Assembly: GCA_963776275.1 (NCBI GenBank)
Contig: CAVZMI010000029.1
Span: forward strand, 23,123-87,122
Reading direction: 5' to 3'
Length of the DNA: 64,000 nt
Source of the DNA: Ignavibacteriota bacterium
GTDB taxonomy: Bacteria > Bacteroidota > Ignavibacteria > UBA10030 > CAVZMI01
Shown: positions 1 to 64,000 of the stretch, piece by piece
Position numbering within the stretch: the stretch's first letter is position 1
Layout of the letters: the number at the start of each line of letters is the position of its first letter
Notes under the pieces: model-generated
Told to the model about the DNA's origin: nothing
Database searches by the model: none
The model's input: the letters and a program-made list of their open reading frames with translations, nothing else
Translations under genes and position numbers: made by a program

Positions 1-54
1 TACATTGTCGTTCGATACTTTCACTTGTGTCGAGAATTAAATAGAACCAGCTAT

Positions 55-462
55 TCATGTGCGTCTGCTCCATCCTGCTGAATTGTGTCCAAAAACGTCA
101 ATCGGATATACCTTGTCCCCGTTCATCAATTCTTGATCTTCAACATTGAAGTTAACATCTTGTGAAGCATTAATTGAACCACCATTGCCTACCAAAAGTC
201 CTACTCCTACCTGACCGTTCCCGTCTGCTCGAGCTTCCCACTGATCGCAATTCTCATTCGAACGGAAAACAACAGTTGAAATATCCATTCCAATAACTGC
301 CGATATTTTATTTCGTGTGTATGATTGTATAACAATTATCGGTATTCCGGCAATCTCAAAAAATCCTTGAACAATCTTTTCCAATCCATAGCCAGAAAAT
401 CTCTGTAAAAAATTCCCTGATCTTAATCTTCCGCTCGGATTTCTTCGCCAAAGATTATTCAT
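55..462 (-). CDS. hypothetical virion-module protein
   Basis: 135-aa ORF. Its start overlaps the stop of the upstream ORF (ATGA at 459-462). Same strand and packing as the virion block. No motif recognised. Confidence 0.45.
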   Translation of the reverse strand: MNNLWRRNPSGRLRSGNFLQRFSGYGLEKIVQGFFEIAGIPIIVIQSYTRNKISAVIGMDISTVVFRSNENCDQWEARADGNGQVGVGLLVGNGGSINASQDVNFNVEDQELMNGDKVYPIDVFGHNSAGWSRRT

Positions 463-1304
463 CCGCTTGCCACTTCCAAAATGAGTTCAGGCAGGCCCGT
501 CGCTGTGCTATCGGCCACAACCTGTAAAATTAAAGCACTATCTGAATAAACAACTGGCATACCGGTTTTTAACATATCATGAATGTCACCATCATTTGCC
601 GCACGTACTCTACCGGAAGTCCAAAGAGGTCGAAGTATCAATACATTGAAAGTCCCGGCAGTCATTGCGGTGCTGCCATTGGTTACAATAACCGATTCTA
701 TTTTCTGTATACCAACATCTCCGGATGCTAATGCTATTTGGAACATCTTGCCCAATGTAAGTGCATTTGCAGCTTGAGCAGCCGAAATGATAGATGTATG
801 TCCGGTTGCTCCTTCGGAATTCGTGTATGTAACCTGAACTTGCCAGTTCGTACCTGTTACAAAAGCAGTTACGACTTCAATCCATATTTCATTTCCCTTC
901 CCAAAAATAGTTCCACTTCCGGGATAATCAGGGCAACGTTGAGAGATTACTGGTTGGGCAGAAAGGTTTGTTGTTCCGCCTGCATAAGAATATGCTCCTG
1001 CTTTGAAAAGCATATCATAAATTGATAGACGACTGGCAACCGAGTTACCAAACTCTACTTTTGATAGATACCCAACACCGGATGTAAAGAGAATAATTGG
1101 ACATCCTGCTGTTGCATCTGTTGGGACCACTCCATTGGCGGTAGATGTTCCTGCGAGAATACCGGCTCCTGGATTACCCGCCAAGTCAAAAACACTGAAC
1201 GGGATAACTGCCACACTTGTTCTTGAGGCGGTTTTATTTATCGTTATCCGTTGTTTTACAGATGCAATGTACTGATCGAGTGATGTAATCATACTGTACT
1301 CCAT
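459..1304 (-). CDS. hypothetical virion/tail-module protein
   Basis: 281-aa ORF, rich in G/T/S/A. 16-nt overlap with the upstream ORF. Family not recognised. Confidence 0.5.
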   Translation of the reverse strand: MEYSMITSLDQYIASVKQRITINKTASRTSVAVIPFSVFDLAGNPGAGILAGTSTANGVVPTDATAGCPIILFTSGVGYLSKVEFGNSVASRLSIYDMLFKAGAYSYAGGTTNLSAQPVISQRCPDYPGSGTIFGKGNEIWIEVVTAFVTGTNWQVQVTYTNSEGATGHTSIISAAQAANALTLGKMFQIALASGDVGIQKIESVIVTNGSTAMTAGTFNVLILRPLWTSGRVRAANDGDIHDMLKTGMPVVYSDSALILQVVADSTATGLPELILEVASG

Positions 1305-1975
1305 AGACCAGCTTGGTCTTTAGTGAATACTTTTATAATTTTCTGCCCATCACCACTGGAGGCGGCTTCCAGATCCGCACCGTCGATTGTGCAATTGATA
1401 TTCGTTGTAGCCGGATAATTCCCCGCCGCGCCATTCATGTTGGTGGAACCATTTGCCGTTCCAATTAGGATCCCTGCACTGTGGATGCTATCGATTGCAG
1501 GTACGACTTTAACTTTGTATTCATCAAAAATAGAATCGCATTGGAAGCTAAACGAACAAGTCCGTTTCCCTGCTATTTTGGAGATTGTTGTTACATCCGG
1601 CCCTACGCTAATTGTTGAAACCGGTACCGTCATATCAAGAGTAATGGAATCGGTTGCCTGAGAAGATTCATTATACACATTATCACGGATCTTCAGGTAC
1701 AATGTTTTCGAACCATCACCTGCAGAAAGCTTAACTTGCTTCGTTGCGTTAAACGAGATCCAGATCGATGAGCCTTCTGTCGACTGTATATTGGTATCAT
1801 AAGACGGATCAACATTTCCCCAGATCTTCATCTGGTACCCGGTTGTATCTCCATCACTGGTGCTTATCGCACACGACACTAATTGTACACTGGTATAAGC
1901 CGCTCCACCTTCAATAATTATTGAAGGCGATGCTGGCCCCGATGTATCTAAGGTTAAATTAAAATAACTGGACAT
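1289..1975 (-). CDS. hypothetical virion-module protein (beta-rich)
   Basis: 228-aa S/T/G-rich ORF in the virion block. Family not recognised. Confidence 0.5.
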   Translation of the reverse strand: MSSYFNLTLDTSGPASPSIIIEGGAAYTSVQLVSCAISTSDGDTTGYQMKIWGNVDPSYDTNIQSTEGSSIWISFNATKQVKLSAGDGSKTLYLKIRDNVYNESSQATDSITLDMTVPVSTISVGPDVTTISKIAGKRTCSFSFQCDSIFDEYKVKVVPAIDSIHSAGILIGTANGSTNMNGAAGNYPATTNINCTIDGADLEAASSGDGQKIIKVFTKDQAGLWSTV

Positions 1976-1998
1976 TGACTACTCCTTCGTATCTTCCC

Positions 1999-2355
1999 TT
2001 ACTTTGTTATCCGCTTCATTGCTGAACTGTAAATCTGCTCCCACTCACCGAGCGTCTTAATCTGACTCTGATCTCCATGCTCTTGGAGGAAGATTTCCAA
2101 CCGACTCTGGATCCCACGCGAATAGTTTTTTGACCGGCAGAAAGTCACAACATTGACCTTCGCCACTTCTTCATCTTTTGTCTTTTTCGTTATTTTCGCC
2201 GGCACCTTTCTGGATTTATTCGTTGTATCCACTTTGCTCGTATCGACATTAACTGATGATCCTGATACTCCCGGCACTAAAGGATCAGGGACTATTTGAT
2301 TCGATGTTTTTTCATCAATTGCCGATTGATCGGTATTCGTTCCTTCTCTTTCCAT
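1999..2355 (-). CDS. hypothetical protein
   Basis: 118-aa ORF that directly abuts the upstream ORF (stop 2357, start 2355). N-terminal half is K/T-rich. Confidence 0.4.
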   Translation of the reverse strand: MEREGTNTDQSAIDEKTSNQIVPDPLVPGVSGSSVNVDTSKVDTTNKSRKVPAKITKKTKDEEVAKVNVVTFCRSKNYSRGIQSRLEIFLQEHGDQSQIKTLGEWEQIYSSAMKRITK

Positions 2356-2356
2356 T

Positions 2357-3322
2357 TCATCCTCCTGCTAAATAAGTTGTGTCGACATACAACCACTCCC
2401 TTTTACCCTGTCCTCCAACTTGTAGTTGTTGCTCTATCACAAGTGCCACTGTCATCAAACCTTGTACACCTGCAGCACCCTCATACTTTCCTTCGCCATC
2501 GCCACTCATAATAAATCTTGCATCCCAGACCATACCGTTACCAGCTCTCATGATGTACCGTCTCATGATGGGTCTCATCACGCGCATAATATCAGTGAAC
2601 TTATCCCGCCGTGCCGGATTCCCAATACAGACCCATTCAACTTGGAAGGCATCTATATCGCTCTCACCTTTTACTATTTGATCATTATACTCTGCAATGA
2701 AACTTGAAAAATATCGTTCCGCTATCTGTCCAGGTAATCGGCTGACAACGACAAAAAAATCTTCATCTTTAACCGCAGAATAATTTTTCATAACTCGAAG
2801 ATTCTTAGGGATCTCCGGTTTTTGACCTTGCAGTGAACGAACGGCATCGATGGCTTTCTCCACTGCCCTGACAATCAGCGATTTTCCATCCACCGCATAT
2901 ATCTTGATCTGCGCTTCCGGGATGATACTAAGATCGATTGTGGATGAGGGTTTGTTCCACTTTTTATCTCTTATCATAGCTCGATAGAAATATTCTTTTC
3001 CGTTTTCTACTGAATAATCGACAATCCATGTATGCGCATTATCGAGATCTCTGAAAACAAATATTCCCAGATCTGCTAATTGCCCATCACTCAATTCATC
3101 ATCAAAATATTCCTCGATGTTTTCATTCGAAGGGTTTGCTCCCTGTTTCTTGAAAATATAGACCTGCCATACTTCAGGAAGATTTGTTGGCAATGTCCAA
3201 TTCAGTTGGATTTCTCCACCATGTGGATCAGAGTTCGCTGTAAATGATTCCAGCGGATCTGTATCATCTCTTGTAACCACGAGATAAAATATGAAGTGAA
3301 AAATTTTAGGGCGGCTCCTCAA
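2357..3322 (-). CDS. hypothetical virion-module protein
   Basis: 321-aa ORF. TTG at 3322 is the only start candidate I found near its 5' end. Preceded by the conserved 23-nt motif at 3355-3377. Confidence 0.5.
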   Translation of the reverse strand: MRSRPKIFHFIFYLVVTRDDTDPLESFTANSDPHGGEIQLNWTLPTNLPEVWQVYIFKKQGANPSNENIEEYFDDELSDGQLADLGIFVFRDLDNAHTWIVDYSVENGKEYFYRAMIRDKKWNKPSSTIDLSIIPEAQIKIYAVDGKSLIVRAVEKAIDAVRSLQGQKPEIPKNLRVMKNYSAVKDEDFFVVVSRLPGQIAERYFSSFIAEYNDQIVKGESDIDAFQVEWVCIGNPARRDKFTDIMRVMRPIMRRYIMRAGNGMVWDARFIMSGDGEGKYEGAAGVQGLMTVALVIEQQLQVGGQGKREWLYVDTTYLAGG

Positions 3323-3354
3323 CTGGAGCCATGAGAGAAGTTATTCTCAAAATA

Positions 3355-3377
3355 GGTAATTATTACCGTGATAATGG
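3355..3377 (-). promoter_or_regulatory. conserved palindromic motif, copy B (GGTAATTATTACCGTGATAATGG on the plus strand)
   Basis: Matches 14907-14929 at 22 of 23 positions. Contains the perfect palindrome GGTAAT-T-ATTACC. Lies about 35 nt upstream of a minus-strand virion ORF. Confidence 0.45.
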
Positions 3378-3456
3378 GAATTTAAACGAAAAATTTTCTT
3401 GACATTAATGTATAATATTATGAGATTCACGCATTATACTACTAATGGAGCCTACC

Positions 3457-3798
3457 ATGAAACCACGAATCACGTCTGTATTAATTGCATTTCTCTCGCT
3501 ATTTTTTCTTATAGCTCAATTAGATGCCGGTCAATGCAAAGCCATAACAAAGAAGGGAACCCAATGTAAACGAGAAGCGGTTTCCGGTTCTGACTATTGC
3601 TGGCAACATGGGGGCTCAAAAAAGAACAATTCATCAGTTTCCTCAAAATCCACCGATCAGTCTCCTGCGACTAAACAATCTAAAAAAGAGACAACCATCG
3701 GTACTACGGCAACCGGCAAATCCTTATATCAAGGACCGCGTGGAGGTGTATATCATTATAGTAAAAGTGGAAAAAAGGTATATCATAAAAGAAGGTAG
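3457..3798 (+). CDS. small secreted Cys/His-motif protein with a basic C-terminal GPRGG..GKKVY motif
   Basis: GGAG sits 7 nt upstream of ATG 3457, so the track start at 3445 lies upstream of the SD. N-terminus MKPRITSVLIAFLSLFFLIAQLDA looks like a signal peptide. Contains CKAITKKGTQCKREAVSGSDYCWQHG and GPRGGVYHYSKSGKKVY. Confidence 0.55.
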   Translation: MKPRITSVLIAFLSLFFLIAQLDAGQCKAITKKGTQCKREAVSGSDYCWQHGGSKKNNSSVSSKSTDQSPATKQSKKETTIGTTATGKSLYQGPRGGVYHYSKSGKKVYHKRR

Positions 3799-3806
3799 GC
3801 TAATTT

Positions 3807-4031
3807 ATGAAACTATCTAAAGATATTCGTGATTTACTACTCTGTTTGTTAATTGCGATTTCTGTAATATTCATATTTCAAACTTGCAGTAAGGATAGTA
3901 ATCCAACCTCATCCGGGGATTGTCCAAACGGAAGAAGTGGAGCGGTTTGCAACGATGGGACAACAAGTTCGGCGACGGGGAGTGGTGCTTGCTCAAAACA
4001 TGGAGGTGTTAATCACTGGCTATGTAAATAA
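3807..4031 (+). CDS. small secreted or lipoprotein-like DUF3761-type protein
   Basis: Hydrophobic N-terminus ending FIFQTC. C-terminal CNDGTTSSATGSGACSKHGGVNHWLC fits my recollection of the DUF3761 pattern CxDGxxSxSxxxxGxCSxHGGVxxW. Confidence 0.55.
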   Translation: MKLSKDIRDLLLCLLIAISVIFIFQTCSKDSNPTSSGDCPNGRSGAVCNDGTTSSATGSGACSKHGGVNHWLCK

Positions 4032-4061
4032 ATATAAAATCCTCTCCATCCTTTCATCTTT

Positions 4062-4940
4062 TTATTCCGCAGCAAGTCCGGCTTTCTGGAAGGCGTCTTT
4101 GACGGCTTTTGCCAGCATCCCATAGAATTCTGTTTTCACTGAATTAATCGCCTTTTCAGCAATATGCGATGCCTGGATCCCGGGATGTATCCACGCTTGG
4201 GGATCGGAGTTCTCGGATATTGTCCTGAATGATGAATACCGAGATCCGGAACCCGGACCAGCCTTGAATCTTACAATATTCTCAAAAGGTGATGTTTTCC
4301 ATGTGTACCGTACTGATCCTGTTGGCTCCCCGCCGCGAGGATATAGAGTCTGGCTCCCAGGTTTCCCCGCTCCCGATCGGGCCAGATCTCCTGTGACCGG
4401 AAAGACTTTCGATCGTCTGCCCAGATCTCCCATCCCCTTCAGCCGGCCGCCCCAGTCATATGAGCGCTGATCGCCCCGGGCCGTGTTTCTTATTATTGTG
4501 GTAATCCTACTTTCTCTCAAACCCCGGGCGCCCTCATACACTCCGGCTTCTTTGAGTTCGGATGTCGAATGTTCAAAAGGTATATGGATATATCTTTTTC
4601 CATCTTTCCCTACTTTTACCTTTGCACTCGTGCTCAACATTTTCTTGAGATCGAATGGTTGAACACCTTCCTCCAGATATTTCGCTGCAACATGTCTATT
4701 GACCACGAAAAATTGTAGTGGATCATGCTCGAATGGATATTCAATTCCTTCATCGATCTTTTGAATGTAGCCCCCGGGTCTTTTGAGGGCTGTCGCCGCT
4801 TCTTTGTGCCACGCCTGCACTAAAACCCCATAGCCGAAAGCCTCGACCTCACGCTCCAACTGCTCCTTCAATCCTTCAATTGCACTAACCAGATTTTCGA
4901 AAGGGGTGATATCGATAAAATATGAGAGTCGGATATCCAT
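4062..4940 (-). CDS. hypothetical virion-module protein
   Basis: 292-aa ORF convergent with the plus-strand pair of small genes. Family not recognised. Confidence 0.5.
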   Translation of the reverse strand: MDIRLSYFIDITPFENLVSAIEGLKEQLEREVEAFGYGVLVQAWHKEAATALKRPGGYIQKIDEGIEYPFEHDPLQFFVVNRHVAAKYLEEGVQPFDLKKMLSTSAKVKVGKDGKRYIHIPFEHSTSELKEAGVYEGARGLRESRITTIIRNTARGDQRSYDWGGRLKGMGDLGRRSKVFPVTGDLARSGAGKPGSQTLYPRGGEPTGSVRYTWKTSPFENIVRFKAGPGSGSRYSSFRTISENSDPQAWIHPGIQASHIAEKAINSVKTEFYGMLAKAVKDAFQKAGLAAE

Positions 4941-4964
4941 TATTAATATTTCTATGTGAATAAC

Positions 4965-4993
4965 TTGCTTTTTAAAATGAATATAGCTATACT
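4965..4993 (+). promoter_or_regulatory. sigma70-like promoter for the RHH-tnpB unit
   Basis: TTGCTT (4965-4970), 17-nt spacer, TATACT (4988-4993). The RHH ATG follows 6 nt later with no SD, so the transcript may be leaderless. Confidence 0.4.
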
Positions 4994-4999
4994 ATCTAT

Positions 5000-5131
5000 A
5001 TGAGAATCTTCCAAATTTATCTGACCAAACCTCAGATTGCGGCACTTAAAAAGCTCTCAGAGAAACTCGATCTAAGCATTGCCGAGCTCGTGCGTCGTGC
5101 CATTGATATGTTCTTGGAACAACAAAAATGA
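5000..5131 (+). CDS. ribbon-helix-helix (CopG/Arc-like) small protein coupled to tnpB
   Basis: 43-codon ORF absent from the track (under 60 aa): MRIFQIYLTKPQIAALKKLSEKLDLSIAELVRRAIDMFLEQQK. It has a beta-strand then two helices with the SxAELxRxAI signature. Its TGA overlaps the tnpB ATG (ATGA at 5128-5131). Confidence 0.6.
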   Translation: MRIFQIYLTKPQIAALKKLSEKLDLSIAELVRRAIDMFLEQQK

Positions 5132-6267
5132 GACGCACATTTCAATATCGAGTTCAACTTTCTAAAACTAATGAAGCGAATTGTCTCAGATGGTTAGAGC
5201 AATGCCGAATTCTCTACAACCTTGCTCTTGAACAACGTATTACCATCTATCGACAAAGCAGAAAATCCCTTTCTTGTTACGATCAAATAAAACAGTTGCC
5301 CGAACTCAAAAAAGAGTTTTCCGATTTCAAACAGGTTGATTCTCAATGTTTGCAGGATGTTCTTGAACGACTCGATAAAGCATTTAAAGGATTCTTTCGG
5401 CATGTCAAACAGGGTAAAGCTGGATTTCCACGCTTCAAGTCTTTTGGAAGATATGATTCCTTCACGTTGAAACAATGCAGTTGGAAACTCAATATTAGAA
5501 ATCTTACCATCAAAAATATCGGAGTTCTCAGCCTTCGTCTCTCCCGGCCGATCGAAGGCCGTATCAAGACCATTACAATTCGTCGAACTCCAACCGGCAA
5601 ATGGTTCGCCTGTTTCTCCTGTGATGAGGTTCCCGTTCGAAGCTTTCCGATAACCACGGCCGAAGTGGGTATCGATGTTGGTAGCAGAACATTTTGTACA
5701 GACTCCGATGGATTCAGTATTCCCAATCCAAAATATTTGAAACAGGGGCAAGCTGATCTCCGACGCAAGCAGCGTCGCCTTGCCAGGCGTGTCAGAGGCT
5801 CGCAACGCAGGAAGAAAGCACGGATGCTTGTAGCTAAGGCCCACGAGAAAGTAGCCAATCAGCGGAAAGATTTTCTTCATAAGTTGGCGAACGACTATAT
5901 AAGAAAATACAAAACGATCCATATTGAGGATCTCAATATTCAAGAAATGGTAAAAGGAATTAAAGGCAATACGAAATACATCGGCAAATCCGTGGCCGAT
6001 GCCGGATGGGGTGAATTCTTTCGAATGCTCTCGTACAAAGCGGAAGAAGCTGGTCGAGTCATTGTTAGAGTTCCCTCGAAGGATACGACAACCACCTGTT
6101 CCCGATGCGGCGTTGCTGTTCCAAAATCTCTTACCATTCGTATTCATCGATGTCCCTCTTGTAATCTTAAAATCGGCCGTGACCTAAATGCGGCTCTGAA
6201 TCTTTTAAGGGTCGGGCAGACCCTTCAGGCGTCAACGTGGGCTGATGTAAGGCCGTGCGTTGCCTGA
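5128..6267 (+). CDS. tnpB: TnpB (IS200/IS605-family OrfB, RNA-guided RuvC nuclease), copy 1
   Basis: 379 aa. N-terminus MRRTFQYRVQLSKT..CLRWLEQCRILYNLALEQR. RuvC motifs GIDVG, IHIEDL and RDLNAALN. Zinc finger CSRCG..CPSC. Paralog of 50143-51270. Confidence 0.9.
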   Translation: MRRTFQYRVQLSKTNEANCLRWLEQCRILYNLALEQRITIYRQSRKSLSCYDQIKQLPELKKEFSDFKQVDSQCLQDVLERLDKAFKGFFRHVKQGKAGFPRFKSFGRYDSFTLKQCSWKLNIRNLTIKNIGVLSLRLSRPIEGRIKTITIRRTPTGKWFACFSCDEVPVRSFPITTAEVGIDVGSRTFCTDSDGFSIPNPKYLKQGQADLRRKQRRLARRVRGSQRRKKARMLVAKAHEKVANQRKDFLHKLANDYIRKYKTIHIEDLNIQEMVKGIKGNTKYIGKSVADAGWGEFFRMLSYKAEEAGRVIVRVPSKDTTTTCSRCGVAVPKSLTIRIHRCPSCNLKIGRDLNAALNLLRVGQTLQASTWADVRPCVA

Positions 6268-6322
6268 GAATCTCGGCGTTTTTAAAAGCATGGGAATGTC
6301 AAAGCCTCTCATATTTCATAGC
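6160..6322 (+). ncRNA. putative omega RNA (reRNA) of TnpB copy 1. The 5' boundary is approximate, and the guide is predicted at 6303-6322.
   Basis: A 35-nt block (6203-6237) is 100% identical to copy 2 while the flanking codons differ at synonymous sites. It contains the hairpin GGGTC-GGGCA-GACCC (6209-6223). Conservation continues about 35 nt past the stop codon and ends at GGGAATGTCAA (6302). Confidence 0.5.
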
Positions 6323-6325
6323 CGA

Positions 6326-7159
6326 TCATAAATCGTTGTCCAAGAATCTGTCGTTCGTTTCAAATACATCTTGTTTGGTGTCTACTGTGTCGATCGGATT
6401 TGTCAACTTATTGAAAAATGCACGCTTCACCGTCATAACCATTTTCGGAAGATCATTTTCTTCCGTAGCCCGGGCTTTCGCCAGTTCTTCCCAAACGATG
6501 TAGTTTGGTGAGCACAAAAATTCGACGGCATAATCTGCACCCACGGCCGGCGCCTTACTGTCCTCTGTCTCTAACCATTCGACTTCTATATCCGAGACCA
6601 CAGGCATATCCGCCGACGCCGAAATCTGTACTGTCCCATCCGACAATATTACGGTAGTAGGTTCGGTTCCATTGACCTTAATTTTATAGTCAGTCCCATA
6701 TATGTATCGGAGTTCGAATTTCTCGGCGTTCACACTCACGAGAGACAAAATGCTCTTTACGTCAAAGGCAAAGATCACATCTTTTTTCCCTCTGGTAAGA
6801 ACATCGAAATCTCTGATGGGCTTGTTCTTGATAACAATAATATCGCCTTTGAATATGCGATCGTAAATTGTCAGCCGCTTAAATTCACCTTCGACCCATT
6901 CCACTGGAGGTATCGAGAACCGCGCACCACCCTCATAAATCTTCCCCGCTGGCCGCGTAATGATATGATAGCTTACAGAAGTTCGGATCAATCTTACCTG
7001 GACCGGGTCATCATATTTGTATCCATGAATTGCATCGGCATCCGCCATAGTTAATCCATGCCTGAGTTCAGGCGACAATTTGGATTGATACCATAGGCAT
7101 TCGACTCCGAATTGTCGGATCAATTTCTGTACTTTGCTATTCGATAATATTTTTCTCAT
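6326..7159 (-). CDS. hypothetical virion-module protein
   Basis: 277-aa ORF, 8 nt downstream of the preceding virion ORF. Family not recognised. Confidence 0.5.
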   Translation of the reverse strand: MRKILSNSKVQKLIRQFGVECLWYQSKLSPELRHGLTMADADAIHGYKYDDPVQVRLIRTSVSYHIITRPAGKIYEGGARFSIPPVEWVEGEFKRLTIYDRIFKGDIIVIKNKPIRDFDVLTRGKKDVIFAFDVKSILSLVSVNAEKFELRYIYGTDYKIKVNGTEPTTVILSDGTVQISASADMPVVSDIEVEWLETEDSKAPAVGADYAVEFLCSPNYIVWEELAKARATEENDLPKMVMTVKRAFFNKLTNPIDTVDTKQDVFETNDRFLDNDL

Positions 7160-7167
7160 CGCCGGTC

Positions 7168-8268
7168 CTATACTACAGTTATTTCGTAACCGATACCATA
7201 TTCCCTCTTCATTTCCTCAGTCCACTTCGTTTCATCCTCGCGCAAATCTTTGAGCAGTCGATCAATACCCGATGACTCCGAACTGCTCACTCCATCCATC
7301 GACAAACTCTGAGAAATCAAGCGTACCTTCGCATCAATCTTAGGCAATATTTCAATAAGTGCGTTCCGGCCGATTGCTCTGCGAATTGCTTCTTTCTTTG
7401 CATCATCTAATGTCGGGAAATCCAGACCATGCGTATACTCGATCCGGAATAGTTGCGGGACACGACTGTATATCCCTCCCTGCATAATTGTTAGCCCGAG
7501 ACCATTCATCGCACCAATCAGTATTGAATACAGGGAGCCGGACATGGCTGTCGGCAAGAATTCTATTATACCCATCTTCTTGTCTATTACCAGCTGGTCA
7601 GCAATATTCGGGATAAGCTCAGCTTGCTGACTGCCGTATACCAACTTGAAGGAATCAACACTAATGAGCGGCCGGCAATCTACCTGCTGCAGCCAGAATT
7701 CTGTCTTGAAATCCTGCAAATAGTAATCGCGTTTTATTGAGTCTTTGGACTTAAAAAATTTCATCTTTATTCTATTTTCAAGCTCTCCCTGTGAAGCGAG
7801 AAGCGTATTTCTCATACTATCCCGATCTTCTTTTACATATGATTCGACGGCATCCTTATAATCGTCATCCAACTTCGCATCTGCGGCTATGTATTGACTT
7901 AGGAATATCGATACCGGCATAATTTCTGCCCGAACGCCATTTGTATCTCCAACAGTAATTAATCTGATATCCTGAGGCACATTCGATTGATCAATAAGAA
8001 CGTTGATTTCTTCGTTTTGGACATTCCAGTAAATGCGATAATAACCAGGTCTCGTATTTTGAGAGAATATTACATCGATGTAGTATTGATTTTTATCTTC
8101 TGCATCATCGAATGTAGCTTCCTTGTCTTTGATCTCTTCACTCTGATCATCGAGGGCCACGGCTCCATCCTCGCCGTAAATGCTTGCGGTGACAGTAAGG
8201 TCTGCCACCGCCGCATTCGCATCTTCGAGATAGAATCTATTCGTACCTTGAAGAGCCAATGTTTTCAT
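7168..8268 (-). CDS. hypothetical virion-module protein
   Basis: 366-aa acidic ORF, tightly packed after the 75-aa ORF. Family not recognised. Confidence 0.5.
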   Translation of the reverse strand: MKTLALQGTNRFYLEDANAAVADLTVTASIYGEDGAVALDDQSEEIKDKEATFDDAEDKNQYYIDVIFSQNTRPGYYRIYWNVQNEEINVLIDQSNVPQDIRLITVGDTNGVRAEIMPVSIFLSQYIAADAKLDDDYKDAVESYVKEDRDSMRNTLLASQGELENRIKMKFFKSKDSIKRDYYLQDFKTEFWLQQVDCRPLISVDSFKLVYGSQQAELIPNIADQLVIDKKMGIIEFLPTAMSGSLYSILIGAMNGLGLTIMQGGIYSRVPQLFRIEYTHGLDFPTLDDAKKEAIRRAIGRNALIEILPKIDAKVRLISQSLSMDGVSSSESSGIDRLLKDLREDETKWTEEMKREYGIGYEITVV

Positions 8269-8271
8269 CTA

Positions 8272-8499
8272 TTATGATCCTTTATTTTTCTCGTCAATAT
8301 ACCGATTTGCGATATCCATGGTATCTTGGTCTGTGCAGATAATCTGATGCTTTGACCAATCCAGCTTCGGGCCGGCAAAATATACTTCTTTCAATTTCAA
8401 TTTTCTCAATTCGGCCAAATCGAACGAAGTGTATGGTGCATCATAGAAATACAAATTGAAAGATTGACCTTCGAATTTTATAGCTTCTTTGTTTTTCAT
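8272..8499 (-). CDS. hypothetical protein
   Basis: 75-aa ORF between the tail fibre gene and the 366-aa ORF. Confidence 0.4.
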   Translation of the reverse strand: MKNKEAIKFEGQSFNLYFYDAPYTSFDLAELRKLKLKEVYFAGPKLDWSKHQIICTDQDTMDIANRYIDEKNKGS

Positions 8500-8512
8500 A
8501 TCCTAATCCTTA

Positions 8513-10624
8513 TTATGATGTCGGAGCTTTTATCAATCCGTGGGCTCCACCTAATGCATGGAGATCGTTGATTAAGGCCATAAGCGCTTGATTGAATTCT
8601 GTCTGTGTAGATTCATCGGTCAATACGTCTCTATTGAGTGTCCCGGTCGGTAATCCCCAGCCAGCCTTTGATGCGCCAATCAGTTTGTCCCAGTTTGCAG
8701 TAAATATACCTCCCGTATTGGCAAGCATTATATAGCTGGCATATATTTCTCCCCATGAAGCACCACTTCCAGCTACACACAATCCAGTACCACTCGCCTT
8801 TCCAATCCGAGGATATGAGCTCGAACGATCAAAAAACAATTGATCTGGTACAAACATTGAATTTCCATTATTAGTATCAATGCCAAAAATCTTGTTGCCG
8901 TCCATATCCGTCACATCAAACCATCTCTTAACCATTAAAGAAACCGCAGATCCGACAGCTTTCAAATATACTACTGGATCCGCCATATCTGAACCCAAAA
9001 GAGCGATGAAATTCTTAAATATTGCTTGGTCGGACCTAATGTTTTTTGATAGAATCTCAAACACGTTATTCCATACTCCCATTTTTTGCATGAGAATTGA
9101 AGCTCTCCATGTATCTGCCGCTGCGGCAAGATGCGTCCCGTCTCCATTCCAGCCGAGTCGAACAAGTTCCTCATAACTCTTACATGAAGGGAAACTATCA
9201 TGGTAAAACAAATCATGAGTATCCGCATGCGCTTTAAGAATAGCATTGGATTCTTTTGTCACGGCATTATTATCTTCTGACCAAACCGGAGAAGTACCTA
9301 TCAAACACCAATCCATATTGGGACAGGCAGTCAAAAATTTCTGATAAGTACTTTCGAGGGCATCTGCCCATCCCTCGATAGGATCCTTCCACTCCATATA
9401 CATGAGATCAAAATTCATTTCAGAAAAATAAGTCTGGAAGAAATCAGGATCTATTGCGTCCCATTGAGTAAGATCAGCACCCGAGCCAGCCGAAATGCTT
9501 AATTCTACTCCGGAATTTTTTGTAGATCTGATGTAACCACGTAACGATCTCACTATACCGGTGAGACCTACAATTCTTACTTGATGCTGACCTGTCTCTT
9601 CGTATGGTATTGTAATAGTTTTGAGTTCTATGTCACCGTCTGCATCCACATTCGTGTAATCCTCGATATCTTCCCATGTTCCTTGACCTTGACCCGAAAC
9701 AGTTTTGGTTTGCAGTTTAAACGTACCGGCATCGGGTTCTTGTATGTAAAATATTACAATTTCATCAGCATATTCCCCCCCACCATCGATGACAGTTCCT
9801 CCTTCGGGAATATAATAATATCCTCCAGACGAAGGATCGTCCGTCTTCCATTCAGCTCCATTTTCTGCACAATTTTGTGGAGTGGCTCCTTCCAACTTAC
9901 CATAGGCCTTTTGAACTAAATTATTTATGTAATTCGGAAGACGATTTCCTATTGAATCTCCCCAGACTGCTACTCTCAGCTGAGATGGAACCGGCGGATC
10001 TTCCGGATCTCCTGCTGCTTCCTTTTCACGTGCTATTTCCATCGCATGCAATTTTTGCCAGACGTTTCTGAATTGCGGGATCGGTGGAGTAGATACATTG
10101 GCCACTTCATCTTCCAGTGTTCCTATGTCTGTAGTGTGCTCGCCGACTGTTGTCTGTAAGCTTCCTATATCTGTAGTATGTCCACCGACTGTACTCTGCA
10201 AAGTTCCTATATCCTCACCCTGTGCGGCAACCGTCTCTTCTATGCCTTCTAACTCTACGCCTCCCAGATTTTCAATCTGGCTGGTATGTGTGTCGACTGT
10301 CTCCTGCAAAGTTTTAAGCGCTGCTATGGATGGCGATGAAATAAGTAAGTATCTTTTGCCCTTCGTGCGGTGTGGGCTGGCGGTTGTAATATCACTTCCT
10401 CGTTGCCCGAAAGTTAAAACTTTCCCGACTTTCACCGATATCACCCCATCCTCAATCTCAGGATCAAGAAAGGGAGAATGGATATACTCTTCATTGATGA
10501 TCCAGTACGGAAAAGGCGCCGCCGGCAGCCCTGATGCATCGAGCACCTCGCATATAGTAGCACTCTGAGTAATCCCGCTCTTCAAATATGCGGCCGCTAA
10601 TTCCTTTTTATTTTTAAGTGCCAT
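8513..10624 (-). CDS. tail fibre/tailspike with an SGNH (GDSL-type) esterase domain
   Basis: Probable start at ATG 10624 (MALKNKKEL), with GAGGTG 4 nt upstream. The track start at 10699 adds 25 implausible residues. Coiled repeats GTLQSTVGGHTTDIGSLQTTVGEHTTDIGTLEDEV. SGNH block I VAVWGDSIGN and block V GDGTHL. Confidence 0.6.
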   Translation of the reverse strand: MALKNKKELAAAYLKSGITQSATICEVLDASGLPAAPFPYWIINEEYIHSPFLDPEIEDGVISVKVGKVLTFGQRGSDITTASPHRTKGKRYLLISSPSIAALKTLQETVDTHTSQIENLGGVELEGIEETVAAQGEDIGTLQSTVGGHTTDIGSLQTTVGEHTTDIGTLEDEVANVSTPPIPQFRNVWQKLHAMEIAREKEAAGDPEDPPVPSQLRVAVWGDSIGNRLPNYINNLVQKAYGKLEGATPQNCAENGAEWKTDDPSSGGYYYIPEGGTVIDGGGEYADEIVIFYIQEPDAGTFKLQTKTVSGQGQGTWEDIEDYTNVDADGDIELKTITIPYEETGQHQVRIVGLTGIVRSLRGYIRSTKNSGVELSISAGSGADLTQWDAIDPDFFQTYFSEMNFDLMYMEWKDPIEGWADALESTYQKFLTACPNMDWCLIGTSPVWSEDNNAVTKESNAILKAHADTHDLFYHDSFPSCKSYEELVRLGWNGDGTHLAAAADTWRASILMQKMGVWNNVFEILSKNIRSDQAIFKNFIALLGSDMADPVVYLKAVGSAVSLMVKRWFDVTDMDGNKIFGIDTNNGNSMFVPDQLFFDRSSSYPRIGKASGTGLCVAGSGASWGEIYASYIMLANTGGIFTANWDKLIGASKAGWGLPTGTLNRDVLTDESTQTEFNQALMALINDLHALGGAHGLIKAPTS

Positions 10625-10740
10625 CTCACACCTCGTCTCAACAATAGTTAAAAAAATAAACTGAAAAATTAGAAACAGGCGACTTCTCCTCCCCCACAAC
10701 CAACTCTCTAAAAGAAACCGCCTGTTCCAGCACTGATGAT

Positions 10741-11229
10741 TTATTTCCGGCTTCTTCGTGCCATTTTTCCGTGTTCCTTAAGCTCCGATTTTTTCACATA
10801 GTTTTCAGCAAGATTCAATTTTAACTCTCCGATTTCTTTCATAATCTCTTCCTTGCTATCGATCATCACCGTCTTCACTTCGTCGAAGCGGTTCACATAA
10901 TTTTTTTCTATATTGTCTACTATCCCCGAGACAATATTAACTCTATCAGTGAGTTCTTTAAATCTATCCCTCTCGAATTGGCATCCTGCCGATATTGTTG
11001 CGACCAGTTTTTCACATTCCCTCATCCTATCCCAGAGTCCTTGAGCATCGCCCAAAGTCTTCTTTAAATTTTCCAATTCAGTATTGATTGAAGCAACTGA
11101 GGTTACCGCAGTTTCGAGATCGGAAATTTTCTTGAGTGTTATTTTCGCAGCAAGAACAAATACTGCCGACATTAGCAGCATAAATATTCCAAGAATGACA
11201 CTAAATGCATTCATCTCCATCGGATCCAC
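10741..11229 (-). CDS. membrane-anchored coiled-coil protein
   Basis: 162 aa. N-terminal transmembrane segment (FSVILGIFMLLMSAVFVLAA) followed by heptad-like sequence. Confidence 0.45.
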   Translation of the reverse strand: MDPMEMNAFSVILGIFMLLMSAVFVLAAKITLKKISDLETAVTSVASINTELENLKKTLGDAQGLWDRMRECEKLVATISAGCQFERDRFKELTDRVNIVSGIVDNIEKNYVNRFDEVKTVMIDSKEEIMKEIGELKLNLAENYVKKSELKEHGKMARRSRK

Positions 11230-11248
11230 CTTTCTCTACTTATTGGGT

Positions 11249-11680
11249 TTATGCTGATGGTTGAGGGAATTTTCCGCTGTCTACAATTATGCGGACAATA
11301 TCTTCCTTCTTCTTAATCTTGGGTGGAAGTACGATATCGAGACTTGTCGCGAGCTGTTTGAGTTCATCGACTTCCTTGCTCCCCAATTCTGATATCTGCC
11401 GCTGTTTGATTTCTTCTGCGGTGATATCGGTCGTCTGTGGGATATCATCAGGTTCACCATGTTCCTGAGTTAAATTGGTGTCTATCGTACCACCTTCGAT
11501 GCCCGTCGGCGCCACTATTTCACCCTTCGCCACGACTTCAGTATAACCTTTCACCCTGAGTAATTTCTCGGCCATTTTGTCGCTAACTTCGGCATTTCCC
11601 AGTGCATCGAACGTCACCGGTCCAAGCGATGTTCTGGTTGTCGATTTTTTCTGAAAACTGCAATGTATGATGCGTCCCAT
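11249..11680 (-). CDS. hypothetical head-associated protein with a Rho-N/SAP-like C-terminal motif
   Basis: 143 aa, immediately downstream of the capsid gene. Contains ELKQLATSLDIVLPPKIKKKEDIVRII. Confidence 0.4.
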   Translation of the reverse strand: MGRIIHCSFQKKSTTRTSLGPVTFDALGNAEVSDKMAEKLLRVKGYTEVVAKGEIVAPTGIEGGTIDTNLTQEHGEPDDIPQTTDITAEEIKQRQISELGSKEVDELKQLATSLDIVLPPKIKKKEDIVRIIVDSGKFPQPSA

Positions 11681-11768
11681 GTTCTATCCTTTCATTAAAA
11701 AGGGGTGAATGGGATTCCTTATCACCCACTCACCCCTCTCCCAATTAAGAAAAGTTTATTTGTTATGG

Positions 11769-13283
11769 TTAGCTGCGGACAATGCTTCCGACATTCCTTA
11801 ATACAACAATCTTCTTCGGATTGTACACGAGCAGCGCACCATACACACGCTGAATCCATCGGATTGCATCAGCTGTCGGGCCGAGGGGGAATAATGCGGC
11901 ATCGAGCAGCTGGTGATATGCCAGTACCTGATCCGTATCCCAATCGACCAGGAACATATAACCAGTATCCGGAATATACGTTCCATCATCATAGAATGCG
12001 GAGCCTGCCGGCGCAGTGAATAGATAGCGATATGCTGTCGGACTGGAATCCGTATGCAACCGTCGATATACTTCGAAGGCCGTAGCCGTCAATCCCGATC
12101 CGGATCCGCCATCGACGACCGTGAACTTCATTTTTTCACCGTCTTCGACCGTGATGTTTTGAATATGAGCATCTTCCGATGGCGTTGACTTATGGCCGAA
12201 CCTGTTTACAGCCACAATGCACCAATCATAGACTCCACCATCCAACCGCGAAGATGCATCGGAAACGGGCTCCGTATTTATTACCGGTGTTTCACCTCCA
12301 ACACTTGGCGTGATTGTCGGGACTGCGGGTGGTGTCGAACCCAGGGCCACAAAAGCATTATTATCACGATTCCGTCGCGGATATTTCCGTGGATTTAAGA
12401 AAATATCTTTACGAATTGGAGCTTCACCATCGTCATGAATAATGAGATTTGCTTTCAGTCCTTCGATCTCTGCATCGCGTTCACTTTTTATGCCGCCACC
12501 GACAACATAACGTTTGTCCTTCAGCAAAGTTGCTTTGTACTGATTCTTCGCAAACGGTGAAAGATAACAACGAACATTGCCCGTAAAACCTGTGATGTTT
12601 TCCAGGACCTGAATACCCTGGTTGAAATCTTCCAGCCGTGGCTGATAACCACGCAGATCTTGGATATGACCTGTCGATTCACTCAATCCGGCCTGAATGA
12701 CAGCTGACAGCAATCCATTGTATTCTGTGGAAACCAATGTCTTGTCCCCGAAATAAGAAAGGATATCGAGCTTTCGTTTGATGGCCAACATTTTTGATCT
12801 GATTTCACGTTCACGCGCCGGCGCCAGCGGTCGAACTGCGAGCATTGGATTCGAAACCTGACCTACAGAACCGACGTACTTGATCAATTCATATCGCCGG
12901 CTGTAGTAATCGTCTTCCGACGCCGGAAGTCCACCTTCACCAAACGTAAATGCTTCCCCGATCCCATCGACCGTGGAATACTCTTCGACCGTGGATTCGG
13001 CTTTCTTTTTGTCCTTCAGTAGATCATTGATTAGTGTGGTTGATTCCTCGGTGTACGTTAGATTCTTGAGGTTCGGCTCAAGACTCTCGATACGCAGCGC
13101 CCCACCACCCGTCTGCGTGTCGGGACCGGTACCATAACCGGCTTCTAACGCTTTACGAAGTTCGGCCAGTGGATTTTGAGCCTTAATGATGTCGGCAAAA
13201 CCGACAACCTCGCCTAAACCCTCCGCGCCTCTCCCGGATCCTGCGACATCTTCAATATCACCAGGATAAAATAATTCGTCCAT
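11769..13283 (-). CDS. putative major capsid protein
   Basis: 504 aa, directly downstream of the protease-scaffold gene. GGGGAG SD 5 nt upstream of the ATG. The N-terminal motif EAGYGTGPDTQTGGGALRIESLE is shared with the protease-scaffold protein. Confidence 0.55.
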   Translation of the reverse strand: MDELFYPGDIEDVAGSGRGAEGLGEVVGFADIIKAQNPLAELRKALEAGYGTGPDTQTGGGALRIESLEPNLKNLTYTEESTTLINDLLKDKKKAESTVEEYSTVDGIGEAFTFGEGGLPASEDDYYSRRYELIKYVGSVGQVSNPMLAVRPLAPAREREIRSKMLAIKRKLDILSYFGDKTLVSTEYNGLLSAVIQAGLSESTGHIQDLRGYQPRLEDFNQGIQVLENITGFTGNVRCYLSPFAKNQYKATLLKDKRYVVGGGIKSERDAEIEGLKANLIIHDDGEAPIRKDIFLNPRKYPRRNRDNNAFVALGSTPPAVPTITPSVGGETPVINTEPVSDASSRLDGGVYDWCIVAVNRFGHKSTPSEDAHIQNITVEDGEKMKFTVVDGGSGSGLTATAFEVYRRLHTDSSPTAYRYLFTAPAGSAFYDDGTYIPDTGYMFLVDWDTDQVLAYHQLLDAALFPLGPTADAIRWIQRVYGALLVYNPKKIVVLRNVGSIVRS

Positions 13284-13355
13284 AACTACTCCCCTGACTT
13301 ATGTGATAGAAAAAGTTAATTCGTCTCCACCCGCCCCTCGCGGGATATGAAATAC

Positions 13356-14852
13356 TTAGCTCGTTGTGAGGTGTGCTACCAGCTCATCCTGAATCGATTT
13401 CGATAACGCAACGATCCCCCTCTCCCGCATCATTGTCTGTGCAGCGAAATATTCGCGGCTCTTTTGTATATCTTTCTCCGCAGCACCACGATCCACCAAA
13501 TAATTCTCAACCCGGATCGATGACAATGATTTCAGAAGCGCAATACCTTTCGGTGCACCATCATCGGTGTCCGCGCCTTCTGTATTCACCGAGCCTTTGT
13601 CAATGAGGCTGATCCCAGCCTGGCTCTTTTTCAAGCCGACTTCAACCCGCGCTACCTGCTCATTGGTTGCATCAATCCCTTCTTCGAGCGTCGATACGCG
13701 GATATCTATACTCTTGAGAATATTCGTAATCTCCGAGAGCCCCACGGCAATCGAGCCGATTGATTTCGCAAGTTCCATCTGTCCTTCCCGGACCATAGCT
13801 GCCACCGATGATGTGACCTTACCCACTATGCCGATGAACTTCGCGGCATCGATCTCTTTGCTCTCGTCCATTATCGCGATCGATTTCTTGATCTCGGCAT
13901 CGGCCGACGCCACTTCGACCGAACGTTGTTCCAGGTTCGTCACGAAAATCGTGAGACCATCAACCGATTTTTTAAAATTCTCGATGGCCGCTCCCAGACT
14001 CTTCTCGACGGCCGTGTTGCAATCGGCACGTGCCTGGGACTTTTCTGCGAAATGCTCTTCCACTGCCTTCAGAGCATCGGCATGATTCTTCCCTTGCTTA
14101 CGGAAGGCTTCATATGCTTCTTGGCGTGAACTAAATTTTCCCATTTTAGATTTCTCCCCTGACTTTGAATGTTTATTTGAATTTGCACCTTCTAAACTTT
14201 CTTTTCGAAGAGCCCCACCCCCTGTTTGTGAATCCGGATTAGTTCCGTACCCGGCTTCCATCGATTTCACGAGAGCCAAATTCGATTTTTGCGCTTGCTC
14301 CATATATGTGGTTACTTCCTGCGGATTCGGTGTTACGACAACATTGATGACCTTACCCGCATAATCCCCATTTTTTAATCTCTTTGTATATTTTCCCTCA
14401 ATGGAAAAACCAATGGTGCGTTGATTGTTTGGGAATTTTGTATTGTGCTCTCGGAGGGCTTTGATCAACTTGACAACTTTCTGGGCATTGTCCATCTGCG
14501 GGAAGAGAGCCCCAATAAGATGCTCTTCACTGTCATTGATGCGATAACGTTTTAAAGGAGCTCCGATGATATTGTCGGGATCCGGACGAACGACGGTCGT
14601 TACTGTTCCGGATTTTGTAATCGTAGTCTCGATCGGATCATGTTCATATTTCACAAAACCATTCTTGTCAAAATAGGACCAGTCCATTTCTGGGATGATG
14701 GGTCTTTCACCCGATACATCTCTCACACGATTGAGCATCCGACCTTTGATGATATAATCATCATCCGGTACATGAATGCCCAGCTCTGACTTTTGCAGAG
14801 GCATATCGAAATCGAAAAATGCAGCTATTTTGAAGCTGTCACCTATTTTCAT
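13356..14852 (-). CDS. prohead protease fused to a scaffold-like coiled-coil region
   Basis: 498 aa. The N-terminal roughly 190 aa carry HK97-type prohead protease-like motifs (VKYEHDP, TIGFSIEG). The C-terminal half is A/E/K-rich and helical. Sits upstream of the capsid gene. Confidence 0.55.
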   Translation of the reverse strand: MKIGDSFKIAAFFDFDMPLQKSELGIHVPDDDYIIKGRMLNRVRDVSGERPIIPEMDWSYFDKNGFVKYEHDPIETTITKSGTVTTVVRPDPDNIIGAPLKRYRINDSEEHLIGALFPQMDNAQKVVKLIKALREHNTKFPNNQRTIGFSIEGKYTKRLKNGDYAGKVINVVVTPNPQEVTTYMEQAQKSNLALVKSMEAGYGTNPDSQTGGGALRKESLEGANSNKHSKSGEKSKMGKFSSRQEAYEAFRKQGKNHADALKAVEEHFAEKSQARADCNTAVEKSLGAAIENFKKSVDGLTIFVTNLEQRSVEVASADAEIKKSIAIMDESKEIDAAKFIGIVGKVTSSVAAMVREGQMELAKSIGSIAVGLSEITNILKSIDIRVSTLEEGIDATNEQVARVEVGLKKSQAGISLIDKGSVNTEGADTDDGAPKGIALLKSLSSIRVENYLVDRGAAEKDIQKSREYFAAQTMMRERGIVALSKSIQDELVAHLTTS

Positions 14853-14906
14853 CCGAAAATCTGCTCCATTTATGAAATTGTGTAATCGAAATGTATTTAT
14901 TTGTCC

Positions 14907-14929
14907 GGTAATTATTACCGCGATAATGG
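14907..14929 (-). promoter_or_regulatory. conserved palindromic motif, copy A (GGTAATTATTACCGCGATAATGG on the plus strand)
   Basis: Matches 3355-3377 at 22 of 23 positions. Lies 55-77 nt upstream of the protease-scaffold ATG and overlaps the stop of the HTH gene. Confidence 0.45.
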
Positions 14930-15241
14930 CTTTTTTGAAGATATCACTCTTCGGGGATGATGATCGTAATAATGCTTGATATCATTGGCGATGGTCTTCG
15001 TCGATACTCCCAGACGGTGTGCTATCTCATTCTGATTCTCACCGTTGAAGAGTTCTTGAACCACACGCCGGCGATGATGGAGGATATATGGCCTGAAACA
15101 AACTACTCCTTTCCGAATGTTAAGAACCTTCGAGAGTCTTACTAAGAAATGGTATCTTTTCTCTGGATCGGTGATTATTGTACTAATCACTTCTTCGACA
15201 CTCTCGCACGATTCCAGCGTATCATCGGAGTACTTCGGCAT
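14915..15241 (-). CDS. small HTH DNA-binding protein (sigma-70 region-4/LuxR-like helix-turn-helix)
   Basis: 108 aa. Contains ENQNEIAHRLGVSTKTIANDIKHY. Sits immediately upstream of the head protease gene and of motif copy A. Confidence 0.5.
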   Translation of the reverse strand: MPKYSDDTLESCESVEEVISTIITDPEKRYHFLVRLSKVLNIRKGVVCFRPYILHHRRRVVQELFNGENQNEIAHRLGVSTKTIANDIKHYYDHHPRRVISSKKPLSR

Positions 15242-15253
15242 ATCTTCCTTTCA

Positions 15254-15304
15254 AGAAATAAAAATACCTCGCCGCGAATATCTGTTCTATTATTCGCAAC
15301 GAGG
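15254..15304 (-). terminator. putative intrinsic terminator
   Basis: On the minus strand: CCTCG-ttg-CGAATA, a 10-nt loop, TATTCG-cgg-CGAGG, then TATTTTTATTTCTT. Lies after the 141-aa ORF. Confidence 0.45.
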
Positions 15305-15396
15305 TTCACTCGTTGACTCCGTTGAAGCTGTTCAGTATTTGATTACTATTGGATCAATCCATTCTTATCCATTCTGTTGATTGCTGTTGACTTTTT

Positions 15397-15822
15397 TCAA
15401 TCGAGATATCCGATACCTGGGATATATAATCGATCTTCTCCCTTTTCATCCTGTATCTGGTGCGGATTATCGGCACCAAGCCCATATTCATTTGATCGTA
15501 TATCTAAATACATTTGTGCCGCTGCCCAATTCAAAAGATCTGTCCCATAATCATAACGCTTCTTTATTTCTTCATCAGCTCCGAACACATCTTCCCCACC
15601 GCACATATCGACATATTCACGATATGGACGTGGTGCGTGTACTTTAAGTACTGATGCCAAATTCCACCAATAAGGACCGTAATTTTTCCAGAAATCGGGT
15701 AACTGTTTTTTAAGAGTCTCGATCAGTTTCGGTGTAACACGCTGTAAAAATCCTGATTCCGTATCATTCTTCAATACTTCCAGGGCCTCTTCCTCTACAA
15801 CTTGTTTTTCGAACATGCTCAC
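15397..15822 (-). CDS. hypothetical protein
   Basis: 141-aa ORF downstream of the SNF2 gene. No motif recognised. Confidence 0.45.
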   Translation of the reverse strand: MSMFEKQVVEEEALEVLKNDTESGFLQRVTPKLIETLKKQLPDFWKNYGPYWWNLASVLKVHAPRPYREYVDMCGGEDVFGADEEIKKRYDYGTDLLNWAAAQMYLDIRSNEYGLGADNPHQIQDEKGEDRLYIPGIGYLD

Positions 15823-15841
15823 CTCAATGTTATTTCAATTG

Positions 15842-18800
15842 TCATTCCTGGTCTTCTGTATTCTCTTCTTCTGGAACTTCTTCTTCCGTTGATGGCCATT
15901 GCCACCCGAATACCTCGTTCGCAAAATTAACTTCTTTTGGCATGGGTGGTTTATAATGACGATTTCTCCCTGCCCATATCTTTCTATATTCTGTCCGCTC
16001 TTTCTGAGCAATGTCCAAAATATCCTTCATCCATCGCCTAATATCTAATGGCCAATAAATATCATCCTTCGAGTATGTCGGTGGAAGATTTTCTGTTTGC
16101 CCTGTTCTACGATTATACTCCTCTTTTGGTTCAAAATCACTCCTTGCAGCAATTTTTACTCCTCCGGTTTTATGATCAATGACCGGTATGTCATCAACAT
16201 CATTTTCTTCAAGTATTTTGAATATATTTTCTTTCTTATTCGTGATCGTATCAGGTTGAAGTAATCTAACCTGCCTCCAATTTTTTATGCTGTCGTAAAG
16301 CTTCCTCTCAACTTCATCACTATGCACCGCTGGAGTTGATATCCCACTCTTGAAGAATGATTTGAATTCATTAAAACCAACATTGCTTATCTCTCCGGGT
16401 GATGGATTGGCATGATCGTATTCTCTTTGCTCGCCCTCAATAATTTTTTCTATTTTCACACGCCGATTGACCGGATCAACAGAAACGAATCGATATAATC
16501 CATGCTTCTCCCAATTACCTCCGTTTCGAGTAAAATATCTACCTACTGGTACTACAATTCGCCGATCGGCGTCGACATATGCCGGTTCATCCGATTCCAG
16601 AAGGCCTTTATATTCAAATTGCTCATTGTTCTGTAGTAGTTGTCTTGTATAGGTTATACGTTCCTGTAGCTGCTTGCCGAGTTCATCAGACTTTTCTTCC
16701 GGCTTCATCTTTTTATACTGGATCAAGAGATTCTGATATTGATTGAATGCAGACAATCCTCTCTTTTGCATTTCCTCTCGGTTCTTCTCAATCTGTGTTT
16801 TATTCTCTGCATCTACTTTTAGGCGCTCGGCTTCGGGATCATCGGAAAGCATCACCTGTAGTTCCTGCGGTGAAAAGCTTCTTCCGGAATTCTCATTCTT
16901 CGCTTCATCTGCTGTACCATTCCACAGATCCCATTGCCAGCCTTTCTTTCGATTGATCGCGTCAAAGAAAAATCCGTCAAATGTCCCATGTGTCATATAA
17001 TAATTTATATCGACCATTTCCCTCTTGTTCCCTTGCCGAACTCCTCGACCGTTGCGCTGTTCGATCGCTGCCGGCGTCCATGGTAAGGTAAGATGATTAA
17101 CGGCGCTTGTTTCTACCTGGAAATTCATACCTTCGGCCATTGTACTGTTGCCAATAACAACTTTGTATTTTCCACTGTTGTATTCTTCCGACATATGCTG
17201 TCTGTTCGATGAACTCCCGGCGGTATCAGCGTTGATTATGAGGATATCTTTCTCTGGAATACCGGCCTTAATTAATTCATTTTTGAGTTCTTTTTGTATC
17301 GCCTTAAATTCCGCAAATATCAATTGCTTTTCACCCGTCTTATAAATTCTTAAAGTATCTTCCACGCTTTCTTTCATCTTCGGACTTACACCCTCTTCTT
17401 CTACCTCTTTGCTGGTCAATTCTGGACGGTGTTCGCTTCCTTCCTCCATCAACAGTTTAATAGAAATTGCTGCCTTCTGCATATCTGAGAGAATCGAAAA
17501 AATATGATCACCACTTTCCTTCCGTTCTTCTTCGGTCATTGCCAACAACTCTCGAGCACGTTCTCTAAGATCATTATATACTCTTTTTTGTAATGTTGTC
17601 ATGTTGCTTGTGTTAAAATGCGGATCCGGTTGAGGGACCTTCAATCCTACATCCTGAGCTCGGCGCATGTCGGTATATCGCATGAAGATTGTTCGTAATT
17701 CTGGTAAGGCTTTGAAACCGGTCAAAGCTGGCCGCGGTTTTATCTCTCCACTGATATCTGCAATATCCAGAGTCTCTACATTACCGAAAGTATCGAAGAA
17801 GTCTTGCATGTTAAAAATATTTCGGCGATCGTATTCTTCAGGAGCAATATATTGAAGCATGTTATATGCTTCCAATGGATTATTCACTGTCGGTGTTGCC
17901 GTCAAGAAAAATACATTCTTTCCATTATTCTTTTCTCGAATGAACTGCGACGCAACATACATTCGCATCGATCGCTGTACGTCCGGCTGTGTCATTGCCC
18001 ATTTAATCGGCCGCCCGACAAGGCCAAAAAGATTCCGATAACTATGAGCTTCATCGGCGAACAACGCATCCACACCCAACTGGTCAAAATATATGGTTTC
18101 TACTTTCTCGTGGCCGGCTTTTACTCGACCCATGATTGCCCGTTCTATATTAGCTTTGGCGACTTCCACATCCCGGGCTGTGGCTTCCGCATTTGAACGT
18201 ATGATGTGTCGATGCACTACATCGTCCAGAGTCCGTTGCAATATCTCCGGACTGAATGACATCATGTCAAATTTATCCCGAGTAATCAGAACAATATCAT
18301 AATCATTCTGAGCGACCTGTTGTAATTTTCGTTGAACTTCCTCAAATGTATCTTCATTCCATTGGATTTTGCCTTTTACATCAAGTTGTAATGTTTCATT
18401 TTTATCCTTTTTCTCATGCATCCCTATGATCATGATCTTCCGTTTTTTATTTCCGGAAAAGACATTGATCTCACTCACCCAATTCGCCAGGACGCTTTTC
18501 GGTACTACGATCATCGGTTTCTTCGCTATTCCCCTTTCCTTCAAAAGATAGGCCGTGGCAATCGCGGCAAAAGTCTTGCCCAATCCGGTCCCATAAGCCA
18601 GGATGCCTCGTCCCACATCAAGCATTCTCCGGATAGCTGAATAATGGTATCGATTCAATGAAAATCCATCGTCCATTTTATCGATCGGGATGGGAGTATC
18701 GTCATACTCCTCTTTCACATAGTTGTTAAACTTTCGATTATAGGTATTCTCGAACTCTTGCCTTTTCGGATGAACTGCTAACCAGCTCCGGAAACGTTCT

Positions 18801-19309
18801 TTGAATTCTTCGATCGCTTCCTCACGGTCTTTATTCTGGACTCCGTGCTCCAATCCTAAATTATTGAGATGCCGGATTAAATCACCGTAGAAATTGTATT
18901 CACTTGGAACAGTGCCTTTCGAATGAGTTAGATCTACTTCGTAAATGTTCGTCGTTTCATCATACAATAAGGGTTTATTCCCCCGACTGATCATAAACTC
19001 ATTCAGTACTTCAAGGGGGATCCATCGCGAACGGAGATTGAGCGGCATCTCCTCAATCGTCCGGAATTTTACCTTTGATTGCATTGTTGTTATTTGATTT
19101 TCGAGTTTCTGAATTTTGAGTTCATTCTCTCGATCGTCACCTCCCATCAATCGACCTATTTCATTTTTCCATCGGTCGATTTTATCATACACCGTTCCGG
19201 AAAGCAGCCTTTCCATTGGCATGTCGTAATATAGCGGGATCAACAGCTCTTTTCGATCTTTCAGATCTATTATGTGCTCGCATGAGTGCGGTATCATAAT
19301 CTGCGTCAA
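15842..19309 (-). CDS. large SNF2-family helicase (polyvalent-protein-type)
   Basis: 1155 aa. Motif I GTGLGKTFAAIATAY, motif II FADEAHSYRN, then LTATPTVNNPLE, and a helicase-C region ending QRNGRGVRQGN. The true start is uncertain: in-frame ATGs at 19222, 19216 and 19147 would shrink the 125-nt overlap with the upstream ORF. Confidence 0.85.
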   Translation of the reverse strand: MTQIMIPHSCEHIIDLKDRKELLIPLYYDMPMERLLSGTVYDKIDRWKNEIGRLMGGDDRENELKIQKLENQITTMQSKVKFRTIEEMPLNLRSRWIPLEVLNEFMISRGNKPLLYDETTNIYEVDLTHSKGTVPSEYNFYGDLIRHLNNLGLEHGVQNKDREEAIEEFKERFRSWLAVHPKRQEFENTYNRKFNNYVKEEYDDTPIPIDKMDDGFSLNRYHYSAIRRMLDVGRGILAYGTGLGKTFAAIATAYLLKERGIAKKPMIVVPKSVLANWVSEINVFSGNKKRKIMIIGMHEKKDKNETLQLDVKGKIQWNEDTFEEVQRKLQQVAQNDYDIVLITRDKFDMMSFSPEILQRTLDDVVHRHIIRSNAEATARDVEVAKANIERAIMGRVKAGHEKVETIYFDQLGVDALFADEAHSYRNLFGLVGRPIKWAMTQPDVQRSMRMYVASQFIREKNNGKNVFFLTATPTVNNPLEAYNMLQYIAPEEYDRRNIFNMQDFFDTFGNVETLDIADISGEIKPRPALTGFKALPELRTIFMRYTDMRRAQDVGLKVPQPDPHFNTSNMTTLQKRVYNDLRERARELLAMTEEERKESGDHIFSILSDMQKAAISIKLLMEEGSEHRPELTSKEVEEEGVSPKMKESVEDTLRIYKTGEKQLIFAEFKAIQKELKNELIKAGIPEKDILIINADTAGSSSNRQHMSEEYNSGKYKVVIGNSTMAEGMNFQVETSAVNHLTLPWTPAAIEQRNGRGVRQGNKREMVDINYYMTHGTFDGFFFDAINRKKGWQWDLWNGTADEAKNENSGRSFSPQELQVMLSDDPEAERLKVDAENKTQIEKNREEMQKRGLSAFNQYQNLLIQYKKMKPEEKSDELGKQLQERITYTRQLLQNNEQFEYKGLLESDEPAYVDADRRIVVPVGRYFTRNGGNWEKHGLYRFVSVDPVNRRVKIEKIIEGEQREYDHANPSPGEISNVGFNEFKSFFKSGISTPAVHSDEVERKLYDSIKNWRQVRLLQPDTITNKKENIFKILEENDVDDIPVIDHKTGGVKIAARSDFEPKEEYNRRTGQTENLPPTYSKDDIYWPLDIRRWMKDILDIAQKERTEYRKIWAGRNRHYKPPMPKEVNFANEVFGWQWPSTEEEVPEEENTEDQE

Positions 19310-20234
19310 CCAGTACCAATCTTACTTTATATCCATTCTGTTTCAATTCATGATATAATTTTTCAGCCTTCCCGGGATTCGATAGCGCTCCATCGATCAC
19401 CACATTCTGTTTATTTTTTATTGCTTCTGAAATGAGCTGCTTACTCATATGCGAACTTTCTTCATGGGCAATACTGGCCGCTTCATAATCATCGGCTGCA
19501 CGGAGAATTTGGTATTCTGGTATAAATTCCTTTGCCTCATCGGCATCGACCCATACATGAGATCGATTCGATTTCAAATCACCGTACAATGTTCTAAGGA
19601 TCGTACTCTTTCCGGTCCCGCCTCCACCTGCCAGAACGATCGCCTCACGCTTTCCTTCAGGCAAATCTTTCGGCACCTCTGCTGTTTGTATATTGAGAAA
19701 TGCTGAATGTAGTTCGCTTCGTTCTGGTTCCCATTGTCCATCATGGAAATATCGCCGCTCAGTGCTTATATCCTTAACCTGCGATAGAAACTCCTCATCG
19801 AGATCCTCCGGCGTAATAGTCTCAAAATCACGATAGATATATTGCTTTAATCGATCAACATATTTCCTATTCTCTTCTTCTTCCGGTACCGGAGCTTCGC
19901 TGGCCGACGTTCTGGATATCGCGAAATGTTTTCCAAGTCTCGATTTAACAGCCAACATATGATCGGCTATGTCTGTAACCTTTACCCTCAAACCACGATA
20001 TTTGACTTCATCACCAACCTTTATATCCTTCTGCCACTGTTCAAGCTTGTGGGATTGAAGCTCTTGTTTCTGAGACTGATGTTGGTCGGTCGGTTTTTGA
20101 TTTCCTTTCTTCTGTTTCTCATAATCGTCATCGTTCAACCAACGTCCCTGATCTGTGGAGAACCTGCGTCGATCAGTGGGGCCAAACATCCGGACCTCGC
20201 CTTCTGTCGGCTTTTCCACTGACTTCCTAAACAT
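19185..20234 (-). CDS. Zeta-toxin-like P-loop kinase with an N-terminal junction/SH3-like module
   Basis: 349 aa. P-loop LAGGGGTGKSTI followed by VDADEAKEFIPEY and a GYKVRLVLVDAD layout typical of Zeta-toxin/AAA_33 kinases. 8-nt overlap with the upstream 1261-aa ORF. Confidence 0.6.
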   Translation of the reverse strand: MFRKSVEKPTEGEVRMFGPTDRRRFSTDQGRWLNDDDYEKQKKGNQKPTDQHQSQKQELQSHKLEQWQKDIKVGDEVKYRGLRVKVTDIADHMLAVKSRLGKHFAISRTSASEAPVPEEEENRKYVDRLKQYIYRDFETITPEDLDEEFLSQVKDISTERRYFHDGQWEPERSELHSAFLNIQTAEVPKDLPEGKREAIVLAGGGGTGKSTILRTLYGDLKSNRSHVWVDADEAKEFIPEYQILRAADDYEAASIAHEESSHMSKQLISEAIKNKQNVVIDGALSNPGKAEKLYHELKQNGYKVRLVLVDADYDTALMRAHNRSERSKRAVDPAILRHANGKAAFRNGV

Positions 20235-23200
20235 AACGATCGCCTTTTTCCCGATCGCTCTTGAAAAACCGTATCAGTTGGCGTATGCTTTTTTTTAAGC
20301 CGCCCTTTTCATTCGCTAATTCAAAACCATACTGCCTTGCAATATTTTCCATTTTACGATATACATCAAACGCCCCGAATTGTTCTTTTGCCGATTCCTG
20401 CTCATCGGCTGTCAGCTGCTCCTCTCCGGACCGATAGGGCTTATTCTCAAGCAGAGTTCGTTCAGCGATTGCCACCACATCCTGATACTGTTCTGCCTTC
20501 TTCTGTTCTTCAGATTTGATTGATCCGAAAATATCATCCTGATTCTGATCAAGTGTTTTAAGCGCATCAGAGAATCGGCGTATTTTTAGTGCGAATTGGT
20601 TTATCGATTTATTCCGGTTTTCTTCATCAAACCGTGGATTCATTGCTTGATGATATGCTATCATGCCGACAACAGTTAACGGATCCCGGAAAAGGTTCTC
20701 TTCTTTCTTCTCTGTGGAAAGTAGATCTTCCTGCCTCATTCGATGGATGAGTGTGTCAGGATTCATCGCTTGAGGATCGTCATTTAAGAATTCCACGTTT
20801 CCGGCCCGGATATTCATCAATGATTTCGTCCCAGAACCGAGGTTGTCATAGGATTTTACCACACGGCCGAGGAAGGATTGAATATCCGCATATCCGGGGA
20901 CCCGGCCTTCCGCCACTGCTCGCTGATTGTCTGCCAGGACCGAAGCCAACTTTCGTACCAATCTATGTGTTTTGTCATCCCGACCAGCAATATCCTCAAT
21001 GAAGTCTTTCTTTAGTTGCGCCAGCATCGCGATATTGACAAGTCTTGCTTGTACCGATGGATGGCTCTCAACTGCTTCACGGGCTAATCCGGAATCCTTC
21101 AAAATCTCTTGATAGAGTTGTGGATTGTTTCTGACAAACGTTCCCACGTTATTTTCATCGATCGACCGGTTACCTATACCTTCAAGATTAATACGAAAAT
21201 CATATGGCGTGCGTTGTGCATTTTGGAATGCCCGGGCTTCCTCGACCTCGGTCTGCGGTAGAGCTGCACTCTTCTGACCAAATGCCGCAAGTCGACGTGC
21301 ATCTTCATACGTATGCATCGGCGTCAATATCCGAACCAGCATATCGTTTTCTGTTAGTTTTTCTGTCGGAGTACCAAGTTTCTTCGCCTTATCGAGTATC
21401 ATCCCGAAATACTTTTCACGCTGCACGCCTTGTGTACCTTTAATGCCGGCACTGCGGCCATTTCCTTGGATGATATAGACTTTCCCATCTCTGGAAAATG
21501 CCACTGGTGCACCGCGGGTAGCATCCGCATTGTCCGTTACCACGTCGTCGTTAATATCGGAAGCAATCTTTTGCATTTGAGTTACCGCGTGCACGTCACT
21601 CCTTTTTCTTGCCTGCAGTTCAACGGGATGCTCTGCGTTCTCTTGACCTTCGACATTATGAGATTCAACTACCGAATCCATAGGTACAAAAGCATATACC
21701 ACATGATAACTATTCCCACTGCTATCTCTAATCTTGAATGGCTCTTCGACCACAGCTTTTGCGTTCTCGGGAATTTCCGAGGTATCTCCCCATTCAAATT
21801 TACCTTTGGCCCCGCTTGTACGCGCTTCACCTATTTTTTCTCTGAGCTTTTCGCGTAAATAATCATTCCGGCGCTGACGGATGAAGCTCTCTGCTGTATC
21901 CATGTAATCGGATATCTGTCTGGCTGCTGGCTTTTCCTTCAGAACGCCGCTTTGCGATAGAGTATTGAAAGCATCGATCTCTCGCCCTCGCTGATCATCC
22001 GCTACTTTCATTCGCTCAGCCAAGGATTGTATGGTTGCTTTCCATTCCGGTCGACCATATGCTTCTGCGAGCTGTTCGTCAATCCCCTCTCCACTATTAT
22101 CTATGAAAGAATCGAAAACATCTTTATACATGCCAGCATCAATCGGCTTACGTCCTGTTTTTTCTTTTTCGATCCTGGCTTTCGCCGTATCGACGTCCAT
22201 ATTCCTGATCTGCTCTTCCCTTAGTTTTCCTGTAAGTCCGACGACCAACCTCTTCATTTTCTTTGAACCATCATCGAGCTTACTATCATCGACGTTACGG
22301 CGTGTATTCTTTTTTAGGATTATATTCGTTCTCCGGTTTCCATCTATTACACCGATTTCATGACCATGCTTATAAACCGTAATGCCAGTAGCAATTTTAC
22401 CGAGACGTATATCTGTATATCGGGCACCCACTGCCGGCTCCAATCTCTTCCATACTTCATCATTGATTATCCGGATGGTCCCGGGCTTCAAGAGATCTGC
22501 TTGAGTAATACCTTCTTCCATTCTGATGGCACCAAGTTCTTTCTCGCCCTTTTGTACCGTAGCATTTCCATCTTCATCCAGGATTAAGTTTCCCTGATAT
22601 TTATCGAGATCGTACTGATTGATTTTAACTTCATCATTTCCCTTCCTCAGGACAATATCATCGCCATCGATGTCAACCAACTCCTGTGTTTCGCCTTTGT
22701 ATATCAAATGAATAGGCCGGTCATTAGCCGAAACTGTATACGTCTTTTTCTCCGGAAGCCATGTTCGGTTTAAAGTATAATGAATCTTAAACCAACCTTC
22801 TTGTTCCCATTCAACATCCTTTTGAAAATTGAAATCGTCAAGCTGATTCCAGTCTTTGGAGAGATGCTCTTTGAATTCCTTATATTCCGGTGTTTCTATC
22901 TGTTCATTGTGTATCCGGGTCACTTCTTCCTGATATTTTTCCCCGACTGATTTTGGATGGGGTTCGAATTGCAATACTCTCTCCTGCTGCCGCTTTTTCT
23001 TTTCATCAAGAGCATTCTGTTGATAAATCTCCGTCATTTTTCCATGTTGTATATCTCCAGTTTCTTGTGAAATAGTTTTTTCCGATTGCTTCTTGGCTGC
23101 GACCTTACTTTCTGCGTCATGATTGTACTCGGTTGTCTTCAATGTACCTGTCGATCCATCTTCTTTTTTGAAAGCAACAATATCATCTGCATAATTTACA

Positions 23201-24012
23201 ACCTGCACCTTTTCACCCTTCCATGGTATTTCCTGTCCGACTCGAAATTCTCGAGCTGCAGGCTTTGGAGTTCCTTCGTTTTGAACTTTATCCGTCTTCT
23301 TTTGCTGACGGCGTTCAAGCTCTTTCTTTTCCTCGTCCGCGTTCATCCACCTCATCGCACCATCCGGAGTCCGCATGAGCTTACGAATATCATTCGGCCC
23401 AAATTGCTTCGTCGTGCCCTCGGTGGGTTGCGATTCCGGATTGAGGTTTAACTTAAATTTTCCAGCATTGAAACTGATACCGACCTTATTCGGTCTTTGG
23501 GTGATAGATCTCGGGGTATTGGTTTGAATACGCTTCCGAAGTTCTATAAAGAAATTACCTACTTCCTCGATGGCCCGGGTTTCCCGCTGATAATCAATTG
23601 CTGGCCGCAATAGACTCTTCCGGCATACCTTTCTCCCAGCACCGTTTTCAATTAAGGCCATTTGATCACCGCATTCGATCACCGTGCCCTCTGTTGTCTT
23701 CGCTCCCTTTTGTAACCAGCTTCCCGATATTTCCAGAATCTTTCCCTGTATATCACTCATGATAATACAATCATTCTCACTCTTGAAAAAGTAAACTTTT
23801 CCATGTTCGCGAGATGGAGCCGACCCCAGAAAATTATCTATAGTCTTATCCACAAGTAAATAAGGTTTCCCATTGATAACACCGACTTCATAACTCTTAA
23901 GTATCAATGGAATTGAATTCTCTATCGGCTCGATCAAGAGCTCAATCCCGCGTGATAGGGTATAACCTTGCACCGTCTCGGCAAAATATTTCTTTGTGTC
24001 ACTCTCCATCAT
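20227..24012 (-). CDS. 1261-aa polyvalent-type protein with a ParB-like (ddrB-ParB-type) nuclease domain
   Basis: The stretch HPVELQARKRSDVHAVTQMQKIASDI...ATRGAPVAFSRDGKVYIIQGNGRSAGIK fits the ELQPRDR...GNGR pattern of ParB/sulfiredoxin-fold domains found in polyvalent proteins. The rest is large and not recognised. Confidence 0.6.
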   Translation of the reverse strand: MMESDTKKYFAETVQGYTLSRGIELLIEPIENSIPLILKSYEVGVINGKPYLLVDKTIDNFLGSAPSREHGKVYFFKSENDCIIMSDIQGKILEISGSWLQKGAKTTEGTVIECGDQMALIENGAGRKVCRKSLLRPAIDYQRETRAIEEVGNFFIELRKRIQTNTPRSITQRPNKVGISFNAGKFKLNLNPESQPTEGTTKQFGPNDIRKLMRTPDGAMRWMNADEEKKELERRQQKKTDKVQNEGTPKPAAREFRVGQEIPWKGEKVQVVNYADDIVAFKKEDGSTGTLKTTEYNHDAESKVAAKKQSEKTISQETGDIQHGKMTEIYQQNALDEKKKRQQERVLQFEPHPKSVGEKYQEEVTRIHNEQIETPEYKEFKEHLSKDWNQLDDFNFQKDVEWEQEGWFKIHYTLNRTWLPEKKTYTVSANDRPIHLIYKGETQELVDIDGDDIVLRKGNDEVKINQYDLDKYQGNLILDEDGNATVQKGEKELGAIRMEEGITQADLLKPGTIRIINDEVWKRLEPAVGARYTDIRLGKIATGITVYKHGHEIGVIDGNRRTNIILKKNTRRNVDDSKLDDGSKKMKRLVVGLTGKLREEQIRNMDVDTAKARIEKEKTGRKPIDAGMYKDVFDSFIDNSGEGIDEQLAEAYGRPEWKATIQSLAERMKVADDQRGREIDAFNTLSQSGVLKEKPAARQISDYMDTAESFIRQRRNDYLREKLREKIGEARTSGAKGKFEWGDTSEIPENAKAVVEEPFKIRDSSGNSYHVVYAFVPMDSVVESHNVEGQENAEHPVELQARKRSDVHAVTQMQKIASDINDDVVTDNADATRGAPVAFSRDGKVYIIQGNGRSAGIKGTQGVQREKYFGMILDKAKKLGTPTEKLTENDMLVRILTPMHTYEDARRLAAFGQKSAALPQTEVEEARAFQNAQRTPYDFRINLEGIGNRSIDENNVGTFVRNNPQLYQEILKDSGLAREAVESHPSVQARLVNIAMLAQLKKDFIEDIAGRDDKTHRLVRKLASVLADNQRAVAEGRVPGYADIQSFLGRVVKSYDNLGSGTKSLMNIRAGNVEFLNDDPQAMNPDTLIHRMRQEDLLSTEKKEENLFRDPLTVVGMIAYHQAMNPRFDEENRNKSINQFALKIRRFSDALKTLDQNQDDIFGSIKSEEQKKAEQYQDVVAIAERTLLENKPYRSGEEQLTADEQESAKEQFGAFDVYRKMENIARQYGFELANEKGGLKKSIRQLIRFFKSDREKGDRYV

Positions 24013-24182
24013 ACCTTCTTCACCTCTCGCGGTTTCTTCTTGAGTATTGCATACCCGTAAATTGTTTTTTTATTTCTAATACGACAACACAGCCATCTCA
24101 CCTGTTGACTCTCCCGAACATCTACATATTGAAAAAACGAATCAATATCTTTTGGAGGATATATTCTTCGTGTATTGTCCAT
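24009..24182 (-). CDS. small coupled ORF (57 aa)
   Basis: Not in the track. MDNTRRIYPPKDIDSFFQYVDVRESQQVRWLCCRIRNKKTIYGYAILKKKPREVKKV. Its start shares TGATG with the upstream stop, and its stop shares ATGA with the 1261-aa ORF start. Confidence 0.35.
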   Translation of the reverse strand: MDNTRRIYPPKDIDSFFQYVDVRESQQVRWLCCRIRNKKTIYGYAILKKKPREVKKV

Positions 24183-24442
24183 CACCGCCTCATAAATCTC
24201 CTCAATTCTTCCTCTTGTCGTACCATTATTAACTGGAGGGAATCAACTTGTTCCGGTTTGATATCTACTTTACTTTCCAGCCCCTTCCCCGACAATATTC
24301 TATATTTTCCAGTAAGGCTGACAAACCTGTATACCACTTTTGGTTCTGCCGACAACTCCCGTAATTTATAACCGAAAACTACACCTATGGCGAATAAGAC
24401 AATCGCTGAGATTACGATCAGTAATCCCCGCTTTGTTGTCAT
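24182..24442 (-). CDS. small single-pass membrane protein
   Basis: Probable start is MTTKRGLLIVISAIVLFAIGVVFGY at 24442, which gives an ATGA overlap with the stop of the MuF C-terminal ORF. The track start at 24511 lies inside that ORF. Confidence 0.4.
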   Translation of the reverse strand: MTTKRGLLIVISAIVLFAIGVVFGYKLRELSAEPKVVYRFVSLTGKYRILSGKGLESKVDIKPEQVDSLQLIMVRQEEELRRFMRR

Positions 24443-24921
24443 AATTCTATACCGTGTTGTTTTAGCGCGGTGAGTTTTGTGATGATGTCGCTGTTGTACC
24501 ATTTCTCCCATGCTTTCTCGTCCATGGCCTTCATCCGGATGTTGCCGTTTTCAATATATTGATTCAGAGGATTCAGTCGAACATAACGACAACGGCAATT
24601 TTTCACTACTAATCCATCTACCAAATAAGAATGATCGTTGGCAACCTCTATGTTGTAAACAAGATTATTGTCTTCAAAACATTTGTTTTCTACTATCCTG
24701 AGAAGCTTATATTTACACTTTGGATTGAAATTGACCTTTTTCATTACGGAGTTTTTCCCCTTTCTCTGAAGCATGCTCATCATCATGGCATTCGCGGCAT
24801 AGTACTTCCAAATTGTCCATCTCATTATTATGTCGATCCCTATCTTTATGATGGACATGTAAACTAAATACTGAGCCACAACGTTCACATTCCTTTTTCT
24901 TTCCATAAATGCCAAAAGCAT
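24439..24921 (-). CDS. C-terminal Hint block of the intein plus the MuF C-extein (second reading frame of a split gene)
   Basis: YNIEVANDHSYLVDGLVVKN followed by CRCRYV is an intein C-terminal block followed by the MuF CRC motif. It lies in the +1 frame relative to 24713-26584. The track N-terminus upstream of about 24760 is probably not translated in this frame. Confidence 0.55.
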   Translation of the reverse strand: MLLAFMERKRNVNVVAQYLVYMSIIKIGIDIIMRWTIWKYYAANAMMMSMLQRKGKNSVMKKVNFNPKCKYKLLRIVENKCFEDNNLVYNIEVANDHSYLVDGLVVKNCRCRYVRLNPLNQYIENGNIRMKAMDEKAWEKWYNSDIITKLTALKQHGIEL

Positions 24922-25621
24922 ATTTCCGGTATGATTTACGTCCGTCTTTAAATCTCGGTGCCTGAATTTTCACCTTCCCATAATTAGGATTCAAAGAGCC
25001 TATTTTTGAATCTGATATTTTTTTAATCGAAGGATTAGAACCTTTATTTTTACCGCTATTCCACGAAGGCTTGCCTTTTAACCATTGACCCCAAGAACCA
25101 TCCTGCACCTTCTTTTTGATAGCGAGATGTGCTTTTTCAATTATTCGTTTTCTTTCTTCGGGATCTTTGTATCTCTCGTAGAGTGCTTCACTTTTATTTC
25201 TCCATTTCAAGCCGTAATTATTCATCCATCGTCTCACTGTGTCAGGACTCACGCCATATTGTTTTGACATTTGCAAAATTGACATGTGATGGATATTATG
25301 TTTCTCAGATAATTCTTCCGCGGTAGGTTTATATTTTGCTTCTAATTCAACAACCATATCGCCTGGAATAATTTCATCTATTTTCGCCCAATAAAATTTT
25401 TCATTCCGTTTTATTAATATTTCGTGTTTAGAGGTCGATTTTAATTCAATTCCATTATCCGTCGTGAGCCGATTAAACTTTCCAATATATTCACGCACAT
25501 TCTTTCCAATTACTTTTTGATGCTTTCCTCGATGCGTAAAAACTTCATCGCCCTCTTGGATATCTTTTATTTTCTTCCTCTCTCCATTTGATAGGCTAAT
25601 TATTGCATCTCCATAAAAACA
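24598..25621 (-). mobile_element. intein with an HNH homing-endonuclease domain, inserted in the MuF HPxCRC motif
   Basis: N-terminal Cys at 25619-25621 (IPLHPY/CFYGDAIISLSNG), TSKHEIL block B, HTH and NUMOD3-like repeats, HNH CERCG..HVHHKDRDRHNN..CRECHDDEH, and C-terminal ..LVVKN/C at 24598. The length is 1024 nt, which is 3n+1, so the intein is frame-broken. Confidence 0.7.
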
Positions 25622-26584
25622 ATATGGGTGAAGAGGTATGACAGGCATTGACAGTTCGTGATGTGCTCTTTGAACTAATCCCGGATTTCCGTTTTCATCG
25701 ATTACTTTTTTATACGGTGATGAACTCCGGCCAATATTGTCCTTCCCCGTCCACACGACGTTAGTCCATAGCCATGATCGCCGTTGATATTCCTTGCTCT
25801 CTGGATCAAAGTTGCCATAAGTCATATCCTCGGCAGGCTCTATCACTGGAAATATTTTGCCATCAATAAGCCGACTACATTGTGGACAGCAATTGATCAG
25901 AGACATTCCTATTACCCAATCACTGGGTGGTACCTGTGCCAGATATCCATTGTTGAAAGCAGCATTCGTTTCGGTGATCGCGACTCTCTTCCAATCCCTG
26001 TTCAGTTCGTGCTCATCATCAAAGAATTCTGTTTCCAATGCCCGTCGAAAATCCCGGACACTGCCACGATTCTTAAGATTATCATATAAGAGTTCTTGTA
26101 TCCTACTCACGGTCCGACCGGTAGCGTTTGTCAAATTCTTCGCACCGTTCGAAACGCTCCATTCCAAAGCTTTTGTCTCGCGGACTGTTAGTTTGTAATC
26201 TCTTGCTGCATCCCGAATTCGTGCTGGAAGTTTTTCTATATCGAGTATTTTTCGAGGCGGTACTGGCGGAAGAGTCTCACTCTTCTCAATCAATTTGCCG
26301 ATGATGAATCCCCTTACTAACCATGTCTCTATCTCCGGCATTTTCCCATAAAAATATTTCCGGATGAATGAATCGATATCCTGAAGATCTTGAAGTGTGG
26401 GTATCGCACCCTCCTTCAATCTTCCTGCCAGATATTTATTCAGCGATTCATAGAATTTCTCAATTTCGAAAGAAGAATGGAATTGCTTCTCAAGTATTCC
26501 TAATTCTTCAAGGTGTTGTATGCCTCCTGGCTGAGTTTGAAGCTTCTGGAATACATCTCTTGATATTTTAAGAGGTGCTGTCAT
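24713..26584 (-). CDS. MuF-like (SPP1 gp7 family) head morphogenesis protein N-extein plus intein N-terminal and HNH part
   Basis: 623 aa. MuF motif WKRVAITETNAAFNNGY. The extein ends at IPLHPY, followed by the intein. The ORF terminates at 24713, before the C-terminal Hint block. Confidence 0.7.
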   Translation of the reverse strand: MTAPLKISRDVFQKLQTQPGGIQHLEELGILEKQFHSSFEIEKFYESLNKYLAGRLKEGAIPTLQDLQDIDSFIRKYFYGKMPEIETWLVRGFIIGKLIEKSETLPPVPPRKILDIEKLPARIRDAARDYKLTVRETKALEWSVSNGAKNLTNATGRTVSRIQELLYDNLKNRGSVRDFRRALETEFFDDEHELNRDWKRVAITETNAAFNNGYLAQVPPSDWVIGMSLINCCPQCSRLIDGKIFPVIEPAEDMTYGNFDPESKEYQRRSWLWTNVVWTGKDNIGRSSSPYKKVIDENGNPGLVQRAHHELSMPVIPLHPYCFYGDAIISLSNGERKKIKDIQEGDEVFTHRGKHQKVIGKNVREYIGKFNRLTTDNGIELKSTSKHEILIKRNEKFYWAKIDEIIPGDMVVELEAKYKPTAEELSEKHNIHHMSILQMSKQYGVSPDTVRRWMNNYGLKWRNKSEALYERYKDPEERKRIIEKAHLAIKKKVQDGSWGQWLKGKPSWNSGKNKGSNPSIKKISDSKIGSLNPNYGKVKIQAPRFKDGRKSYRKYAFGIYGKKKECERCGSVFSLHVHHKDRDRHNNEMDNLEVLCRECHDDEHASEKGEKLRNEKGQFQSKV

Positions 26585-26934
26585 TCGACGGAACCATGAT
26601 TCTTGTCATTCCAATATTGCATCCATGCTTCAACCATCCGTTCCACCATTTCTTTTGGTAGGCCTGTTGAGTTTGTCACCCTATCGATCGCCTCGTCTTT
26701 GGTACCATTGATCGTCTGTGGTGCTATAGGTACATTGATACGGAAGGGTTGTCCAAAAACACAGCTGTTATAGACATTACCAGCTATGCCCCGCTGCCCG
26801 GATTTATGCATTTTGAGAATCTGCATTTCCTGCGAGAATATATCTTTCTTTTTCTGTCGATCCTGTGCGTGAATAGACTGCTCTGATTCGATGCCGAATA
26901 CGCTTTTGCCGAATGCTTCGATCTTCAATTTCAT
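26581..26934 (-). CDS. hypothetical protein
   Basis: 117-aa ORF with ATGA-type coupling on both sides. Confidence 0.45.
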   Translation of the reverse strand: MKLKIEAFGKSVFGIESEQSIHAQDRQKKKDIFSQEMQILKMHKSGQRGIAGNVYNSCVFGQPFRINVPIAPQTINGTKDEAIDRVTNSTGLPKEMVERMVEAWMQYWNDKNHGSVE

Positions 26935-27350
26935 AAACCTTCTCCTGTTATTTGTCCTTCAAAATTCTTCTTTATTTTTTGTGCTTCTATGAGTTGAATC
27001 CTCAAATATTTATTTACTTCTTCAAGATCGAGTTCTACTGCCAGCTGATTCTTCAGTTCCTGCAGGTATTGCCATCGCTCCGGGTGTTCTTTTCTGACCC
27101 ATACTTGGTACTCTATCTCCGTCATGCTTGATAAGTGTTTGTACTTATGACAACAGATGCACAAACATATTCCGTTCAGTAAGTTCCATCGTAGTCTCAG
27201 ATTCCCCCGGGTGACAATGTGATCTGCTTCAAAATCCTTTTCCTCTCCTTCTTGACCGCAGCGTTCACAAACGCACGGTGCGCGAATGATTCTCCGCCAT
27301 AGATCGTCGTTCGATTCATGAAGCTTATCACGATCGTACTCCGTCGTCAC
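26931..27350 (-). CDS. HNH endonuclease (NinG-like)
   Basis: 139 aa. CERCGQEG..FEADHIVTRGNLRLRWNLLNGICLCICCHKYKH. Confidence 0.65.
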   Translation of the reverse strand: MTTEYDRDKLHESNDDLWRRIIRAPCVCERCGQEGEEKDFEADHIVTRGNLRLRWNLLNGICLCICCHKYKHLSSMTEIEYQVWVRKEHPERWQYLQELKNQLAVELDLEEVNKYLRIQLIEAQKIKKNFEGQITGEGL

Positions 27351-27904
27351 TTACTCAATCCTCTGTAAATCAATGTGGCTGCCACAACACCAGCACCAAA
27401 CCAAATTTCTTTCTTCTCATACCAGGGTATCTCCTGCAGCAATGGTATGATCTCTTTGATTTGGACCTGCTTCAATCGTATTTCACAGCTATCTCGCGTA
27501 TGCATCATTAACTTCGTGATAGGATCGGCTTTTATACTCCAATGTGTGATGATCCTGGCACCTTCGGTCTCCGCCGTATCGATGTAATGCTCTTCAAATG
27601 GCTGAGCCAGATCTCGGATAATCATTTTTAGACTGTCAAGGTTATCTTTAAGGCTACCGGCTGCCGTCATCAAACTATCTATCCTTGCCTGCTCTACTTT
27701 TGTCGCTTTTACCGGTTGTGCTTTCTTAGTTTCGGACTTCGGTGGAAGCTGAATCGGTGGCAAATTTATTCTCAGAGTATCCATCTGATGTGGTAACATA
27801 GCAATACGATTTCGCTCATGACTTACACCTGTAAAAAACCCTCCACCAAATAATAATGCGATTATTATTATTGCCAACAAAAACCATTTAATCGTGTCCT
27901 TCAT
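27347..27904 (-). CDS. membrane protein with N- and C-terminal transmembrane segments
   Basis: 185 aa. WFLLAIIIIALLFGGGFFTG near the N-terminus and IWFGAGVVAATLIY near the C-terminus. A lysis or spanin-like role is possible but unsupported. Confidence 0.45.
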   Translation of the reverse strand: MKDTIKWFLLAIIIIALLFGGGFFTGVSHERNRIAMLPHQMDTLRINLPPIQLPPKSETKKAQPVKATKVEQARIDSLMTAAGSLKDNLDSLKMIIRDLAQPFEEHYIDTAETEGARIITHWSIKADPITKLMMHTRDSCEIRLKQVQIKEIIPLLQEIPWYEKKEIWFGAGVVAATLIYRGLSK

Positions 27905-28175
27905 TGTTAACTCTCCTTATGATATTCACCATGGATGGCGGTGGGTAAACAAAATCGTGTCGTCTGCAAGTGACCAATATCTGTGATTGATTCTTTCTTC
28001 TTTCAAGCCGTAGGTCATAGAATATTTCACCTTCCGTCTCATAGATGCTTTCGATTATCGCATGACAATTAAACTCCAAACAAAACACCCTGTCCCTGCT
28101 CTGCGGTGACTCCTGTTCTTTGTATATCACCGTTGTCCCCCTCCATTGAATTCCCCTGCTCCCGCTTACACTCAA
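27888..28175 (-). CDS. hypothetical protein (overlaps 28069-28368 by 107 nt)
   Basis: 95-aa ORF in the +1 frame relative to the upstream ORF. Either the true start is internal or the two ORFs are one frame-broken gene. Confidence 0.3.
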   Translation of the reverse strand: MSVSGSRGIQWRGTTVIYKEQESPQSRDRVFCLEFNCHAIIESIYETEGEIFYDLRLERRKNQSQILVTCRRHDFVYPPPSMVNIIRRVNNEGHD

Positions 28176-28368
28176 TACTTGCTGCCAGTTTCCTGTTTAT
28201 ACATCGTGTTCGGTGATGTATGTAGCAATGAGCAAGCCGCATTCCATCAACCGCTAAATTTTCAAATCCATCTATAGTCTTGAAAAAGTTCAAGGATTCT
28301 ATTGGACAGCTGCATTCCGATTCTGAAGTTGATATCTTGCGACTTTTTCTGTGATAAATTCTTTCCAT
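28069..28368 (-). CDS. hypothetical Cys/His-containing protein
   Basis: 99-aa ORF abutting the portal stop. Contains CSCP..HCYIHHRTRC. Confidence 0.35.
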   Translation of the reverse strand: MERIYHRKSRKISTSESECSCPIESLNFFKTIDGFENLAVDGMRLAHCYIHHRTRCINRKLAASIECKREQGNSMEGDNGDIQRTGVTAEQGQGVLFGV

Positions 28369-30132
28369 TTATTCCGGCTCTCCATACTGCTCGATGAGCT
28401 GACGATCCTTTTCACTCAGTTCATTTCCTCCCTGTCCCTCTCCTGGACCGGCTGGCTGCTGCTGCATTGCCTGTTGCTGCTGCGCTGCTTCTTCCTGTTG
28501 CTTCTGCTGTGCTATCATCCGGATAAATGATTGTACTGCTGTGCTATCGATTGCCGGCATGTCATAAATATTCATATCTCCGAGCATCAGCCTCGCCGGT
28601 TCTTCCCCGTTCTCCTTCCGGATGCTGTTGATCGATGTATCGATCGATATCCGCTGTTTATTAACACTCATCTTCGCCTTCATATCCTCATCGGCAAGGC
28701 CTTTAAAATCGATCTTCACTGGTAATCTGGTGATTTCTTCAAATACTGTCACTCCCGATGTGGTAAGGGTGTTCAAAGTGTTTTCAGCGTGGTTTAAGAA
28801 AGTTTTCAATCCGTTGTCTCTGGATTCTTTCCATACGCCATCTTTATTCTCTTCATTGAGCCTGCTGCCCTTCATCGCATCCTGAAAACTTGCAATCCCC
28901 AGTTCGTTAGGGTTCGTTCCGGAGAGAGCGCATACAATGCTGACAAAGAGTGTAAGTCCGGTATAGAATTCCAGTTCCTTCGGTGATGAATGGATGTTCA
29001 CCCATTTCACATCACCCTTCTCCGGAACTCCAATGATAGGTAGACGCCGCTGGTTCCCTACACCTGTCATTGTCGCCCATAGAATCTTCTTGAGTTTTTC
29101 CAGCTGCAGTGGATTCGACATTCCCCCGGTCATCGCCAGCACCCCCATCGGTGTTCTGTTCGTAGAGAAGTTCGAAGCATTATATACGATCGCATTCAAG
29201 ATAATCGTCGCAATCCGGATTGACTGTTCCATGACCGAATATCCTCGGCGCCATTTTGTATATTCGGTACGTAAGAAGAAATGAGATTTTATAAGATGAT
29301 CACGTGTCACAGCCTGCCACCTTTCATCCCCTCTGATCATCACGTATTCTTTATCCGGTAGCTCGATATCTTTATTATCTTTCCTGTCGACCAAATCCAA
29401 TAGATCTTCGTCAACACGCGGCAAGGGGTAATGTCTGACTTTCGGTATGATCGGTCTCCATAGGGATGGATCTTCGAGCTGCAAACCGATTGGATTATTT
29501 AGCGCATCACGGTGGATCCGGATAGTAATATCATCTACGTCAAAAAAATCGTTGTACATCTGACCTAAAAACTTCGCCAAACTCGGCCTGGTCTCGCCGG
29601 CAGGGAAGAATAGTTTCTGCTGGAATCTTGATTCCCATTGCTCTAATTCCTTCTTCTGATCTTCAGTGGGATCAAAGCTTGGATTCTTCCATATTAGGCT
29701 AAAGCCTGTATCCCTACCGTATTTCCGTGAACTTGATAGCTCAGCAAAATCTGTCAGCTGCAGCCGTCGCAGGTTTTTAATCATTGCAGGTATTTCCGTC
29801 TCCCCTGCCCTACGGAGATAGCGATATGGAATGTCACGGCCGGTAGCGATGTCAATCCATTTGTACTTTTCATCTTCGCTTGTCGTCAGTAGAAGGCTTT
29901 CATAGAGCAACGCCGTCAATTTTTCGCCTTCTTTTTTTACCATCTGTAGTTCCGACATATCCTTCTCATACTGCTCTCTGAGTTTAGGATCCTTGTCGAT
30001 TTCTTCGACAATCGCCGGATTTGATTTTACCAGGCTGTCTACTAAATTCCCCGCTACTTGGTCATCGAGTTCCAACATAGCCCACATCCCCCCTTTACAA
30101 CTCTGAAAATTCAAATTTACATTGTGACACAA
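28369..30132 (-). CDS. putative portal protein
   Basis: 587 aa. Sits upstream of the MuF-like gene, which is the usual portal-MuF order. Q/E-rich C-terminal tail. The likely start is ATG 30078 (MLELDD), with GGGGGG 9 nt upstream. Confidence 0.5.
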   Translation of the reverse strand: MCHNVNLNFQSCKGGMWAMLELDDQVAGNLVDSLVKSNPAIVEEIDKDPKLREQYEKDMSELQMVKKEGEKLTALLYESLLLTTSEDEKYKWIDIATGRDIPYRYLRRAGETEIPAMIKNLRRLQLTDFAELSSSRKYGRDTGFSLIWKNPSFDPTEDQKKELEQWESRFQQKLFFPAGETRPSLAKFLGQMYNDFFDVDDITIRIHRDALNNPIGLQLEDPSLWRPIIPKVRHYPLPRVDEDLLDLVDRKDNKDIELPDKEYVMIRGDERWQAVTRDHLIKSHFFLRTEYTKWRRGYSVMEQSIRIATIILNAIVYNASNFSTNRTPMGVLAMTGGMSNPLQLEKLKKILWATMTGVGNQRRLPIIGVPEKGDVKWVNIHSSPKELEFYTGLTLFVSIVCALSGTNPNELGIASFQDAMKGSRLNEENKDGVWKESRDNGLKTFLNHAENTLNTLTTSGVTVFEEITRLPVKIDFKGLADEDMKAKMSVNKQRISIDTSINSIRKENGEEPARLMLGDMNIYDMPAIDSTAVQSFIRMIAQQKQQEEAAQQQQAMQQQPAGPGEGQGGNELSEKDRQLIEQYGEPE

Positions 30133-30138
30133 AGTCTT

Positions 30139-30654
30139 TTATGCTGTTAAATATTTTCTTCTGCGGCCAAGTTGTATATTGCTGATTGCTGTCGGCGATA
30201 TCATGAATCTATCCGCAATTTCGCGCTGGGTTATTTTCCCTCTCAAGTTTCTTATCTCCAGCACTTGCTCGTCTGTCAGTTTAGCTTCGGGATGTTTTTC
30301 ACCTTCCAAAAATGTTCCATCCCTAATTCGATCCTCTTTCTGATTTTTCGATTTCGTGCCCCACGATAAATTAGCAATAGAATTATCATTTTTGCCGTTT
30401 GGTCCATGACAGCCCTCCATTCCGGGAGGACATGAACCAACAAATGTGAGAAGCACAAGCCGATGGACTCGTAAATTTGGCTTATTCAAACCAAAATGTG
30501 CTATATTATATCCACGGCGATCTTTCCGTGGTTTCAGCTTTCTAATTCCGCGTTTATTTACTTTCGCGCCACCTATCGGCCTATTACTCCAAATATTTCC
30601 ATCTGTATCGGCATAGTAATTTGGGTATCCGGGTATCGGTCTCATCTCAGCCAT
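30139..30654 (-). CDS. HNH homing endonuclease (NUMOD4 + HNH_3 type) with a C-terminal HTH
   Basis: 171 aa. PIPGYPNYYADTDGNIWS (NUMOD4-like), then VHRLVLLTFVG..CHGPNGKNDNSIANLSWGT. Confidence 0.8.
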   Translation of the reverse strand: MAEMRPIPGYPNYYADTDGNIWSNRPIGGAKVNKRGIRKLKPRKDRRGYNIAHFGLNKPNLRVHRLVLLTFVGSCPPGMEGCHGPNGKNDNSIANLSWGTKSKNQKEDRIRDGTFLEGEKHPEAKLTDEQVLEIRNLRGKITQREIADRFMISPTAISNIQLGRRRKYLTA

Positions 30655-31322
30655 TATAAATCCACTCTCTCGCCCAGATCAACACCCGTTTCATCCGGGG
30701 CGGCTTTCGTTTCATCCGGCTGCGTCTCACGCAATATTCTTTGTTTCTGCTCATCCACTGTCAATTCAGATTTCGATAAATGTGTGGGAGGTTTTCCAAT
30801 TGGTGCTGGTCGAGTATGTGTAAATCTCCGCTGGTGATCATAAGCAGCAGGTGTTGTTGGTGTCTCTTCCTGGACACCATTCTTTTCTTTCTCCTCCATG
30901 ATCTCTTTCAGGATGTCCTCAATCACAGCCACCGGGACTTCCAATTTACCCGACATCTCTTCTACAGAATAAGTTTTTGCATCTCCGAGCAATCGCTGCA
31001 CTTGCCATCGTTGGAACTGCGCTGTGTACACGCTCGTTTCCAGCCAAATGTTCTTTTTGTTGAATAATTTCATCAGTTTTTCCGCGGAACGGGCAATCCA
31101 TTTCCACGGACAGATCCCAAGCCATTCCCCGAATGTTAGTCTATTGCTGTCTGCCATCTGCAACACTCCGAGGCATTGCTTCATTATCTTCTCGGATAGT
31201 GCATTTGTCCGGCTCCACCAGTTTAGTGCTTCCGATGCAGACTGATACATCTTCTCTTTTCTATTTCGTTCACGTTCTACCCTCCGATGAAGCTCTGCAA
31301 TTTTCTTTTTCTGTGTGCTCAT
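30654..31322 (-). CDS. hypothetical protein
   Basis: 222-aa ORF. Family not recognised. Confidence 0.45.
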   Translation of the reverse strand: MSTQKKKIAELHRRVERERNRKEKMYQSASEALNWWSRTNALSEKIMKQCLGVLQMADSNRLTFGEWLGICPWKWIARSAEKLMKLFNKKNIWLETSVYTAQFQRWQVQRLLGDAKTYSVEEMSGKLEVPVAVIEDILKEIMEEKEKNGVQEETPTTPAAYDHQRRFTHTRPAPIGKPPTHLSKSELTVDEQKQRILRETQPDETKAAPDETGVDLGERVDL

Positions 31323-31361
31323 CTTTGCTATTCTCCCCTGGGAAATAAGACTGTAGTTTCC

Positions 31362-31613
31362 TCAATCTACTATTGTCGAATTGAAATGTTCGTCTGGATT
31401 GCTTACAACAAAAGCCCGATCAATCCAGTATTTTTCATCCAGCAAAAAATCACCCATTTTTTGTTCACTCGTTTTATCCCTAAATGCTGTATCAGAAAAT
31501 CCAAGCTTACCACATAATTCTGTCACGGTTTTCTCGTCGTATCCTCCTGATTCAATTATTCTCCTTGCTTCCCGAACATTTGCAAGTATCTGTGAAAGCT
31601 TTTTAGTCTCCAC
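31362..31613 (-). CDS. hypothetical protein
   Basis: 83-aa ORF, co-oriented with its neighbours. Confidence 0.4.
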   Translation of the reverse strand: METKKLSQILANVREARRIIESGGYDEKTVTELCGKLGFSDTAFRDKTSEQKMGDFLLDEKYWIDRAFVVSNPDEHFNSTIVD

Positions 31614-31648
31614 TATGTTGCTCCTTTCATCACATGAGAAATAAAGTT

Positions 31649-31885
31649 TTAACTGATTGGTCTTAGTGGTGTGTAGTTCCCGAAATGTGATGCATGCAAC
31701 GGATGCACTCCGCGATGTGCATGGCTACGGCGTATTCGATTACCGCGACGTAGAGCATTCTTCTTGCGATAATTTTGTTTCGGCTGTAGTCCCGGGTTCA
31801 TTGACTTTACAATCCCACCGACAAAACCGGCCATCACTTTCATTGGGCCTGGCTTCGCATGAATCGATTCGGATTTCTCTGCCAT
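31649..31885 (-). CDS. hypothetical basic protein (coding strand uncertain)
   Basis: 78-aa R/K/H-rich ORF. An 84-aa plus-strand ORF (31657-31911) covers the same DNA. Confidence 0.25.
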   Translation of the reverse strand: MAEKSESIHAKPGPMKVMAGFVGGIVKSMNPGLQPKQNYRKKNALRRGNRIRRSHAHRGVHPLHASHFGNYTPLRPIS

Positions 31886-31907
31886 GTTTTGCCTTTCATT
31901 ATGTTTA

Positions 31908-32204
31908 TTAAATGTGTGATTCTTTAATCTTTCCAGTATCTATGTCCAACGATAATCTTTGTTGTTGTTCGAGTATTGCCATTTCGAAATCGCCTAAATA
32001 ATGCATCGCGAAATCACCCAACTCTACAACTTGGTCAATTGGTAAATTCAATTCTTTTGATATGATCTGTAGGAAAGCTGCTTTGGTAGGATCCTTTTTC
32101 TTCTCTTCTTCGAGGCGCTGTCGAATCAAAATATATCGTCTTGATAACTCTATGAGTTTGTCATCATCCTCGAAAATATTTTCGGGGCCGGTTATCGACG
32201 GCAT
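31908..32204 (-). CDS. hypothetical protein
   Basis: 98-aa acidic ORF downstream of a terminator-like hairpin. Confidence 0.4.
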   Translation of the reverse strand: MPSITGPENIFEDDDKLIELSRRYILIRQRLEEEKKKDPTKAAFLQIISKELNLPIDQVVELGDFAMHYLGDFEMAILEQQQRLSLDIDTGKIKESHI

Positions 32205-32232
32205 ATGGACGGCTCGCTGAATGGATAGACAT

Positions 32233-32261
32233 AAAAAAAGGCATACACTTTTTGTGCTGCC
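32233..32261 (-). terminator. putative intrinsic terminator
   Basis: On the minus strand: GGCAGCAC-AAAAA-GTGTATGCC (4+3 bp stem with an internal loop) followed by TTTTTTT. About 80 nt after the stop of the 139-aa ORF. Confidence 0.45.
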
Positions 32262-32343
32262 TCATTCAGTTTGGTTCGTTTCCACCATTCACTATACGAA
32301 CCGATTCCGTTTCGTCTATTGTTGTGTTATCTCTTCTGGTCTA

Positions 32344-32763
32344 TTATTCTCCGTTAGTGTTAGACTGTTTTACTTCACATTCTTTGTTACATAAAGTTGT
32401 ACAAATATATGAAATCTGATCTCCCATGTCAAGTGGTTTTTTGTCTTTTATCACTTCACCTGTATAAATTCCACCCTCCTCTTTGATCAGCTGCTCCTTC
32501 TCCGGATCGAAGCCCGATTCGATCAGTTCCTTAAACAGCCGGCAATCAATCCTTTCCAGTTCCTCCTGCAACTTCTGGATGTTCTGGGGCGTCGGTTCGC
32601 ATCCGAATTGTTCTAAAATCACCCTACATTTTCGAGGTCTATTCTTCAATTCTGCTGGCGCTCTCCAAGCAAGATATTTCGCAATCTGCGCCGCTCTTCT
32701 ATGTCTTACTATCTGATCCATTCCCTCATCCTTCAAATGGTCAATAAAAGTAAATTCCCTCAA
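32344..32763 (-). CDS. hypothetical protein
   Basis: 139-aa ORF. No motif recognised. Confidence 0.45.
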   Translation of the reverse strand: MREFTFIDHLKDEGMDQIVRHRRAAQIAKYLAWRAPAELKNRPRKCRVILEQFGCEPTPQNIQKLQEELERIDCRLFKELIESGFDPEKEQLIKEEGGIYTGEVIKDKKPLDMGDQISYICTTLCNKECEVKQSNTNGE

Positions 32764-32834
32764 TAATTGACGAATCTCTTTTTTTATTACCCAGCATACA
32801 ACCGCCCTGGAATCTCCTGACTAACTCCATGTTA

Positions 32835-33074
32835 TCAAACCAGCACCATTGAAGAAGTAGACAGAACCCCTCCTGCCAACTTCCAACTCCCTTGCTCCCA
32901 TGTAGGTATGAAACCGGCCGAGATTGCCTTCTGAATAATTAGATCCCTTTTCTCTTTCAAGATTCGCACCTCGAACTCGGCTTCAATCCCCGGTTTGAGA
33001 TCATCGAGCACGATGTCTTTGATCTGATTATCGATGTGATTCAACTGGTTTTCTATTTCTCTCACCCTATCCAT
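32835..33074 (-). CDS. hypothetical protein
   Basis: Start moved to ATG 33074 (MDRVREIENQ), which has GGGGGAG 3 nt upstream. The track start at 33095 lies only 3 nt downstream of the -10 box of the promoter at 33099-33127, upstream of the expected transcript start. Confidence 0.45.
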   Translation of the reverse strand: MDRVREIENQLNHIDNQIKDIVLDDLKPGIEAEFEVRILKEKRDLIIQKAISAGFIPTWEQGSWKLAGGVLSTSSMVLV

Positions 33075-33098
33075 TGGCTCCCCCTCTTGTGCCAATAG

Positions 33099-33127
33099 AT
33101 AATATCACATAATATGATAAATGTCAA
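33099..33127 (-). promoter_or_regulatory. sigma70-like promoter (ACTTGACA type)
   Basis: On the minus strand: TTGACA (33127-33122), 17-nt spacer, TATTAT (33104-33099). The upstream context TACTTGACAT is shared with the promoter at 46.69 kb. Confidence 0.5.
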
Positions 33128-33405
33128 GTATTATCTGACATTAGTTTCGTTCTATCGAGAATATTAAATACCTCTTCATTAAGTGGAGATACCTCATCAA
33201 ACGTAACAGTTCTCTTTTCGTTGTATTTTTCATAGGACGGACAACCTGACCAGCCTTTGATGGTTAATCGCCGTTGCCCATTGGGTTTAGCAATTCCTCT
33301 CTCATCGGTAAACGAATAGTGCTCAATTTCAAATACTATTGGTTTCTTTACTGTTGTCTGTCCTTCCTCTTGTATCTCCTCAATCGTTATTCGACATTTA
33401 GGCAT
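33124..33405 (-). CDS. hypothetical protein
   Basis: 93-aa ORF. Confidence 0.4.
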   Translation of the reverse strand: MPKCRITIEEIQEEGQTTVKKPIVFEIEHYSFTDERGIAKPNGQRRLTIKGWSGCPSYEKYNEKRTVTFDEVSPLNEEVFNILDRTKLMSDNT

Positions 33406-33589
33406 TTTTCTTTTCCTCCTCGTACTTCTGACACATCCACATTCTCAGGTATGGCGATAGTTTAAGGTGTAAGCCTGCTGCCCTCTGTTCGAACTCCGTC
33501 ACCATTTCCTCTGGTAGCCCTATCTGTACCATTTGTAACTTCTTCCCTGCATCATCTTCCCCGGTCTTTTTACGCTGTTTGGTCGCCAT
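33398..33589 (-). CDS. hypothetical protein, possibly RHH-like
   Basis: 63 aa. QMVQIGLPEEMVTEFEQRAAGLHLKLSPYLRMWM could be strand-helix-helix. Weak call. Confidence 0.3.
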   Translation of the reverse strand: MATKQRKKTGEDDAGKKLQMVQIGLPEEMVTEFEQRAAGLHLKLSPYLRMWMCQKYEEEKKNA

Positions 33590-33779
33590 GGTTTATCTCT
33601 TCGTCTTTTATTAGTGGATTCGGTACAGTCCATCTGTTTGAGTAATTTGGACATTGTAGCGTCACTGTATCATTATTGTTAATTGAAATCACTTCGCCTT
33701 CACCATCACATTCTAAACAATACTTCTCTTCACCTAAATGCTCCAGAATATCACGTTGATTTATTGTACTTGTACTCAT
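33570..33779 (-). CDS. small zinc-ribbon-like protein
   Basis: 69 aa with CLECDGEGE...LQCPNY. Confidence 0.35.
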   Translation of the reverse strand: MSTSTINQRDILEHLGEEKYCLECDGEGEVISINNNDTVTLQCPNYSNRWTVPNPLIKDEEINHGDQTA

Positions 33780-33979
33780 TCGGATATTGACCTCTGAACT
33801 GTTGTTTCCATCGATTCATCGAGCTCAAACGTATGTGTATTAATACAACCCATTCCTCCAATGTTTCTCTTTACTTTTTCTTCTTCTTTCTCGGTAGGTT
33901 TTGTGCTGAACATCCTCACACCTATTATATCGCACTCTGCACATGAAACGGCAACCGTCACCCATTTCTTTTCACTCAT
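33776..33979 (-). CDS. hypothetical protein
   Basis: 67-aa ORF, ATGA-coupled to the next ORF. Confidence 0.35.
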   Translation of the reverse strand: MSEKKWVTVAVSCAECDIIGVRMFSTKPTEKEEEKVKRNIGGMGCINTHTFELDESMETTVQRSISE

Positions 33980-34036
33980 TTCTCGATCCCCCGGTTATTG
34001 CTTTCCAATGTAAGACAATACAATATAATACTCAAG

Positions 34037-34270
34037 TCAAGTTATCAGCTCTTCCCGGGCTGCCTGCCGACGTGCAAGAATCTTGCTGAATTTCTGGTTT
34101 TCCTGCTCTGTTTCCTCAATCGCCGAGTTAATGGCACTCACTACTCTCTCGATCAGGATCCCGGGTTCCTGTGTAGGGGCTTTTTGAATAGCACCTTCGG
34201 CCAGTAAGTATACACGGTTCTTATCCATATTATTCCTCTTGCTGCTTTCGACCCTGTTCTTCCCGTTCAC
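34037..34270 (-). CDS. hypothetical protein
   Basis: 77-aa ORF. Confidence 0.35.
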   Translation of the reverse strand: MNGKNRVESSKRNNMDKNRVYLLAEGAIQKAPTQEPGILIERVVSAINSAIEETEQENQKFSKILARRQAAREELIT

Positions 34271-34472
34271 GTTGTTGTCGTCTTATCTCACGCGCTGGTT
34301 CCTCTTGTGGAAGTTTCTCCCTATCCCTTGTGGAGAGTTTTTCCTTAATGGTTTTCATCCAAATCCTATATATCAATGATCCCGCCTTCCTTATAATACG
34401 GGCATCAATCTTCTTTTCTTCTCTATTTGTTAGTTCAATTCGTTCTATTATCGCATCCTTCTTCTTGTTCAT
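34230..34472 (-). CDS. hypothetical K/E/R-rich protein
   Basis: 80-aa ORF of charged, low-complexity sequence. Confidence 0.3.
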   Translation of the reverse strand: MNKKKDAIIERIELTNREEKKIDARIIRKAGSLIYRIWMKTIKEKLSTRDREKLPQEEPAREIRRQQREREEQGRKQQEE

Positions 34473-34505
34473 GCTTTCTTCTCCACCTGCTCAACTTGAC
34501 TCTTT

Positions 34506-34739
34506 TTATCTATGTGTTGATAACAATCTATATTTTTGTGATAAGATGACCTTATCACTCTGGACTATTATCTCCATTGGTGAAAATTCAAGTACTGGAA
34601 TTCCATTGCGTATAAAAATTCCTCGCCCATCTGGATATAAGAATAATAGGTCATCTCCTCTGAGATCTTTTGAGGTAAGAATATTTATACCAAAGATCAT
34701 CATACTTTCTGTTCTATTTTCCCTTCTTAGGTTAACCAT
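34506..34739 (-). CDS. hypothetical protein
   Basis: 77-aa ORF with a 13-nt overlap with the upstream ORF. Confidence 0.35.
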   Translation of the reverse strand: MVNLRRENRTESMMIFGINILTSKDLRGDDLLFLYPDGRGIFIRNGIPVLEFSPMEIIVQSDKVILSQKYRLLSTHR

Positions 34740-35488
34740 ATCGGATCAGTCTCAACTTCCTTTTCGATCTCTCTTACAATTTGACAATCACCCAGTAGCG
34801 GTTCTCCGTCACTTCCGGTCCCGATCCTATTTCCCGATACCTCATATATTGGTCTCTGAAAACAACCTGATAACGTTACACAAGCTGACCCGGTATGACT
34901 TGGCATTATAACTCGCACCTTTCTCCCTCTCTCGATCGCTTCATACACCGATATTCCTTCTTCGTCTTTTTTGAAAAGATAGTTATGAGAACGACCGGAT
35001 TCTGGTGGTAATCCAAATCGTATGTAAATTATATTACCGTTTGTCCCGTTTCGATTCCAATATTTGAATTCCAAGCTGCTCGCTATCTGATACAACTGTT
35101 TCGGTTCAATACGTTTATTGTGCAGCAATGGCGCCTTCTTCAATATATTCATGGATTTATAATCATTCTCTTCTTTTATTTCGATCAGTCCACAGTACTT
35201 GGGGACATCTGGGATTATGCCTGCTGGGGCCACAAAAAAATATCTGTTCGGCCTTCTATTATCCACTGGGAAAACTTTCTCTCCCTGCAGCACTGAATGT
35301 TTCCACGCCTTCTGTTTGAATTCACGAAGATAGTCGGCCTTCGAAATCTTTATCTCAAATTCCCATACAATCAGATTGGGCCGTATAAGCAATAGATCTG
35401 CTTCCCATCCATAGAGTAAACTATTGGGTGTGATGATCCCTGCTGATAGCCGGTTCCTGAGTATCTGTTGGATGTCAGCTTCCCTCAT
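34727..35488 (-). CDS. PD-(D/E)xK nuclease-fold protein (MmcB-like)
   Basis: 253 aa. GWEADLLLIRPNLIVWEFEIKISKADYLREFKQKAWKH...NRYFFVAP fits the D...ExK plus SxaDf pattern of MmcB-like proteins. Confidence 0.5.
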   Translation of the reverse strand: MREADIQQILRNRLSAGIITPNSLLYGWEADLLLIRPNLIVWEFEIKISKADYLREFKQKAWKHSVLQGEKVFPVDNRRPNRYFFVAPAGIIPDVPKYCGLIEIKEENDYKSMNILKKAPLLHNKRIEPKQLYQIASSLEFKYWNRNGTNGNIIYIRFGLPPESGRSHNYLFKKDEEGISVYEAIERGRKVRVIMPSHTGSACVTLSGCFQRPIYEVSGNRIGTGSDGEPLLGDCQIVREIEKEVETDPIWLT

Positions 35489-35796
35489 TCCTGATTTGTC
35501 CCCTCGATTATTATACTGTCTACAGTTCGAGTGGCTAATGCATCCAATGCCGCGTACAAACGTTCAATAGCCTTTCCAATATCCTCGCAGGCGAATTTTG
35601 ATCTTTGGAAAAACTCGAGCCGATCGATGGCAGCTTCTATTACGTTCTCTACCAGTGCACCATTCGGCTCTTTCCAGTCTCCTCCGCGGCCGAGCGGACC
35701 ATCTTGCCAAATGATGGCATATCCTGTCCCGTAAGTTAAACCTCCGGCCGGATTACCGGCTTCATCGATCCGATGTTCTGACTTCATCTTGTTCAT
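35485..35796 (-). CDS. hypothetical conserved phage protein
   Basis: 103-aa ORF. The motif YAIIWQDGPLGRGGDWKEPNGALVENVI is not one I can name. Confidence 0.45.
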   Translation of the reverse strand: MNKMKSEHRIDEAGNPAGGLTYGTGYAIIWQDGPLGRGGDWKEPNGALVENVIEAAIDRLEFFQRSKFACEDIGKAIERLYAALDALATRTVDSIIIEGTNQE

Positions 35797-35902
35797 CTTT
35801 CTTTTTCCCTTTTTTCTTATCGAACGTGATATCTCGCCATGGCCATGGATTACAGTGCCGATCCATATTCTCCCAAATCTTTTCTATTGTATATTCTTCC
35901 AT
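35762..35902 (-). CDS. small ORF (46 aa)
   Basis: Not in the track. AAGGAG 2 nt upstream of ATG 35902. MEEYTIEKIWENMDRHCNPWPWRDITFDKKKGKKKDEQDEVRTSDR. Confidence 0.3.
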   Translation of the reverse strand: MEEYTIEKIWENMDRHCNPWPWRDITFDKKKGKKKDEQDEVRTSDR

Positions 35903-35918
35903 AACTCCTTCTTAAATA

Positions 35919-36251
35919 TTAATTATCCTTTTTACCTATTTTAACAAGTTCGATACGATGTGCGAAGAAATCCACTTTAATAATTTTAGGGATAAGACGA
36001 ACTATACAATATCGCTTCTTTCCTTCTTGTTGTGTTCTATCCATCCATCTAACACGATATTTTTTCCCATTGATTAACCAAAACCCTTTGTCATGAATAT
36101 CTCTCTTACCTATGGAAAGTGGATCGTCAAATTGAAATACAAGTTCATCTCCATCTTTCTTAAGTATCTCAAAGTTTTTCATACGCATTGCTTCGCGTAT
36201 CCTTTCCATCACTCCTCCTCTGCTTTTACCGCCCACCCTTCGTTCATCCAT
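35919..36251 (-). CDS. hypothetical protein
   Basis: 110-aa ORF. The likelier start is ATG 36209 (MERIREAM), preceded by AGGAGGAG and overlapping an upstream frame's TGA (TGATG). Confidence 0.45.
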   Translation of the reverse strand: MDERRVGGKSRGGVMERIREAMRMKNFEILKKDGDELVFQFDDPLSIGKRDIHDKGFWLINGKKYRVRWMDRTQQEGKKRYCIVRLIPKIIKVDFFAHRIELVKIGKKDN

Positions 36252-36483
36252 TTCGAAGCTGCTTCATCTCCCATGATACCAAATAGATGCGAAACCAAAC
36301 GATCCTGTAATTCCTGATAACCGATTGCATCTTCATCACCATAAAATAATTTCCGGAGAGTAAGTTTTATCAGCTCTTCACTCTCTTTACTGATCTCTGC
36401 ATTCTTCTTATTGCACCATAGTGCCGCAGTACGGACAGACTTTTATTGTCCCGTCACAAATGTGTTCTAACATGTTTCTGTTG

Positions 36484-36789
36484 TCATTTAACTTTTTTAA
36501 GAGGCTCACTCACTCTCGCTATAAAAAACTCTACGCTGATTTTATTCTTGTTGAAAGTGCAATTTTCAACAAACACTTCTACTTTTTGGTTAATGCTTTT
36601 CGCGCTTGCTTTTAATGCGATAGACATATTTGTAATACTTTTCCCCAGTGTTTCTGCTCCTATATATCCACCGCCCTCTTTCAGTGTTATTGCCATATTC
36701 AATTTTTGTGTCTCTGGAATAATCGCCGTTGCTTCAACTTGTATTTCCTCTTTACACTTAGGACATTTCATCGTTCGTTCGCCTTTCAA
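36484..36789 (-). CDS. hypothetical protein with an N-terminal CxxC
   Basis: 101-aa ORF with MKCPKCKEE near its start. Confidence 0.4.
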   Translation of the reverse strand: MKGERTMKCPKCKEEIQVEATAIIPETQKLNMAITLKEGGGYIGAETLGKSITNMSIALKASAKSINQKVEVFVENCTFNKNKISVEFFIARVSEPLKKVK

Positions 36790-36855
36790 ATTAGATTAAA
36801 TGCAACAGAACCAAGCAATCAAACTGACCGAATCAGTTAAGTGCAAAATTCATTG

Positions 36856-37002
36856 TCAAATGCAACACCGGTAATACCATAATATATCTCTCCGGCGTTC
36901 AATCGTTACCAACCAAATCATTTTATCTTCGTTGTCCAGTTTTACGGGATACCAAGCAAACCATCTATGCCAAGGTAATTCTTCTCTATATTTCCATTCC
37001 AT
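36856..37002 (-). CDS. small Trp-rich ORF (48 aa)
   Basis: Not in the track. GGAGG 4 nt upstream of ATG 37002. MEWKYREELPWHRWFAWYPVKLDNEDKMIWLVTIERRRDILWYYRCCI. Confidence 0.4.
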   Translation of the reverse strand: MEWKYREELPWHRWFAWYPVKLDNEDKMIWLVTIERRRDILWYYRCCI

Positions 37003-37074
37003 AAATCCTCCGCGTTGCATTTGTTTGTTAAAATTATTTTGAAAGTTTATCTATCGGCAGTTTAGTGCCATTCG

Positions 37075-37338
37075 TTATATCCCTTTCTTTTCTCTGGCTT
37101 GTCGGATTTTCTCTCCTTCTTCCCTGAGACTCATTACGATCGCACCTTTTTTAACGGCTACAATTCGCTTATTTTCCGTCACATCATAGTGCGGCATGAA
37201 TCGATGATCCTGAAACCAATTTATCTTTAATCCGATTGACTGTGCGAATTCATGCAATTCTTCTATGGTATCTGCTATAAGATGATACCAGATCTTTCCT
37301 CTCCACATAACTTTTTTACTACCAATGAATACGCTCAT
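37075..37338 (-). CDS. DUF4031-family protein
   Basis: 87 aa. WYHLIADTIEELHEFAQSIGLKINWFQDHRFMPHYDVTENKRIVAVKKGA matches the DUF4031 pattern (hhxaDxxeELHxfAxxlGl...HYDl). Confidence 0.65.
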   Translation of the reverse strand: MSVFIGSKKVMWRGKIWYHLIADTIEELHEFAQSIGLKINWFQDHRFMPHYDVTENKRIVAVKKGAIVMSLREEGEKIRQAREKKGI

Positions 37339-37610
37339 TTCTTTTGTTTTGTATCAACGTATGTAGAAGAAATCCCCTTCGGATAGTCTCCATGTATGTG
37401 TGCCTTCTTTTCTATCTGTCTTATAAATAAAAACAAAGTATCAATCCTCTTATTTATATGATCGATCCGCCACATTGCTAATCCACCAAAGAAAACGATC
37501 AGAGATATGCCAAATATGATAAAACCATTGGTCAAATCTTCAGCTATTATTACTTCGATCAGACCGATAATGACGCCGATCATTCCGATTAAAATGAAAA
37601 TCGCTGGCAT
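37335..37610 (-). CDS. small two-TM membrane protein (holin-like topology)
   Basis: 91 aa. Hydrophobic segments IFILIGMIGVIIGLIEVII and FIIFGISLIVFFGGLAMW. No endolysin was seen nearby. Confidence 0.4.
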   Translation of the reverse strand: MPAIFILIGMIGVIIGLIEVIIAEDLTNGFIIFGISLIVFFGGLAMWRIDHINKRIDTLFLFIRQIEKKAHIHGDYPKGISSTYVDTKQKK

Positions 37611-37911
37611 GTTCTTTTCTCCCCTGAATATGTGATTGTGAATTTATTCCTTGTTGATCCTTTCCCCGTACATTCAATCCCCCGATGAACCCCTCATTCT
37701 CATAAAACTTTTTCGATTTCGCTCTTACTACCAAATGCAGTACTTTTTTGAGCTGACTTATCTGAAGCCCACACTTATTTCGTTGCGTCGGGTTCAGTTG
37801 CTCCAATAGGTCGATCTCATACTCGATATTCCGGATGAGCCACTCGAATCGTCCGGAAATCAGATTGTACTCAACTTCTTTCCTCGAAAAATTTATTTCC
37901 TTGAAAGACAT
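37540..37911 (-). CDS. hypothetical protein
   Basis: 123-aa ORF. The last roughly 25 aa overlap the next ORF and look non-native. Confidence 0.4.
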   Translation of the reverse strand: MSFKEINFSRKEVEYNLISGRFEWLIRNIEYEIDLLEQLNPTQRNKCGLQISQLKKVLHLVVRAKSKKFYENEGFIGGLNVRGKDQQGINSQSHIQGRKEHASDFHFNRNDRRHYRSDRSNNS

Positions 37912-38304
37912 TTATGATAAATCCTTTATCGTTCTTACCAGATCCACCTGTACACGCTGCATCTCGATCAGATTCTTTGCCGTCTCATTGATCGCCTTGG
38001 CTTGATCGATGTATTTGGGGTCCTCCTGAATCTTCTTTATAGTATCCATGAGCGTTGTTCCCAAACCCTTCATTGGAAGATTGTCTTCCATGGCATTGTA
38101 AAGTGCCAGAGCATTTTTCTTATCCGGCCTCGGCTCTACAGGTAAAAATTCTCGCCGTAAGTCCTCACCATTGACTCGAATCACTCGCTTGTCCGTTGTA
38201 ATTTTGAAAAGATTCCTCTCCTCCTGCTCGATGCTCTGGATGATGTAATTAATTCCCTTGTAGAGATATGTACCACCGATCATTTTATAGAATGCCCTAT
38301 TCAT
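37912..38304 (-). CDS. hypothetical protein
   Basis: 130-aa ORF, ATGA-coupled to the upstream HNH gene. Confidence 0.45.
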   Translation of the reverse strand: MNRAFYKMIGGTYLYKGINYIIQSIEQEERNLFKITTDKRVIRVNGEDLRREFLPVEPRPDKKNALALYNAMEDNLPMKGLGTTLMDTIKKIQEDPKYIDQAKAINETAKNLIEMQRVQVDLVRTIKDLS

Positions 38305-39020
38305 GCCGATTCTTTTAATAATTGATTGAGTTGTAATTGCTTTCGTTTCGCATCCAGAAGATCTGGCTTTTTCAACAATCTCTCATAGAGCTTCTTATCA
38401 TAACTGCCTTTACCACCTCTATTGCTGGCTAAACATTTCGCGATAAATCCATCCGTCATCCTTGTATTGGCCGCGTGCTGTATATGTGTGATACATTCCA
38501 GATTGCTCGGTCTACAGTTCATCGTATTCCCATCGCGAAATACTATGATGTGGTCTTTGGGTATACGACCATATGTTTTCTTCCAGACATAAACATGATA
38601 CATGATCCATTTTGCTTTTTTGATCCGAATCCATTTATATTCCCGGATCTTTCCCGTTTTTTTATCTGTGTCTATTCGTATCCTGATGCATCCATTGTAT
38701 TTCGTGTTCGCCGGCTGGTGACCTTTCTTGAACTCTGTTGCCCGACTGTAATGGACACCCTTACGACTCTTGTTCCATGTTTTATGTCCCTTTTGGAATT
38801 CCGTTGACGGAGATCTACGAACACCTTTTGTAAATTGACTCATATTAAACTTTTTCTTTATGCAGAGGAGATGCTGCATGCGATATATTGCTCTCGGGTG
38901 TCTCCCCAAGACAGCGGCAATTTCTGCCGCTGTCTTCTTACTGTGAAGATAGAGGTATCGAAATCTTTTTATTTCGGTTGCAGTCCATGGTCTCCTGAAT
39001 CCCGGTGGTCTCTTCTTCAT
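38301..39020 (-). CDS. HNH homing endonuclease (HNH_3 type) with an N-terminal Myb/sigma-r4-like HTH and NUMOD3-like repeats
   Basis: 239 aa. WTATEIKRFRYLY..AAEIAAVLGRHPRAIY, then GHKTWNKSRKG and KKGHQPANTKYNG, then HVYVWKKTYGRIPKDHIIVFRDGNTMNCRPSNLE. Confidence 0.75.
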   Translation of the reverse strand: MKKRPPGFRRPWTATEIKRFRYLYLHSKKTAAEIAAVLGRHPRAIYRMQHLLCIKKKFNMSQFTKGVRRSPSTEFQKGHKTWNKSRKGVHYSRATEFKKGHQPANTKYNGCIRIRIDTDKKTGKIREYKWIRIKKAKWIMYHVYVWKKTYGRIPKDHIIVFRDGNTMNCRPSNLECITHIQHAANTRMTDGFIAKCLASNRGGKGSYDKKLYERLLKKPDLLDAKRKQLQLNQLLKESA

Positions 39021-39111
39021 TTCTTCGCTTTCTTCAATACATCATGCCGAATAAACGCCTGCAGGGAACTGTGCTCCTCCAGGCGCTGACGGTCATTCGT
39101 TGATGGTGCGG

Positions 39112-39369
39112 TTAACCGATGTGGGCAACCTGGTTTGAAGGATTATCCTGTATATAAGCCTCCAATTTCGCCGGATCCGTGAATACAAAGATCGACGTAA
39201 GATCAAAAGGCTCGCCCATATCCGGAAATACCTTCACATTGACAGTTGCCTGTCCTTCATTGATTGGAGTCCATACATACGTCACGATAGCTGGTTGCTC
39301 GTCGTGACCGTTGAAGTTGACTCCTTTGACGGTAACGATTGTACCGCATTTGATTGATTCCTCGCCCAT
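39112..39369 (-). CDS. hypothetical protein
   Basis: 85-aa ORF. Confidence 0.4.
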   Translation of the reverse strand: MGEESIKCGTIVTVKGVNFNGHDEQPAIVTYVWTPINEGQATVNVKVFPDMGEPFDLTSIFVFTDPAKLEAYIQDNPSNQVAHIG

Positions 39370-39430
39370 AGCTTATCCTTTCTTTTCTGAGTTATTGGAA
39401 TCCGATCCGTTATTCGGTTCGGTATAATAA

Positions 39431-40246
39431 TCACTTCTTCTTTGTGGGTTTACTCTTCCGCGCCGGCTTTTTCGTAACGACCTTTTTCTTCTTCGCAGTA
39501 AGCGCTAAACGGATCTTGCCTACGTCAATTCTCTTCTCCTTTGCTACTTTGAGAAGATTGTTGAAATCTCCTATTTCACAACATCCCACATTCAGAGCCT
39601 CGGTATAAATCACCATGATCATCGTCTTTCTCTTATTCTCCTTATAATGCTTCATGAGGGCTTTACGGTAATCACGGCCGCCATATTTTGCTTTCGGCGC
39701 TTCTATCCCGATCGCATCGCACATCCGCTTGGCTGAGTCGAAACTCAGTGCATCGACCATATGCTCACCGATCGCATCGAGCATGGTCTGATCGATTTTG
39801 AGATTTGAATCATAAACCGCTTTGAAAATTGCATTCCGGACTTTTAACTCCTGTAGAGTTTTCTTTCTCTCTGCAGCCTGCTTCTTCCGCCAACCTCCAT
39901 CATCACTGCTGCGTTGAAATGGCCGGCAAGTTTTGCATTTGGAATCGGTGCATATTCTCTTTAAATGCCCGATACCATCTCCTTCGACGATGAGTCCGGT
40001 TATTGCATTTTCGCAACCCTTTAATGGATTGCGATATCCTGAAGCCTCGATCACTCCCTTGCCTCTACTGGAATAATTCGTCGAGATCTCGACGAATATT
40101 TCATTGCGGCGCTTGAGCTCTTCGCGCTTGATATCCCAGATAGGCTCCCATCTTCGCATGGTAGCATGGGGCATCGAGACAGCGATCGTTTTTCGAGTCT
40201 CCAAAAAGGTCCGGATCGGCGCCAGTACGCTTTGGACAAACGGCAC
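39431..40246 (-). CDS. probable C-terminal part of the ParB-like gene (+1 frame)
   Basis: 271 aa with a second Cys cluster (ICTDSKCKTCRPF) and a K-rich tail. Overlaps the ParB ORF by 146 nt. Confidence 0.45.
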   Translation of the reverse strand: MPFVQSVLAPIRTFLETRKTIAVSMPHATMRRWEPIWDIKREELKRRNEIFVEISTNYSSRGKGVIEASGYRNPLKGCENAITGLIVEGDGIGHLKRICTDSKCKTCRPFQRSSDDGGWRKKQAAERKKTLQELKVRNAIFKAVYDSNLKIDQTMLDAIGEHMVDALSFDSAKRMCDAIGIEAPKAKYGGRDYRKALMKHYKENKRKTMIMVIYTEALNVGCCEIGDFNNLLKVAKEKRIDVGKIRLALTAKKKKVVTKKPARKSKPTKKK

Positions 40247-40982
40247 AGGCCACGGATTCTACTTTCGTTTTGAACTCACCTTTCTTTGACCATGGGGCAG
40301 CCGACAGCGAAAGCATGATATTATTTTCGATCCATCTGGCGAGTTCCCGTTCATCACTGATATAATCATCGAAACATGCTTTCAATGTGGTCTTTTGATC
40401 CCTTTCATTAAGCGGAGCAATCAACATAGCTTGACCGAGATTGATTTTTTGGGATCGTAATGCGTTCTTTCCCGAATCGATCAATGAGTTCAATTTCATG
40501 CGTTTTGCAACATAAGATTTCTGTTTCCCGATCTGGCCGGCGATTTTTTCAATGGTGATGCCTTTGGATAACTTCATGAGTTTGGCATATTCCGCGGCCT
40601 CATCGAGCGGATCCAAACCCTCCCGCTGAGTATTGTCGATCAGTGAATATTCAACAGCTTCCTCATCGTTCATTACTTTCACGATTGCCGGCATCTCAGT
40701 CAATCCGCAGCGTTGCGCAGCCATGAAACGGCGCTGTCCGGTTATGATCTCGAAGATATCTTCTCCATTTTTCGCCGGACGCACTGTGATTGGATGCTGT
40801 ATTCCTTTCGCCTCTATTGAGGCTGTCAATTCCAACAATTTTACTTCATCGATTTCCTTCCGACCATTCAGCGGTGAGATCGAGAGCTTACTGATTGGAA
40901 TCATTGCGATTTGAGGTGTGGTAGCAATCATGGATGTTTCTCCTTTTCTTCTTTTTATTGAAATAGTGTTTTTGTCGCACAA
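40101..40982 (-). CDS. parB: ParB-like nuclease-domain protein (N-terminal part)
   Basis: 293 aa. ISPLNGRKEIDEVKLLELTASIEAKGIQHPITVRP...FEIITGQRRFMAAQ is the ParB N-domain with the GxRR box. Followed by CAVCPKRTG..LFGD...CLDAPCYHAK. Confidence 0.75.
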   Translation of the reverse strand: MCDKNTISIKRRKGETSMIATTPQIAMIPISKLSISPLNGRKEIDEVKLLELTASIEAKGIQHPITVRPAKNGEDIFEIITGQRRFMAAQRCGLTEMPAIVKVMNDEEAVEYSLIDNTQREGLDPLDEAAEYAKLMKLSKGITIEKIAGQIGKQKSYVAKRMKLNSLIDSGKNALRSQKINLGQAMLIAPLNERDQKTTLKACFDDYISDERELARWIENNIMLSLSAAPWSKKGEFKTKVESVACAVCPKRTGADPDLFGDSKNDRCLDAPCYHAKMGAYLGYQARRAQAPQ

Positions 40983-42715
40983 ATTGAGCCAGAATCATCT
41001 TCGATGAGTCGGCGACCTTTTAATCTCGCAAGATAAGTATCCCTACTTGATCTCTTGTATGTGGTTAAATCACTGATTTCATCTCTTGTTAGAGAGTTTG
41101 GATATCTCTTTATGAGCAACTCGAAAATTGTTCTTTCGCCAGGAGGCAGTTTATGCAACCAATGTTCTATAAGTTTTTCGCCTGATGGAAGAGGTTCAAA
41201 ATTATTTCCAAGAGCGGTCAATCCTTCATTTGTTACAACTATTCTTGCACCCGTTTTGACATAACCTCTCGTTGCTAATCGAGCGATGTAAGTATCACGA
41301 CTTGATCTCCGATATTTAGCTATGACACTGATTTCATCTCTCGTCAAACCATCATCATATTGAGCGACAGAATTCAGAATCATGGCTTCACCAGGAGGAA
41401 GCTTTACTACTTCGCTGTCACCTGAGTCCGACATCTTATTTTGCTTAGAATAATCAAATTTCCTCTCCATATTTTTGTGTAGGATTTCACCTCCTGTTGG
41501 GGCTTTTTGTATTTTATAGATTGGAACCTTAATGGGCTCTGGTAATACAGCCGTTGAGCTGGCCAGCATTTCAGCAGCTTTTTTCATCTTCTCATTCTGT
41601 TTGATAATGATATTTTCAAGCGATCGCATCCTCGCATTCGATTCACGTTGTACTTCCTGTTTTGCTTTCTCAACCGCACGTCCAATTATCGATTCATCTA
41701 CCTTTTGTGGAACAAGAGAATCGACATTGGCAATCTGGATCTGAAGCTTATGTTCAAGTTCTCGAACTCTTTTTTTGAGCTCTATGGGATCGTTTTCTTT
41801 CGCTCTTTCGATAGTCGAGGCCATTTGTCTCCGAAGAGCATTAAGGTCGATTTCTGCAGGTTTTTTGGGCTCAATTCTTTTCTCTCCGGGCTTTGGCGTA
41901 GCACCTGAATCGAATGTTTCGATCGGCAATACATGAACTCTTTGAAATATACCTTCCGCTTCAGGCCAACCTGGAGACCAGAACCATGCGTCACCAATGG
42001 GCAACGAAGGTAATGACTCCATAAGAGTTTTCTGCTGTTCAATCGTTCCATGAACGTCAATCCAAGCCTTCATAGCATCGAGGTCTTGCGGAGCTATTGT
42101 ACGCAGTGCGATAAGAATCTGTACCTGTGTCAGTACGTTCTTATTTAGCACCGCCGCTCTCTGTGTTACAAGAATACATCCAATACCACGCTGTCCGCCT
42201 CGACGCACTATATCCTCGGCAGCACCGAGCATCCGTTCCTCTCCCTTCTGTGGTTTCTGGGGAGCAATGGCATCGGCTTCGTCAATAACAAGCATCATTG
42301 GAGTTCGATATATTTCCTTCGCCTTCAATCGATATAGGTTTTCTAAGAATGCTGTCATGAATGTTGCGACTTCGTGCTTTCTGAAAAGCGAGAGGTCGAT
42401 CAGAATGCTTACCCTTTCTTCAACAACGAGTTTTGCCACAATTTCACCGGAATTCACTTCCAAAGGTACGTCTGCTCGTTCCCCGCCAAGAATAATAATC
42501 GGATAGCCGGGCGATTTCCCATCCGAGGCAGATCGAATTCCCCACTGATCCCCCTTGGGATCAACAAGTACGACTTGTTGACCGATCTTCAAGAGTTGCT
42601 CTGCCATCCGTCGCATTGTGTAACTTTTCCCTGCTCTACGCTTTGCAAGTAGACCGAAGGTCTGCGTAACACTTTCAATCGGCAATGATAATTCTTTTGA
42701 TATGTGTAGTTTCAT
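40955..42715 (-). CDS. HerA/FtsK/VirB4-class P-loop ATPase with two C-terminal winged-helix repeats
   Basis: 586 aa. Walker A KRRAGKSYT, then VVLVDPKGDQWG, Walker B MMLVIDEADAIAP, then ILVTQRAAVLNKNVLTQ. Duplicated LTRDEISxxxxY[KR]RSSRDTY[IL]ARL units. Confidence 0.65.
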   Translation of the reverse strand: MKLHISKELSLPIESVTQTFGLLAKRRAGKSYTMRRMAEQLLKIGQQVVLVDPKGDQWGIRSASDGKSPGYPIIILGGERADVPLEVNSGEIVAKLVVEERVSILIDLSLFRKHEVATFMTAFLENLYRLKAKEIYRTPMMLVIDEADAIAPQKPQKGEERMLGAAEDIVRRGGQRGIGCILVTQRAAVLNKNVLTQVQILIALRTIAPQDLDAMKAWIDVHGTIEQQKTLMESLPSLPIGDAWFWSPGWPEAEGIFQRVHVLPIETFDSGATPKPGEKRIEPKKPAEIDLNALRRQMASTIERAKENDPIELKKRVRELEHKLQIQIANVDSLVPQKVDESIIGRAVEKAKQEVQRESNARMRSLENIIIKQNEKMKKAAEMLASSTAVLPEPIKVPIYKIQKAPTGGEILHKNMERKFDYSKQNKMSDSGDSEVVKLPPGEAMILNSVAQYDDGLTRDEISVIAKYRRSSRDTYIARLATRGYVKTGARIVVTNEGLTALGNNFEPLPSGEKLIEHWLHKLPPGERTIFELLIKRYPNSLTRDEISDLTTYKRSSRDTYLARLKGRRLIEDDSGSICATKTLFQ

Positions 42716-42957
42716 GTTTTCTCTTTCATTGCTACATATTCACGAAGCCAGGGCAACTTACTTTTGAGAATATCAATCCTTTCTTTTAATTCGGGAATTT
42801 TCTCGCCCGTTCTCAAATTAAATCTTTGATAAATATATAATAACCAACAAGCTTTCGTGTATGCATTCTTTCTATTTTCAATTGGCATTCTAAAGCTTTT
42901 CCCGCTTTCCACGATCTGTACCGATTGATCAATAATTTCTTCCAGTGATGTGAACAT
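42712..42957 (-). CDS. hypothetical protein
   Basis: 81-aa ORF, ATGA-coupled to the ATPase gene. Confidence 0.4.
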   Translation of the reverse strand: MFTSLEEIIDQSVQIVESGKSFRMPIENRKNAYTKACWLLYIYQRFNLRTGEKIPELKERIDILKSKLPWLREYVAMKEKT

Positions 42958-42958
42958 T

Positions 42959-44734
42959 TTATTTGTTTCTCAGTTTGTTAATGAGTTCATTGAGAATACT
43001 TGTCTGTGCTTCCGCCGATTGTCCATCTATCACTGCATCAATAATTTTCCGTTTTTTCTCGATCAGTTCGGCTATTTCTTCATCAATGGTATTAATGGCA
43101 TTCAAATACCAGGCTGTGACACAATCTGTCTGACCAATTCGATGAAGGCGGTCCTCGGCCTGCTGCATTATACTTGGAGTCCATCCCTGTTCAACAAATG
43201 CCACGTTGCTCGCAGCGGTCAGCGTGATTCCCATTCCTCCAGCCTGCAAACTGCATACGATAATCCGACATTCCGGATCACTCTGGAATCGATCGATATT
43301 CGATTGACGGGTTTGGCCATCGTCTTCACCAAAAACATGCGCCGAGCCGTACCATGATGCTATTTTCTTTTGAATCGCGATATGTGAGGCAAATACTACC
43401 AACTTTTCACCGTTCTCTAAAAAATCGTCTATCCACTCCTTTACAGCTTCCATCTTGCCGCCAGCTGCCAATTGCTTTAAGGCCTCTATCCGGACAAGTT
43501 CCTCTGCCTTCCTGGCTCGCTCCTCTGTTGTATCACCACGTTCTTTAATTGCCAGTATTTTTTCTTCCACCGGCAGATCTTTAATAATTTCCAGGAAAGA
43601 TTCATCTTTCATTGCCCGATCTTTGAGCCAAGTAACTACCTCACTTTCAGCTCTTTCGTATTCCGTTCTATTTGTGATTTCAATCGGTACGATCGCCACT
43701 CTCTTTGGTGGAAGCTCTTTCAATACGTCTTCTTTCTTCCGACGAATCATACATTTTTCTCTGAGCTTCGAATTCAATTCACCAAGATTCTCAGCTCCTT
43801 CCATCCATAAACCGAATCGGCCGCGGAAAGCTGCACAATATTTTGTCGCGAATTTCCACCATCCACCGAAATCATCAAGCCGATCGATAATTTGAAGCTG
43901 ACTGATAAGTTCTTTGGGCTTGTTCAGTATTGGTGTACCTGTGAGAAGCAACCTGACTGGAATATTTTTTGATAATTCTCTACAAGCTTTTGTGCGTTGC
44001 GTTTTGATTGCTTTGACATAATGGCTTTCATCGAGGACAATCGCCTTGAAATCTATATTCTTCAACGCTTCAATATGCTTCATGAGAATGTCGTAATTGA
44101 TTATCACGATATCGGTCTTATAATATCCGGCACCATATCCATTGACAACGGATGTAGTTTTCCCGATCAACCATTTCCTTGCTTCCCGTTGCCAATTCAA
44201 TTTTAATGATGCAGGACATACGATAAGTGATGGAAATGCTGAAATATTCTTTATGGTTGCCAATGCGGTGATCGTCTTCCCTAAACCCATTTGATCCGCA
44301 ATCAAACATCGTTTGACTCTCGATGCATACACCACACCAACCTTCTGAAACGTCATGAGTTCTCCACCCAATCCCTCGATCTGAATGTCCGTCCTGCTGG
44401 CTTCGGATAATTCAAGATTCCGCTGCAGGGTGGCATTGATATTGGCTATCTTTTCTTCTATACCCGCCTCCAGAGTGAAACCATTTGAATCGGCAAATTC
44501 TAACATCTGTTGAATGTCAACAATGTTCTCGGGCACTTTCCATGTCTTTGTCTTGCTGTCATATCGTGCACCTTCAATTTTCTTCACCGCTGCAACTAAG
44601 AACGCATCGTAGGAGAAGGATACGATGAATCCACCAGCAGATGATATCGATATCTTCTTATCCCGAAGAGATCGTCTCTGAAATTCTTGAGCCGGCTTCT
44701 TCCGGACAAGAAATTGTAATTCGCCAGCTCTCAC
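42959..44734 (-). CDS. SNF2-family helicase with an N-terminal HARP-like domain (annealing-helicase type)
   Basis: 591 aa. FSYDAFLVAAVKKIEGARYDSKTKTWKVP (HARP-like), then DQMGLGKT, LDESHYVK and QAEDRLHRIGQ. Confidence 0.8.
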   Translation of the reverse strand: MRAGELQFLVRKKPAQEFQRRSLRDKKISISSAGGFIVSFSYDAFLVAAVKKIEGARYDSKTKTWKVPENIVDIQQMLEFADSNGFTLEAGIEEKIANINATLQRNLELSEASRTDIQIEGLGGELMTFQKVGVVYASRVKRCLIADQMGLGKTITALATIKNISAFPSLIVCPASLKLNWQREARKWLIGKTTSVVNGYGAGYYKTDIVIINYDILMKHIEALKNIDFKAIVLDESHYVKAIKTQRTKACRELSKNIPVRLLLTGTPILNKPKELISQLQIIDRLDDFGGWWKFATKYCAAFRGRFGLWMEGAENLGELNSKLREKCMIRRKKEDVLKELPPKRVAIVPIEITNRTEYERAESEVVTWLKDRAMKDESFLEIIKDLPVEEKILAIKERGDTTEERARKAEELVRIEALKQLAAGGKMEAVKEWIDDFLENGEKLVVFASHIAIQKKIASWYGSAHVFGEDDGQTRQSNIDRFQSDPECRIIVCSLQAGGMGITLTAASNVAFVEQGWTPSIMQQAEDRLHRIGQTDCVTAWYLNAINTIDEEIAELIEKKRKIIDAVIDGQSAEAQTSILNELINKLRNK

Positions 44735-44901
44735 TTATCGTTTCCTGTGTTAGACGGTGATGCGTCATGTTGTGTAGAGATCTTCCTACAATCAGCGCAT
44801 TTACTCAGATAGGATTCTGTATATGAAACATCGCTATGACCCCAGGTATTCCCACAACTCTCACAATAATGCGTATGCTCTCCATTATTAATGTCGCTCA
44901 T
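44731..44901 (-). CDS. small zinc-ribbon protein
   Basis: Start moved to ATG 44901 (MSDINNGEHTHYCESCGN..KCADC), which has AGAGGAGAA 3 nt upstream. The track start is 44970. Confidence 0.45.
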   Translation of the reverse strand: MSDINNGEHTHYCESCGNTWGHSDVSYTESYLSKCADCRKISTQHDASPSNTGNDK

Positions 44902-44966
44902 GATTTCTCCTCTTTGGAAATAGAACGATCCCGCCAACCTCCCCTCAGCTGGCGGGACCCATGCGA

Positions 44967-46184
44967 TCAATTATTTCGCAACATCAATTCACCCGCTATT
45001 TCCTGCAACTCACGCTGCCGGCGCTGCTCGACGTCCCGGGCAACCGCCGATACCGCCTGTGAAAGTTTCCAGAGTGTCGGTTCACCGGTGACACCATCAT
45101 CCAGATTGCTTTCAAGAAGTTTCTTCTGTATGGCCTGTACTTCTATCGGAACTAAGCCGATTCGCGGAAGTCTTTTAATCTCTTGTTCGAGATCTACCAC
45201 CATTTCACTCGCTCCTTGGATTATCTTCCCGCGATGCACAAGTTCTTCTTTAGATAACAACTGGCGCACGATATCGCGGAGAACGCTCGCTTGGGTCTGA
45301 GTATCAAGGCGGTATGTTTCATCGCTAAGCCTGAAATCATCCGGGATCCGACCACCGAGATGAACCCTTCGCATTACGCTTTCCAATACGGAGCCATTCA
45401 AACATCGTCCCTGTAAAAAGAAGAATCTTACTTCAAGTGCCCCATCGCCAAAGTCACTGTTGGCCAACCTCAGACCGAATGCAAGGTGCACGATCCCGTT
45501 TCGCTGTGTCTTGATCGGGATGATAGTCGGTAAGAGTACTTCCAACCAAAATCGAAGATCGTCGGCGTATGCGTCGAATACCCGGGCTCCAGCTGAATGA
45601 ATCTCCGTTATAAAAGCCTTTGTGATTTCCGGGCTTGAAAGTCTGCGGTACTGATCACTCAGCACACCACGTATCTGGTTTCCTACCGATCGGACCAGAA
45701 CTCGCTGTCGCAACGAATGAGCGCAATGATCATTGAGTGTCCGTGCGGCAAGTCTCCGCTGCCAATCCTCATTGCCCAATGCCAAATTCCGGATATAGGC
45801 CGATGGGATGCCAAGCTTTTCTCCGGCCTGTTCAGCTGCATGGGGGTGGAGTGTAAATTTCTGTGAATTGCCGTTTCCTCCGAACTCCATGAAAAGGGAG
45901 CCGTTCGAATCAAAATACACCGGGGCATCTTGACCAAGCGGAGCGATGAAATCTTCCAGCATTGATCCATCTCGTTCTATCCGGTCGAGAATGTCCTTCG
46001 ACCTTCGTTGACCTTCTTCGATCTTCTCATCAATTTTATGTTGAAGAACTTCCCTGAGTCCTTCTTCTGTGTCTGTAAGCACTTCTGTCGTAGCCATTGC
46101 CGTATCTCCTATTTTGTTATTCCTGTTGTTGGAGTTCTTTTTCTGCTTTTTTCTGTTTCCATGCTTGGAGTTTTTGGAGACCAA
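44967..46184 (-). CDS. DUF932-like phage/plasmid protein (tentative)
   Basis: 405 aa. LAFGLRLANSDFGDGALEVRFFFLQGRCLNGSV resembles the NSxDGSxAL...vCxNG core I associate with DUF932. Not verified. Confidence 0.4.
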   Translation of the reverse strand: MVSKNSKHGNRKKQKKNSNNRNNKIGDTAMATTEVLTDTEEGLREVLQHKIDEKIEEGQRRSKDILDRIERDGSMLEDFIAPLGQDAPVYFDSNGSLFMEFGGNGNSQKFTLHPHAAEQAGEKLGIPSAYIRNLALGNEDWQRRLAARTLNDHCAHSLRQRVLVRSVGNQIRGVLSDQYRRLSSPEITKAFITEIHSAGARVFDAYADDLRFWLEVLLPTIIPIKTQRNGIVHLAFGLRLANSDFGDGALEVRFFFLQGRCLNGSVLESVMRRVHLGGRIPDDFRLSDETYRLDTQTQASVLRDIVRQLLSKEELVHRGKIIQGASEMVVDLEQEIKRLPRIGLVPIEVQAIQKKLLESNLDDGVTGEPTLWKLSQAVSAVARDVEQRRQRELQEIAGELMLRNN

Positions 46185-46410
46185 TCTCTTTCTTTGTTAT
46201 AAATCTCTTCCCCGCTTCCTCCTTTGATAATTCCTCCAGCTCTGAAGCCTGTGAGATCTGAATCAGTCCATAACTTTCTACCTCTGCCAACGCATTCGGA
46301 ATTAATTCGCCATTCTCATCACGGTTTTTGATTATCTTTACTCTTTTTGCATTATCTTCCGGGCCGAGCTTATAAATGATTCCTGGCTTTGCATCACGAG
46401 CGCATATCAT
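46117..46410 (-). CDS. hypothetical protein
   Basis: 97-aa ORF. Confidence 0.4.
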   Translation of the reverse strand: MICARDAKPGIIYKLGPEDNAKRVKIIKNRDENGELIPNALAEVESYGLIQISQASELEELSKEEAGKRFITKKEIGLQKLQAWKQKKAEKELQQQE

Positions 46411-46422
46411 GACAATTCCCTT

Positions 46423-46632
46423 TCAATTCAGTCGGTGAGTTGTAAGAACATCTATCAATTGTTTTTTCTCGATGAGGCCAAGAAGTGTTTTACTATTATT
46501 GTTGAGGATGTAATTCAGATAATTGGGGATGCCGAGACGATGAGCAAGAGCGCATAGAATCTTTTCTTCCGCCGTAAAATAATGGAACATTCTGACGGTT
46601 GATTGGGCCTTATTTTGTTGATCCTGCGGCAT
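46423..46632 (-). CDS. hypothetical protein
   Basis: 69-aa ORF. First gene downstream of the promoter at 46668-46695. Confidence 0.4.
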   Translation of the reverse strand: MPQDQQNKAQSTVRMFHYFTAEEKILCALAHRLGIPNYLNYILNNNSKTLLGLIEKKQLIDVLTTHRLN

Positions 46633-46667
46633 GGTGTGATCTCTGTTTATTGTAAAACCCTATATGT

Positions 46668-46695
46668 AATATAATATAATATATGATAATGTCAA
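46668..46695 (-). promoter_or_regulatory. sigma70-like promoter (ACTTGACA type)
   Basis: On the minus strand: TTGACA (46695-46690), 16-nt spacer, TATATT (46673-46668). A second ACTTGATA box lies about 20 nt upstream. Sits in the 98-nt gap downstream of the terminase large subunit. Confidence 0.5.
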
Positions 46696-46730
46696 GTAAT
46701 ATCATATAGTATCAAGTAATATGCCATATT

Positions 46731-48806
46731 TTATAGCTTATCGAGTGTGTTTTCAACAAAGGTTTTGATCTTTTCAGCCTCTGATTTATCGATTCCCAAG
46801 GCCTTCGCAATGATCGCCAGATGTTTGGCTGGTGGTTCTCCTCTGTTTATTAATGTCTGTCGCTCGATCATGAATCTCTCGGCCAGAGCCAACATCTTCG
46901 TGTCACTCAATGCAGCACCCTCCTGATATGGTATGCTTACTTCGAGCTGAGTCAGTGCATCGCATAGTATCGCATCCACATCCGCAAAATCTTTCGAGCC
47001 ATCATTCGCGTGATCGACACGATTATTTATTTTCAACAACCGCTCATGCTCCATCAAATTCCATTCACCAACGGTTCGCCTGATACCACGTCGCGTCAGT
47101 TCGTGTTTGTCGTCAAATAGTATGTGAGGAATATTATTCCAGAACATCCACCTCAGCTTCGTATAGATCTTCATCTGCTGCGGATTACTGAATCCGAGTG
47201 TCTTGCTATAAACTCCTCTTGCAATAATCTCATGGGACAATTTCTCAGAATTGTATTTATCGCTTAGTGCAAACCGGCTTCCCGGGAATTTATCCAATAG
47301 GATCCCGAGTACTTCTCCAAAATTCAAGTAATCTACGGTCAGCTCCTCTTTCGGCTGCCATACAATTACGATGTCCAGTATCGGTCTTTTATTTATTGTC
47401 ACTAACTCTGCCCGATTCTCGATAAATAATTCATCGCGCATCTCATTCATCGTTTCGATATAGCCACCTTTGAATACAAATGCGTCATAGTTCGTGGCCG
47501 CATCAAACGCCCATCCCCGCGGCCTGCTGTCACCTTTTATTCTTGTTAATTCAATTCCAATGTATCTTTTTATCTCTCTTTTCATGGTCATCGGATTTTC
47601 TATCACTCGTTCGGTTACTTTATATTGATAATCTACAGGGGATTCTGATGGTGTGAAACACTCCCGGACCTTATCAACGTGAGGTTGATAGAATCCTTCC
47701 CTTGAACTTCCCTTGATACATTCGTATCGGGCTTTGGCGTCGGATGGATCATTTCTGTAAGCTGACGCAATATCTTTATCTTCTTTTTTGGCATTTGGAT
47801 TCATATCGAATGTAGAGCTTACGAATGCAAATATTGTTCGTGGTAGATTGTTTTTTTTCTCCTCTTCGGCTCTTTGAACCAATGTCCAGGTAAAATCCCA
47901 CTCGGAATTATTCAGATATGAAAAGGTTATTGATTTACCTACACTGTGACCGAATCGCGTATTAAGATTCCCTGTAACACCTTTATGTAAAAGTTCAACA
48001 TCACGGTATCCGGTCGCTGAATCGGCTCGCGATGGTTCATCGATGACGTCGATGATAAGATTCAATCCTTCAAACCCGGTAGGAGTCGAATCAAGAGAAT
48101 GATGTATTATAGGACCATGACCAAGCATTGTGGGTACTGTTATCTCTTTCTTTTTTAAGTCTCCAAACTGTGATCGCAGATCAAGTCCCACATATCGTTC
48201 GAACCAGTTTTCGTTGCCTTCTGCTGTCTTACATCGTCTGATTAATCCATCTATTTTCGAAAAATGTACGTCACGTGCCTGCTTTTCTGTTACCATTGAA
48301 TGATTTGCGATTTCGAAGGGCATTGCCTTGTCGATCGGCTTATCATAAAAACGTGAAAAGTATAGATGCGGATTGACCATGTTCGCTATTTTATAAGTGC
48401 AATAAATTACAAATGGTGCAATGATATATGTATTCTTTCCGCCGCCCTGACCGATCGCAAATACATACTGTTGATATGTTGTGTCCCATTCATACGGATC
48501 CCGCCCGGCTAATTCCCACAAAACTTTATACTGATTTTCTGAAGGATGCATATCCAGGCGTTGTTCAATAAACTCCTGAATGTCGACAACCCCACCCTCT
48601 TTCCAGAAACTCTTTTCTCTCCAGAATGGCTTGGTCTTCGATTCAGTCAGTAGTAATGGCGCCGGACTTTGGCCCTTGATCTGATTCAGTTGGTCCTGGT
48701 TCTCCTTGTTCTTTTTCTGGAACTGTTCGTCCTTGACCTGGCGCTCCAATCCTCCCAAGAGGAAGAGGAGGGAGTCCGTTATCCCTAAATGATTCTCTGA
48801 AGGCAT
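46731..48806 (-). CDS. terL: terminase large subunit
   Basis: 691 aa. Walker A-like IGQGGGKNTYI, Walker B LIIDVIDEPS, coupling motif FVSST, and RNaseH-fold nuclease motifs WAFDAATNYDAFVF and DGSKDFADVDAIL. The start is uncertain because of a 164-nt overlap with the upstream ORF. The next in-frame ATG is at 48551. Confidence 0.65.
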   Translation of the reverse strand: MPSENHLGITDSLLFLLGGLERQVKDEQFQKKNKENQDQLNQIKGQSPAPLLLTESKTKPFWREKSFWKEGGVVDIQEFIEQRLDMHPSENQYKVLWELAGRDPYEWDTTYQQYVFAIGQGGGKNTYIIAPFVIYCTYKIANMVNPHLYFSRFYDKPIDKAMPFEIANHSMVTEKQARDVHFSKIDGLIRRCKTAEGNENWFERYVGLDLRSQFGDLKKKEITVPTMLGHGPIIHHSLDSTPTGFEGLNLIIDVIDEPSRADSATGYRDVELLHKGVTGNLNTRFGHSVGKSITFSYLNNSEWDFTWTLVQRAEEEKKNNLPRTIFAFVSSTFDMNPNAKKEDKDIASAYRNDPSDAKARYECIKGSSREGFYQPHVDKVRECFTPSESPVDYQYKVTERVIENPMTMKREIKRYIGIELTRIKGDSRPRGWAFDAATNYDAFVFKGGYIETMNEMRDELFIENRAELVTINKRPILDIVIVWQPKEELTVDYLNFGEVLGILLDKFPGSRFALSDKYNSEKLSHEIIARGVYSKTLGFSNPQQMKIYTKLRWMFWNNIPHILFDDKHELTRRGIRRTVGEWNLMEHERLLKINNRVDHANDGSKDFADVDAILCDALTQLEVSIPYQEGAALSDTKMLALAERFMIERQTLINRGEPPAKHLAIIAKALGIDKSEAEKIKTFVENTLDKL

Positions 48807-49299
48807 TGATAGCTCTTAATTTGACTTCCGGTTCTAATCCTTCAATGGTTTTTGTTATTGCATCATAAATTGCTTCTACTAATCTTACGAATTGAAACTC
48901 TTTCATGAATTCTATATATCGTTCGAGTTGTTTACCTAACGATTCTGCCGATTGTAAAATGAGTTCCAGATATTTTCTTTTTTCTCTTTCATTAATCTTT
49001 TCTAAACTCTTTTTTGCAATCTCCAATACCACCCGTGTATCGGTTATACAGCTTTGTACTTCATTGATTATGTTAATTCCACGTTCATAATGTTCTTGGC
49101 TATCGCGTATAAATTTTTTTACTATTCCAGCCTTTATACCGGCACGCGATTGTTTCTGTTTATCTCTGACCGATACCCCTGCTCGCTTCTTGTGATAATT
49201 GACAAGTCGAACTTTTATTCCCAGTATTTTAGCAATTTCCTTGGCTGATAAACCCTTTTTGTTCAGTTTGAGTATATTTTCACGAAGATTTTTTTTCAA
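48643..49299 (-). CDS. terS: putative terminase small subunit (N-terminal HTH)
   Basis: 218 aa. LNKKGLSAKEIAKILGIKVRLVNYHKKRAG. Sits immediately upstream of terL. The G/P-rich C-terminal tail lies in the overlap region. Confidence 0.5.
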   Translation of the reverse strand: MKKNLRENILKLNKKGLSAKEIAKILGIKVRLVNYHKKRAGVSVRDKQKQSRAGIKAGIVKKFIRDSQEHYERGINIINEVQSCITDTRVVLEIAKKSLEKINEREKRKYLELILQSAESLGKQLERYIEFMKEFQFVRLVEAIYDAITKTIEGLEPEVKLRAINAFRESFRDNGLPPLPLGRIGAPGQGRTVPEKEQGEPGPTESDQGPKSGAITTD

Positions 49300-49568
49300 T
49301 CTTCAACCTCAACAATCATCCGAAATTGGTTCTTCGCTGCAACTGCATAGCACAACTTTCTGATACACTCAATTGTCTGCCCACCCCTCCCGAGCACTTT
49401 CCCAACTTCTGAGGCGGTCACTTCGATGTATAGGGCATACATCTTATCACGCTCTCCTTCTTTTATTTCCACACTGTCGGGTGTGTTGACGAGATTTTTG
49501 ACAATGTTTTCAACCATCTCCCTTATTTGTCGTGCAACTTGTTGTTGCTTCGGATTGAGTGATTTCAT
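49296..49568 (-). CDS. KH-domain RNA-binding protein (KhpA/YlqC-like)
   Basis: 90 aa. VKNLVNTPDSVEIKEGERDKMYALYIEVTASEVGKVLGRGGQTIECIRKLCYAVAAKNQFRMIVEV carries the GxxG loop and the layout of the UPF0109/KhpA family. Confidence 0.7.
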   Translation of the reverse strand: MKSLNPKQQQVARQIREMVENIVKNLVNTPDSVEIKEGERDKMYALYIEVTASEVGKVLGRGGQTIECIRKLCYAVAAKNQFRMIVEVED

Positions 49569-49651
49569 AGAATTCTCCCCTGAAAATGATTTACTAATGA
49601 TGGGCTACTGCAATGCATTAAGAAAATCCAACCATACCCCTTGAACTCTTT

Positions 49652-50110
49652 TTACTTCCATCCAGACCTCGGCCAATCTTTCGGAAATATTATTCCTACG
49701 GACGGATTCAATTCGCGTATGGCCATGGCACGCGCCACATATACAGCTTCTTTATTCTTGAATATGATATAGCTTTCAGCACCGAGTCTTTCGAGATCGC
49801 ATAATGCTTCGAACTGATGATATTTCACACCGAATTGATCTGGATCTGTCGGTAATAAAAAAGGTAAACCGAGTTTCGTTCTGTGACTCTTCGCCTCGAT
49901 GAATAGTGATCGGGCATATTGATTGTTTGAACCATAAAATCGTGAACCTATAAAGTCATATCCTGTCCTTCGCTTAAAAAATACTACATCTCCATTCGGC
50001 GTCTTTCTGTATCCTTTTGGAACCTCGAACTTTTGCAAATAGGCTATTCTCCGCCTCCAATATTCCTTCGCCACAAGCATTATCTCCTTCTCAAAATCCA
50101 TACCCCTCAT
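49652..50110 (-). CDS. PD-(D/E)xK Holliday-junction-resolvase-like nuclease (RecU/Hjc-like)
   Basis: TGYDFIGSRF...SLFIEAKSH gives the D...ExK motif. The likely start is ATG 50110 (MRGMDF), with AGGA 6 nt upstream. The track start at 50155 lies inside the TnpB right end. Confidence 0.55.
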   Translation of the reverse strand: MRGMDFEKEIMLVAKEYWRRRIAYLQKFEVPKGYRKTPNGDVVFFKRRTGYDFIGSRFYGSNNQYARSLFIEAKSHRTKLGLPFLLPTDPDQFGVKYHQFEALCDLERLGAESYIIFKNKEAVYVARAMAIRELNPSVGIIFPKDWPRSGWK

Positions 50111-50255
50111 TGACATTCCTACGTTTAAAGACGTTGAGATTTTCAGGCTACACATGAGTTTACCTCACTCTTCGTTGACGCCTGAAGGGTCTGCCCGACC
50201 CTTAAAATGTTATGTGCCGCGTTCAAATCCCGATTCATCTTCAAACCGCATGCGG
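50090..50255 (-). ncRNA. putative omega RNA (reRNA) of TnpB copy 2. The 5' boundary is approximate, and the guide is predicted at 50109-50090.
   Basis: Carries the same 35-nt identical block and hairpin (50187-50201) as copy 1. Homology ends at AGGAATGTCAA (last A at 50110). Confidence 0.5.
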
Positions 50256-51270
50256 GACATTTATGAATACGACGGTGAATTGTTTTTGGTACCAACTCTC
50301 CACATTGAGAACAAGTTTCACTCGTGCCTTTGGGATCAACCTTCACCACCGTCCTACCAGCTTCCTCCGCTTTGTAGGATAGCATTGTAAAGAAATCACC
50401 CCATCCGGCATCGGCCACAGATTTACCTGCATATTTGTTTTCACTGACCATTGCTGGTATATCCAGATCCTCGATGTGAATGATTTTGTAATTTCTGATG
50501 TAATGATTCGCTGTCTTATGAAGAAAATCTTTGCGCTGATTCGCTATTCTCTCATGGACCTTGGCTACAAACATCCGTGCTTTCTTCCTGCGTTGCGAAC
50601 CTCTGACTTTCCGTGCAAGTCTTCGTTGACGGCGACGGAGATCTGCCTGTCCCTGCTTTAAGTATTTTGGATTGGGAATACTGAATCCATCGGAGTCTGT
50701 ACAGAATGTACGGCTGCCAACATCGATACCGACCTCGGCCGTCGTTACCGGAAAACTCCGAACCGGAACTTCGTCACAGGAAAAGCAAGCGAACCATTTG
50801 TCGGTTGAGGTGCGACGGATTGTAATGGTTTTGATCTTACCCTCAATCGGTCGGGAGAGATAAAGTTTCAATCGTCCAATCTTCGAAAGATGCAAATATT
50901 GTCCTTCAATTTTCCAGCCATGTTGTGTCAAGGTGAAGGAATCATAGCGACCAACGGATTTGAAACGTGGGAATCCGGCTTTGCCTTGCTTAACTCTCCG
51001 GAAGAATCCTTTGTATGATTTATCGAGTCGCTGAAGAACATCACATAGGCAGTGAGAATCAATCTGTATAAAGTCAGGAAATGCTTTTTTGAGTTCCGGA
51101 AGTTGATTCTGTTGATCGTAATAAGAGAGAGATTTTTTACACTGCCGATAAACCATTATGCGTTGCTCGAGGGCGAGGTTGTAAAGAACTCGGCACTGTT
51201 CCAACCAACGGAGGCAATTCACCTCAGTTGTCTTCGAAAGTTGAACTCGATATTGAAATGCGCGTCTCAT
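50143..51270 (-). CDS. tnpB: TnpB (IS200/IS605-family OrfB, RNA-guided RuvC nuclease), copy 2
   Basis: 375 aa. GIDVG, IHIEDL, CSQCG..CPACG and RDLNAAHN are all present. By eye about four-fifths identical to copy 1. Confidence 0.9.
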   Translation of the reverse strand: MRRAFQYRVQLSKTTEVNCLRWLEQCRVLYNLALEQRIMVYRQCKKSLSYYDQQNQLPELKKAFPDFIQIDSHCLCDVLQRLDKSYKGFFRRVKQGKAGFPRFKSVGRYDSFTLTQHGWKIEGQYLHLSKIGRLKLYLSRPIEGKIKTITIRRTSTDKWFACFSCDEVPVRSFPVTTAEVGIDVGSRTFCTDSDGFSIPNPKYLKQGQADLRRRQRRLARKVRGSQRRKKARMFVAKVHERIANQRKDFLHKTANHYIRNYKIIHIEDLDIPAMVSENKYAGKSVADAGWGDFFTMLSYKAEEAGRTVVKVDPKGTSETCSQCGELVPKTIHRRIHKCPACGLKMNRDLNAAHNILRVGQTLQASTKSEVNSCVA

Positions 51271-51458
51271 CGCGTCTCTATTCCCCGGCGTTTTATCATT
51301 TGTGCATTTCTCAATTCCGCGCTGATTTCTTTCCAGACATTCCCGCGCCGCTCTGGGAATATGCTTTGAGGATCATTGACGGGACCAGGCCGACTTTTGT
51401 ATAACTCAAGAGCGATCGACAGGAAGACACTGCTCGACTTATTATCCGCCTTTTGCAT
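51267..51458 (-). CDS. small coupled ORF (63 aa)
   Basis: MQKADNKSSSVFLS... Its start shares TAATG with the DUF5131 stop, and its stop shares ATGA with the tnpB start. No motif recognised. Confidence 0.35.
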   Translation of the reverse strand: MQKADNKSSSVFLSIALELYKSRPGPVNDPQSIFPERRGNVWKEISAELRNAQMIKRRGIETR

Positions 51459-52408
51459 TATTTGGTTTCGCATATCGTCCTCTCTGGCATCTCATTCCAG
51501 ATTCTACAATCAAGCTCTCGACCTGCTTTATTCTTCCCTATTCCATCAAACCACCACCGTTCCTTTGTCACGGGATCCTCAAAGAGTTGATAATGCAGCA
51601 TTGTTTTTCTTTCTTCATATGTCTCGGCATCTCTCATCTCACTCTCCGGACATATTGGTTTCCATCGTCCCCATTGTTTAAAGAAAAACGGGATGGATGC
51701 TGCCTCGCATTGATCGCGAATCTCACGTACCCAATTGGGAAATAGTGGTCTTGCTTCCGGACCAGATTCGCCTCCACATATCACCCAGGTAAGTTTTGAT
51801 TTATTTCCCCACCATTTTGCTGGGTCTTTCCGACCATTGACACAAAACAATTTTATAGGTCCGAGCATTGGCTCTATACTTAAGAATCTGACCGCAGCCG
51901 GCGTTTCATACAGATCTGATACACGTAGATCATATGTCTCTTGGTTCTCTGCTGATATCCCCAGCCAAACGTTCGGTTTTGGCCAATGACAACCTATAAT
52001 GATTCCGGTCCCATCGTATGCTTTCTCCGGAGCCGTTCCATTGTGAGTCCAAATTCCCTCCCAAGACCCTACCTTAGAAAACCATTCTTTCATTCGCCCA
52101 GGACGTTTCGTCAATATCTGATAAATATGTTTTTCAGACATTGCGCCAAATACTCTCGCAATAAAATCATCAGGCACCTGTTCATGGAATAGATCACTCA
52201 TCGAACACAAAAAAATCTTCCTCGGCTTTCGCCAGTGAAGAGGCTGATCTAACTTCTCCGGATGAAGTTCAATTTTTGAGAAATCGACATCTATCCTCGG
52301 TGCGATCCGTTCTGCATAACAATTTTTACATCCGGCCGATATTTTTGTGCAACCAGAGATAACGTTCCAGGTTGAATCCGTCCATTCTATTTTTGAGTTT
52401 ATTCCCAC
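51458..52408 (-). CDS. DUF5131 (phage Gp37/Gp68 family) protein
   Basis: 316 aa. SKIEWTDSTWNVISGCTKISAGCKNCYAERIAPR is the family's signature N-terminus. GTG start with GGAAGGA upstream. Confidence 0.8.
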   Translation of the reverse strand: MGINSKIEWTDSTWNVISGCTKISAGCKNCYAERIAPRIDVDFSKIELHPEKLDQPLHWRKPRKIFLCSMSDLFHEQVPDDFIARVFGAMSEKHIYQILTKRPGRMKEWFSKVGSWEGIWTHNGTAPEKAYDGTGIIIGCHWPKPNVWLGISAENQETYDLRVSDLYETPAAVRFLSIEPMLGPIKLFCVNGRKDPAKWWGNKSKLTWVICGGESGPEARPLFPNWVREIRDQCEAASIPFFFKQWGRWKPICPESEMRDAETYEERKTMLHYQLFEDPVTKERWWFDGIGKNKAGRELDCRIWNEMPERTICETK

Positions 52409-52432
52409 TTTAATTTCCTTCCGAATAAAAAC

Positions 52433-52510
52433 CTCTCGCGTGCTATTCTTCTAATAAGGGCGGAGGCGGCCCCCGATCGTCCCCCGATAAGACGATCATA
52501 CACGCGAGAG
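52433..52510 (-). other. structured intergenic element (long-range stem enclosing hairpins, followed by a T-tract)
   Basis: 10-bp stem CTCTCGCGTG/CACGCGAGAG (52433-52442 with 52501-52510) encloses GATCGTC-9 nt-GACGATC (52475-52497) and a GC-rich hairpin. On the minus strand it is followed by GTTTTTATT. Confidence 0.4.
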
Positions 52511-52514
52511 AGTC

Positions 52515-53222
52515 TTATGGTTGTGAATTGTTCCTTATAATTTCATCAAACTCTACCATCATTTGTGGAACCAGCATCGGTAGAATTAATTCCCAGTGAG
52601 GATCTTCATTTTGGACAATTCCCTTTGCAACTGCTTTCTGCCAGAGGTCAAGTTTTGCCTGATCTGGAAGTAAGTAAAATTGCGCCTGGAGGCGCTTACA
52701 TTTTTTATCGATTCGTTCTGCATGTTTGCGGATTTGTTCTCTTATTTTACCACTCCACCAGATTTGTACATCAATTAGACCCTGCCTTGCGAATTCTTCC
52801 TCATTCATCGATCCAATTTTAAGTCGAATATATTCATCTCTTCTTTTTTGGATCCGATGTTCAAAAATCATTTCAATCTCTGCCGAGCTATAAAGGGTTT
52901 CAGAGTTAAGAAACATATCAAGAGTAATTGCCCGAAAATCCTTCGTTTTGACTACGTTCTTTGCCCATTCTAAAATTTTTTCGATGGGTTCCGGTTGATT
53001 ATTCAGAGACACTGCCAATGCTCGTCGTTCATCGTCGGAAAGATGAATTTGCTTCATGTTTTCGACCCATTGAACAATTTTAACAATCCTGGCATATCGT
53101 GCAGCATCACTCTCTGCGACGGACTGGAGTTTGTTCAAAAGTGCGTCGAGCGTCTTCGTTTGTTGTAGATCCACCTGCTCTCGCAGATCGACCTTCTTGA
53201 TTACTTCTTGAATGCTTTCCAT
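52515..53222 (-). CDS. hypothetical replication-module protein
   Basis: 235-aa ORF with no P-loop. Overlaps the upstream ORF by 116 nt. Confidence 0.45.
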   Translation of the reverse strand: MESIQEVIKKVDLREQVDLQQTKTLDALLNKLQSVAESDAARYARIVKIVQWVENMKQIHLSDDERRALAVSLNNQPEPIEKILEWAKNVVKTKDFRAITLDMFLNSETLYSSAEIEMIFEHRIQKRRDEYIRLKIGSMNEEEFARQGLIDVQIWWSGKIREQIRKHAERIDKKCKRLQAQFYLLPDQAKLDLWQKAVAKGIVQNEDPHWELILPMLVPQMMVEFDEIIRNNSQP

Positions 53223-53991
53223 TTTTCACCGTTAAAAATAGTCTTGTGAATTGTTTCCGTAATGCTGACACCGAGAGAATATTTATTTTCCAAAATGGAT
53301 CATGTTGACAAAATTCGATTATTATTCTTATCTCATTTGGATTGCGTTTGTCAAGGCGTATTAGCCTATCCATTTCCATTGCCCATTCTTCAAAATTTGG
53401 TCTTTTCACTTTGGGATCGTTTTTAAGCATTCTCGCGTATAGGAGTCTTGATAATTTCATCGGAGGTAATTCTTTTGGGAATCGTTCCGACGCTCTTTTT
53501 CTTTTGTCCTTGTCCTTGTCCTTGTCCTTGTCCTTGTCCTTAACCCCTTCTATGCCCTCAATTTGATCTCTATTTGAGATCAAATTGGAGTCAAGTTGAC
53601 CTCCATTTGAGGTCAAGTTGAGGTCAAGTTGAGTTCTTAAATAGGGTGTTGGATCAATCCCATTTTGAATAAGTAAATTGATTGCTGAATTATGCATCCG
53701 ATTCTTATCGTTCAAAATTCCACCGTATTGGAACTCTATGAATCCCGTTAAAAACCACCTCCCATTATCCAGAACCTTTATTCGTTCTTTGTCCACATTA
53801 ACTGTTTCAATAAACTCTTGAAGATTGACTTTCGCCCCAATCAATCTGTTAAATGTCGTACTATTCGGCCGCCATATTCCCGCATGATCACATGTATCTT
53901 TTATGAATCCCCATAGGAGTTTGTAATTCTTTGACAATCCAATAAACCAGTCTTCTTTCCATATTTCTGTATCTGTGTATCTTTTTGCCAT
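53107..53991 (-). CDS. replisome organizer / replication initiator (DnaD/DnaB_2-like C-terminal domain)
   Basis: 294 aa. N-terminal WKEDWFIGLSKNYKLLWGFIKDTCDHAGIW. C-terminal WAMEMDRLIRLDKRNPNEIRIIIEFCQHDPFWKINILSVSALRKQFTRL fits the DnaD-like pattern. Iterons lie in the linker. Confidence 0.6.
   Translation of the reverse strand: MAKRYTDTEIWKEDWFIGLSKNYKLLWGFIKDTCDHAGIWRPNSTTFNRLIGAKVNLQEFIETVNVDKERIKVLDNGRWFLTGFIEFQYGGILNDKNRMHNSAINLLIQNGIDPTPYLRTQLDLNLTSNGGQLDSNLISNRDQIEGIEGVKDKDKDKDKDKDKRKRASERFPKELPPMKLSRLLYARMLKNDPKVKRPNFEEWAMEMDRLIRLDKRNPNEIRIIIEFCQHDPFWKINILSVSALRKQFTRLFLTVKNGKHSRSNQEGRSARAGGSTTNEDARRTFEQTPVRRRE
53506..53541 (-). repeat. hexanucleotide tandem repeat (GTCCTT)x6 encoding (KD)n
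   Basis: Six perfect units, translated as KDKDKDKDKDKDK in the replisome organizer linker. Confidence 0.9.
53565..53632. other. putative replication origin: palindromes plus three phased GTCAAGTTGA iterons
   Basis: GATCTC-TATTT-GAGATC at 53565-53581. GTCAAGTTGA at 53590, 53612 and 53623, giving spacings of 22 and 11 bp. Lies inside the initiator gene, as in the lambda O/ori arrangement. Confidence 0.5.
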
Positions 53992-53997
53992 AAGGAC

Positions 53998-54498
53998 CTA
54001 TGCCGGTATGCATTCAAGTTGATTGTAGAGCGCTGATACTATTGGATCTTCTTTTTTTGATTTTTTTGTTTCATTTATCGTTGCCGGTTTTTGTACCAGA
54101 ACCGGCGCCATTACAGATTGAAATTGAGCCGCATCAAGTCCCATCAATGACCAATCTATTGCATTTCTCCTACGTTTAAGACTTTTACGAGCGCAAACAA
54201 GCTCCTCATGATTTAGCGCCCAAAAATATCCTCTACCACGATGACCGATGGCTATCGGATTATGATTGCCCCTTAACCAATTGATCATTTTTCGTAATTG
54301 AATATCATTGATTGTTATTCCGTCCGATGCTTTCAGCCGCTCACATATTTCTCGGCCGAGAATAGGTTTAAGAGGTGTAACACTTCCGGATGCTCGGGAT
54401 GATTTAAGCTTCCTCGCAATCTTTATGGCGATGGCTTTCAGATCATCCTTAATGTTAAAATCATCAATCTCTTCTTCGAGCTCATTCATAATAGACAC
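53998..54498 (-). CDS. hypothetical protein
   Basis: 166-aa ORF. Confidence 0.45.
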   Translation of the reverse strand: MSIMNELEEEIDDFNIKDDLKAIAIKIARKLKSSRASGSVTPLKPILGREICERLKASDGITINDIQLRKMINWLRGNHNPIAIGHRGRGYFWALNHEELVCARKSLKRRRNAIDWSLMGLDAAQFQSVMAPVLVQKPATINETKKSKKEDPIVSALYNQLECIPA

Positions 54499-54749
54499 AG
54501 CTGATTCGGATCGTCTGTCAAATAATATTTTCTCAAATTTTCTATAACCGATCTATTCTTGGGCGTATCTCTGAAACTCCACTGTTTATCATTCTCATTG
54601 TAAGTGAATCCATCGGGATTCTTCTCCGTCAGAACCCCAATGGAAGTTTTGATCCCGCTTATAACTGCTCGCGCCCCGCCAGCGCTATGATTCCAATCCT
54701 CGGAATCAAACAGCAGATATATGTATCCCGCTTGAGTAGATATTTTCAT
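54486..54749 (-). CDS. hypothetical protein
   Basis: 87-aa ORF. Confidence 0.4.
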   Translation of the reverse strand: MKISTQAGYIYLLFDSEDWNHSAGGARAVISGIKTSIGVLTEKNPDGFTYNENDKQWSFRDTPKNRSVIENLRKYYLTDDPNQLCLL

Positions 54750-54802
54750 TTGGTTCTGTTATTAAAAAAGGAAAGAGCAATTACCGCTTAAAGCTTTTTA
54801 TA

Positions 54803-55339
54803 CTATTCAGTTGTTACACCCTCGGTGAGTTGTTTGGGTTTTCCCCCCGATTCCAGTACTTCATACTCAGCAGCTACCGCTCCCGCCGCACCATGCTCTT
54901 CAAATGGAAGCTCCTGCTGTGGCTTTACTATGATTATTGTTATTACATTTTTGAGATTAGAAACAATTTCACCGGCCGTATCTGCATCGATATCACTGCA
55001 TTTTATTTTGATCTTTGCTACCAGATTACCACCAGCATCAAGCGCACCAGTTTCGATGTCTGTGAGCTCACAACCGATCTTATCAAAACCCGGAAAATCC
55101 AACAACAATCCGTCGTGTTTCAGAAAAGCAATAGGAATGTGACCTTCAATCGGTAATTCGCCAGTGAGGATTCTTCTCAATCCATCACTTTTTTCTTTAG
55201 CTATAACGTCATCGAGAAAGTTTATGTCCTGAGTGCGAACCATCCCGACAATTGTAATTCCGATGATATTTCCACCCTCTTTTTCATATGCAAACGGAGA
55301 TGTTGCCGAAATATCGAGGCTGAATGGTTTGTCATACAT
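54803..55339 (-). CDS. hypothetical protein
   Basis: 178-aa ORF. Confidence 0.45.
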   Translation of the reverse strand: MYDKPFSLDISATSPFAYEKEGGNIIGITIVGMVRTQDINFLDDVIAKEKSDGLRRILTGELPIEGHIPIAFLKHDGLLLDFPGFDKIGCELTDIETGALDAGGNLVAKIKIKCSDIDADTAGEIVSNLKNVITIIIVKPQQELPFEEHGAAGAVAAEYEVLESGGKPKQLTEGVTTE

Positions 55340-55351
55340 GATTTCGATTCC

Positions 55352-55726
55352 TTATTTTTGGTCTTTGGAGTGTTTCCGGTCCGATTGCATTTCAATGAGT
55401 TCAATTTTTAGGTTTTCACATTGTAGCTCGATCGTATCGCTTAACCGCCGGCGTAACGCATTCAACCTACCTTCAATTGTTTTTCCTATCTCGATTTTAA
55501 ATTTCCATTCCGGTATCTGTGCATTCGCCGCGGTTATTTCTGCCGCTTTGTTGTTGTACCAACGGTCAATCTTTTCACCCAAAAAACATAACCGTCCCAT
55601 ATTGCTGCTACGAATTCTTAAAATCTGTAATGCATTTGCTGCTGAATATCCAATCGTCAGGCTTGTTGCCATTCCGCTCATTTCTTTTAAAACATTTTCC
55701 ATTTCAGTGATTGTGGATTCGTCCAT
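55352..55726 (-). CDS. hypothetical protein
   Basis: 124-aa ORF. Confidence 0.45.
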   Translation of the reverse strand: MDESTITEMENVLKEMSGMATSLTIGYSAANALQILRIRSSNMGRLCFLGEKIDRWYNNKAAEITAANAQIPEWKFKIEIGKTIEGRLNALRRRLSDTIELQCENLKIELIEMQSDRKHSKDQK

Positions 55727-55734
55727 GCATCATC

Positions 55735-56145
55735 TCAAAATGGAAGGTCTGATTCGTTTTGAACTGTACCAGTTGCAGCTGCTGATGATTGGTTTTCCGC
55801 AGCTTCGCTCGACGATGTTTGCCTTGGAGCTCCATCGAGCATGATTAAACTCTCAGCCAAGATTTCAGTGATATAACGTTTCACACCATTTTTATCGTCG
55901 TAGCTTCGTGTTTGAATCCGTCCTTCGATATAAACTCTTTTCCCCTTCTTCAGCCACTCGCCGCATATTTCTGCAAGTTTTCTCCAGGCAACAATATTGT
56001 GCCACTCGGTGCGTTCCTGCAGATTTCCATCCTGATCCTTCCAGCTCTCGCTTGTCGCGATGGCAACTCCGCTTGTGGTATATCGGAGCTCAGGGTCCTT
56101 CCCGAGATTTCCGATGAGCATCGCTTTATTCAGACTTTTCGCCAT
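55735..56145 (-). CDS. ssb: single-stranded DNA-binding protein
   Basis: 136 aa. [48 protein letters not shown] is an OB fold. The acidic C-terminal tip ends in DLPF. Confidence 0.9.
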
Positions 56146-57106
56146 CTGAAGTCTCCGATGATGTGACGGTTGTGGTTTCAGTAAATATTCTCTTACTCAC
56201 GTATCTCAGCGCGTCGCCGTTATGCTTCACCGCCTCCAGACATACCTCAACCGTCTGTTCCTTCACGTATCTCAGCGCGTAGCCGTCCCGACGCACCGCC
56301 TCCAGACATACCTCAACCGTCTGTTCCTTCACGTATCTCAGCGCGTCGCCGTTATGCTTCACCGCCTCCAGACATACCTCAACCGTCTGTTCCTTCACGT
56401 ACTGAAGCGCGTAGCCGTCCTGACGCACCGCCTCCAGACATACCTCAACCGTCTGTTCCTTCACGTACTGAAGCGCGTCGCCGTTATGCTTCACCGCCTC
56501 CAGACATACCTCAACCGTCTGTTCCTTCACGTACTGAAGCGCGTCGCCGTCCCGACGCACCGCCTCCAGACATACCTCAACCGTCTGTTCCTTCACGTAT
56601 CTCAGCGCGTAGCCGTCCTGACGCACCGCCTCCAGACATACCTCAACCGTCTGTTCCTTCACGTACTGAAGCGCGTCGCCGTCCTGACGCACCGCCTCCA
56701 GACATACCTCAACCGTCTGTTCCTTCACGTATCTCAGCGCGTAGCCGTTATGCTTCACCGCCTCCAGACATACCTCAACCGTCTGTTCCTTCACGTACTG
56801 AAGCGCGTCGCCGTTATGCTTCACCGCCTCCAGACATACCTCAACCGTCTGTTCCTTCACGTACTGAAGCGCGTCGCCGTTATGCTTCACCGCCTCCAGA
56901 CATACCTCAACCGTCTGTTCCTTCACGTACTGAAGCGCGTCGCCGTCCTGACGCACCGCCTCCAGACATACCTCAACCGTCTGTTCCTTCACGTACTGAA
57001 GCGCGTCGCCGTCCTGACGCACCGCCTCCAGAGCTTTTTCGCCTATTAGTTCGATGATTTCTGATTCTCGGCGATTGATCGATACCAAAAATAACTTGAG
57101 ATCCAT
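56126..57106 (-). CDS. tandem-repeat protein (DUF4116-like 22-aa repeats x13)
   Basis: 326 aa. The unit LEAV[RQD/KHN/RRD]G[D/Y]AL[Q/R][10 protein letters not shown] repeats 13 times. Short unique N- and C-termini. Confidence 0.7.
56198..57031 (-). repeat. 66-bp tandem repeat array (about 12.6 units), coding
   Basis: Exact 66-nt periodicity (for example CGCCTCCAGA at 56231 and 56297). The units are identical except at a few codons. Confidence 0.95.
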
Positions 57107-57136
57107 AATCCTCTCCTTTTTTCTCTTCTGAGTAAT

Positions 57137-59548
57137 TCAGTTTATGATTTGTATGCCCGTTTTCTTATCAAGATGGATCCTTTGCGGTATCTGCTGCCAC
57201 AGTTCTGGCGTCTGCGATATGATCATCCCGTAATACCGCTTTCCGAGTGTGAATGATTCTCGCATCATCTTTAGAAATTTGTCCTTGTTATCAGGATCCA
57301 AAGGACCGTCTGCTTCATCGGAGTAAGATGTTAAATATTCCTTTCCGGATTTCTGAGAAAGATAGATCGATATCCCTTCGCTGATTGCTCTGTCAACCCA
57401 TACAGCCTCGCCTCCGGAGAGCATCTCCAGTTTCTTCTCTGTTCCGTTTCCAAAAACCTTAATTTCGAATGTCTCTTTTTGTTTGCCTTCTGTTGTTATT
57501 CGTGTCGTCTCAAATTGTATTTGAAATCTGGACCCGAAAGTGTTCGCCAGTAATTCGTTTGTTATTGAGGTCACTGCGACACCGGCGTAATCTAATTCAA
57601 TGGCCGGGATACCATCCCTGGAGAATGCTTTCTGTAGAAGGAGCCAGTACTCAATTTCTTTTCCCAGCTTCTGGAGTTCGCCCGATTTCAGCTTTTTCAG
57701 TTCGGCTTCCAGTTTATCCAATCGCTCCAATTCATTCCTCACTGATATCAGCTCACCCTGCAACTCTGCATCCCGAGCAGCGATGATCATAAGTTCGTTT
57801 TCGTTACTCGCTATCTTCTTTATCAACTCGGTCCGCTGACCTCGTAATTCGTCCAGTTTTCTTGCAACCTCTGACAACCTCTGCCATTCATTGTTCTTCT
57901 CTTCCAATTGCCCTTTATATTCCTTAAGGCTCTGCTCTTTGCGGATCTCGAGACTTCGGATCTGCTCATCGATTGAGCTTAAGACTTCATTTTTAGCTTT
58001 GATGATGGTCTCTGCTTCGCGCAATTCGACCTGTATTTCTTCCCACCGTTTTGCTTCGATCTCCTTGATTTGTACCTTTACCGTCGCATGATGCTTTGCA
58101 TCATAACCGATCGCCGCTTTCTGCTTCTCAAATTCAACTGCCTGTCCGTTGGGTGGAGGATTTTGTATCAACATAGCGAGCTGCTGCTGTGCTTCAACTT
58201 TTTTCTCGTTCCCCTTTTCGGCGAAAGATTCATAGATTAGTTCGATCTCCTTAATTTCCGATCGAACTGCATCGATTTCCTTTCCTGACTCTATAGCACC
58301 CTGTAAGAATTGACATGATTTTTGCATCGTTTCATGTCCATTACATGGTACACTACCAATCAATGCAGCTCTTTTCTCAAGTTCCGATAATCGCTGCTTT
58401 GTATGCCCGATCTTTGTCTCACCTTCACGTTTATGTTGATCGATCTGTAATTCGGTCCTCGATAAGATATTCCGAGCATCCTGGACAGCCATATTATGAG
58501 CACTCTGTTGCCGGCTGAATTCCAATTGATAGTTGTTGAACTCAGAATCTATGATATGAAACCGACTTTCCTTTTCAGATAATGTTTTCTCCTCGATTCT
58601 TAAGGCTTGGAGTTGAGAAACTTGAGTATCTATTTCCGTCTTGTGGCTGACTATTGTTGATTTTCGTTCGATCTCTTTGACGATGAGTATTCTTTTCTGC
58701 TGCAAATCCGCTGCTTCTTTGTTAGATTCGATTTCCAATCCGGAAATCCGCGATAGCAGTACCTTTATATCTTCATTGATTTTTCCGATTCCTTGTATCA
58801 GGCCTTCATTCTCGCCGATCTGCCGATCGTAATCCTCTCTCGTTTTCTGCAACCGAAACCGTTCGATGTTCTTGGCTTCTTTTTGTATCCTCATCTCATC
58901 CAGGTCTTTGAGTAGAATCTGATATTGTTCTGTCAATTGCGGCTTCCGCAATAGTTCAAGAGATTGACTGTCGATCGCGTTTTTCTTCTCCTCATATCGG
59001 ATATCGAGTTCCTTCGCCCTTTGCTTTGTGTATTCCTCATAATATTGATATCGATCAAGAGCGAGAAGCTCAAAAAACAAGGCCTTCCTTTCAGTCACAT
59101 CCAATCTTGCAAAACTTTCATGCCGTTGTGAATTAAAGATCGATCGGAAAAATAACTCTGGAGTACCTAACAATTTCTCGATCACCACATCATAGGTCAT
59201 GTTCTTTCCATCATTCTGCGGTTCACCGTTTTTCCATATATAGGCTTCCGATTTGCCGGTTTCGGCATCGATCGATATGAGTGTTCGAAATTCATCCGTA
59301 CCGATCGCAAAACAGAGTTCACGATATGAATCCTTTAACCGGAAATGATCCTGAAGCTTTCCTTTTCGAGATGCTAACATACGATAGGGGTGAAGATTTT
59401 CAAGTATTGTTGTCTTACCCGCTCCATTGCTGCCTACTAAAGCGACTATCCCGGGGCTGAAATTCGTGAATTCAATTTTTACCTCGTCCAGTCCTATCCC
59501 CTCATATATTCCTATCGCTCCCCGTAATTTTAGTGATATAAGTCTCAC
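57137..59548 (-). CDS. Rad50/SbcC-like SMC ATPase
   Basis: 803 aa. Walker A GSNGAGKTTILE, a long coiled-coil middle region, signature LSGGE and Walker B-like YSDEADGPLD. Confidence 0.8.
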   Translation of the reverse strand: MRLISLKLRGAIGIYEGIGLDEVKIEFTNFSPGIVALVGSNGAGKTTILENLHPYRMLASRKGKLQDHFRLKDSYRELCFAIGTDEFRTLISIDAETGKSEAYIWKNGEPQNDGKNMTYDVVIEKLLGTPELFFRSIFNSQRHESFARLDVTERKALFFELLALDRYQYYEEYTKQRAKELDIRYEEKKNAIDSQSLELLRKPQLTEQYQILLKDLDEMRIQKEAKNIERFRLQKTREDYDRQIGENEGLIQGIGKINEDIKVLLSRISGLEIESNKEAADLQQKRILIVKEIERKSTIVSHKTEIDTQVSQLQALRIEEKTLSEKESRFHIIDSEFNNYQLEFSRQQSAHNMAVQDARNILSRTELQIDQHKREGETKIGHTKQRLSELEKRAALIGSVPCNGHETMQKSCQFLQGAIESGKEIDAVRSEIKEIELIYESFAEKGNEKKVEAQQQLAMLIQNPPPNGQAVEFEKQKAAIGYDAKHHATVKVQIKEIEAKRWEEIQVELREAETIIKAKNEVLSSIDEQIRSLEIRKEQSLKEYKGQLEEKNNEWQRLSEVARKLDELRGQRTELIKKIASNENELMIIAARDAELQGELISVRNELERLDKLEAELKKLKSGELQKLGKEIEYWLLLQKAFSRDGIPAIELDYAGVAVTSITNELLANTFGSRFQIQFETTRITTEGKQKETFEIKVFGNGTEKKLEMLSGGEAVWVDRAISEGISIYLSQKSGKEYLTSYSDEADGPLDPDNKDKFLKMMRESFTLGKRYYGMIISQTPELWQQIPQRIHLDKKTGIQIIN

Positions 59549-59567
59549 GGTCTTTCCCTTTCAGTTT

Positions 59568-60236
59568 TCAACTGTTGAATTGTAGTTTGTCTCGCCAGAT
59601 CTTGAATAATTCAGATGTCGCCCTTACATCTCCGAGACAATAGGTCGCGATCTCCCGGTACCTACCTTCAATGAATAGTTTGTGCACATCACTGCCGACG
59701 ACGTTTTGAGTTTTCGGGCTTTGAATCCCGAATGCCTTACAATAAAAATCCAGATTGAATTTACGGACTGATCCATAGAATGTGAGTTGATCGAGTAAAT
59801 CGCAGTGTAGTTTCGAGTCGTATCGATAAGGCATCAAATTCCTTTGCGGCTTCAGCTGCAGTATTGCCGATCGCAACATCAAGAATGGACAATCAAAACC
59901 ACGGCCGTTGAATGTCACTATCTGATTGAAATTCTTTAGGATCTTCCAGAACGCTTCGATGCATGCAAGTTCGGTACCAGGGATCAATTTTGAACCATCA
60001 ATTTCGGTTTCTGTTGTCTCATCCGATATATAGTATACACACCCTCCACCGGCGTCTGGGTTCATCATGCCGATCGCCACAATCCTGGCTGTGAGCGGAT
60101 ATAGAGCCATTTTTTCAATAGTCTCCTGAGCTTCTTTTTCCCCTTCTGCAAATTTGAGCAGATATTCCTGCCGCACTGGGTCAAAACTTTCCCATGGAAA
60201 AGCTACTGTTTCGATATCGACCACGATAGAGCTCAT
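59568..60236 (-). CDS. DnaQ-fold 3'-5' exonuclease (PolB-exonuclease-like)
   Basis: 222 aa. Exo I VVDIETV, Exo II FNGRGFDCPFL, Exo III YCLGDVRAT. Confidence 0.65.
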   Translation of the reverse strand: MSSIVVDIETVAFPWESFDPVRQEYLLKFAEGEKEAQETIEKMALYPLTARIVAIGMMNPDAGGGCVYYISDETTETEIDGSKLIPGTELACIEAFWKILKNFNQIVTFNGRGFDCPFLMLRSAILQLKPQRNLMPYRYDSKLHCDLLDQLTFYGSVRKFNLDFYCKAFGIQSPKTQNVVGSDVHKLFIEGRYREIATYCLGDVRATSELFKIWRDKLQFNS

Positions 60237-61426
60237 GCCGAGACCTGCCTTTCTACCTCAGCTGCAAGTTCCAGCAATTCTGGTTCGATGTTGATGTTAT
60301 TTACCCTTCCCCATTCCGCTACCTTCTCCGGAAGCGTTTGAACCTTAGCCATTGCCTCACTCCGGATCCGCTCGTCCGGGACAACTACCCATTCTATTTG
60401 GTGTGAATACGCTCCTGGATAGCATCGCTTCACATCTTCTTCAGTGATGAGTTTTCGCTGCTCGGCTCGAACCGTCACCCTCACGCGAAGCTCAGCATCG
60501 ATCCAATCTCTCTCAATCGACAGATCGTCCAATATTCCACCATACATGTATTTCGCTTCGTGTTTCGCCATCGGCCTTGACGGGATCTGTATTTTCCTAA
60601 CTTCTGCACTACCCTTTTGCATTTCCACGATATTGAAAAATTTCGATTCGGTCTCCCCCCAATTGATATGATATGTCGCACCAGAATAAAAACTATGTGT
60701 GCTAATCTGTTGGGCTTTATGGATATGACCCAACGCATTGTAATCAGCACATGCAAGTTCCAGATCATTGGCAGTGATTATAATATCCTGACTGAAAATT
60801 GTCTGGCCATTGGAAAGTTTCGAATCGGCTACATTACAGTGCCCAACCAAGATAGTCGGACATTGGACCTGCTGTGTCAATACTCCCCATCCCAGGAATA
60901 TCTGTTGAAGTTTCTGGATTATCTCGAAATTAGACTCGTCAACCGACATTGTCTTATCTCGCATGAACCAGGCTTTTATCGGATATGGCAGCATGTGCAA
61001 TAAGGCCACCATCTCTTCCGAGACAGAAAACCATTGATCTTCCTGGATCGTTCTAAATGTATATTCACCGATCGGATTTTTATAGAGACCTATGGTCTCC
61101 GCGATATTGGAAAGATGAATAGGATGATATGTTTCGAGTTTTCTGAGTACTTCAAGGCTGCCAGCTGGATCATGATCTTCATTTCCGTACACGATCGCCA
61201 CAGGAGCAATATTGGCAAGTCTTTCTATATGTCCGATCATCGGGTTGACCGCCGAATTACCGTCCAGCATCTGTCTCTTATTTTGCAGATCGCCGGCCAC
61301 AACTATCAGCTGGGGCTTTTCGATCTGCGCTTGTTCTTCAATAAATCGAGAACTTATCAGACACTTCTCAAGCTTTTCGGTATCCCAATGCTCGTCGGCA
61401 ATATGAAGTAACTTTAATGTTGACAT
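60233..61426 (-). CDS. Mre11/SbcD-like calcineurin-fold nuclease
   Basis: 397 aa. HIADEH, VVAGDL, GNEDHD, VGHCN and LGHIHK. Confidence 0.8.
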   Translation of the reverse strand: MSTLKLLHIADEHWDTEKLEKCLISSRFIEEQAQIEKPQLIVVAGDLQNKRQMLDGNSAVNPMIGHIERLANIAPVAIVYGNEDHDPAGSLEVLRKLETYHPIHLSNIAETIGLYKNPIGEYTFRTIQEDQWFSVSEEMVALLHMLPYPIKAWFMRDKTMSVDESNFEIIQKLQQIFLGWGVLTQQVQCPTILVGHCNVADSKLSNGQTIFSQDIIITANDLELACADYNALGHIHKAQQISTHSFYSGATYHINWGETESKFFNIVEMQKGSAEVRKIQIPSRPMAKHEAKYMYGGILDDLSIERDWIDAELRVRVTVRAEQRKLITEEDVKRCYPGAYSHQIEWVVVPDERIRSEAMAKVQTLPEKVAEWGRVNNINIEPELLELAAEVERQVSA

Positions 61427-61466
61427 GCTTCACCTCTGTTGTTGTCGGTCGTGGTGAATAGTTCAG

Positions 61467-62627
61467 TTATTCAAATGGCAGTATCGGTTCGTCTTTCTTT
61501 TCCGGATCAGGTAGATTGATTAAGAACCAAAGATATTTGACCTGGTTCTCCGGAGAAAGAGAAGATGGTCCAATCGATCCTTCCTTCGGAGAATAATTTT
61601 TTAATTTGATAAGCTCATCGATCTTAACTAAACGCTCAGCCGGCGTCGACTGCATCCAGCTTTCTTTGAATTCCTTTTCTGTCACCTGGCTCTTCACAAC
61701 TATCGCCTCTTGAATAGAGGCCACTGTTGCCTTCTCTATTGTTTCTGTAACCAGGTGGCCGACCAATTCATTTTCTTCTTCAACCGAATTATCAGTCGGA
61801 ATTTGCTCGATGTTCGAAGAGGTAGGTAATTGTGGCCGGCCAAAAATGTCATTGATGTTTGTAGTCAGAGCCGACCTCATAAATTCACGCTTCAAATTCG
61901 GATCTGAAAGAATGAATTTTGGATTGACGGTCACCCGTGGGACAACGAACAGTTTATCCAATTCCTGTGCTGTATAGGTTGGTTTGATCGCCAGGATCGC
62001 CCTGATCACGCGGTTGTAGGCGCCGGTCTCGGCCAATGCATGCTTGTGCTTCTCCACCTGCAGCATGCAGCTTTTGAATTCGCGTTCAATTTTAGTTGTG
62101 CATTCCCGGGTCCCGTATTTGTAGTAATTTTTCTCTCCCTGTTTGTGGGGATCCCAATCAAAAAGCTTACCCGCCATACCCTCCTCTTCGAGTCTGGCTC
62201 GGGTCTCCTTCTCTATCACAAGCAAGTCGACTTCCTTTGATGCGGTCATCGTGATCCACGAACCATCAGGTTTCCGTAGGGCACCTGTCGCACTGAATAC
62301 TAAACTTTTCGGATTACGTCCATCATCCGTGCGTCGAGACCTCTCCGGATCGAAGATGATGCCGGCTGTGTGTGCCAATTTCTGTAAAGCTACTTTTGTT
62401 AATCCGAACTGATTCTTTGTAACCTTAAATACCTCCTTGTTGTCCGGATTAGGGTCGATCTTCACCATTTCGATACTGACCTGCTGAAGGGGCGATATTT
62501 CAAATTGTTGCACAGATGGGTAAAGTACGTTGCATCCTTGCTTTTGCGCATCCGCCAGGGTGGCGATTGCCGTAGTCTTGTCATTTTGTTGTGATGTTGC
62601 TACCATTGTGGTCTCCGTTATGTTCAA
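61467..62627 (-). CDS. hypothetical recombination-module protein (possible single-strand annealing protein)
   Basis: 386 aa. The call rests only on position next to the SbcCD-like genes and on a KHALAETGAYNRVIRAILAIK helix. Family not recognised. Confidence 0.3.
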   Translation of the reverse strand: MNITETTMVATSQQNDKTTAIATLADAQKQGCNVLYPSVQQFEISPLQQVSIEMVKIDPNPDNKEVFKVTKNQFGLTKVALQKLAHTAGIIFDPERSRRTDDGRNPKSLVFSATGALRKPDGSWITMTASKEVDLLVIEKETRARLEEEGMAGKLFDWDPHKQGEKNYYKYGTRECTTKIEREFKSCMLQVEKHKHALAETGAYNRVIRAILAIKPTYTAQELDKLFVVPRVTVNPKFILSDPNLKREFMRSALTTNINDIFGRPQLPTSSNIEQIPTDNSVEEENELVGHLVTETIEKATVASIQEAIVVKSQVTEKEFKESWMQSTPAERLVKIDELIKLKNYSPKEGSIGPSSLSPENQVKYLWFLINLPDPEKKDEPILPFE

Positions 62628-62632
62628 TTCTA

Positions 62633-62923
62633 TTAATTAGGTTCTGATTGATTGAGTTCTGCTTGCCATTTCTTCAATGCTGCGAGATCGTTTTTGCGTT
62701 TCTGATCTTTTCTCCGTTTCCGCCGTGCCTTTTTATCCTCATGAAAAATAAAATGGTAGATGATAACTCCCATTTTCGATACAGATGATCTCGACTTCTT
62801 CCAACCGATAAATAATTTCTCTTTCACACTATCAATGGCACAATCGATACGTACAATTGTATCGAGCATTCGTAATGCCCTCGGCCATTCAATTTCTGTT
62901 ATGCGTTTTCCTTTTAGCGGCAT
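62633..62923 (-). CDS. hypothetical basic protein
   Basis: 96-aa ORF. Confidence 0.4.
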   Translation of the reverse strand: MPLKGKRITEIEWPRALRMLDTIVRIDCAIDSVKEKLFIGWKKSRSSVSKMGVIIYHFIFHEDKKARRKRRKDQKRKNDLAALKKWQAELNQSEPN

Positions 62924-63260
62924 CTGTATCCCTCACCGTATTTAAATAATTTTGTACCAGCTGTTGATCGTGATTGATTTCGTTATATTGCCAATCAAAT
63001 ATTACCCATAAGGGAATGAACGGACGTGTACCGATCTTTATGGTCTGCAATTTTTTATCTTTGAGATACCGCAGAAATGTATTTCGAGATAATCCAATAA
63101 GTTTCACGACTTTCGTAAGTGATAGAAGACTAAAGGGTGTATACTTCGAATTGCTCGATTCCAATATCTGTTCGAGCTTTGCATATTTATTTGAGTCTAA
63201 GCCGGGCTTAGGCTCGTATGCTGGATCGAGAATCGCTGTACCTTTTTCCTGATCACTCAT
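62889..63260 (-). CDS. excisionase/MerR-type HTH DNA-binding protein
   Basis: 123 aa. LSLTKVVKLIGLSRNTFLRYLKDKKLQTIKIGTRPFIPLWVIFDW. Confidence 0.5.
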   Translation of the reverse strand: MSDQEKGTAILDPAYEPKPGLDSNKYAKLEQILESSNSKYTPFSLLSLTKVVKLIGLSRNTFLRYLKDKKLQTIKIGTRPFIPLWVIFDWQYNEINHDQQLVQNYLNTVRDTDAAKRKTHNRN

Positions 63261-63277
63261 TTATATTCTGTCACAAA

Positions 63278-63478
63278 TTATTGTTTCACAGCGGTTATAG
63301 GATTAGAGAGCTTGCCTTTGCGTTTGAGATCGCGCTTGAGAGCCTGATTTACCTCATGCTGAATATCACTACCCTTTGCGGCTGCGATATCTCCATAGAT
63401 TGAATAGAGTTCTCGCATAATCCTGACCGGCATTGGTTTGGTAGATGTGACAGATTCGTTTGACTTTTTAGATTTCAT
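63278..63478 (-). CDS. small Arc/RHH-like protein in the Cro-like position
   Basis: 66 aa. First gene of the leftward operon, opposite the CI-like gene. MPVRIMRELYSIYGDIAAAKGSDIQHEVNQALKRDL. Confidence 0.4.
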   Translation of the reverse strand: MKSKKSNESVTSTKPMPVRIMRELYSIYGDIAAAKGSDIQHEVNQALKRDLKRKGKLSNPITAVKQ

Positions 63479-63520
63479 TGCTTATAGTGGATTTGTTAAC
63501 GTGTGTTAGCTGATGTGAAC

Positions 63521-63549
63521 AATATACACTTATATACTATTGTTGTCAA
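63521..63549 (-). promoter_or_regulatory. sigma70-like leftward promoter
   Basis: On the minus strand: AACTTGACA (box at 63549-63544), 17-nt spacer, TATATT (63526-63521). Confidence 0.5.
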
Positions 63550-63572
63550 GTTAATATTCACTCTTATACAAT
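63543..63572 (+). promoter_or_regulatory. possible rightward promoter for the CI-like gene
   Basis: TTGTCA (63543-63548), 18-nt spacer, TACAAT (63567-63572). Its -35 box overlaps the leftward -35 box back to back. Confidence 0.35.
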
Positions 63573-63591
63573 ATTACAAATATCAGTAATC

Positions 63592-64000
63592 ATGCCAAAA
63601 ATTGACCTTAATATTACTAAGCGATTCATTGAATTTGGACAATCGAAATTTGGCAATGATTTTGGTTGGCAGGCAACTTATGCGAGAAAACTTGGTATAT
63701 CACCACAACAAATGAGCAATATAATCGCGGGCAGATCAATTGTTGGTGAGCCGATACAATTAAGATTAATAAGAATAATGGGTTGTGATATCGAATGGCT
63801 TATGACTGGTAAAAAGGCGAACAATCCACATAACCTATCCGTAAGGGAATCGGCATCATCCTATGGAATAGATGAAAAAGATAAACGGATCAAGGAGCTG
63901 GAGTTGCTTTTGAAGGAAAAAGATGAGACTATTGAAAAACTCTTGCGCGAGAGCGTTCCTGATATTGTTAAATTGTTACTGGAAAAGATAAAAATAACTG
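63592..64000 (+). CDS. CI/XRE-family HTH repressor-like protein (3' end outside the window)
   Basis: Not in the track because there is no stop within the window. MPKIDLNITKRFIEFGQSKFGNDFGWQATYARKLGISPQQMSNIIAGRSIVGEPIQLRLIRIMGCDIEWLMTGK... is an HTH followed by the CI-type WLxxG motif. Confidence 0.65.
   Translation, partial: MPKIDLNITKRFIEFGQSKFGNDFGWQATYARKLGISPQQMSNIIAGRSIVGEPIQLRLIRIMGCDIEWLMTGKKANNPHNLSVRESASSYGIDEKDKRIKELELLLKEKDETIEKLLRESVPDIVKLLLEKIKIT

Follow-up and report, generated by a model that had tools for sequence, protein, structure and literature searches.

How can a tnpB gene that stands without a transposase be maintained, and perhaps spread, among phages? The question is raised by a 1.37-kb selfish cassette that sits between two tail-region genes of a phage, within the stretch of 64,000 nucleotides analyzed here (the window). 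On its plus strand, the cassette consists of a promoter, a gene for a 43-aa ribbon-helix-helix (RHH) protein (arc), tnpB, an omegaRNA scaffold and a guide, in that order.

The extent of the cassette was defined by comparison with a sister phage contig, L185, whose DNA is 80–88% identical to that of the window. Local alignment (blastn) matched L185 positions 1–1427 to window positions 7744–6318, and L185 positions 1412–2252 to window positions 4947–4059. Because L185 carries the flanking genes A and B abutting, without exactly the intervening segment, window 4948–6317 (plus strand, 1370 bp) is an insertion. Homology to the RHH modules of three other contigs, L180–L182, extends leftward to the same edge (4949). 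The cassette is also absent from a more distant phage, L186, where genes A and B lie 29 nt apart; the filled window and the empty L185 and L186 sites thus form a presence/absence polymorphism between conserved genes of related phages. Both relatives came from a metagenome scan, and one close sister contig, L185, was found for the empty-allele comparison. A blastn search with window 3000–9000 found nothing similar among 50,697 phage records, and a search of IMG/VR with the flanking virion protein found no relative. An earlier, sequence-only reading had described a self-contained RHH–TnpB–omegaRNA unit that lacks TnpA and was inserted between two phage genes in antisense orientation; the empty sites bear this out, and every sequence feature it listed was found in place.

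The cassette is flanked on both sides by a duplicated 16-nt target stretch and also carries an inverted 15-mer. The left, degenerate copy of the target stretch (4933–4947) reads ATATCC-ATTATTAAT, with ATATCCGATCATAAAT at the empty L185 site, and the right copy (6318–6333, ATAGCCGATCATAAAT) is delimited by alignment with that site. The left copy contains the start codon that gene B now uses (CAT, 4938–4940), and the right copy contains the stop codon of gene A (TCA, 6326–6328). The junction sequences are GAGAGGCTTTGACATTCC and TTAATATTTCTATGTGAATAACTTG. The L185 empty site contains a quasi-palindrome (GATA..TATC) that could favour foldback.

The nuclease gene, tnpB copy 1 (5128–6267, plus strand), encodes 379 aa with Pfam matches to OrfB_IS605 (E 1.5e-26), Cas12f1-like_TNB (E 2.3e-21) and HTH_OrfB_IS605, and matches the ISDra2 TnpB structures in the PDB (E 1e-55). 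The RuvC triad and zinc finger noted from the sequence are intact: D183, E267 and D352, as well as C324, C327, C342 and C345, all occupy invariant columns of a 34-member family alignment. Comparison with a second copy in the window gave a dN/dS of 0.14, indicating strong purifying selection. A nuclease-dead TnpB-like repressor (TldR) was ruled out by the intact RuvC triad. An IStron was ruled out as well, since a whole-window Rfam search at gathering thresholds returned no group I intron; it returned no other family either, including the curated omegaRNA families. A 66-nt repeat at 56.2–57.0 kb was rejected as a CRISPR array, its units being 91% alike throughout and lying inside an ORF.

The second tnpB (copy 2; 50143–51270, minus strand, 375 aa) shares 76% amino acid identity with copy 1. 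It has neither arc nor a promoter of its own and sits inside an operon of the order DUF5131, 68-aa ORF, tnpB, RecU-like. The 68-aa ORF showed no similarity to a diverged RHH or a known family, with no Pfam or PHROG match. No empty site was found for copy 2, the DUF5131 relatives being at most 47% identical. Since copy 2 lacks both Arc and promoter, this TnpB lineage can do without Arc. DNA homology between the two copies starts precisely at the tnpB ATG and runs to ...GGAATGTCAA (6302 and 50110), so the conservation that the sequence-only reading saw running past the stop codon to 6302 was confirmed.

This shared end belongs to the omegaRNA. A covariance model (R1) built from 31 family sequences from outside the window matched the scaffold and right end (RE) of copy 1 over its full length (6157–6302, plus strand; 103.1 bits, E 4e-25) and that of copy 2 (50110–50253, minus strand; 94.6 bits, E 7e-23), answering the search that the sequence-only reading had proposed. 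Both scaffolds end in TCAA, and both score like active-looking relatives. Because the single-sequence fold was not significant (z –0.4 and –1.8), covariation was examined: 24 of 29 pairs show compensatory changes, and 96.4% of paired cells in the alignment are able to pair, compared with 75.8% in shuffles (0 of 500 shuffles as high). The TCAA terminus, likened earlier to that of IS608, is a family-wide boundary in the alignment, with two loci (L109 and L110) diverging right after it.

The 43-codon ORF upstream of tnpB (arc; 5000–5131, plus strand) lies inside the insertion and adjoins tnpB, its TGA stop overlapping the tnpB start codon (ATGA, 5128–5131). The profile search suggested earlier upheld its assignment as an RHH protein, with matches to RHH_1 (E 3.6e-7, 30.4 bits against a cutoff of 20.5) and RHH_3 (E 4.6e-7), both above the Pfam cutoffs, and a weak match to Antitox_RHH (E 0.017). 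Arc is a bare RHH domain, the Pfam match spanning residues 4–41, and its polar β-strand residues Q5, Y7 and T9 lie in the same register as the N5, N7 and T9 DNA contacts reported for Arc. It is under strong purifying selection (dN/dS 0.05 vs. L180).

Homologs of Arc (60–84% identity) occur in several settings. The closest (70–84%) stand at the start of HNH homing-endonuclease cassettes, one of which lies antisense between structural genes, and close homologs also head ParA-ParB operons; the 175-aa payload in L182 is an HNH endonuclease by PHROGs, with no recognition by Pfam. A close homolog upstream of tnpB was found in only 1 of ~160 surveyed family loci, another phage contig (L107) in which it is ATGA-coupled to a TnpB 55% identical. 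Judged by these homologies, the promoter–arc module is portable, heading TnpB, HNH homing-endonuclease and ParAB operons. Conservation of the RHH gene upstream of the closest TnpB homologs, on which the sequence-only reading had staked its partnership with TnpB, was not observed: that position holds the unrelated 68-aa ORF in copy 2, TnpA in the relative P0003 and nothing in P0004.

The RHH partner itself is not new. The view that it falls outside the known IS200/IS605 layout does not hold, given the archaeal RHH/MazE–TnpB clade (Altae-Tran et al. 2023, PMC10691335), an Arc-like ORF first noted in IS605-family elements in 10.1101/2023.11.20.567912, and the functional work of Moon, Zedaveinyte, Wiegand & Sternberg (bioRxiv 10.64898/2026.09.24.754181), where repression of IS605 promoters by Arc homologs, including the WP_003367503.1 clade, was shown by ChIP-seq, reporter assays and mutagenesis. 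Judged by description, the 43-aa protein corresponds to the published "Arc" of these elements. An autoregulatory role, one of two offered earlier, would agree with those experimental results on homologs.

The promoter TTGCTT-17-TATACT (4965–4993, plus strand) ends 6 nt before the arc ATG. It is present as the sequence-only reading had it, but its fit to consensus (3/6 at a poor –35 and 5/6 at the –10) carries no weight on its own, as a consensus promoter scan did not list it and it is not above chance. It is credible only because the –35/–10/ATG layout is conserved, both in homologous RHH modules (TTGAC(T/A)-17-TATA(C/A)T-6..8-ATG in 6–7 of them) and in the homologous promoter of the family's canonical left ends (CTTGACA..GCTATACTATC..ATG). 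The near-leaderless transcript suggested earlier is plausible, the 6–8 nt spacing from –10 to ATG being kept in 7 modules. Overlapping the –10 is a 15-mer, ATATAGCTATACTAT (4981–4995), with a palindrome, TATAGCTATA, at 4982–4991. It is identical in the window and in L180 and L182, similar in L178 and L179, and unique within the window, where no further Arc operators above chance were detected. From the Arc ChIP-seq and reporter data on homologs, we infer that it may serve as the Arc operator.

The right end has its hairpin and TCAA, as in a mobile IS200/IS605 element, but the insertion is not a scarless one 3′ of a target-adjacent motif (TAM). The –35 lies only 17 nt inside the insertion edge, and no hairpin, TTAC or left end (LE)-like motif was seen in that interval. 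The ORF upstream of tnpB copy 1 is an RHH gene by Pfam, not Y1_Tnp, and tblastn with four family TnpAs across the 64-kb window detected no Y1 TnpA (best E about 0.1).

Read from the end of the scaffold, the predicted guide is AGCCTCTCATATTTCATAGC (6303–6322, plus strand), which TnpB and the omegaRNA are predicted to use as AGCCTCTCATATTTCA. Its first 15 nt (6303–6317) lie inside the insertion and are the reverse complement of the DNA just left of it; only 6318–6322 is syntenic flank. The earlier proposal that the guide matches the 3′ flank of a virion gene therefore stands for those five positions and fails for the inserted remainder, and significant similarity was found only to the start of neighbouring gene B (its 5′ end), on the opposite strand. 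In the empty L185 allele, this match is 16/20, 9 nt from the insertion point, with 13/14 in the TAM-proximal 14 nt; none of 2000 shuffled guides did as well within ±60 nt. The L185 allele reads GGATAT followed by AGCCTATCATATTTTATCGA; its mismatch at position 6 of the guide may leave this particular relative resistant to cleavage. The self allele in the window (gene B codons 3–9; 4912–4931, minus strand) reads GATATC followed by CGACTCTCATATTTTATCGA, and matches the guide at 15/20. Its mismatches include guide positions 1 and 3, and the putative TAM position is changed (TATC). The gene B N-termini in the two alleles are MDIRLSYF and MIGYSLSYF, and a reconstructed allele of the putative target carries AGCCTCTCATATTTT. 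The sequence at the place of the TAM is ATAT, as compared with TTAC or TTAT at canonical family left ends. A canonical target (TAM plus right flank, same strand) is absent from the empty site. At ~50 other family loci, inverted guide/neighbour matches were at chance level, making this locus the only one to show the match, which may be a side effect of the rearrangement behind the junction. The predicted guide of copy 2, TGAGGGGTATGGATTTTGAG (50109–50090, minus strand), equals the 5′ end of the downstream gene; neither guide has a second match in the window at ≤3 mismatches.

We consider it most probable, at about 70%, that the cassette is a free-standing nuclease unit derived from an IS608-like (TTAC...TCAA) IS200/IS605 element, which lost its transposase and left end and now probably homes. 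A sigma-70 promoter of left-end type would start transcription at or next to the arc ATG. Most likely the operon is repressed by its own product, an Arc dimer bound to the palindrome over the –10, and tnpB would be translated through its ATGA coupling to arc. The omegaRNA scaffold would be folded from the 35-nt right end together with the 3′ end of the tnpB mRNA, the next ~16–20 nt acting as guide. A cassette of this kind would be unable to transpose by the TnpA route. Its probable mode of spread is that of phage homing-endonuclease genes: on co-infection, TnpB–omegaRNA would cleave a related phage that lacks the insert, close to the insertion point, and the cassette would be copied in as the break is repaired by recombination. 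The guide carried by the cassette would fit the 5′ end of gene B in alleles without the insert; in the host phage itself, gene B is altered at the TAM and seed positions. Spread that depends on TnpB but not on TnpA ("non-restorative homing") has reportedly been seen in plasmids.

The same parts have been considered under three other explanations. In a toxin–antitoxin-like pair, TnpB would be a toxic nuclease that the RHH protein neutralizes by contact, as proposed on the basis of a cofold model for the archaeal RHH/MazE–TnpB clade (PNAS 2023, PMC10691335). The antitoxin-first order of overlapping genes, the weak Antitox_RHH match and the same layout in haloarchaeal loci of our survey are in keeping with that proposal, but a bare 43-aa RHH domain offers no tail for toxin binding, and close homologs at the head of HNH and ParA-ParB operons fit a promoter-bound regulator. 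That clade, moreover, is archaeal and has a rearranged RuvC-III (D to H, RIIIr-4), whereas the TnpB here is bacterial-type and keeps D352; together with copy 2, which exists without any RHH, and the DNA binding and repression seen in Arc experiments, this makes neutralization by contact very unlikely. If the cassette were instead a regular non-autonomous IS200/IS605 element that carries Arc as cargo, TnpA supplied in trans would move it through peel-and-paste, and its TnpB would serve only restorative retention at the donor site. Published Arc elements are indeed transposons, the right end with hairpin and TCAA is intact, and in the closest canonical relative (P0003/L001, 64% identity) TnpA overlaps the same AAATGAGACGCAC start and the RE is the same. 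The window, however, has no TnpA and the cassette no LE motifs upstream of its promoter, a Y1 transposase produces neither a 16-nt duplicated target nor an inverted 15-mer, and the empty site lacks the canonical TAM and right-flank target. We regard movement in trans as improbable.

The third alternative is an inert remnant, a cassette that arrived by illegitimate recombination (foldback or template switch), with the 15-mer and 16-nt repeat as scars and a TnpB that is decaying without a relevant target, or serves an unrelated phage function such as attack on host or competitor DNA. In its favour are a junction whose odd structure occurs at this locus only, a TAM unlike that of the family, and a quasi-palindrome that could have favoured foldback. 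Decay is nonetheless hard to reconcile with strong purifying selection on tnpB and arc, an omegaRNA fully conserved in both copies and a complete set of catalytic residues; moreover, the 13/14 TAM-proximal match lies right beside the insertion, and the self allele is changed exactly at the TAM and seed. An inert cassette is therefore unlikely.

Homing by a free-standing nuclease unit is best set against free-standing phage homing endonuclease genes (T4 seg/mob; intronless homing). As in those systems, a nuclease gene lies between conserved phage genes and is polymorphic among relatives, a putative target lies in a conserved neighbour near the insertion, and the self allele differs by substitutions; the promoter–arc module of the cassette also drives HNH endonucleases in related phages. 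Unlike them, recognition here would be guided by RNA rather than by protein, and homing is putative. With its TnpB fold, DED triad, omegaRNA formed from the tnpB 3′ end plus RE, guide after the RE and terminal TCAA, the cassette resembles IS608/ISDra2-type OMEGA systems (LE flank TTAC in the family), but it has no TnpA or LE, its flank is duplicated over 16 nt, and its first 15 guide bases travel with it and point to the opposite strand of a neighbouring gene rather than to a TAM and flank junction. Published Arc-containing elements share the small (≤50 aa) RHH adjoining tnpB, the candidate site over its own promoter and the polar residues at β-strand positions 5, 7 and 9; they include elements of arc and tnpB only, and homing endonucleases are among the neighbours (10.64898/2026.09.24.754181). 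Their arc is divergent with tnpA, whereas here it lies upstream of tnpB on the same strand and is coupled to it, in a phage cassette without TnpA or left end. The sister phage with its empty site suggests that the cassette acts in the manner of a homing endonuclease, not of a transposon, and the guide/target data at this one locus fit intronless homing.

A further step can be proposed only tentatively, and we consider it rather doubtful: a full switch from transposon accessory to free-standing RNA-guided phage homing endonuclease, with its own promoter, repressor, nuclease, scaffold and fixed guide. In insert-free phages, the guide would target an essential gene next to the insertion point, on its opposite strand; discrimination would depend on substitutions instead of transposon presence or absence, the host allele would have been recoded at the TAM and seed, and the promoter–arc head would be exchangeable between TnpB and HNH.

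Because its parts are already known, the RHH–TnpB pairing itself adds little. What the analysis adds is the portability of the promoter–arc module, and an insertion that carries its own first 15 guide bases, matching the neighbouring gene in the empty allele. The value of the locus is that of a clean natural test case, with filled and empty alleles in hand and cassette bounds defined to the base; the predicted guide, candidate target and "immune" self allele are short enough to synthesize. Two questions are thereby directly testable: whether TnpB acts as a TnpA-free homing or competition nuclease between co-infecting phages, and whether Arc tunes TnpB. The promoter–arc module common to TnpB, HNH and ParAB operons suggests that selfish cassettes in this group of phages have a regulatory "head" in common. 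The full switch, if true, would represent a guide-carrying, single-spacer, CRISPR-like stage reached without TnpA.

Between two minus-strand phage genes, gene B (4062-4940; 292 aa, start at 4940) and gene A (6326-7159; 277 aa, stop at 6326), the plus strand carries a 43-codon ORF (5000-5131) and a 379-codon ORF (5128-6267) that overlap in ATGA, a layout first described in the sequence-only reading and borne out when the sequence was re-read. Neither flanking gene has a functional annotation: gene B belongs to a PHROG family of unknown function and gene A to no family. The setting was taken to be a tail or virion module because the gene next to A (7168-8268) matches a PHROG tail-fiber family. 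The small ORF scores above the Pfam thresholds for the ribbon-helix-helix (RHH) families RHH_1 and RHH_3. The larger ORF, tnpB copy 1, encodes a TnpB with matches to Pfam OrfB_IS605, Cas12f1-like_TNB and HTH_OrfB_IS605 and to ISDra2 TnpB structures (E 1e-55), and its D183, E267, D352 and four cysteines fall in columns that do not vary in a family alignment of 34 sequences. The probability that the cassette is built as described here is about 0.9. Antisense to tnpB copy 1 runs a 317-aa ORF (5194-6147, minus), which is probably not a gene because the corresponding strand of a second tnpB copy is fragmented into short ORFs.

A metagenome scan with gene A yielded a relative, L185 (88% protein identity), in which the gene A stop overlaps the gene B start (ATGA). 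By blastn, L185 1-1427 corresponds to window 7744-6318 and L185 1412-2252 to window 4947-4059. Because A and B overlap in L185 without the intervening segment, window 4948-6317 (1370 bp) is an insertion; genes A and B are also adjacent in the more distant L186. Both sides of the insert carry a 16-nt sequence found in the empty site, ATATCCGATCATAAAT, as a degenerate left copy (4933-4947) and a right copy (6318-6333). The guide begins with the final 15 nt of the insert (6303-6317, AGCCTCTCATATTTC), which form the reverse complement of the DNA immediately left of the duplicated stretch. Such a junction is not the work of a transposase, and the inverted 15-mer is possibly a foldback or template-switch scar. 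A second plus-strand block (3384-4058), antisense and adjoining gene B, is likewise missing in L185 and L186. Its two ORFs (3445-3798, 117 aa; 3807-4031, 74 aa) each combine a hydrophobic N-terminus with a Cys-rich C-terminus whose end forms a C-x-x-HGG-like motif, its GC content is 0.387 vs. 0.431 for the window, and it looks like a moron-type insertion.

Canonical members of this TnpB family encode a Y1 transposase, TnpA, whose stop overlaps the same tnpB start (e.g. in L001, TnpB 64% identical), behind a left end (LE) of the form TTAC (or TTAT) / ... hairpin ... CTTGACA-17-TATACT...ATG. The family is IS608-like (TTAC / TCAA), since the canonical LE flank is TTAC and the right end (RE) finishes in TCAA. 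The 64-kb window contains no TnpA and no LE-like motif, and only 17 nt separate the insertion edge from the -35 box; the cassette is thus predicted to be unable to move by the TnpA route. Remnants of tnpA overlapping the tnpB start in two other loci, a 33-aa C-terminal piece in L019 (1403-1504) and an internally deleted 28-aa form in L050 (1418-1504), apparently show the course of tnpA decay with the ATGA junction retained.

The cassette promoter, TTGCTT-17-TATACT, has a weak -35 box and was missed by a consensus promoter scan. The case for it comes from comparison: an alignment of seven homologous RHH modules reads TTGAC(T/A)-17-TATA(C/A)T-6..8-ATG, the stretch ATATAGCTATACTATC is the same in the window and L180/L182, and the core GCTATACTATC also occurs in canonical LE promoters before tnpA. 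A leaderless or nearly leaderless transcript is plausible because the -10/ATG spacing is constant at 6-8 nt, without a Shine-Dalgarno sequence. In LE promoters of TnpA-bearing members (L113, about 1060-1117; L052; L045; L022), an inverted repeat, TTGTTGATA ... TATCAACAA, flanks the -10 box although these canonical loci encode no Arc-type RHH protein; it may serve regulation in another way or form a hairpin at the mRNA 5' end.

Single-sequence folding of the omegaRNA region was uninformative and an Rfam search of the window gave no match, so about 170 related loci were gathered and 46 family 3' ends aligned. These share the module ...GGGTC-GGGCA-GACCC...TCAGGCG...GCCTGAGAATC-hairpin-GAGTGTCAA, and their similarity ends abruptly after TCAA; L109 and L110, identical elements at different sites, part right at the TCAA end. 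Using 31 sequences, none from the window, RNAalifold predicted 29 pairs, and compensatory double changes occur in 24 of these. Pairing was found in 96.4% of cells vs. 75.8% in shuffles, a level reached by 0/500 shuffles, and slid controls were ~40% paired. A covariance model of the same 31 sequences gave exactly two window matches, both full length: the scaffold of copy 1 (6157-6302, plus, 103 bits) and that of copy 2 (50253-50110, minus, 95 bits). The alignment and these matches confirm the RE boundary, and hence the guide start, proposed in the sequence-only reading.

The protein of tnpB copy 2 (50143-51270, minus) is 76% identical to that of copy 1, and DNA homology runs from exactly the ATG to GGAATGTCAA, 35 nt beyond the stop. 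In front of copy 2, and coupled to it by ATGA, is a 68-aa ORF (51267-51473, minus) with no relation to the RHH protein of copy 1 and no family match. The co-directional operon (49652-52408, minus) comprises a DUF5131 gene (51458-52408), this ORF, tnpB and a RecU-like gene, and tnpB has no separate promoter there. A dN/dS of 0.14 between the two tnpB copies shows that both are maintained, and this TnpB lineage does not need the RHH protein, since maintained copy 2 has an unrelated ORF in its place. A search for a relative with the empty copy 2 site found none. The final A of the copy 2 RE TCAA (50110) is also the A of an ATG downstream. Elsewhere in the window, a 66-nt tandem repeat (56208-57032; 12.5 copies, 91% matches) was rejected as a CRISPR array; lying within an ORF (56126-57106, minus), it encodes a protein with 22-aa repeats.

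The RHH protein of the window is known from the literature as Arc. The suggestion that such a pairing falls outside the canonical IS200/IS605 layout did not survive a literature search: Altae-Tran et al. 2023 (PMC10691335) described an archaeal RHH/MazE-TnpB clade, represented in our survey by haloarchaeal loci (L076-L097) that encode RHH-like or AbrB-like/DUF2080 ORFs, and Zedaveinyte et al. (10.1101/2023.11.20.567912) reported an Arc-like RHH ORF alongside TnpB, homing endonucleases, TA systems and Cas12k. With ChIP-seq, reporters and mutagenesis, Moon et al., September 2026 (10.64898/2026.09.24.754181) showed that the element promoter is bound by Arc and that Arc represses expression of tnpB; arc+tnpB-only elements are among those covered there, and the authors point out that a number of Arcs, at <=50 aa, lack annotation. 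Window residues Q5/Y7/T9 fall in register with their N5/N7/T9 contacts, and a palindrome, TATAGCTATA, unique in the window, covers arc's own -10 box. By analogy, these features make autorepression the best-supported function of Arc, and a probable one.

In the 162 loci whose upstream sequence was long enough, tnpB is coupled to a Y1 transposase in about 30; coupled ORFs >100 aa, for the most part TnpA, occur in 40, no coupled ORF in 79, and assorted small ORFs in the remainder. A close homolog of the window Arc occurs only in L107, a 78-kb viral contig (TnpB 55% identical) with the same ATGA overlap and promoter layout. The RHH ORF is absent upstream of the closest TnpB homologs (P0002, P0003 and P0004), an outcome that the sequence-only reading had itself held to count against it. 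Even so, Arc is a real and recurrent partner, with a dN/dS of 0.05 for arc vs. L180.

A database search with the 43-aa Arc returned five homologs (60-84% identity). RHH modules precede an HNH endonuclease in L178/L179, a small Zn-ribbon ORF and an HNH endonuclease (PHROGs match, no Pfam match) antisense between structural genes in L182, and ParA and ParB in L183/L184; terminase and helicase synteny relates L178, a 93.9-kb phage, to the phage of the window. Homology to the L180-L182 modules begins at window 4949, an independent boundary consistent with the left edge of the insert, and promoter-arc is a portable head. In two relatives of the window's phage, the slot downstream of the gene for an SNF2-type helicase carries RHH and an HNH endonuclease (L178 9963-10712) or a canonical TnpA-TnpB element (L001 3369-5158), and it resembles a selfish-cassette hot spot. 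A free-standing 171-aa HNH-like ORF in the window (30139-30654, minus), with no RHH ORF before it, lies between 587-aa and 222-aa genes with overlapping stop/start codons and shares about 50% identity over 79 aa with the RHH-linked L182 HNH. CxxC...CxxC zinc-ribbon mini-proteins (41-63 aa) are tightly coupled to tnpB or arc in L114/L008 (952-1077), L164 (1357-1500), L066 (1335-1508) and L182 (1580-1771), the position held in L076-L097 by the RHH-like or AbrB-like/DUF2080 ORFs.

On the gene B sense strand the guide reads AGCCTCTCATATTTCATAGC. The empty allele in L185, gatat/AGCCTATCATATTTTATCGA, matches it at 16/20 positions (13/14 over the first 14 nt, with a mismatch at position 6), and the window's own gene B, atatc/CGACTCTCATATTTTATCGA, at 15/20, with mismatches at positions 1 and 3 and a remodelled N-terminus (MDIRLSYF vs. 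MIGYSLSYF). As good a match was found for 0/2000 shuffled guides in the +-60 nt around the empty site and for 11/2000 somewhere in L185. TnpB-dependent, TnpA-independent spread has been reported for plasmids and proposed for phages. Several features suggest that the cassette is a free-standing homing endonuclease gene: relatives differ in whether the nuclease cassette is present between the conserved genes, the neighbouring gene offers a candidate target where the site is empty, and the self allele is changed at the positions most important for TnpB, the target-adjacent motif (TAM) and seed. The homing reading is weakened by the TAM, ATAT vs. the family TTAC/TTAT, by the position-6 mismatch in L185, and by its single locus, no similar guide/neighbour match having been found in about 50 other family loci; we regard it as tentative, with somewhat less than an even chance of being correct.

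Phage-borne TnpBs (homologs occur in 143 cultured phage records), Arc partners, omegaRNAs and the homing concept are already known. The interest of this locus lies in a filled/empty pair resolved to the base, a promoter-arc head that it shares with HNH cassettes, and an insert that carries the guide.

Follow-up and report, generated by a model that had tools for sequence, protein, structure and literature searches.

Two sister IS608-like TnpB units without a left end or transposase in phage DNA of an Ignavibacteriota bacterium

Among described systems, the two tnpB genes considered here most resemble those of IS608 (Helicobacter pylori) and ISGst2 (Geobacillus stearothermophilus), whose TnpB has a RuvC domain and zinc ribbon, whose right end has GAAT at the foot of a subterminal hairpin and closes with TCAA some 8-10 nt later, and whose omegaRNA overlaps the 3' end of tnpB and takes its guide from the right flank. 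In IS608 the target flank goes with the tetranucleotide at the hairpin foot (PMC3201880). The TAM of ISGst2 TnpB is TTTAT (PMC10055086), and earlier papers describe this TAM as well as homing, both as a concept and into coinfecting phages (PMC10055086; PMC13565253). IS1341-type or solo elements have a lone tnpB with a right end and are far commoner than autonomous copies; classic solo elements (among the relatives here, L025, L028, L029, L032 and L033) keep both ends and are mobilisable in trans. The Seg and Mob nuclease genes of T-even phages lie between conserved phage genes, are absent from close relatives, and are proposed to spread by break repair in mixed infection. TldRs are transposase-free TnpB derivatives, some of them on prophages, which have lost RuvC residues and carry guides that match promoters elsewhere.

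We analysed a 64,000-nt stretch of DNA from an Ignavibacteriota bacterium (the window), in which two tnpB copies lie within phage DNA (Table 1). The copies are inverted, as the preliminary description stated, with 43.8 kb separating their right ends. The TnpB domains, right ends and predicted guides are of the IS608/ISGst2 kind; unlike those elements, the copies are without tnpA, left-end hairpin and left guide tetranucleotide, copy 1 has a ribbon-helix-helix (RHH) gene in the place of tnpA, and copy 2, which lacks a target motif at its left junction, is translationally coupled to the genes of a phage operon. Copy 1 matches the TnpB structures of Deinococcus radiodurans ISDra2 (PDB 8bf8, 8exa, 8h1j) at 1e-55, alignable over residues 20-362, with the catalytic D/E/D and zinc-finger motifs conserved (GVDVG, TEHL and RDENAALN are the aligned ISDra2 motifs) and the RNA likewise encoded at the 3' end, although sequence identity is only moderate and ISDra2 is complete with TnpA. 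Residues D183, E267 and D352 together with C324, C327, C342 and C345 are invariant across 20 relatives, and both copies retain an intact RuvC triad and zinc finger.

Table 1. Features at the two tnpB loci, in window coordinates
Feature	Position	Strand	Remarks
TTAT, candidate target/TAM motif	4940..4943	+	directly 5' of copy 1 insert
Copy 1 cassette leader	4944..4999	+	absent from related phage; without left-end hairpin
RHH (CopG-type) ORF, 43 aa	5000..5131	+	Pfam RHH_1 3.6e-7, RHH_3 4.6e-7
tnpB copy 1, 379 aa	5128..6267	+	Pfam OrfB_IS605, Cas12f1-like_TNB, HTH_OrfB_IS605
Antisense ORF, 317 aa	5194..6147	-	codon-aligned with copy 1, open 329 codons
35-nt block identical in both copies	6203..6237 = 50207-50173	copy 1 +, copy 2 -	
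Predicted omegaRNA scaffold core / right end, copy 1	6207..6302	+	RNAalifold and pair counts; TCAA 6299-6302
Putative guide segment copy 1, AGCCTCTCATATTTCATAGC	6303..6322	+	
RecU-like resolvase gene	49652..50110	-	Pfam RecU
Putative guide segment copy 2, TGAGGGGTATGGATTTTGAG	50090..50109	-	first codons of RecU-like gene
Predicted omegaRNA scaffold core / right end, copy 2	50110..50203	-	RNAalifold and pair counts; TCAA 50113-50110
tnpB copy 2, 375 aa	50143..51270	-	Pfam OrfB_IS605, TNB, HTH
Phage ORF, 68 aa (63 aa from second ATG)	51267..51473	-	upstream of copy 2; outside insert
DUF5131 (gp37/gp68-like) gene	51458..52408	-	Pfam 3.9e-87

When the copies were aligned with 400 nt of flank, similarity began at the A of ATGAGACGC (5128 and 51270) and stopped at GGAATGTCAA (6302 and 50110), with no similarity between the flanks; the earlier claim that homology is confined to the ATG-to-TCAA stretch therefore holds. 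In a codon-aware comparison the proteins are identical at 288/375 residues (76.8%) and the genes at 74.5% of nucleotides, with a single gap of four codons. Identity falls from 82 and 86% at the first two codon positions to 55% at the third, in line with the many synonymous differences reported previously. The Nei-Gojobori estimates (pS 0.61, pN 0.15, dS 1.25, dN 0.17) give a dN/dS of 0.137, which stays at or below 0.30 in all 40-codon windows, and a ratio of 0.14 at a dS of about 1.25 confirms the purifying selection proposed for both copies. Synonymous divergence between the copies showed no regional heterogeneity. With the intact active site and zinc finger and equal tip branches, these values agree with the view that both copies look functional and have long been kept.

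Phylogenetic analysis places copies 1 and 2 as true sisters (SH-aLRT 100), paralogs as had been supposed, with tip branches of 0.17 and 0.19; in a search of 5.8e9 proteins the nearest other protein was at most 65% identical, compared with 76% between the copies. A member of the next clade, P0003, has a left-end hairpin and a Y1 TnpA gene overlapping tnpB by ATGA. Further relatives carry Y1 TnpA, an identical type of right end and a left-end hairpin after TTAT or TTAC. The left end was found in nine relatives, where, as in IS608 and ISGst2, the hairpin lies 17-19 nt past the TTAC or TTAT; the family's left-end flanks are TTTAT, TTAT and TTAC, and the hairpin-foot tetranucleotide tracks the flank (AAAG with TTAC, AAAA with TTAT). 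Solo tnpB genes make up about two thirds of relatives at 50% identity or above. Judged from sequence, the lineage of both copies is an ordinary IS608/ISGst2-type (IS200/IS605) transposon, with TnpA and a left end present in sister elements.

Neither of these parts was recovered in the window. A left-end profile (nhmmer) found no match there, its best hit (E=1) being the right-end hairpin of copy 2, and nothing in the whole genome (best E=0.68), so that the reported absence of a shared left end persists even with homologous elements aligned, a refutation test set beforehand. Y1 TnpA and serine recombinase are absent from the window, as first described, and contig C29 has no Y1 TnpA. The host chromosome has nine Y1_Tnp matches on other contigs, unlinked to TnpB and at most 24% identical to the TnpA of the family; a tyrosine integrase lies just beyond the window edge. 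Because the left end is missing, the window copies and several relatives would not be mobilisable in trans as classic solo elements are. The proposal of non-classical spread stands in part: it is favoured by the lack of left end and TnpA, but the lineage is ordinary and IS608-like, copy 1 adjoins TTAT, and homing of either unit is something we infer.

The 3' region of both genes reads as a covarying RNA structure. A 22-sequence alignment (RNAalifold) predicts three covarying helices for the omegaRNA scaffold core. Across their 17 pairs, 92.4% of cells are paired (74.1% in shuffles) and 58 double-sided changes occur (15 in shuffles; 0/500), and pairing drops to 29-55% in slid registers. Both copies fold alike despite differences at 11/25 positions of the inner hairpin. 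The invariant 35-nt block noted earlier spans helix 1 (AAGGGTC-GGGCA-GACCCTT) and the 5' half of helix 2, and the two copies agree in every one of its 10 complete codons (P=0.0034 with synonymous states permuted within amino-acid classes). An identical run of at least 35 nt at any position has P=0.024, and the longest run, 41 nt (5695-5735, P=0.0036), lies outside the RNA region; the claimed RNA-level constraint is upheld by family-wide covariation and not by the identity run alone. The right-end consensus is CTGAGAATC-hairpin-RGTGTCAA. A right-end profile built without the window copies finds exactly two ends in the window, at 6244-6302 (E=2.3e-7) and 50161-50110 (E=1.2e-6), stopping at 6302 and 50110.

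A related phage without TnpBs, with virion proteins 85-92% identical (pooled dS 0.90), is collinear with the window in gene order and orientation, and both insertion sites are empty in it. This comparison bears on the idea that the inverted copies act as recombination sites flipping the intervening 44-kb segment. The inverted orientation, the 41-nt and 35-nt identical runs and the recombination functions encoded by the phage (SbcCD-like, RecU-like) would suit such a role, and repeat-flanked invertible segments occur in phages, but in the cyanophage example the flanking repeats are almost identical and 500-700 bp long, and the recombination site is something other than TnpB (bioRxiv 10.64898/2026.02.14.705889). 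Here overall identity is just 74.5%, the copies show no trace of gene conversion with one another, the TnpB-free phage has the same arrangement, and a flip would cut copy 2 from its coupled operon and create chimeric genes. We regard inversion of the segment as unlikely, and this account of the pair as highly improbable.

Copy 1 appears to have come as a cassette with the small RHH gene, immediately behind TTAT. This motif overlaps the ATG (4938-4940, minus strand) of a 292-aa virion ORF, and comparison with the related phage (L190), whose sequence differs there, places the insert's left edge near 4941-4944. The RHH gene lies within the insert and is absent from L190; its stop overlaps the ATG of tnpB (ATGA), and no homolog was found beside other TnpBs among those fetched. 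The leader holds a weak promoter-like TTGCTT-17-TATACT, unscored by a consensus promoter scan, and promoter-like matches are no commoner than in shuffled sequence. Since copy 1 sits directly behind the candidate TTAT target motif, its original arrival is compatible with classical peel-and-paste, the left part being lost afterwards. The 317-aa antisense ORF is oriented like the phage virion operon; a full-length antisense frame is open in many tnpB genes, copy 1 among them.

Copy 2 reads as a bare ATG..TCAA unit at a mosaic boundary, where it separates a pair of translationally coupled genes. The stop codon of the 68-aa ORF shares bases with its ATG (ATGA), and this ORF has 57% identity to o62, which in the related phage adjoins the RecU-like gene. 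Upstream of copy 2, a diverged block is made up of the 68-aa ORF and the DUF5131 gene, the latter 52% identical to its counterpart in the related phage. At its left junction copy 2 reads GACGCG|ATG, without TTAT; the insert stands in place of 63 nt of the related phage, homology resumes at 50111, and protein identity switches at copy 2 from 52-57% to 82-95%, which is expected where breaks and co-conversion occur. The RecU-like gene has an AGGA inside the right end, 6 nt upstream of its probable ATG (50110-50108), which would borrow the last A of TCAA.

This wiring raises the possibility that the phage has domesticated the units as immobile nuclease-guide modules, serving as a weapon against related superinfecting phages, as an addiction or regulatory module, or as part of an early operon. 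In copy 1 the RHH protein could be an antitoxin or repressor with TnpB as toxin, and copy 2 could be an integral early-operon part that now drives RecU translation. Both copies are intact although each independently lost TnpA and the left end, copy 1 gained a DNA-binding partner with overlapping stop and start, copy 2 is coupled to the upstream gene and gives RecU its AGGA and ATG, and a toxin-antitoxin reading of TnpB with an associated DNA-binding protein has already been proposed (PMC13565253 section 5.7). We nevertheless think domestication unlikely: within the genome and IMG/VR the guides match their own flanks only, the closely related phage manages without either copy, and the RHH partner was not found with other TnpBs in the sample. 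The intact RuvC site also speaks against a TldR-type repressor; that nuclease-dead assignment was rejected, with the triad intact and the guides fitting only the adjacent flank.

By analogy with IS608/ISGst2, the window copies would recognise a TTTAT-like TAM. The TAM of ISDra2 is TTGAT, as against the TTTAT/TTAC type expected here. Neither guide has a second match in the 3.7-Mb genome or another target in IMG/VR. The minus strand of the copy 1 guide holds GAGAGG, likely the former Shine-Dalgarno of the 292-aa ORF, and the copy 1 guide sequence is absent from the related phage. At the copy 2 site that phage matches 18/20 guide positions, preceded by CGGAA, which is not TTAT-like; no TAM-adjacent target for either guide is present in this one related phage with empty sites. 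Since no TAM stands at the left junction of copy 2, a cleavable empty allele may never have existed for the guide it now carries.

The absence of a cleavable target from the genome, the related phage and IMG/VR would be expected if the units were simply decaying, as two old IS608-like insertions that lost their left parts and persist as neutral passengers, with a low dN/dS that mostly predates immobilisation. Left-end-less solo copies are common in this TnpB family, which also fits slow decay, and copy 2 has a changed right-end guide tetranucleotide (GAAAAT in place of GAGAAT). Set against this, neither copy has a frameshift, stop or catalytic substitution despite about 0.17 replacements per nonsynonymous site, the terminal branches are equal and short compared with the shared stem, the RNA helices stay paired through compensatory differences between the copies, and useless DNA is usually deleted from compact phage genomes. 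We judge decay improbable.

Both copies are best read as functional nuclease-guide units whose ability to transpose is gone and which would persist through homing-like recombination or because the phage gains from them. We consider it moderately probable that they are sister IS608/ISGst2-type TnpB-omegaRNA modules in an integrated temperate phage, kept by non-restorative homing or by destruction of rivals. Each keeps an intact TnpB, the predicted omegaRNA scaffold overlapping its 3' end, the TCAA right end and about 20 nt of phage DNA as putative guide, and has lost the Y1 transposase gene and the left-end hairpin with its guide tetranucleotide, copy 2 also the target motif. Copy 1 would be expressed from its own small operon behind the RHH gene, antisense to the virion genes, while copy 2 would be translated with the early operon and supply a ribosome-binding site and start codon to the next gene. 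The omegaRNA-loaded TnpB would cut DNA with a TTTAT-like motif beside the guide sequence, namely the same phage locus where it lacks the cassette. With a related phage or prophage in one cell, break repair could copy the cassette and its flanks into the rival, or the rival might simply be destroyed. Such persistence would explain why protein and RNA remain under purifying selection without a transposase. It would resemble the non-restorative homing of free-standing homing endonucleases in T-even phages, as does the position of one copy at a mosaic boundary, although here the target would be recognised by guide RNA and TAM instead of by protein.

The paired units are a well-documented case of selfish or co-opted elements of a type already known, and not a new system. 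More tentatively, and as a rather unlikely reading, this TnpB-omegaRNA lineage could be a transposase-independent, RNA-guided counterpart of the free-standing phage homing endonucleases, with an open antisense frame in addition. If so, the modules would persist and duplicate within phages without any left end. Break-induced co-conversion would carry them along with neighbouring genes and would account for the mosaic boundary seen at copy 2; they would also become wired into phage operons, where they take over translational coupling and provide the next gene with its start. In a copy inserted against the direction of the operon, the antisense frame could be a second gene, or may be kept translatable so that polarity on the downstream virion genes is avoided.

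The proteins encoded by the two TnpB copies of the window, c1 and c2, which are inverted relative to each other, both match OrfB_IS605, Cas12f1-like_TNB and HTH_OrfB_IS605. They align with the solved ISDra2 TnpB (E=1e-55) with all three RuvC motifs conserved, and D183, E267, D352 and four zinc-finger cysteines are unchanged across 20 relatives. Because the catalytic triad is intact, c1 and c2 are not TldRs, from which they differ in this respect. Protein, RNA and right end all assign them to the IS200/IS605 TnpB family, where the IS608/ISGst2 type is nearest. They are also the only tnpB copies of this kind in the genome (3.7 Mb, 38 contigs), both of them on the contig that holds the window (C29).

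Coordinates of the tnpB copies and of the antisense frame of c1 in the window
Feature	Position	Strand	Length	Remarks
tnpB c1	5128-6267	+	379 aa	
tnpB c2	50143-51270	-	375 aa	
317-aa ORF	5194-6147	-	317 aa	codon-by-codon reverse complement of c1 tnpB; 329 open codons

In a search of 5.8e9 proteins c1 and c2 were reciprocal best matches at 76% identity, with everything else at 65% or below. Trees place them as sisters (SH-aLRT 100) with a shared stem of 0.30 and tips of 0.17 and 0.19, bearing out the preliminary description of the copies as paralogs of one another. An alignment including 400 nt of flank on each side showed that the likeness runs from the A of ATGAGACGC (5128 and 51270) to GGAATGTCAA (6302 and 50110), and no kinship was found in the flanks; the homology is thus limited to the stretch from ATG to TCAA, as had been proposed. 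Within it, a codon-aware comparison gave identities of 76.8% for protein and 74.5% for nucleotides, and of 82, 86 and 55% at the three codon positions. By the Nei-Gojobori method dS is 1.25, dN 0.171 and dN/dS 0.137, and the ratio stays at or below 0.30 in every 40-codon window, which confirms the purifying selection claimed for both copies. Neutral decay of c1 and c2 is a reading to which we give little credence.

The preliminary description had also singled out a 35-nt block free of substitutions between the copies (6203-6237, equal to 50207-50173). This block is real (P=0.0034 for this block, P=0.024 for any run so long) and on its own is moderately unusual, yet it is not the longest: an identical run of 41 nt lies at 5695-5735 and 50703-50663 (P=0.0036, codon permutation), outside the omegaRNA region, and encodes CTDSDGFSIPNPKY, a stretch that is variable in the wider family. 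We considered gene conversion between c1 and c2 as the cause of the longer run; synonymous identity showed no significant regional heterogeneity once scan-corrected (P ~0.36), and gene conversion is therefore not invoked.

The case for constraint on the RNA, which had been suspected from the 35-nt block, is carried by the family alignment. RNAalifold, applied to the last 230 nt up to TCAA of 22 distinct elements, found three helices. Their 17 pairs are formed in 92.4% of cells (74.1% in shuffles), and changes on both sides of a pair occur in 58 cells against 15, a value reached by none of 500 shuffles; pairing falls to 29-55% when the partner is slid by 1-3 columns. Helix 1 (AAGGGTC/GACCCTT), whose six pairs all covary in the family, is covered by the block, as is the 5' arm of helix 2. 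In c1 and c2 the 3' regions fold alike despite 11 differences in the 25 positions of the inner hairpin, and the 3' region looks as an omegaRNA scaffold should be expected to look. Scans of the window against Rfam at gathering thresholds and for tRNAs gave no matches.

The sister group of the pair in the trees is a clade that includes P0003, the TnpB of a classical element with a 132-aa Y1 TnpA, an ATGA overlap with tnpB and a left-end hairpin upstream. Among relatives at least 50% identical, TnpA accompanies about one third and the remainder are solo; solo copies, even without a left end, are common in the sampled family. One phage-borne solo TnpB, at locus L003 (54% identical), adjoins a 29%-identical tail-fibre-like gene and was considered as a positional ortholog of c1; it was rejected since its place in the tree is not close to c1 and c2. 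At the same locus a small CxxC..CxxC zinc-ribbon ORF (L003:950-1076) precedes tnpB, its stop overlapping the tnpB ATG (ATGA), in a manner resembling the RHH-tnpB coupling of c1, and small DNA-binding partners of tnpB may be recurrent. A blastn search with c1 against the phage GenBank collection returned no match.

The family right end, present in both c1 and c2, comprises CTGAGAATC, a covarying hairpin and (A/G)GTGTCAA, and a profile built with the window copies left out matches exactly 6244-6302 and 50161-50110. The family left end is a hairpin then GATGAAT, 17-19 nt 3' of a TTAC or TTAT flank that varies together with the hairpin foot (TTAC where the foot is AAAG, TTAT where it is AAAA). The same logic is seen in IS608, where a guide tetranucleotide at the foot of each hairpin reads the TTAC located 19 nt 5' of the left one or the TCAA located ~10 nt 3' of the right one (PMC3201880); the flanks also agree with the TTTAT TAM of ISGst2 TnpB (PMC10055086). 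An nhmmer profile of nine family left ends matches nothing in the window or genome. Contig C29 carries no Y1_Tnp, and the nine Y1_Tnp genes of the host all lie on other contigs; these are unlikely to serve as trans-acting partners, being at most 24% identical to the TnpA of the c1/c2 family in a genome with no family-type ends besides the two right ends. The lack of a left end and of TnpA, noted at the outset, therefore stands after the homologs were aligned, a test set beforehand. We rejected TAAAACGCCGGGGAATAGAGACG as a left-end remnant at c2, because a phage gene with a homolog in a related phage has its conserved C-terminus there, and because the left-end profile gives it no score. As insertion sequences c1 and c2 lack two defining features, left end and TnpA, and the most fitting name for them is immobilised, or recombination-dependent, TnpB-omegaRNA modules.

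The surrounding DNA is a tailed-phage genome, with major head, protease, portal, terminase-like, tail-fibre, DarB-like, replication and SbcCD-like genes. The phage is integrated as a prophage, which makes up contig C29: immediately outside the window there is a tyrosine integrase, and host genes occupy the contig ends, where one side has an Era-type GTPase and the opposite side an aminopeptidase-like ORF and an IS4/5 transposase. The 5 kb with the Era-type GTPase (C29:1-5000, outside the window) have 52% G+C, against 40-46% elsewhere, and represent either the point where the prophage joins the host or a chimera of the assembly.

Through an 86%-identical homolog of a 292-aa virion ORF we reached a related phage on an 86-kb metagenomic contig (ENA ERZ25039515 contig_23613). 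It is collinear with the window, with virion proteins 85-92% identical and a pooled dS of 0.90 (range 0.68-1.25), so that the two phages are about as diverged as c1 is from c2. The relative apparently lacks both copies, as no TnpB above 65% identity was found elsewhere in the protein search. An IMG/VR search for empty sites, with DUF5131, a 277-aa ORF, the RecU-like gene and a 691-aa gene as queries, gave no syntenic relative. The accessory region of the head module differs strongly between the two phages: the relative has one 1578-aa ddrB-ParB polyvalent-type protein (L196:3030-7766) and the window separate 1155-aa and 1261-aa genes (15842-24012).

In the relative, the counterparts of the 277-aa and 292-aa ORFs share an ATGA overlap at the c1 site. 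Similarity between window and relative ends at 4928 and restarts at 6319, with symmetric flanks ~89-90% identical, and the c1 insert (~4941-6322) comprises a leader, an RHH gene, tnpB, the right end and a 20-nt guide segment, the guide being the phage DNA just past TCAA. TTAT (4940-4943) immediately precedes the insert, the guide segment contains GAGAGG on the minus strand, and were 4944-6302 excised, GAGAGG would come to lie 5 nt upstream of the 292-aa ORF's start codon ATG. This arrangement fits an ancestral site TTAT|AGCCTC.. struck by a canonical insertion, although the relative has diverged there and the position of the edge is approximate. The guide at 6303-6318 (+) matches 4916-4931 (-), on the opposite strand, at 13 of 16 positions; the matching stretch falls within the start of the 292-aa ORF, 25 nt to the left of the insert, and the match creates an 11-nt inverted repeat, AAATATGAGAG and CTCTCATATTT, that brackets the cassette. 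It is unlikely to be a target, because the mismatches are TAM-proximal and no TTAT-like motif stands before it.

In the relative, DUF5131, a 62-aa ORF and the RecU-like gene directly adjoin each other at the c2 site, with no TnpB. Since the 68-aa ORF of the window is homologous to the 62-aa ORF (57% identity) and nucleotide homology on the RecU side begins at 50111, the c2 insert is exactly ATG to TCAA (51270-50110). It takes the place of 63 nt of the relative, between the stop of the 62-aa ORF and the Met at the start of the RecU domain; the Pfam RecU match in the relative's ORF begins at residue 23, leaving 21 extra called N-terminal codons outside it. The c2 ATG overlaps the upstream stop (ATGA), where the relative reads TAATG, and the final A of its TCAA is the A of the RecU-like gene's probable start ATG, for which the right end of c2 provides an AGGA ribosome-binding site 6 nt upstream (50101-50125, minus strand). 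ATGAG stands on both sides of the insert, and it is plausible that a former left end was lost through a microhomology deletion. In the comparison of 50090-52960 with L199:2430-5501 of the relative, identity is 52-57% for the three genes upstream and 82-95% for those directly downstream (RecU ~85%), which places c2 exactly on a mosaic boundary.

These features fit functional TnpB-omegaRNA units of IS608-type origin that would no longer be movable by a transposase. Such nucleases are known to cut the transposon-free allele, recognized by the TAM and the right-flank sequence, which is then repaired from the element-bearing copy. Published proposals (PMC10055086, PMC13565253) have TnpA-less elements spread by 'non-restorative homing' into coinfecting phages or homologous chromosomes. 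Homing would impose selection on protein and RNA alike, and would account for the insert missing from a close relative and for the mosaic boundary. Three results keep it a proposal for this locus: the guides fit only their own flanks, with no second match in the 3.7-Mb genome beyond chance level (2-4 mismatches), IMG/VR offers no target, and the one relative is not cleavable by a TTTAT-dependent enzyme. An exact IMG/VR search gave 0 matches for guide 2; the 12 for guide 1 were rejected as unrelated chance matches, without TnpB or homologous flanks. The relative lacks the c1 guide sequence, and its c2 site matches 18 of 20 guide positions behind CGGAA, which by its sequence a TTTAT-dependent enzyme cannot be expected to cleave. 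Domestication by the phage would draw on the RHH partner of c1, which recalls a proposed toxin-antitoxin reading, and on the wiring of c2 into a phage operon; we regard it as unlikely. An inversion switch between the two inverted copies is very improbable: at 74.5% identity their longest identical run is 41 nt, whereas published cyanophage isomers have repeats of 500-700 bp with TnpB merely a neighbour (bioRxiv 10.64898/2026.02.14.705889); moreover, the TnpB-less relative keeps the same gene order, and inversion would break the coupled operon.

Long antiparallel frames can stem from codon bias. The first 340 codons of c1 contain a single TTA, CTA or TCA codon where 11 would be expected (synonymous resampling on phage codon usage, P<5e-5), while c2 has five such codons and a longest open antisense stretch of 92 codons. 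The trait extends well beyond c1, with at most one such codon in 28 of 90 distinct tnpB genes, against an expectation of 10-20 (for each gene, P of zero is 1e-6 to 1e-14); these loci include L018/L019, L020/L021, L023, L024, L026, L003, L004 and L005, and further L006, L010, L029, L030, L032 and others. The distribution is bimodal and independent of GC3 (0.24 to 0.8), the other two antisense frames of the sampled genes are not open, and on the tree the genes with the trait cluster, with 16 changes where shuffles average 24 (0/500). An open frame is the majority state in the clade of c1, so that c2 probably lost it. The ATG of the antisense frame is complementary to the codon of the invariant His in the zinc finger, and the c1 frame is co-directional with the phage virion operon; it may be a second gene, or may be kept translatable against polarity. 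A translated reverse-strand ORF ('TnpB_rev') is described for tnpB of Anabaena and cyanophage A-1(L) in a preprint (bioRxiv 10.64898/2026.02.14.705889), and our literature search on open antisense frames in tnpB found no broader description. The observation, which concerns about one third of the sampled tnpB genes, merits study in its own right.

TnpB nucleases are the ancestors of Cas12, and the persistence of many transposase-less copies is debated. Solo and left-end-less TnpBs are a known kind; new here are the good resolution of the pair, the empty site of each copy included, and a copy that is purely ATG to TCAA within a translational coupling. As a natural case the locus is clean: one phage has a sister pair for which a relative has both sites empty, neither window nor genome contains a left end or a cognate transposase, and purifying selection is clear for the protein as well as for the guide-RNA scaffold. 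It is suited to showing how a cassette joins the translation of a host operon, and to asking whether TnpB alone biases inheritance between phages, by homing or by the killing of rivals.

Follow-up and report, generated by a model that had tools for sequence, protein, structure and literature searches.

A putative cargo slot with a DdrB-type polyvalent core and a DarB-helicase/Ulx pair in the head operon of an uncultured tailed phage

Phage P1 provides an example of head proteins that accompany the phage DNA into the host cell. Its Ulx, DarB, and DdrB proteins were identified in the head by LC-MS/MS, are co-ejected with DNA, and are required against EcoB/EcoK (PMC9024508, PMC12810830). Polyvalent proteins, together with solo domains encoded beside late genes, have likewise been proposed to be packaged (Iyer, Burroughs, Anand, de Souza, Aravind 2017, PMC5512222). 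The location of solo polyvalent domains next to late genes is already described in that work, which also notes zeta-like kinases fused to MuF. A further related arrangement is the fractured gene, in which a split intein is accompanied by an intervening homing endonuclease gene, with overlaps in the range of 6-69 bp (Dassa et al. 2009, PMC2677866).

The locus described here lies in a 64-kb window (the whole stretch of DNA that was analysed) and is read as a cargo slot within the operon for head morphogenesis in an uncultured tailed phage. The cargo proteins would most likely be packed into the procapsid and later ejected together with the DNA, so as to weaken host defences. This explanation as a whole, comprising the slot, the gene identities, and the loaded and ejected anti-defence cargo, is held with moderate confidence. 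Four kinds of product would come from the slot: a MuF-like portal-proximal protein, the 1261-aa core, including a DdrB-type ParB domain, of a giant polyvalent protein, the swappable effector arm of that protein (a Zeta-type kinase in this phage, cut from the core), and a horizontally acquired DarB-helicase/Ulx pair.

Gene order and the giant polyvalent core

The genes of the cluster are located on the minus strand throughout and are tightly coupled. They are flanked by the portal gene (28369-30132) on one side and by the genes for the prohead protease (13356-14852) and the major capsid protein (11769-13283) on the other, the latter being distantly SPO1/Bacteroides-phage-like. The ORFs, overlaps, and flanks listed in the original prediction are real, and profile searches upheld its ParB-like, Zeta-like, and SNF2 assignments; an Ulx-like gene extends the cluster one gene past the range given there.

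The 1261-aa protein (20227-24012), which begins with an ATGA coupling, carries a ddrB-ParB domain at aa 765-895 (21328-21720; Pfam E 4.3e-16), and aa 37-155 of P1 DdrB align to it (tblastn E 2e-11). Its three orthologues show 84%, 84%, and 46% identity. The core belongs to a rare family of giant proteins, represented by 11 long members of 1346-2541 aa among 1.84 billion representatives, nine of which align from the N-terminus. In these giant relatives, the core is joined to swappable C-terminal effectors, such as InPase, RadC, ART (ART-PolyVal), and 2H/LigT. All ten relatives scanned with Pfam (nine from the list of 11) contain ddrB-ParB, situated at approximately aa 720-930 in nine of them; the polyvalent-type effectors differ between the scanned relatives and are C-terminal in these nine. 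The predicted kinship to Aravind-type polyvalent proteins is strong, with relatives of this size combining ddrB-ParB with other polyvalent domains. The ~900 aa of the core in which the original prediction suggested novel effector domains match no profile, yet are conserved within this small family; a recognisable fold is missing from about 1100 aa of it. No Pfam or PHROG model matches the ~1250-aa core outside the ParB domain or a repeated 36-aa motif, found at aa 196-231 of the core (23320-23427) and again at aa 9-42 of the Zeta ORF (20109-20210).

Two small coupled ORFs precede the core. The first encodes an 86-aa single-pass membrane-type protein (24182-24442) with an obvious hydrophobic helix, LLIVISAIVLFAIGVVFGY; it is 79% identical to an 85-aa ORF in the related contig L002, while no homologous ORF is called in the related contig L001, and it has no family match. 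The second, a 57-aa ORF (24009-24182) coupled on both sides (TGATG), shows 64-68% identity to 57-aa ORFs ahead of the giant in both L001 and L002 and also has no family match.

The order portal, HNH, 117-aa gene, MuF, (TM), 57-aa gene, giant, variable genes, HTH, protease, and capsid is common to three related contigs (L001-L003), and in these contigs, where context is available, each giant comes after the MuF-like gene and before the protease/capsid genes. What lies next to the giant is variable. DNA similarity (blastn) ends at 19896 for L001 or 20206 for L002 and resumes at 15390 in both, delimiting a lineage-specific cargo segment (15391..19895) that comprises the Zeta kinase domain, the DarB-like helicase, and the Ulx-like gene. 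The slot is filled by a 629-aa DUF6582 protein in L001 and by InPase/LPD1 and DUF6582 proteins in L002. On the protease side, its boundary is a conserved gene for a 108-aa HTH protein (14915..15241; Pfam HTH_28 E 7e-5), 88-89% identical in L001 and L002.

The frame break and the Zeta-type effector arm

The original prediction described the polyvalent domains as split into separate genes, a description that has to be amended. At the ParB/Zeta boundary, the separation is a 2-nt deletion in an ORF that runs continuously across this point in L001, L002, and L003. DNA and three-frame alignment place it at 20243..20252 (GATCGGG[AT]AAAAAGG relative to L001 and L002), where it ends the core ORF and shifts the downstream remainder to the +1 frame; L001 reads ...SDRDKKAIVMFRKSVEKPTEGE... 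unbroken at this site. The remainder forms a separate 349-aa ORF (19185-20234) that overlaps the core ORF by 8 nt. Over aa 1-113, it shares 87% identity with aa 1258-1363 of the single-ORF 1578-aa protein of L001, and aa 193-336 (19227-19658) form the predicted Zeta-toxin-type P-loop kinase (Pfam Zeta_toxin E 2.7e-33), with the Walker A sequence GGGGTGKS. From these alignments, the Zeta ORF is identified as the effector arm of the giant, separated from its core by the deletion. Translation is probably re-initiated at an ATG overlapping the new stop codon (ATGTTTAG).

The Zeta ORF may also be a dead remnant. If the polyvalent gene is decaying, the deletion would be a real loss-of-function lesion, the Zeta ORF would not be made or not packaged, and only the core and DarB/Ulx would work, the Zeta C-terminus having also been shortened by the junction with the DarB cassette. 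Decay agrees with the unbroken ORF of the three relatives and the greater size of full-length family members, and with a Pfam match that ends at position 159/199, as the ORF stops ~60 aa short of free Zeta kinases. The giant ORF of L002 is also broken, but otherwise, by an HNH gene, which indicates that breakage recurs in this group. Against decay, the Zeta frame has stayed open for 349 codons and retains Walker A and all kinase residues invariant among homologues, the ATG over the new stop is a classic translational-coupling layout, and the ORF opens with the 36-aa motif, which also starts stand-alone small proteins. Decay is considered unlikely, although it deserves more weight than the other alternatives.

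The same break could reflect an assembly or sequencing error, in which case the true product would be one ~1610-aa protein like those of the relatives. The lesion adjoins an A5 run (GGG^AAAAAGG), and the reading frame is kept in relatives with 84% identity. However, the loss comprises 2 nt (AT) and is not a change in homopolymer length, and all orthologous gene pairs other than core/Zeta are colinear and full-length across ~20 kb. Moreover, the frame break in the intein described below is not an error, because it is reproduced in an independent assembly (L003). An artefact at the ParB/Zeta boundary is regarded as improbable.

An out-of-frame intein in the MuF-like gene

The 623-aa MuF-like ORF (24713-26584) contains an HNH intein and a frame break, both absent from the original prediction. 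Its N-extein (aa 1-321, ending ...IPLHPY; 25622..26584 by orthologue alignment) is, over 322 aligned aa (query aa 1-322), 88% and 84% identical to aa 1-321 of the L001 and L002 orthologues, which are intein-free and 372 aa long; DNA similarity to L001 stops at 25619 (blastn). The following 302 aa plus stop (24713..25621) constitute the N-part of an intein, which continues in frame into an HTH and an HNH homing endonuclease. Cys1 lies within CFYGD, block B reads TSKHE, and Pfam matches were obtained for Hint (E 1.5e-7), Intein_splicing (E 8e-7), and HNH (E 5.5e-5). The 49-aa C-part (MKKVNFNP...LVVKN; 24598..24744) is read in the +1 frame from a conserved ATG that lies 32 nt ahead of the stop codon ending the HNH ORF. 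IntN (98 aa) and IntC together cover positions 1-155 of 155 of Pfam Intein_splicing (E 7.5e-8), and the whole insertion (25621-24598) measures 1024 nt, that is, 3n+1. The +1-frame ORF continues into the C-extein (CRCRYVRL...GIEL, 52 aa plus stop; 24439..24597), which shares 88% identity with the L002 orthologue (aa 321-372), and ends at 24439 with a TGA that overlaps the ATG of the 86-aa protein (ATGA). The insertion splits the most conserved motif of the MuF-like protein between HPY and CRC, which are contiguous in the orthologues (alignment A3).

The MuF assignment itself is weakly supported. In the spliced 373-aa product, a match to PHROG 1657 'head morphogenesis' spans the junction (E 1.9e-4). 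A match to TIGR01641 phageSPP1_gp7 (E 3e-3) falls below the family cutoff, Pfam Phage_Mu_F does not match the gene, and the hhalign comparison was negative.

A single homologue of the intein was found among 5.8 billion clusters, namely P0017 on L003 (50% identity), with a MQKVNFNP start and a 38-nt overlap. Because this only other copy has the same layout, the intein is probably a half-fractured split intein. The mature 373-aa MuF-like protein would then most likely arise by trans-splicing, which would join a 623-aa N-extein-IntN-HNH product to a 101-aa IntC-C-extein product.

Programmed +1 frameshifting on GAA-AAA-GGN (Lys-tRNA, AAA to AAG) would instead decode both breaks, yielding a cis-splicing MuF precursor and a mix of core-only and core-Zeta fusion proteins. 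Both junctions require +1 and both fall on in-register GAA-AAA-GG, a sequence with three in-register sites in all long ORFs of the window. The L003 intein junction reads GCA-AAA-GGT, and a ~25-nt island at the intein junction has 77% DNA identity versus a background of 54%. This pattern was, however, noticed after the fact, in a total of two intein sequences. The A-site holds no slow or stop codon, no properly spaced stimulator was found, the ParB/Zeta slip site was made by the deletion itself, and the conserved ATG with its 32-38-nt overlap fits the published fractured gene layout equally well. Frameshifting is judged improbable, and trans-splicing of a split intein is retained as the preferred reading.

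The DarB-helicase/Ulx pair and comparison with known systems

The predicted SNF2 helicase (15842..19222) was confirmed by Pfam (SNF2-rel_dom E 4.9e-22, Helicase_C E 8e-10) and contains motif I GTGLGKT and a DEAH box. The length of 1155 aa given originally rests on a TTG at 19309 and was revised to 1126/1124 aa, since the part homologous to DarB-type proteins sets in at ATG 19222/19216. The protein matches PHROG 11801 (E 3e-161) and a PHROG annotated as 'DarB-like antirestriction' (E 6e-78), and it aligns with P1 DarB aa 617-1267 and 1461-1600 (tblastn E 3e-55). Directly after it lies the gene for a 141-aa Ulx-like protein (15397..15822), which matches PHROG 1629 'Ulx-like anti-restriction' (E 1.3e-8) and P1 Ulx (tblastn E 0.009). 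The darB-then-ulx order is identical in P1 and in Bordetella phage vB_BbrM_PHB04. By homology and order, the two genes are identified as a DarB-helicase/Ulx cassette, which has precedents in P1 and in the PHB04 head module.

ParB, SNF2, and Zeta domains also serve in partition, defence (ZorD, DrmD), and toxin-antitoxin functions, and partial matches of this kind were seen. The genes could accordingly act unpackaged in the producing cell, through ParB/SNF2 DNA transactions, Zeta-dependent host shut-off or lysis timing, or as a phage-borne defence or exclusion module. Yet the defence-helicase matches are generic, with E 1e-23 over part of the protein versus E 1e-161 and 1e-78 for DarB-type PHROGs, the ParB domain falls specifically within the DdrB clade, and a search for an epsilon-type antitoxin was negative. 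All three sampled relatives' contigs, moreover, keep the slot between the MuF-like and protease genes, with content swapping among polyvalent-type effectors. PADLOC returned only generic SNF2 hits on the cluster, which speaks against a defence system and was counted in favour of the cargo reading. Action in the producing cell is the least probable of the explanations weighed, and packaged cargo remains the favoured one.

Among cultured phages, the best match to the SNF2 protein is PHB04 gp027, a DarB-like 2097-aa 'DNA methyltransferase', with 32.5% identity over 1046 aligned positions (~990 residues, aa 817-1806; tblastn E 2e-142). Its Ulx-like gp026 follows gp027, and the pair has the portal gene on one side and the protease/major head genes on the other. 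In contrast to the present locus, gp027 retains an N-terminal methyltransferase region of ~815 aa, and a second helicase of 1518 aa occupies the spot in place of a ddrB-ParB giant or Zeta gene.

With the polyvalent proteins (PMC5512222), the locus shares the hub domains DdrB-ParB, SWI2/SNF2, Zeta-like kinase, and MuF, as well as the late/virion gene context. The orthologues hold 2-5 recognised polyvalent domains (InPase, RadC, ART-PolyVal, 2H, LPD1), whereas no single polypeptide in this genome has more than one, because the ORF is cut. In MuF-effector fusions (e.g. P0010, 840 aa, Phage_Mu_F + Zeta_toxin), a portal-associated MuF module and a Zeta-type kinase likewise occur together in a phage setting; here, they are on different polypeptides with three genes between them, and Zeta belongs to the ddrB-ParB core.

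As in fractured genes (PMC2677866), the break in the intein falls where the endonuclease lies, the setting is a phage, and the ORF for IntC and the C-extein brings a Met of its own and shares 32 nt with the 3' end of the endonuclease ORF. The endonuclease is of the HNH type, unlike the GIY-YIG and Vsr-like types described, and the gene is only half fractured, because the endonuclease is in frame with IntN, without a stop codon or a 27-51-nt spacer. The host gene encodes a head protein instead of a DNA-metabolism enzyme, and trans-splicing is predicted here.

Several differences from the P1 Dar system count against the cargo reading. The DarB-like protein has neither the N6A-methyltransferase half of DarB nor its N-terminus, which carries the capsid-targeting signal in P1; the giant core lacks the HExxH peptidase (MPTase) of DdrB; and tblastn found no counterpart in the window to DarA, Hdf, and DdrA, the P1 loading machinery. 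As further differences, the ParB domain starts at aa 765 of the core rather than N-terminally, the giant has a Zeta kinase arm, and the genes form one contiguous operon instead of two. Both systems nevertheless share the DdrB-type ParB domain, the DarB SF2/SNF2 helicase module, an Ulx-like gene directly 3' of the DarB-like gene, and an adjacent portal gene, as for P1 darB. The polyvalent core and the DarB/Ulx pair correspond to P1 DdrB, DarB, and Ulx, the trio required against EcoB/EcoK type I restriction, and the cargo described here may have a similar anti-restriction activity.

Layout of the head module and its exchangeable segment

The minus strand is the coding strand of every gene in the window. 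Read along it, the portal gene (28369-30132; PHROG portal, E 5e-21) is followed by small genes, among them a free-standing HNH gene (26931-27350), and then by the MuF-like gene, whose main ORF (24713-26584) encodes 623 aa and which spans 24439-26584 once its C-extein is included. Next come an 86-aa protein with one hydrophobic helix (24182-24442), a 57-aa ORF (24009-24182), the 1261-aa core of a giant polyvalent protein (20227-24012; Pfam ddrB-ParB at aa 765-895, E 4.3e-16), a 349-aa ORF (19185-20234; Pfam Zeta_toxin at aa 193-336, E 2.7e-33), an SNF2 ORF (15842-19309 at its longest reading; Pfam SNF2-rel_dom, E 4.9e-22, and Helicase_C) and a 141-aa Ulx-like ORF (15397-15822; PHROG 1629). A 108-aa HTH ORF (14915-15241), the prohead protease (13356-14852) and the major capsid protein (11769-13283) complete the series. 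The gene overlaps quoted in the original prediction (ATGA, TGATG, ATGA and 8 nt) are each found in the sequence, and its ParB-like, Zeta-like and SNF2 assignments agree with these Pfam profile matches. The expected polyvalent hub domains DdrB-ParB, SWI2/SNF2 and Zeta-like kinase are thus present, with MuF the weak member of the set. The cargo block does lie in the head module, flanked by the portal on one side and the protease and capsid genes on the other, and the gene order is the same in two related contigs, L001 and L002.

A megablast search with 15300-27000 gave zero matches among 50,697 phage records, so that region has no close cultured relative there. The best matches of the capsid protein, at about 28% identity, are in phages of Chryseobacterium and Bacteroides and in SPO1-like phages of Bacillus. 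A scan for promoters and terminators gave no signal above shuffled expectation, and ARAGORN found no tRNA or tmRNA genes in the window, which comes from a contig of 93,354 bp. The protease and capsid proteins have a 36-aa segment in common (EAGYGT.PD.QTGGGALR.ESLE), with protease aa 186-221 (14190-14297) about 64-67% identical to capsid aa 34-69 (13077-13184); the capsid copy lies in the N-terminal region, and the segment may be a common propeptide or cleavage module. The 139-aa product of the free-standing HNH gene at 26931-27350 is 88-91% identical in L001 and L002, where the gene likewise stands between those for the portal and the MuF-like protein. Because both position and sequence are conserved, a fixed role is suggested, such as that of a packaging-associated HNH enzyme, rather than a mobile one. 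Between the portal and this gene lies a second small variable slot (27355-27899), in which the 185-aa ORF of the window is unrelated to the 248-aa ORF found there in L001 and L002, with flanks at 76-83% DNA identity. A further group of genes, apart from the head-module cargo, lies at 39431-44734 in the window and brings together another ParB-like gene (40101-40982), an ATPase of HerA/terminase type (40955-42715) and another SNF2-type helicase (42959-44734; PHROG 62, E 3e-113).

The gene order of the window is kept on L001, L002 and a third relative, L003, and the content differs only between the giant core and the HTH gene. By blastn, homology breaks off at window position 19895 (against L001) or 20206 (against L002) on one side and at 15391 on the other, the latter boundary being common to L001 and L002; the cargo genes of the relatives have no tblastn match in the window. 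The segment is a head-operon cargo slot, with a conserved ddrB-ParB core of about 1250 aa as its fixed left edge and the HTH gene as its fixed right edge, in which the exchanged effectors are the Zeta kinase, DarB helicase/Ulx, InPase, RadC, ART, 2H/Acb1-like and DUF6582 modules. Such slots are good mining ground for new counter-defence enzymes. The best explanation of the locus, held with reasonable though far from full confidence, is a late-expressed slot for virion-delivered anti-defence proteins, whose cargo here would comprise the polyvalent ddrB-ParB core with its Zeta arm and the DarB-helicase/Ulx pair. Packaging, ejection and anti-restriction activity of this cargo would follow by analogy with P1 biology and with the published polyvalent-protein hypothesis. 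Non-packaged, intracellular roles of the same genes are considered highly improbable; as regards a role as a defence system, PADLOC and NCBIfam show only generic SNF2 similarity to defence helicases.

The giant polyvalent core and its severed Zeta arm

The core belongs to a small family of long proteins. Only three relatives of the 1261-aa core came out of a word-indexed search through 5.8 billion protein clusters: P0001, the 1578-aa giant of L001 (84% identity), P0002 (1346 aa, 84%) and P0003 (2020 aa, 46%). When the N-terminal 760 aa were compared exhaustively by HMMER with 1.84 billion representatives, there were 24 matches, 11 of them long proteins (1346-2541 aa), nine of which aligned from the N-terminus; the others were fragments or motif-only matches. 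Ten relatives, nine from the HMMER list plus P0001, were scanned with Pfam. The ddrB-ParB domain lies at about aa 720-930 in nine of the ten, and the C-terminal part of those nine is variable, carrying InPase, RadC-JAB, ART-PolyVal or 2H/LigT (Acb1-like) domains; P0042 is exceptional in having InPase N-terminal to the ParB domain. InPase, RadC, ART and 2H-type domains are all among those of Aravind's polyvalent proteins (PMC5512222). Two to five domains are recognised in eight of the ten; P0001 has ddrB-ParB only, and the second domain of P0002 is truncated. As encoded in the window, the 1261-aa ORF has one recognised domain, with Zeta on its own ORF.

This separation is probably recent. Over its first 113 aa the Zeta ORF has 87% identity with residues 1258-1363 of a single L001 ORF, and DNA alignment places the difference at two bases missing from the window (GATCGGG[AT]AAAAAGG). 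With the 2-nt deletion, the core frame terminates at ...DRYV* and the downstream part falls in the +1 frame, where an internal Met already present in L001 (IVMFRKS) overlaps the new stop as ATGTTTAG. Because the Zeta N-terminus matches one continuous ORF and the two-base loss is aligned, the ParB/Zeta split is read as a recent frameshift of a single ORF. The locus had been described as a set of separate coupled genes; overlapping separate ORFs are indeed what is encoded, while the separation of ParB from Zeta results from a 2-nt frameshift within one ORF. An assembly error at this break is considered quite unlikely: the lesion does not alter the length of a homopolymer, and the other orthologous genes over about 20 kb are all colinear, for which reasons we think that it is real.

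A second case of breakage is found in L002, where an HNH gene (12554-13078) lies on the reverse strand, opposite to the polyvalent ORF and inside its InPase domain, between ORFs 8500-12540 and 13153-15981. The upstream ORF stops at position 56 of the 135-position InPase profile and the downstream ORF resumes at position 54, making this a homing-endonuclease-fractured gene without an intein. Giant polyvalent ORFs have therefore been broken repeatedly, by a 2-nt deletion in the window and by an HNH gene in L002, which implies that fusion is not obligatory, a point relevant to whether packaging requires it.

Decay of the Zeta arm is another reading of the severed ORF and is judged unlikely. The kinase keeps its Walker A motif (GGGGTGKS) and the columns invariant among its homologues; the ORF lacks the C-terminal ~40 profile positions and ends about 60 aa earlier than free Zeta kinases. 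No neighbouring ORF matched an antitoxin family, of epsilon/PezA type or other, in general Pfam, PHROG and NCBIfam scans. The unnamed regions (aa 1-770 and 890-1261 of the giant, both termini of the SNF2 protein and the Zeta N-terminus) gave only noise against Pfam, PHROG and NCBIfam and zero matches in a PDB sequence search, and AlphaFold2 models of giant aa 1-760 and 740-1261, built from 4-sequence alignments, were unusable (mean pLDDT 46 and 41). The novel effector domains suggested in the original prediction may lie in these regions.

One recurrent element stands out within these regions. Nearly all N-terminally complete giants carry, near aa 170-390, one copy of a 36-aa motif, EGxx[KR]xFGPxDxRxL...GxxRWxNxDE, with an SH3-like segment after it. 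Several of these giants have a second copy where core and effector meet, which in the window is aa 9-42 of the Zeta ORF, and the motif is also N-terminal in small stand-alone proteins. Its sites are 23320-23427 and 20109-20210 in the window, aa 1266 of P0001, aa 1262 of P0003 and aa 1806 of P0038, with others in P0054-P0056. It had no match among Pfam or PHROG models and could be a docking or processing tag.

An out-of-frame intein in the MuF-like head gene

The MuF-like gene (24439-26584) lies downstream of the portal gene (28369-30132) with small genes between, a layout conserved in L001 and L002. A position just downstream of the portal is that of MuF / SPP1 gp7 minor head proteins; the family-profile match is weak. 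Phage_Mu_F gave no Pfam match at E<=1, and TIGR01641 reached E 3e-3 for the window protein and 9e-4 for that of L001 (18-20 bits, below the cutoff of 39.65). Only the predicted spliced 373-aa product matched the PHROG "head morphogenesis" families 1657 (E 1.9e-4, across the junction) and 2468 (E 8e-3), and hhalign of the MuF-like alignment against a Phage_Mu_F-containing MuF-Zeta protein was negative. The MuF identity of this head protein is thus plausible but weak.

The gene is interrupted by an intein. In its 623-aa ORF, Pfam recognises Hint/Intein_splicing at aa 321-464, an HTH and an HNH domain at aa 566-605, with Hint above cutoff. The N-terminal junction reads ...IPLHPY|CFYGD..., with Cys1 and the block B motif TSKHE, and the C-terminal blocks with the C-extein, ...VYNIEVANDHSYLVDGLVVKN|CRCRYVRL..., are read in frame +1, from an ORF ending at 24439. 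The C-terminal end (...LVVKN|CRC) has Asn and a +1 Cys; in both known copies Lys occupies the penultimate position, where His is usual. The 372-aa orthologues in L001 and L002 lack the intein and have an uninterrupted ...HPYCRC..., and blastn places the insertion breakpoints at 25619-25621 and 24598-24599. The insertion from 25621 to 24598 is 1024 nt long (3n+1) and is not in frame, the HNH frame stopping at 24713. When the 98-aa N-terminal intein part (IntN) and the C-terminal part (IntC) are joined, they cover positions 1-155 of the 155-position Pfam Intein_splicing profile (E 7.5e-8).

The sole other database copy of this intein, in L003 (P0017, 50% identity), has the same arrangement, in which the HNH frame stops and a +1 ORF begins from a conserved Met (MQKVNFNP in L003, MKKVNFNP in the window). 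The IntC ORF overlaps the HNH frame by 32 nt in the window (ATG 24744 to stop 24713) and by 38 nt in L003 (1069-1106). An island of about 25 nt at the frame junction is 77% identical in DNA between window and L003, against a background of 54%. Since the L003 copy has the same layout and this island is conserved, sequencing error can be ruled out by the comparison as the cause of the frame break. A metagenome scan with AAAAGGTCAATTTCAAYCC for more copies gave 19 matches, all by chance and no intein among them, and a viral-contig scan returned only L002.

How the two frames would be brought together is best accounted for, at roughly even odds or slightly better, by a split intein acting through trans-splicing, with programmed +1 frameshifting as the alternative. 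On the favoured reading, the MuF-like protein would be made from a 623-aa N-extein-IntN-HTH-HNH polypeptide and a 101-aa IntC-C-extein polypeptide joined by a naturally split intein, a tentative proposal with somewhat less than an even chance of being right. Both frame breaks of the locus, at the intein and between ParB and Zeta, need a +1 shift, and both lie on an in-register GAA-AAA-GG (24735-24742 and 20243-20250), a pattern that was spotted post hoc and has only three sites in the long ORFs of the 64-kb window. The shared sequence may be a coincidence or a +1 slip site, and programmed +1 recoding of the frame breaks is regarded as very unlikely.

The trans-splicing arrangement resembles that of "fractured genes", in which a free-standing endonuclease gene overlaps, by 6-69 bp at its 3' end, the start of the IntC ORF, and for which HNH enzymes were predicted, not observed (Dassa et al. 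2009, PMC2677866). The IntC-C-extein ORF of the window likewise has its own start inside the endonuclease 3' end. In fractured genes the IntN ORF ends 27-51 nt before the free-standing endonuclease gene, whereas in the window IntN continues in frame and without a stop into HTH-HNH as one 623-aa ORF. Only the 3' side of the gene is therefore fractured, the HNH domain being in frame with IntN. If trans-splicing takes place, this "half-fractured" gene would be a surviving intermediate stage on the way from contiguous inteins that bear an endonuclease to inteins that are fractured or split. It would also be an HNH case of a fractured gene, in a virion structural gene, with head assembly dependent on trans-splicing, and the intein, if truly split, could supply a new orthogonal split intein.

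The DarB-helicase/Ulx cassette compared with P1 and PHB04

The SNF2 protein matches DarB-type PHROG families (E 3e-161 and 6e-78). By tblastn it aligns with aa 617-1267 and 1461-1600 of P1 DarB (E 3e-55) and, at 32.5% identity, with aa 817-1806 of gp027 of Bordetella phage vB_BbrM_PHB04 (E 2e-142). Helicase motifs I (GTGLGKT) and II (DEAH) are intact. DarB homology begins exactly at the ATG at 19222/19216. The protein is therefore about 1126 aa long, instead of the 1155 aa first proposed, and its gene overlaps the Zeta ORF by 32-38 nt; a third frameshift at the Zeta/SNF2 junction was considered and rejected, this ATG being taken as a genuine gene start. The 141-aa product of the following gene matches PHROG 1629, "Ulx-like anti-restriction" (E 1.3e-8), and P1 Ulx (tblastn E 0.009). 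By these matches, the two genes are identified as a DarB-helicase/Ulx cassette.

In P1, DdrB, DarB and Ulx are head proteins by LC-MS/MS that are co-ejected with the DNA, and they are the three proteins needed against EcoB/EcoK type I restriction (PMC9024508, PMC12810830). Judged by homology, the locus contains counterparts of all three. The ParB domain of P1 DdrB (aa 37-155) aligns to the window core (E 2e-11); P1 DdrB also has a C-terminal metallopeptidase, with HELGH at residue 872, whereas the 1261-aa protein of the window has no HExxH. P1 DarB combines an N6A DNA methyltransferase and an SF2 helicase in one fused protein, and the window protein corresponds to the helicase half only: neither the first 616 aa of P1 DarB nor the first 816 aa of the PHB04 protein, which hold the methyltransferase, had a tblastn match across the window. 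The capsid-targeting signal at the N-terminus of P1 DarB cannot be present in the window protein. DarA, Hdf and DdrA of P1, in a tblastn comparison of limited sensitivity, matched nothing in the window with E<0.1.

The gene arrangement is also alike. In P1, portal, darB and ulx follow in this order, and in the window the Ulx-like gene likewise comes directly after the DarB-like gene; in PHB04, as in the window, the DarB-like and Ulx-like genes have the portal gene on one side and the protease/capsid genes on the other. Because homologues of DdrB, DarB and Ulx adjoin one another in a very distant phage without DarA or Hdf, the comparison suggests a DarB branch that can move as one unit. Earlier work has already described both DarB-like cassettes within head modules and late operons with solo polyvalent domains; to these known systems the locus adds a clearly delimited exchange slot, repeated fracturing of giant ORFs and a candidate half-fractured intein.
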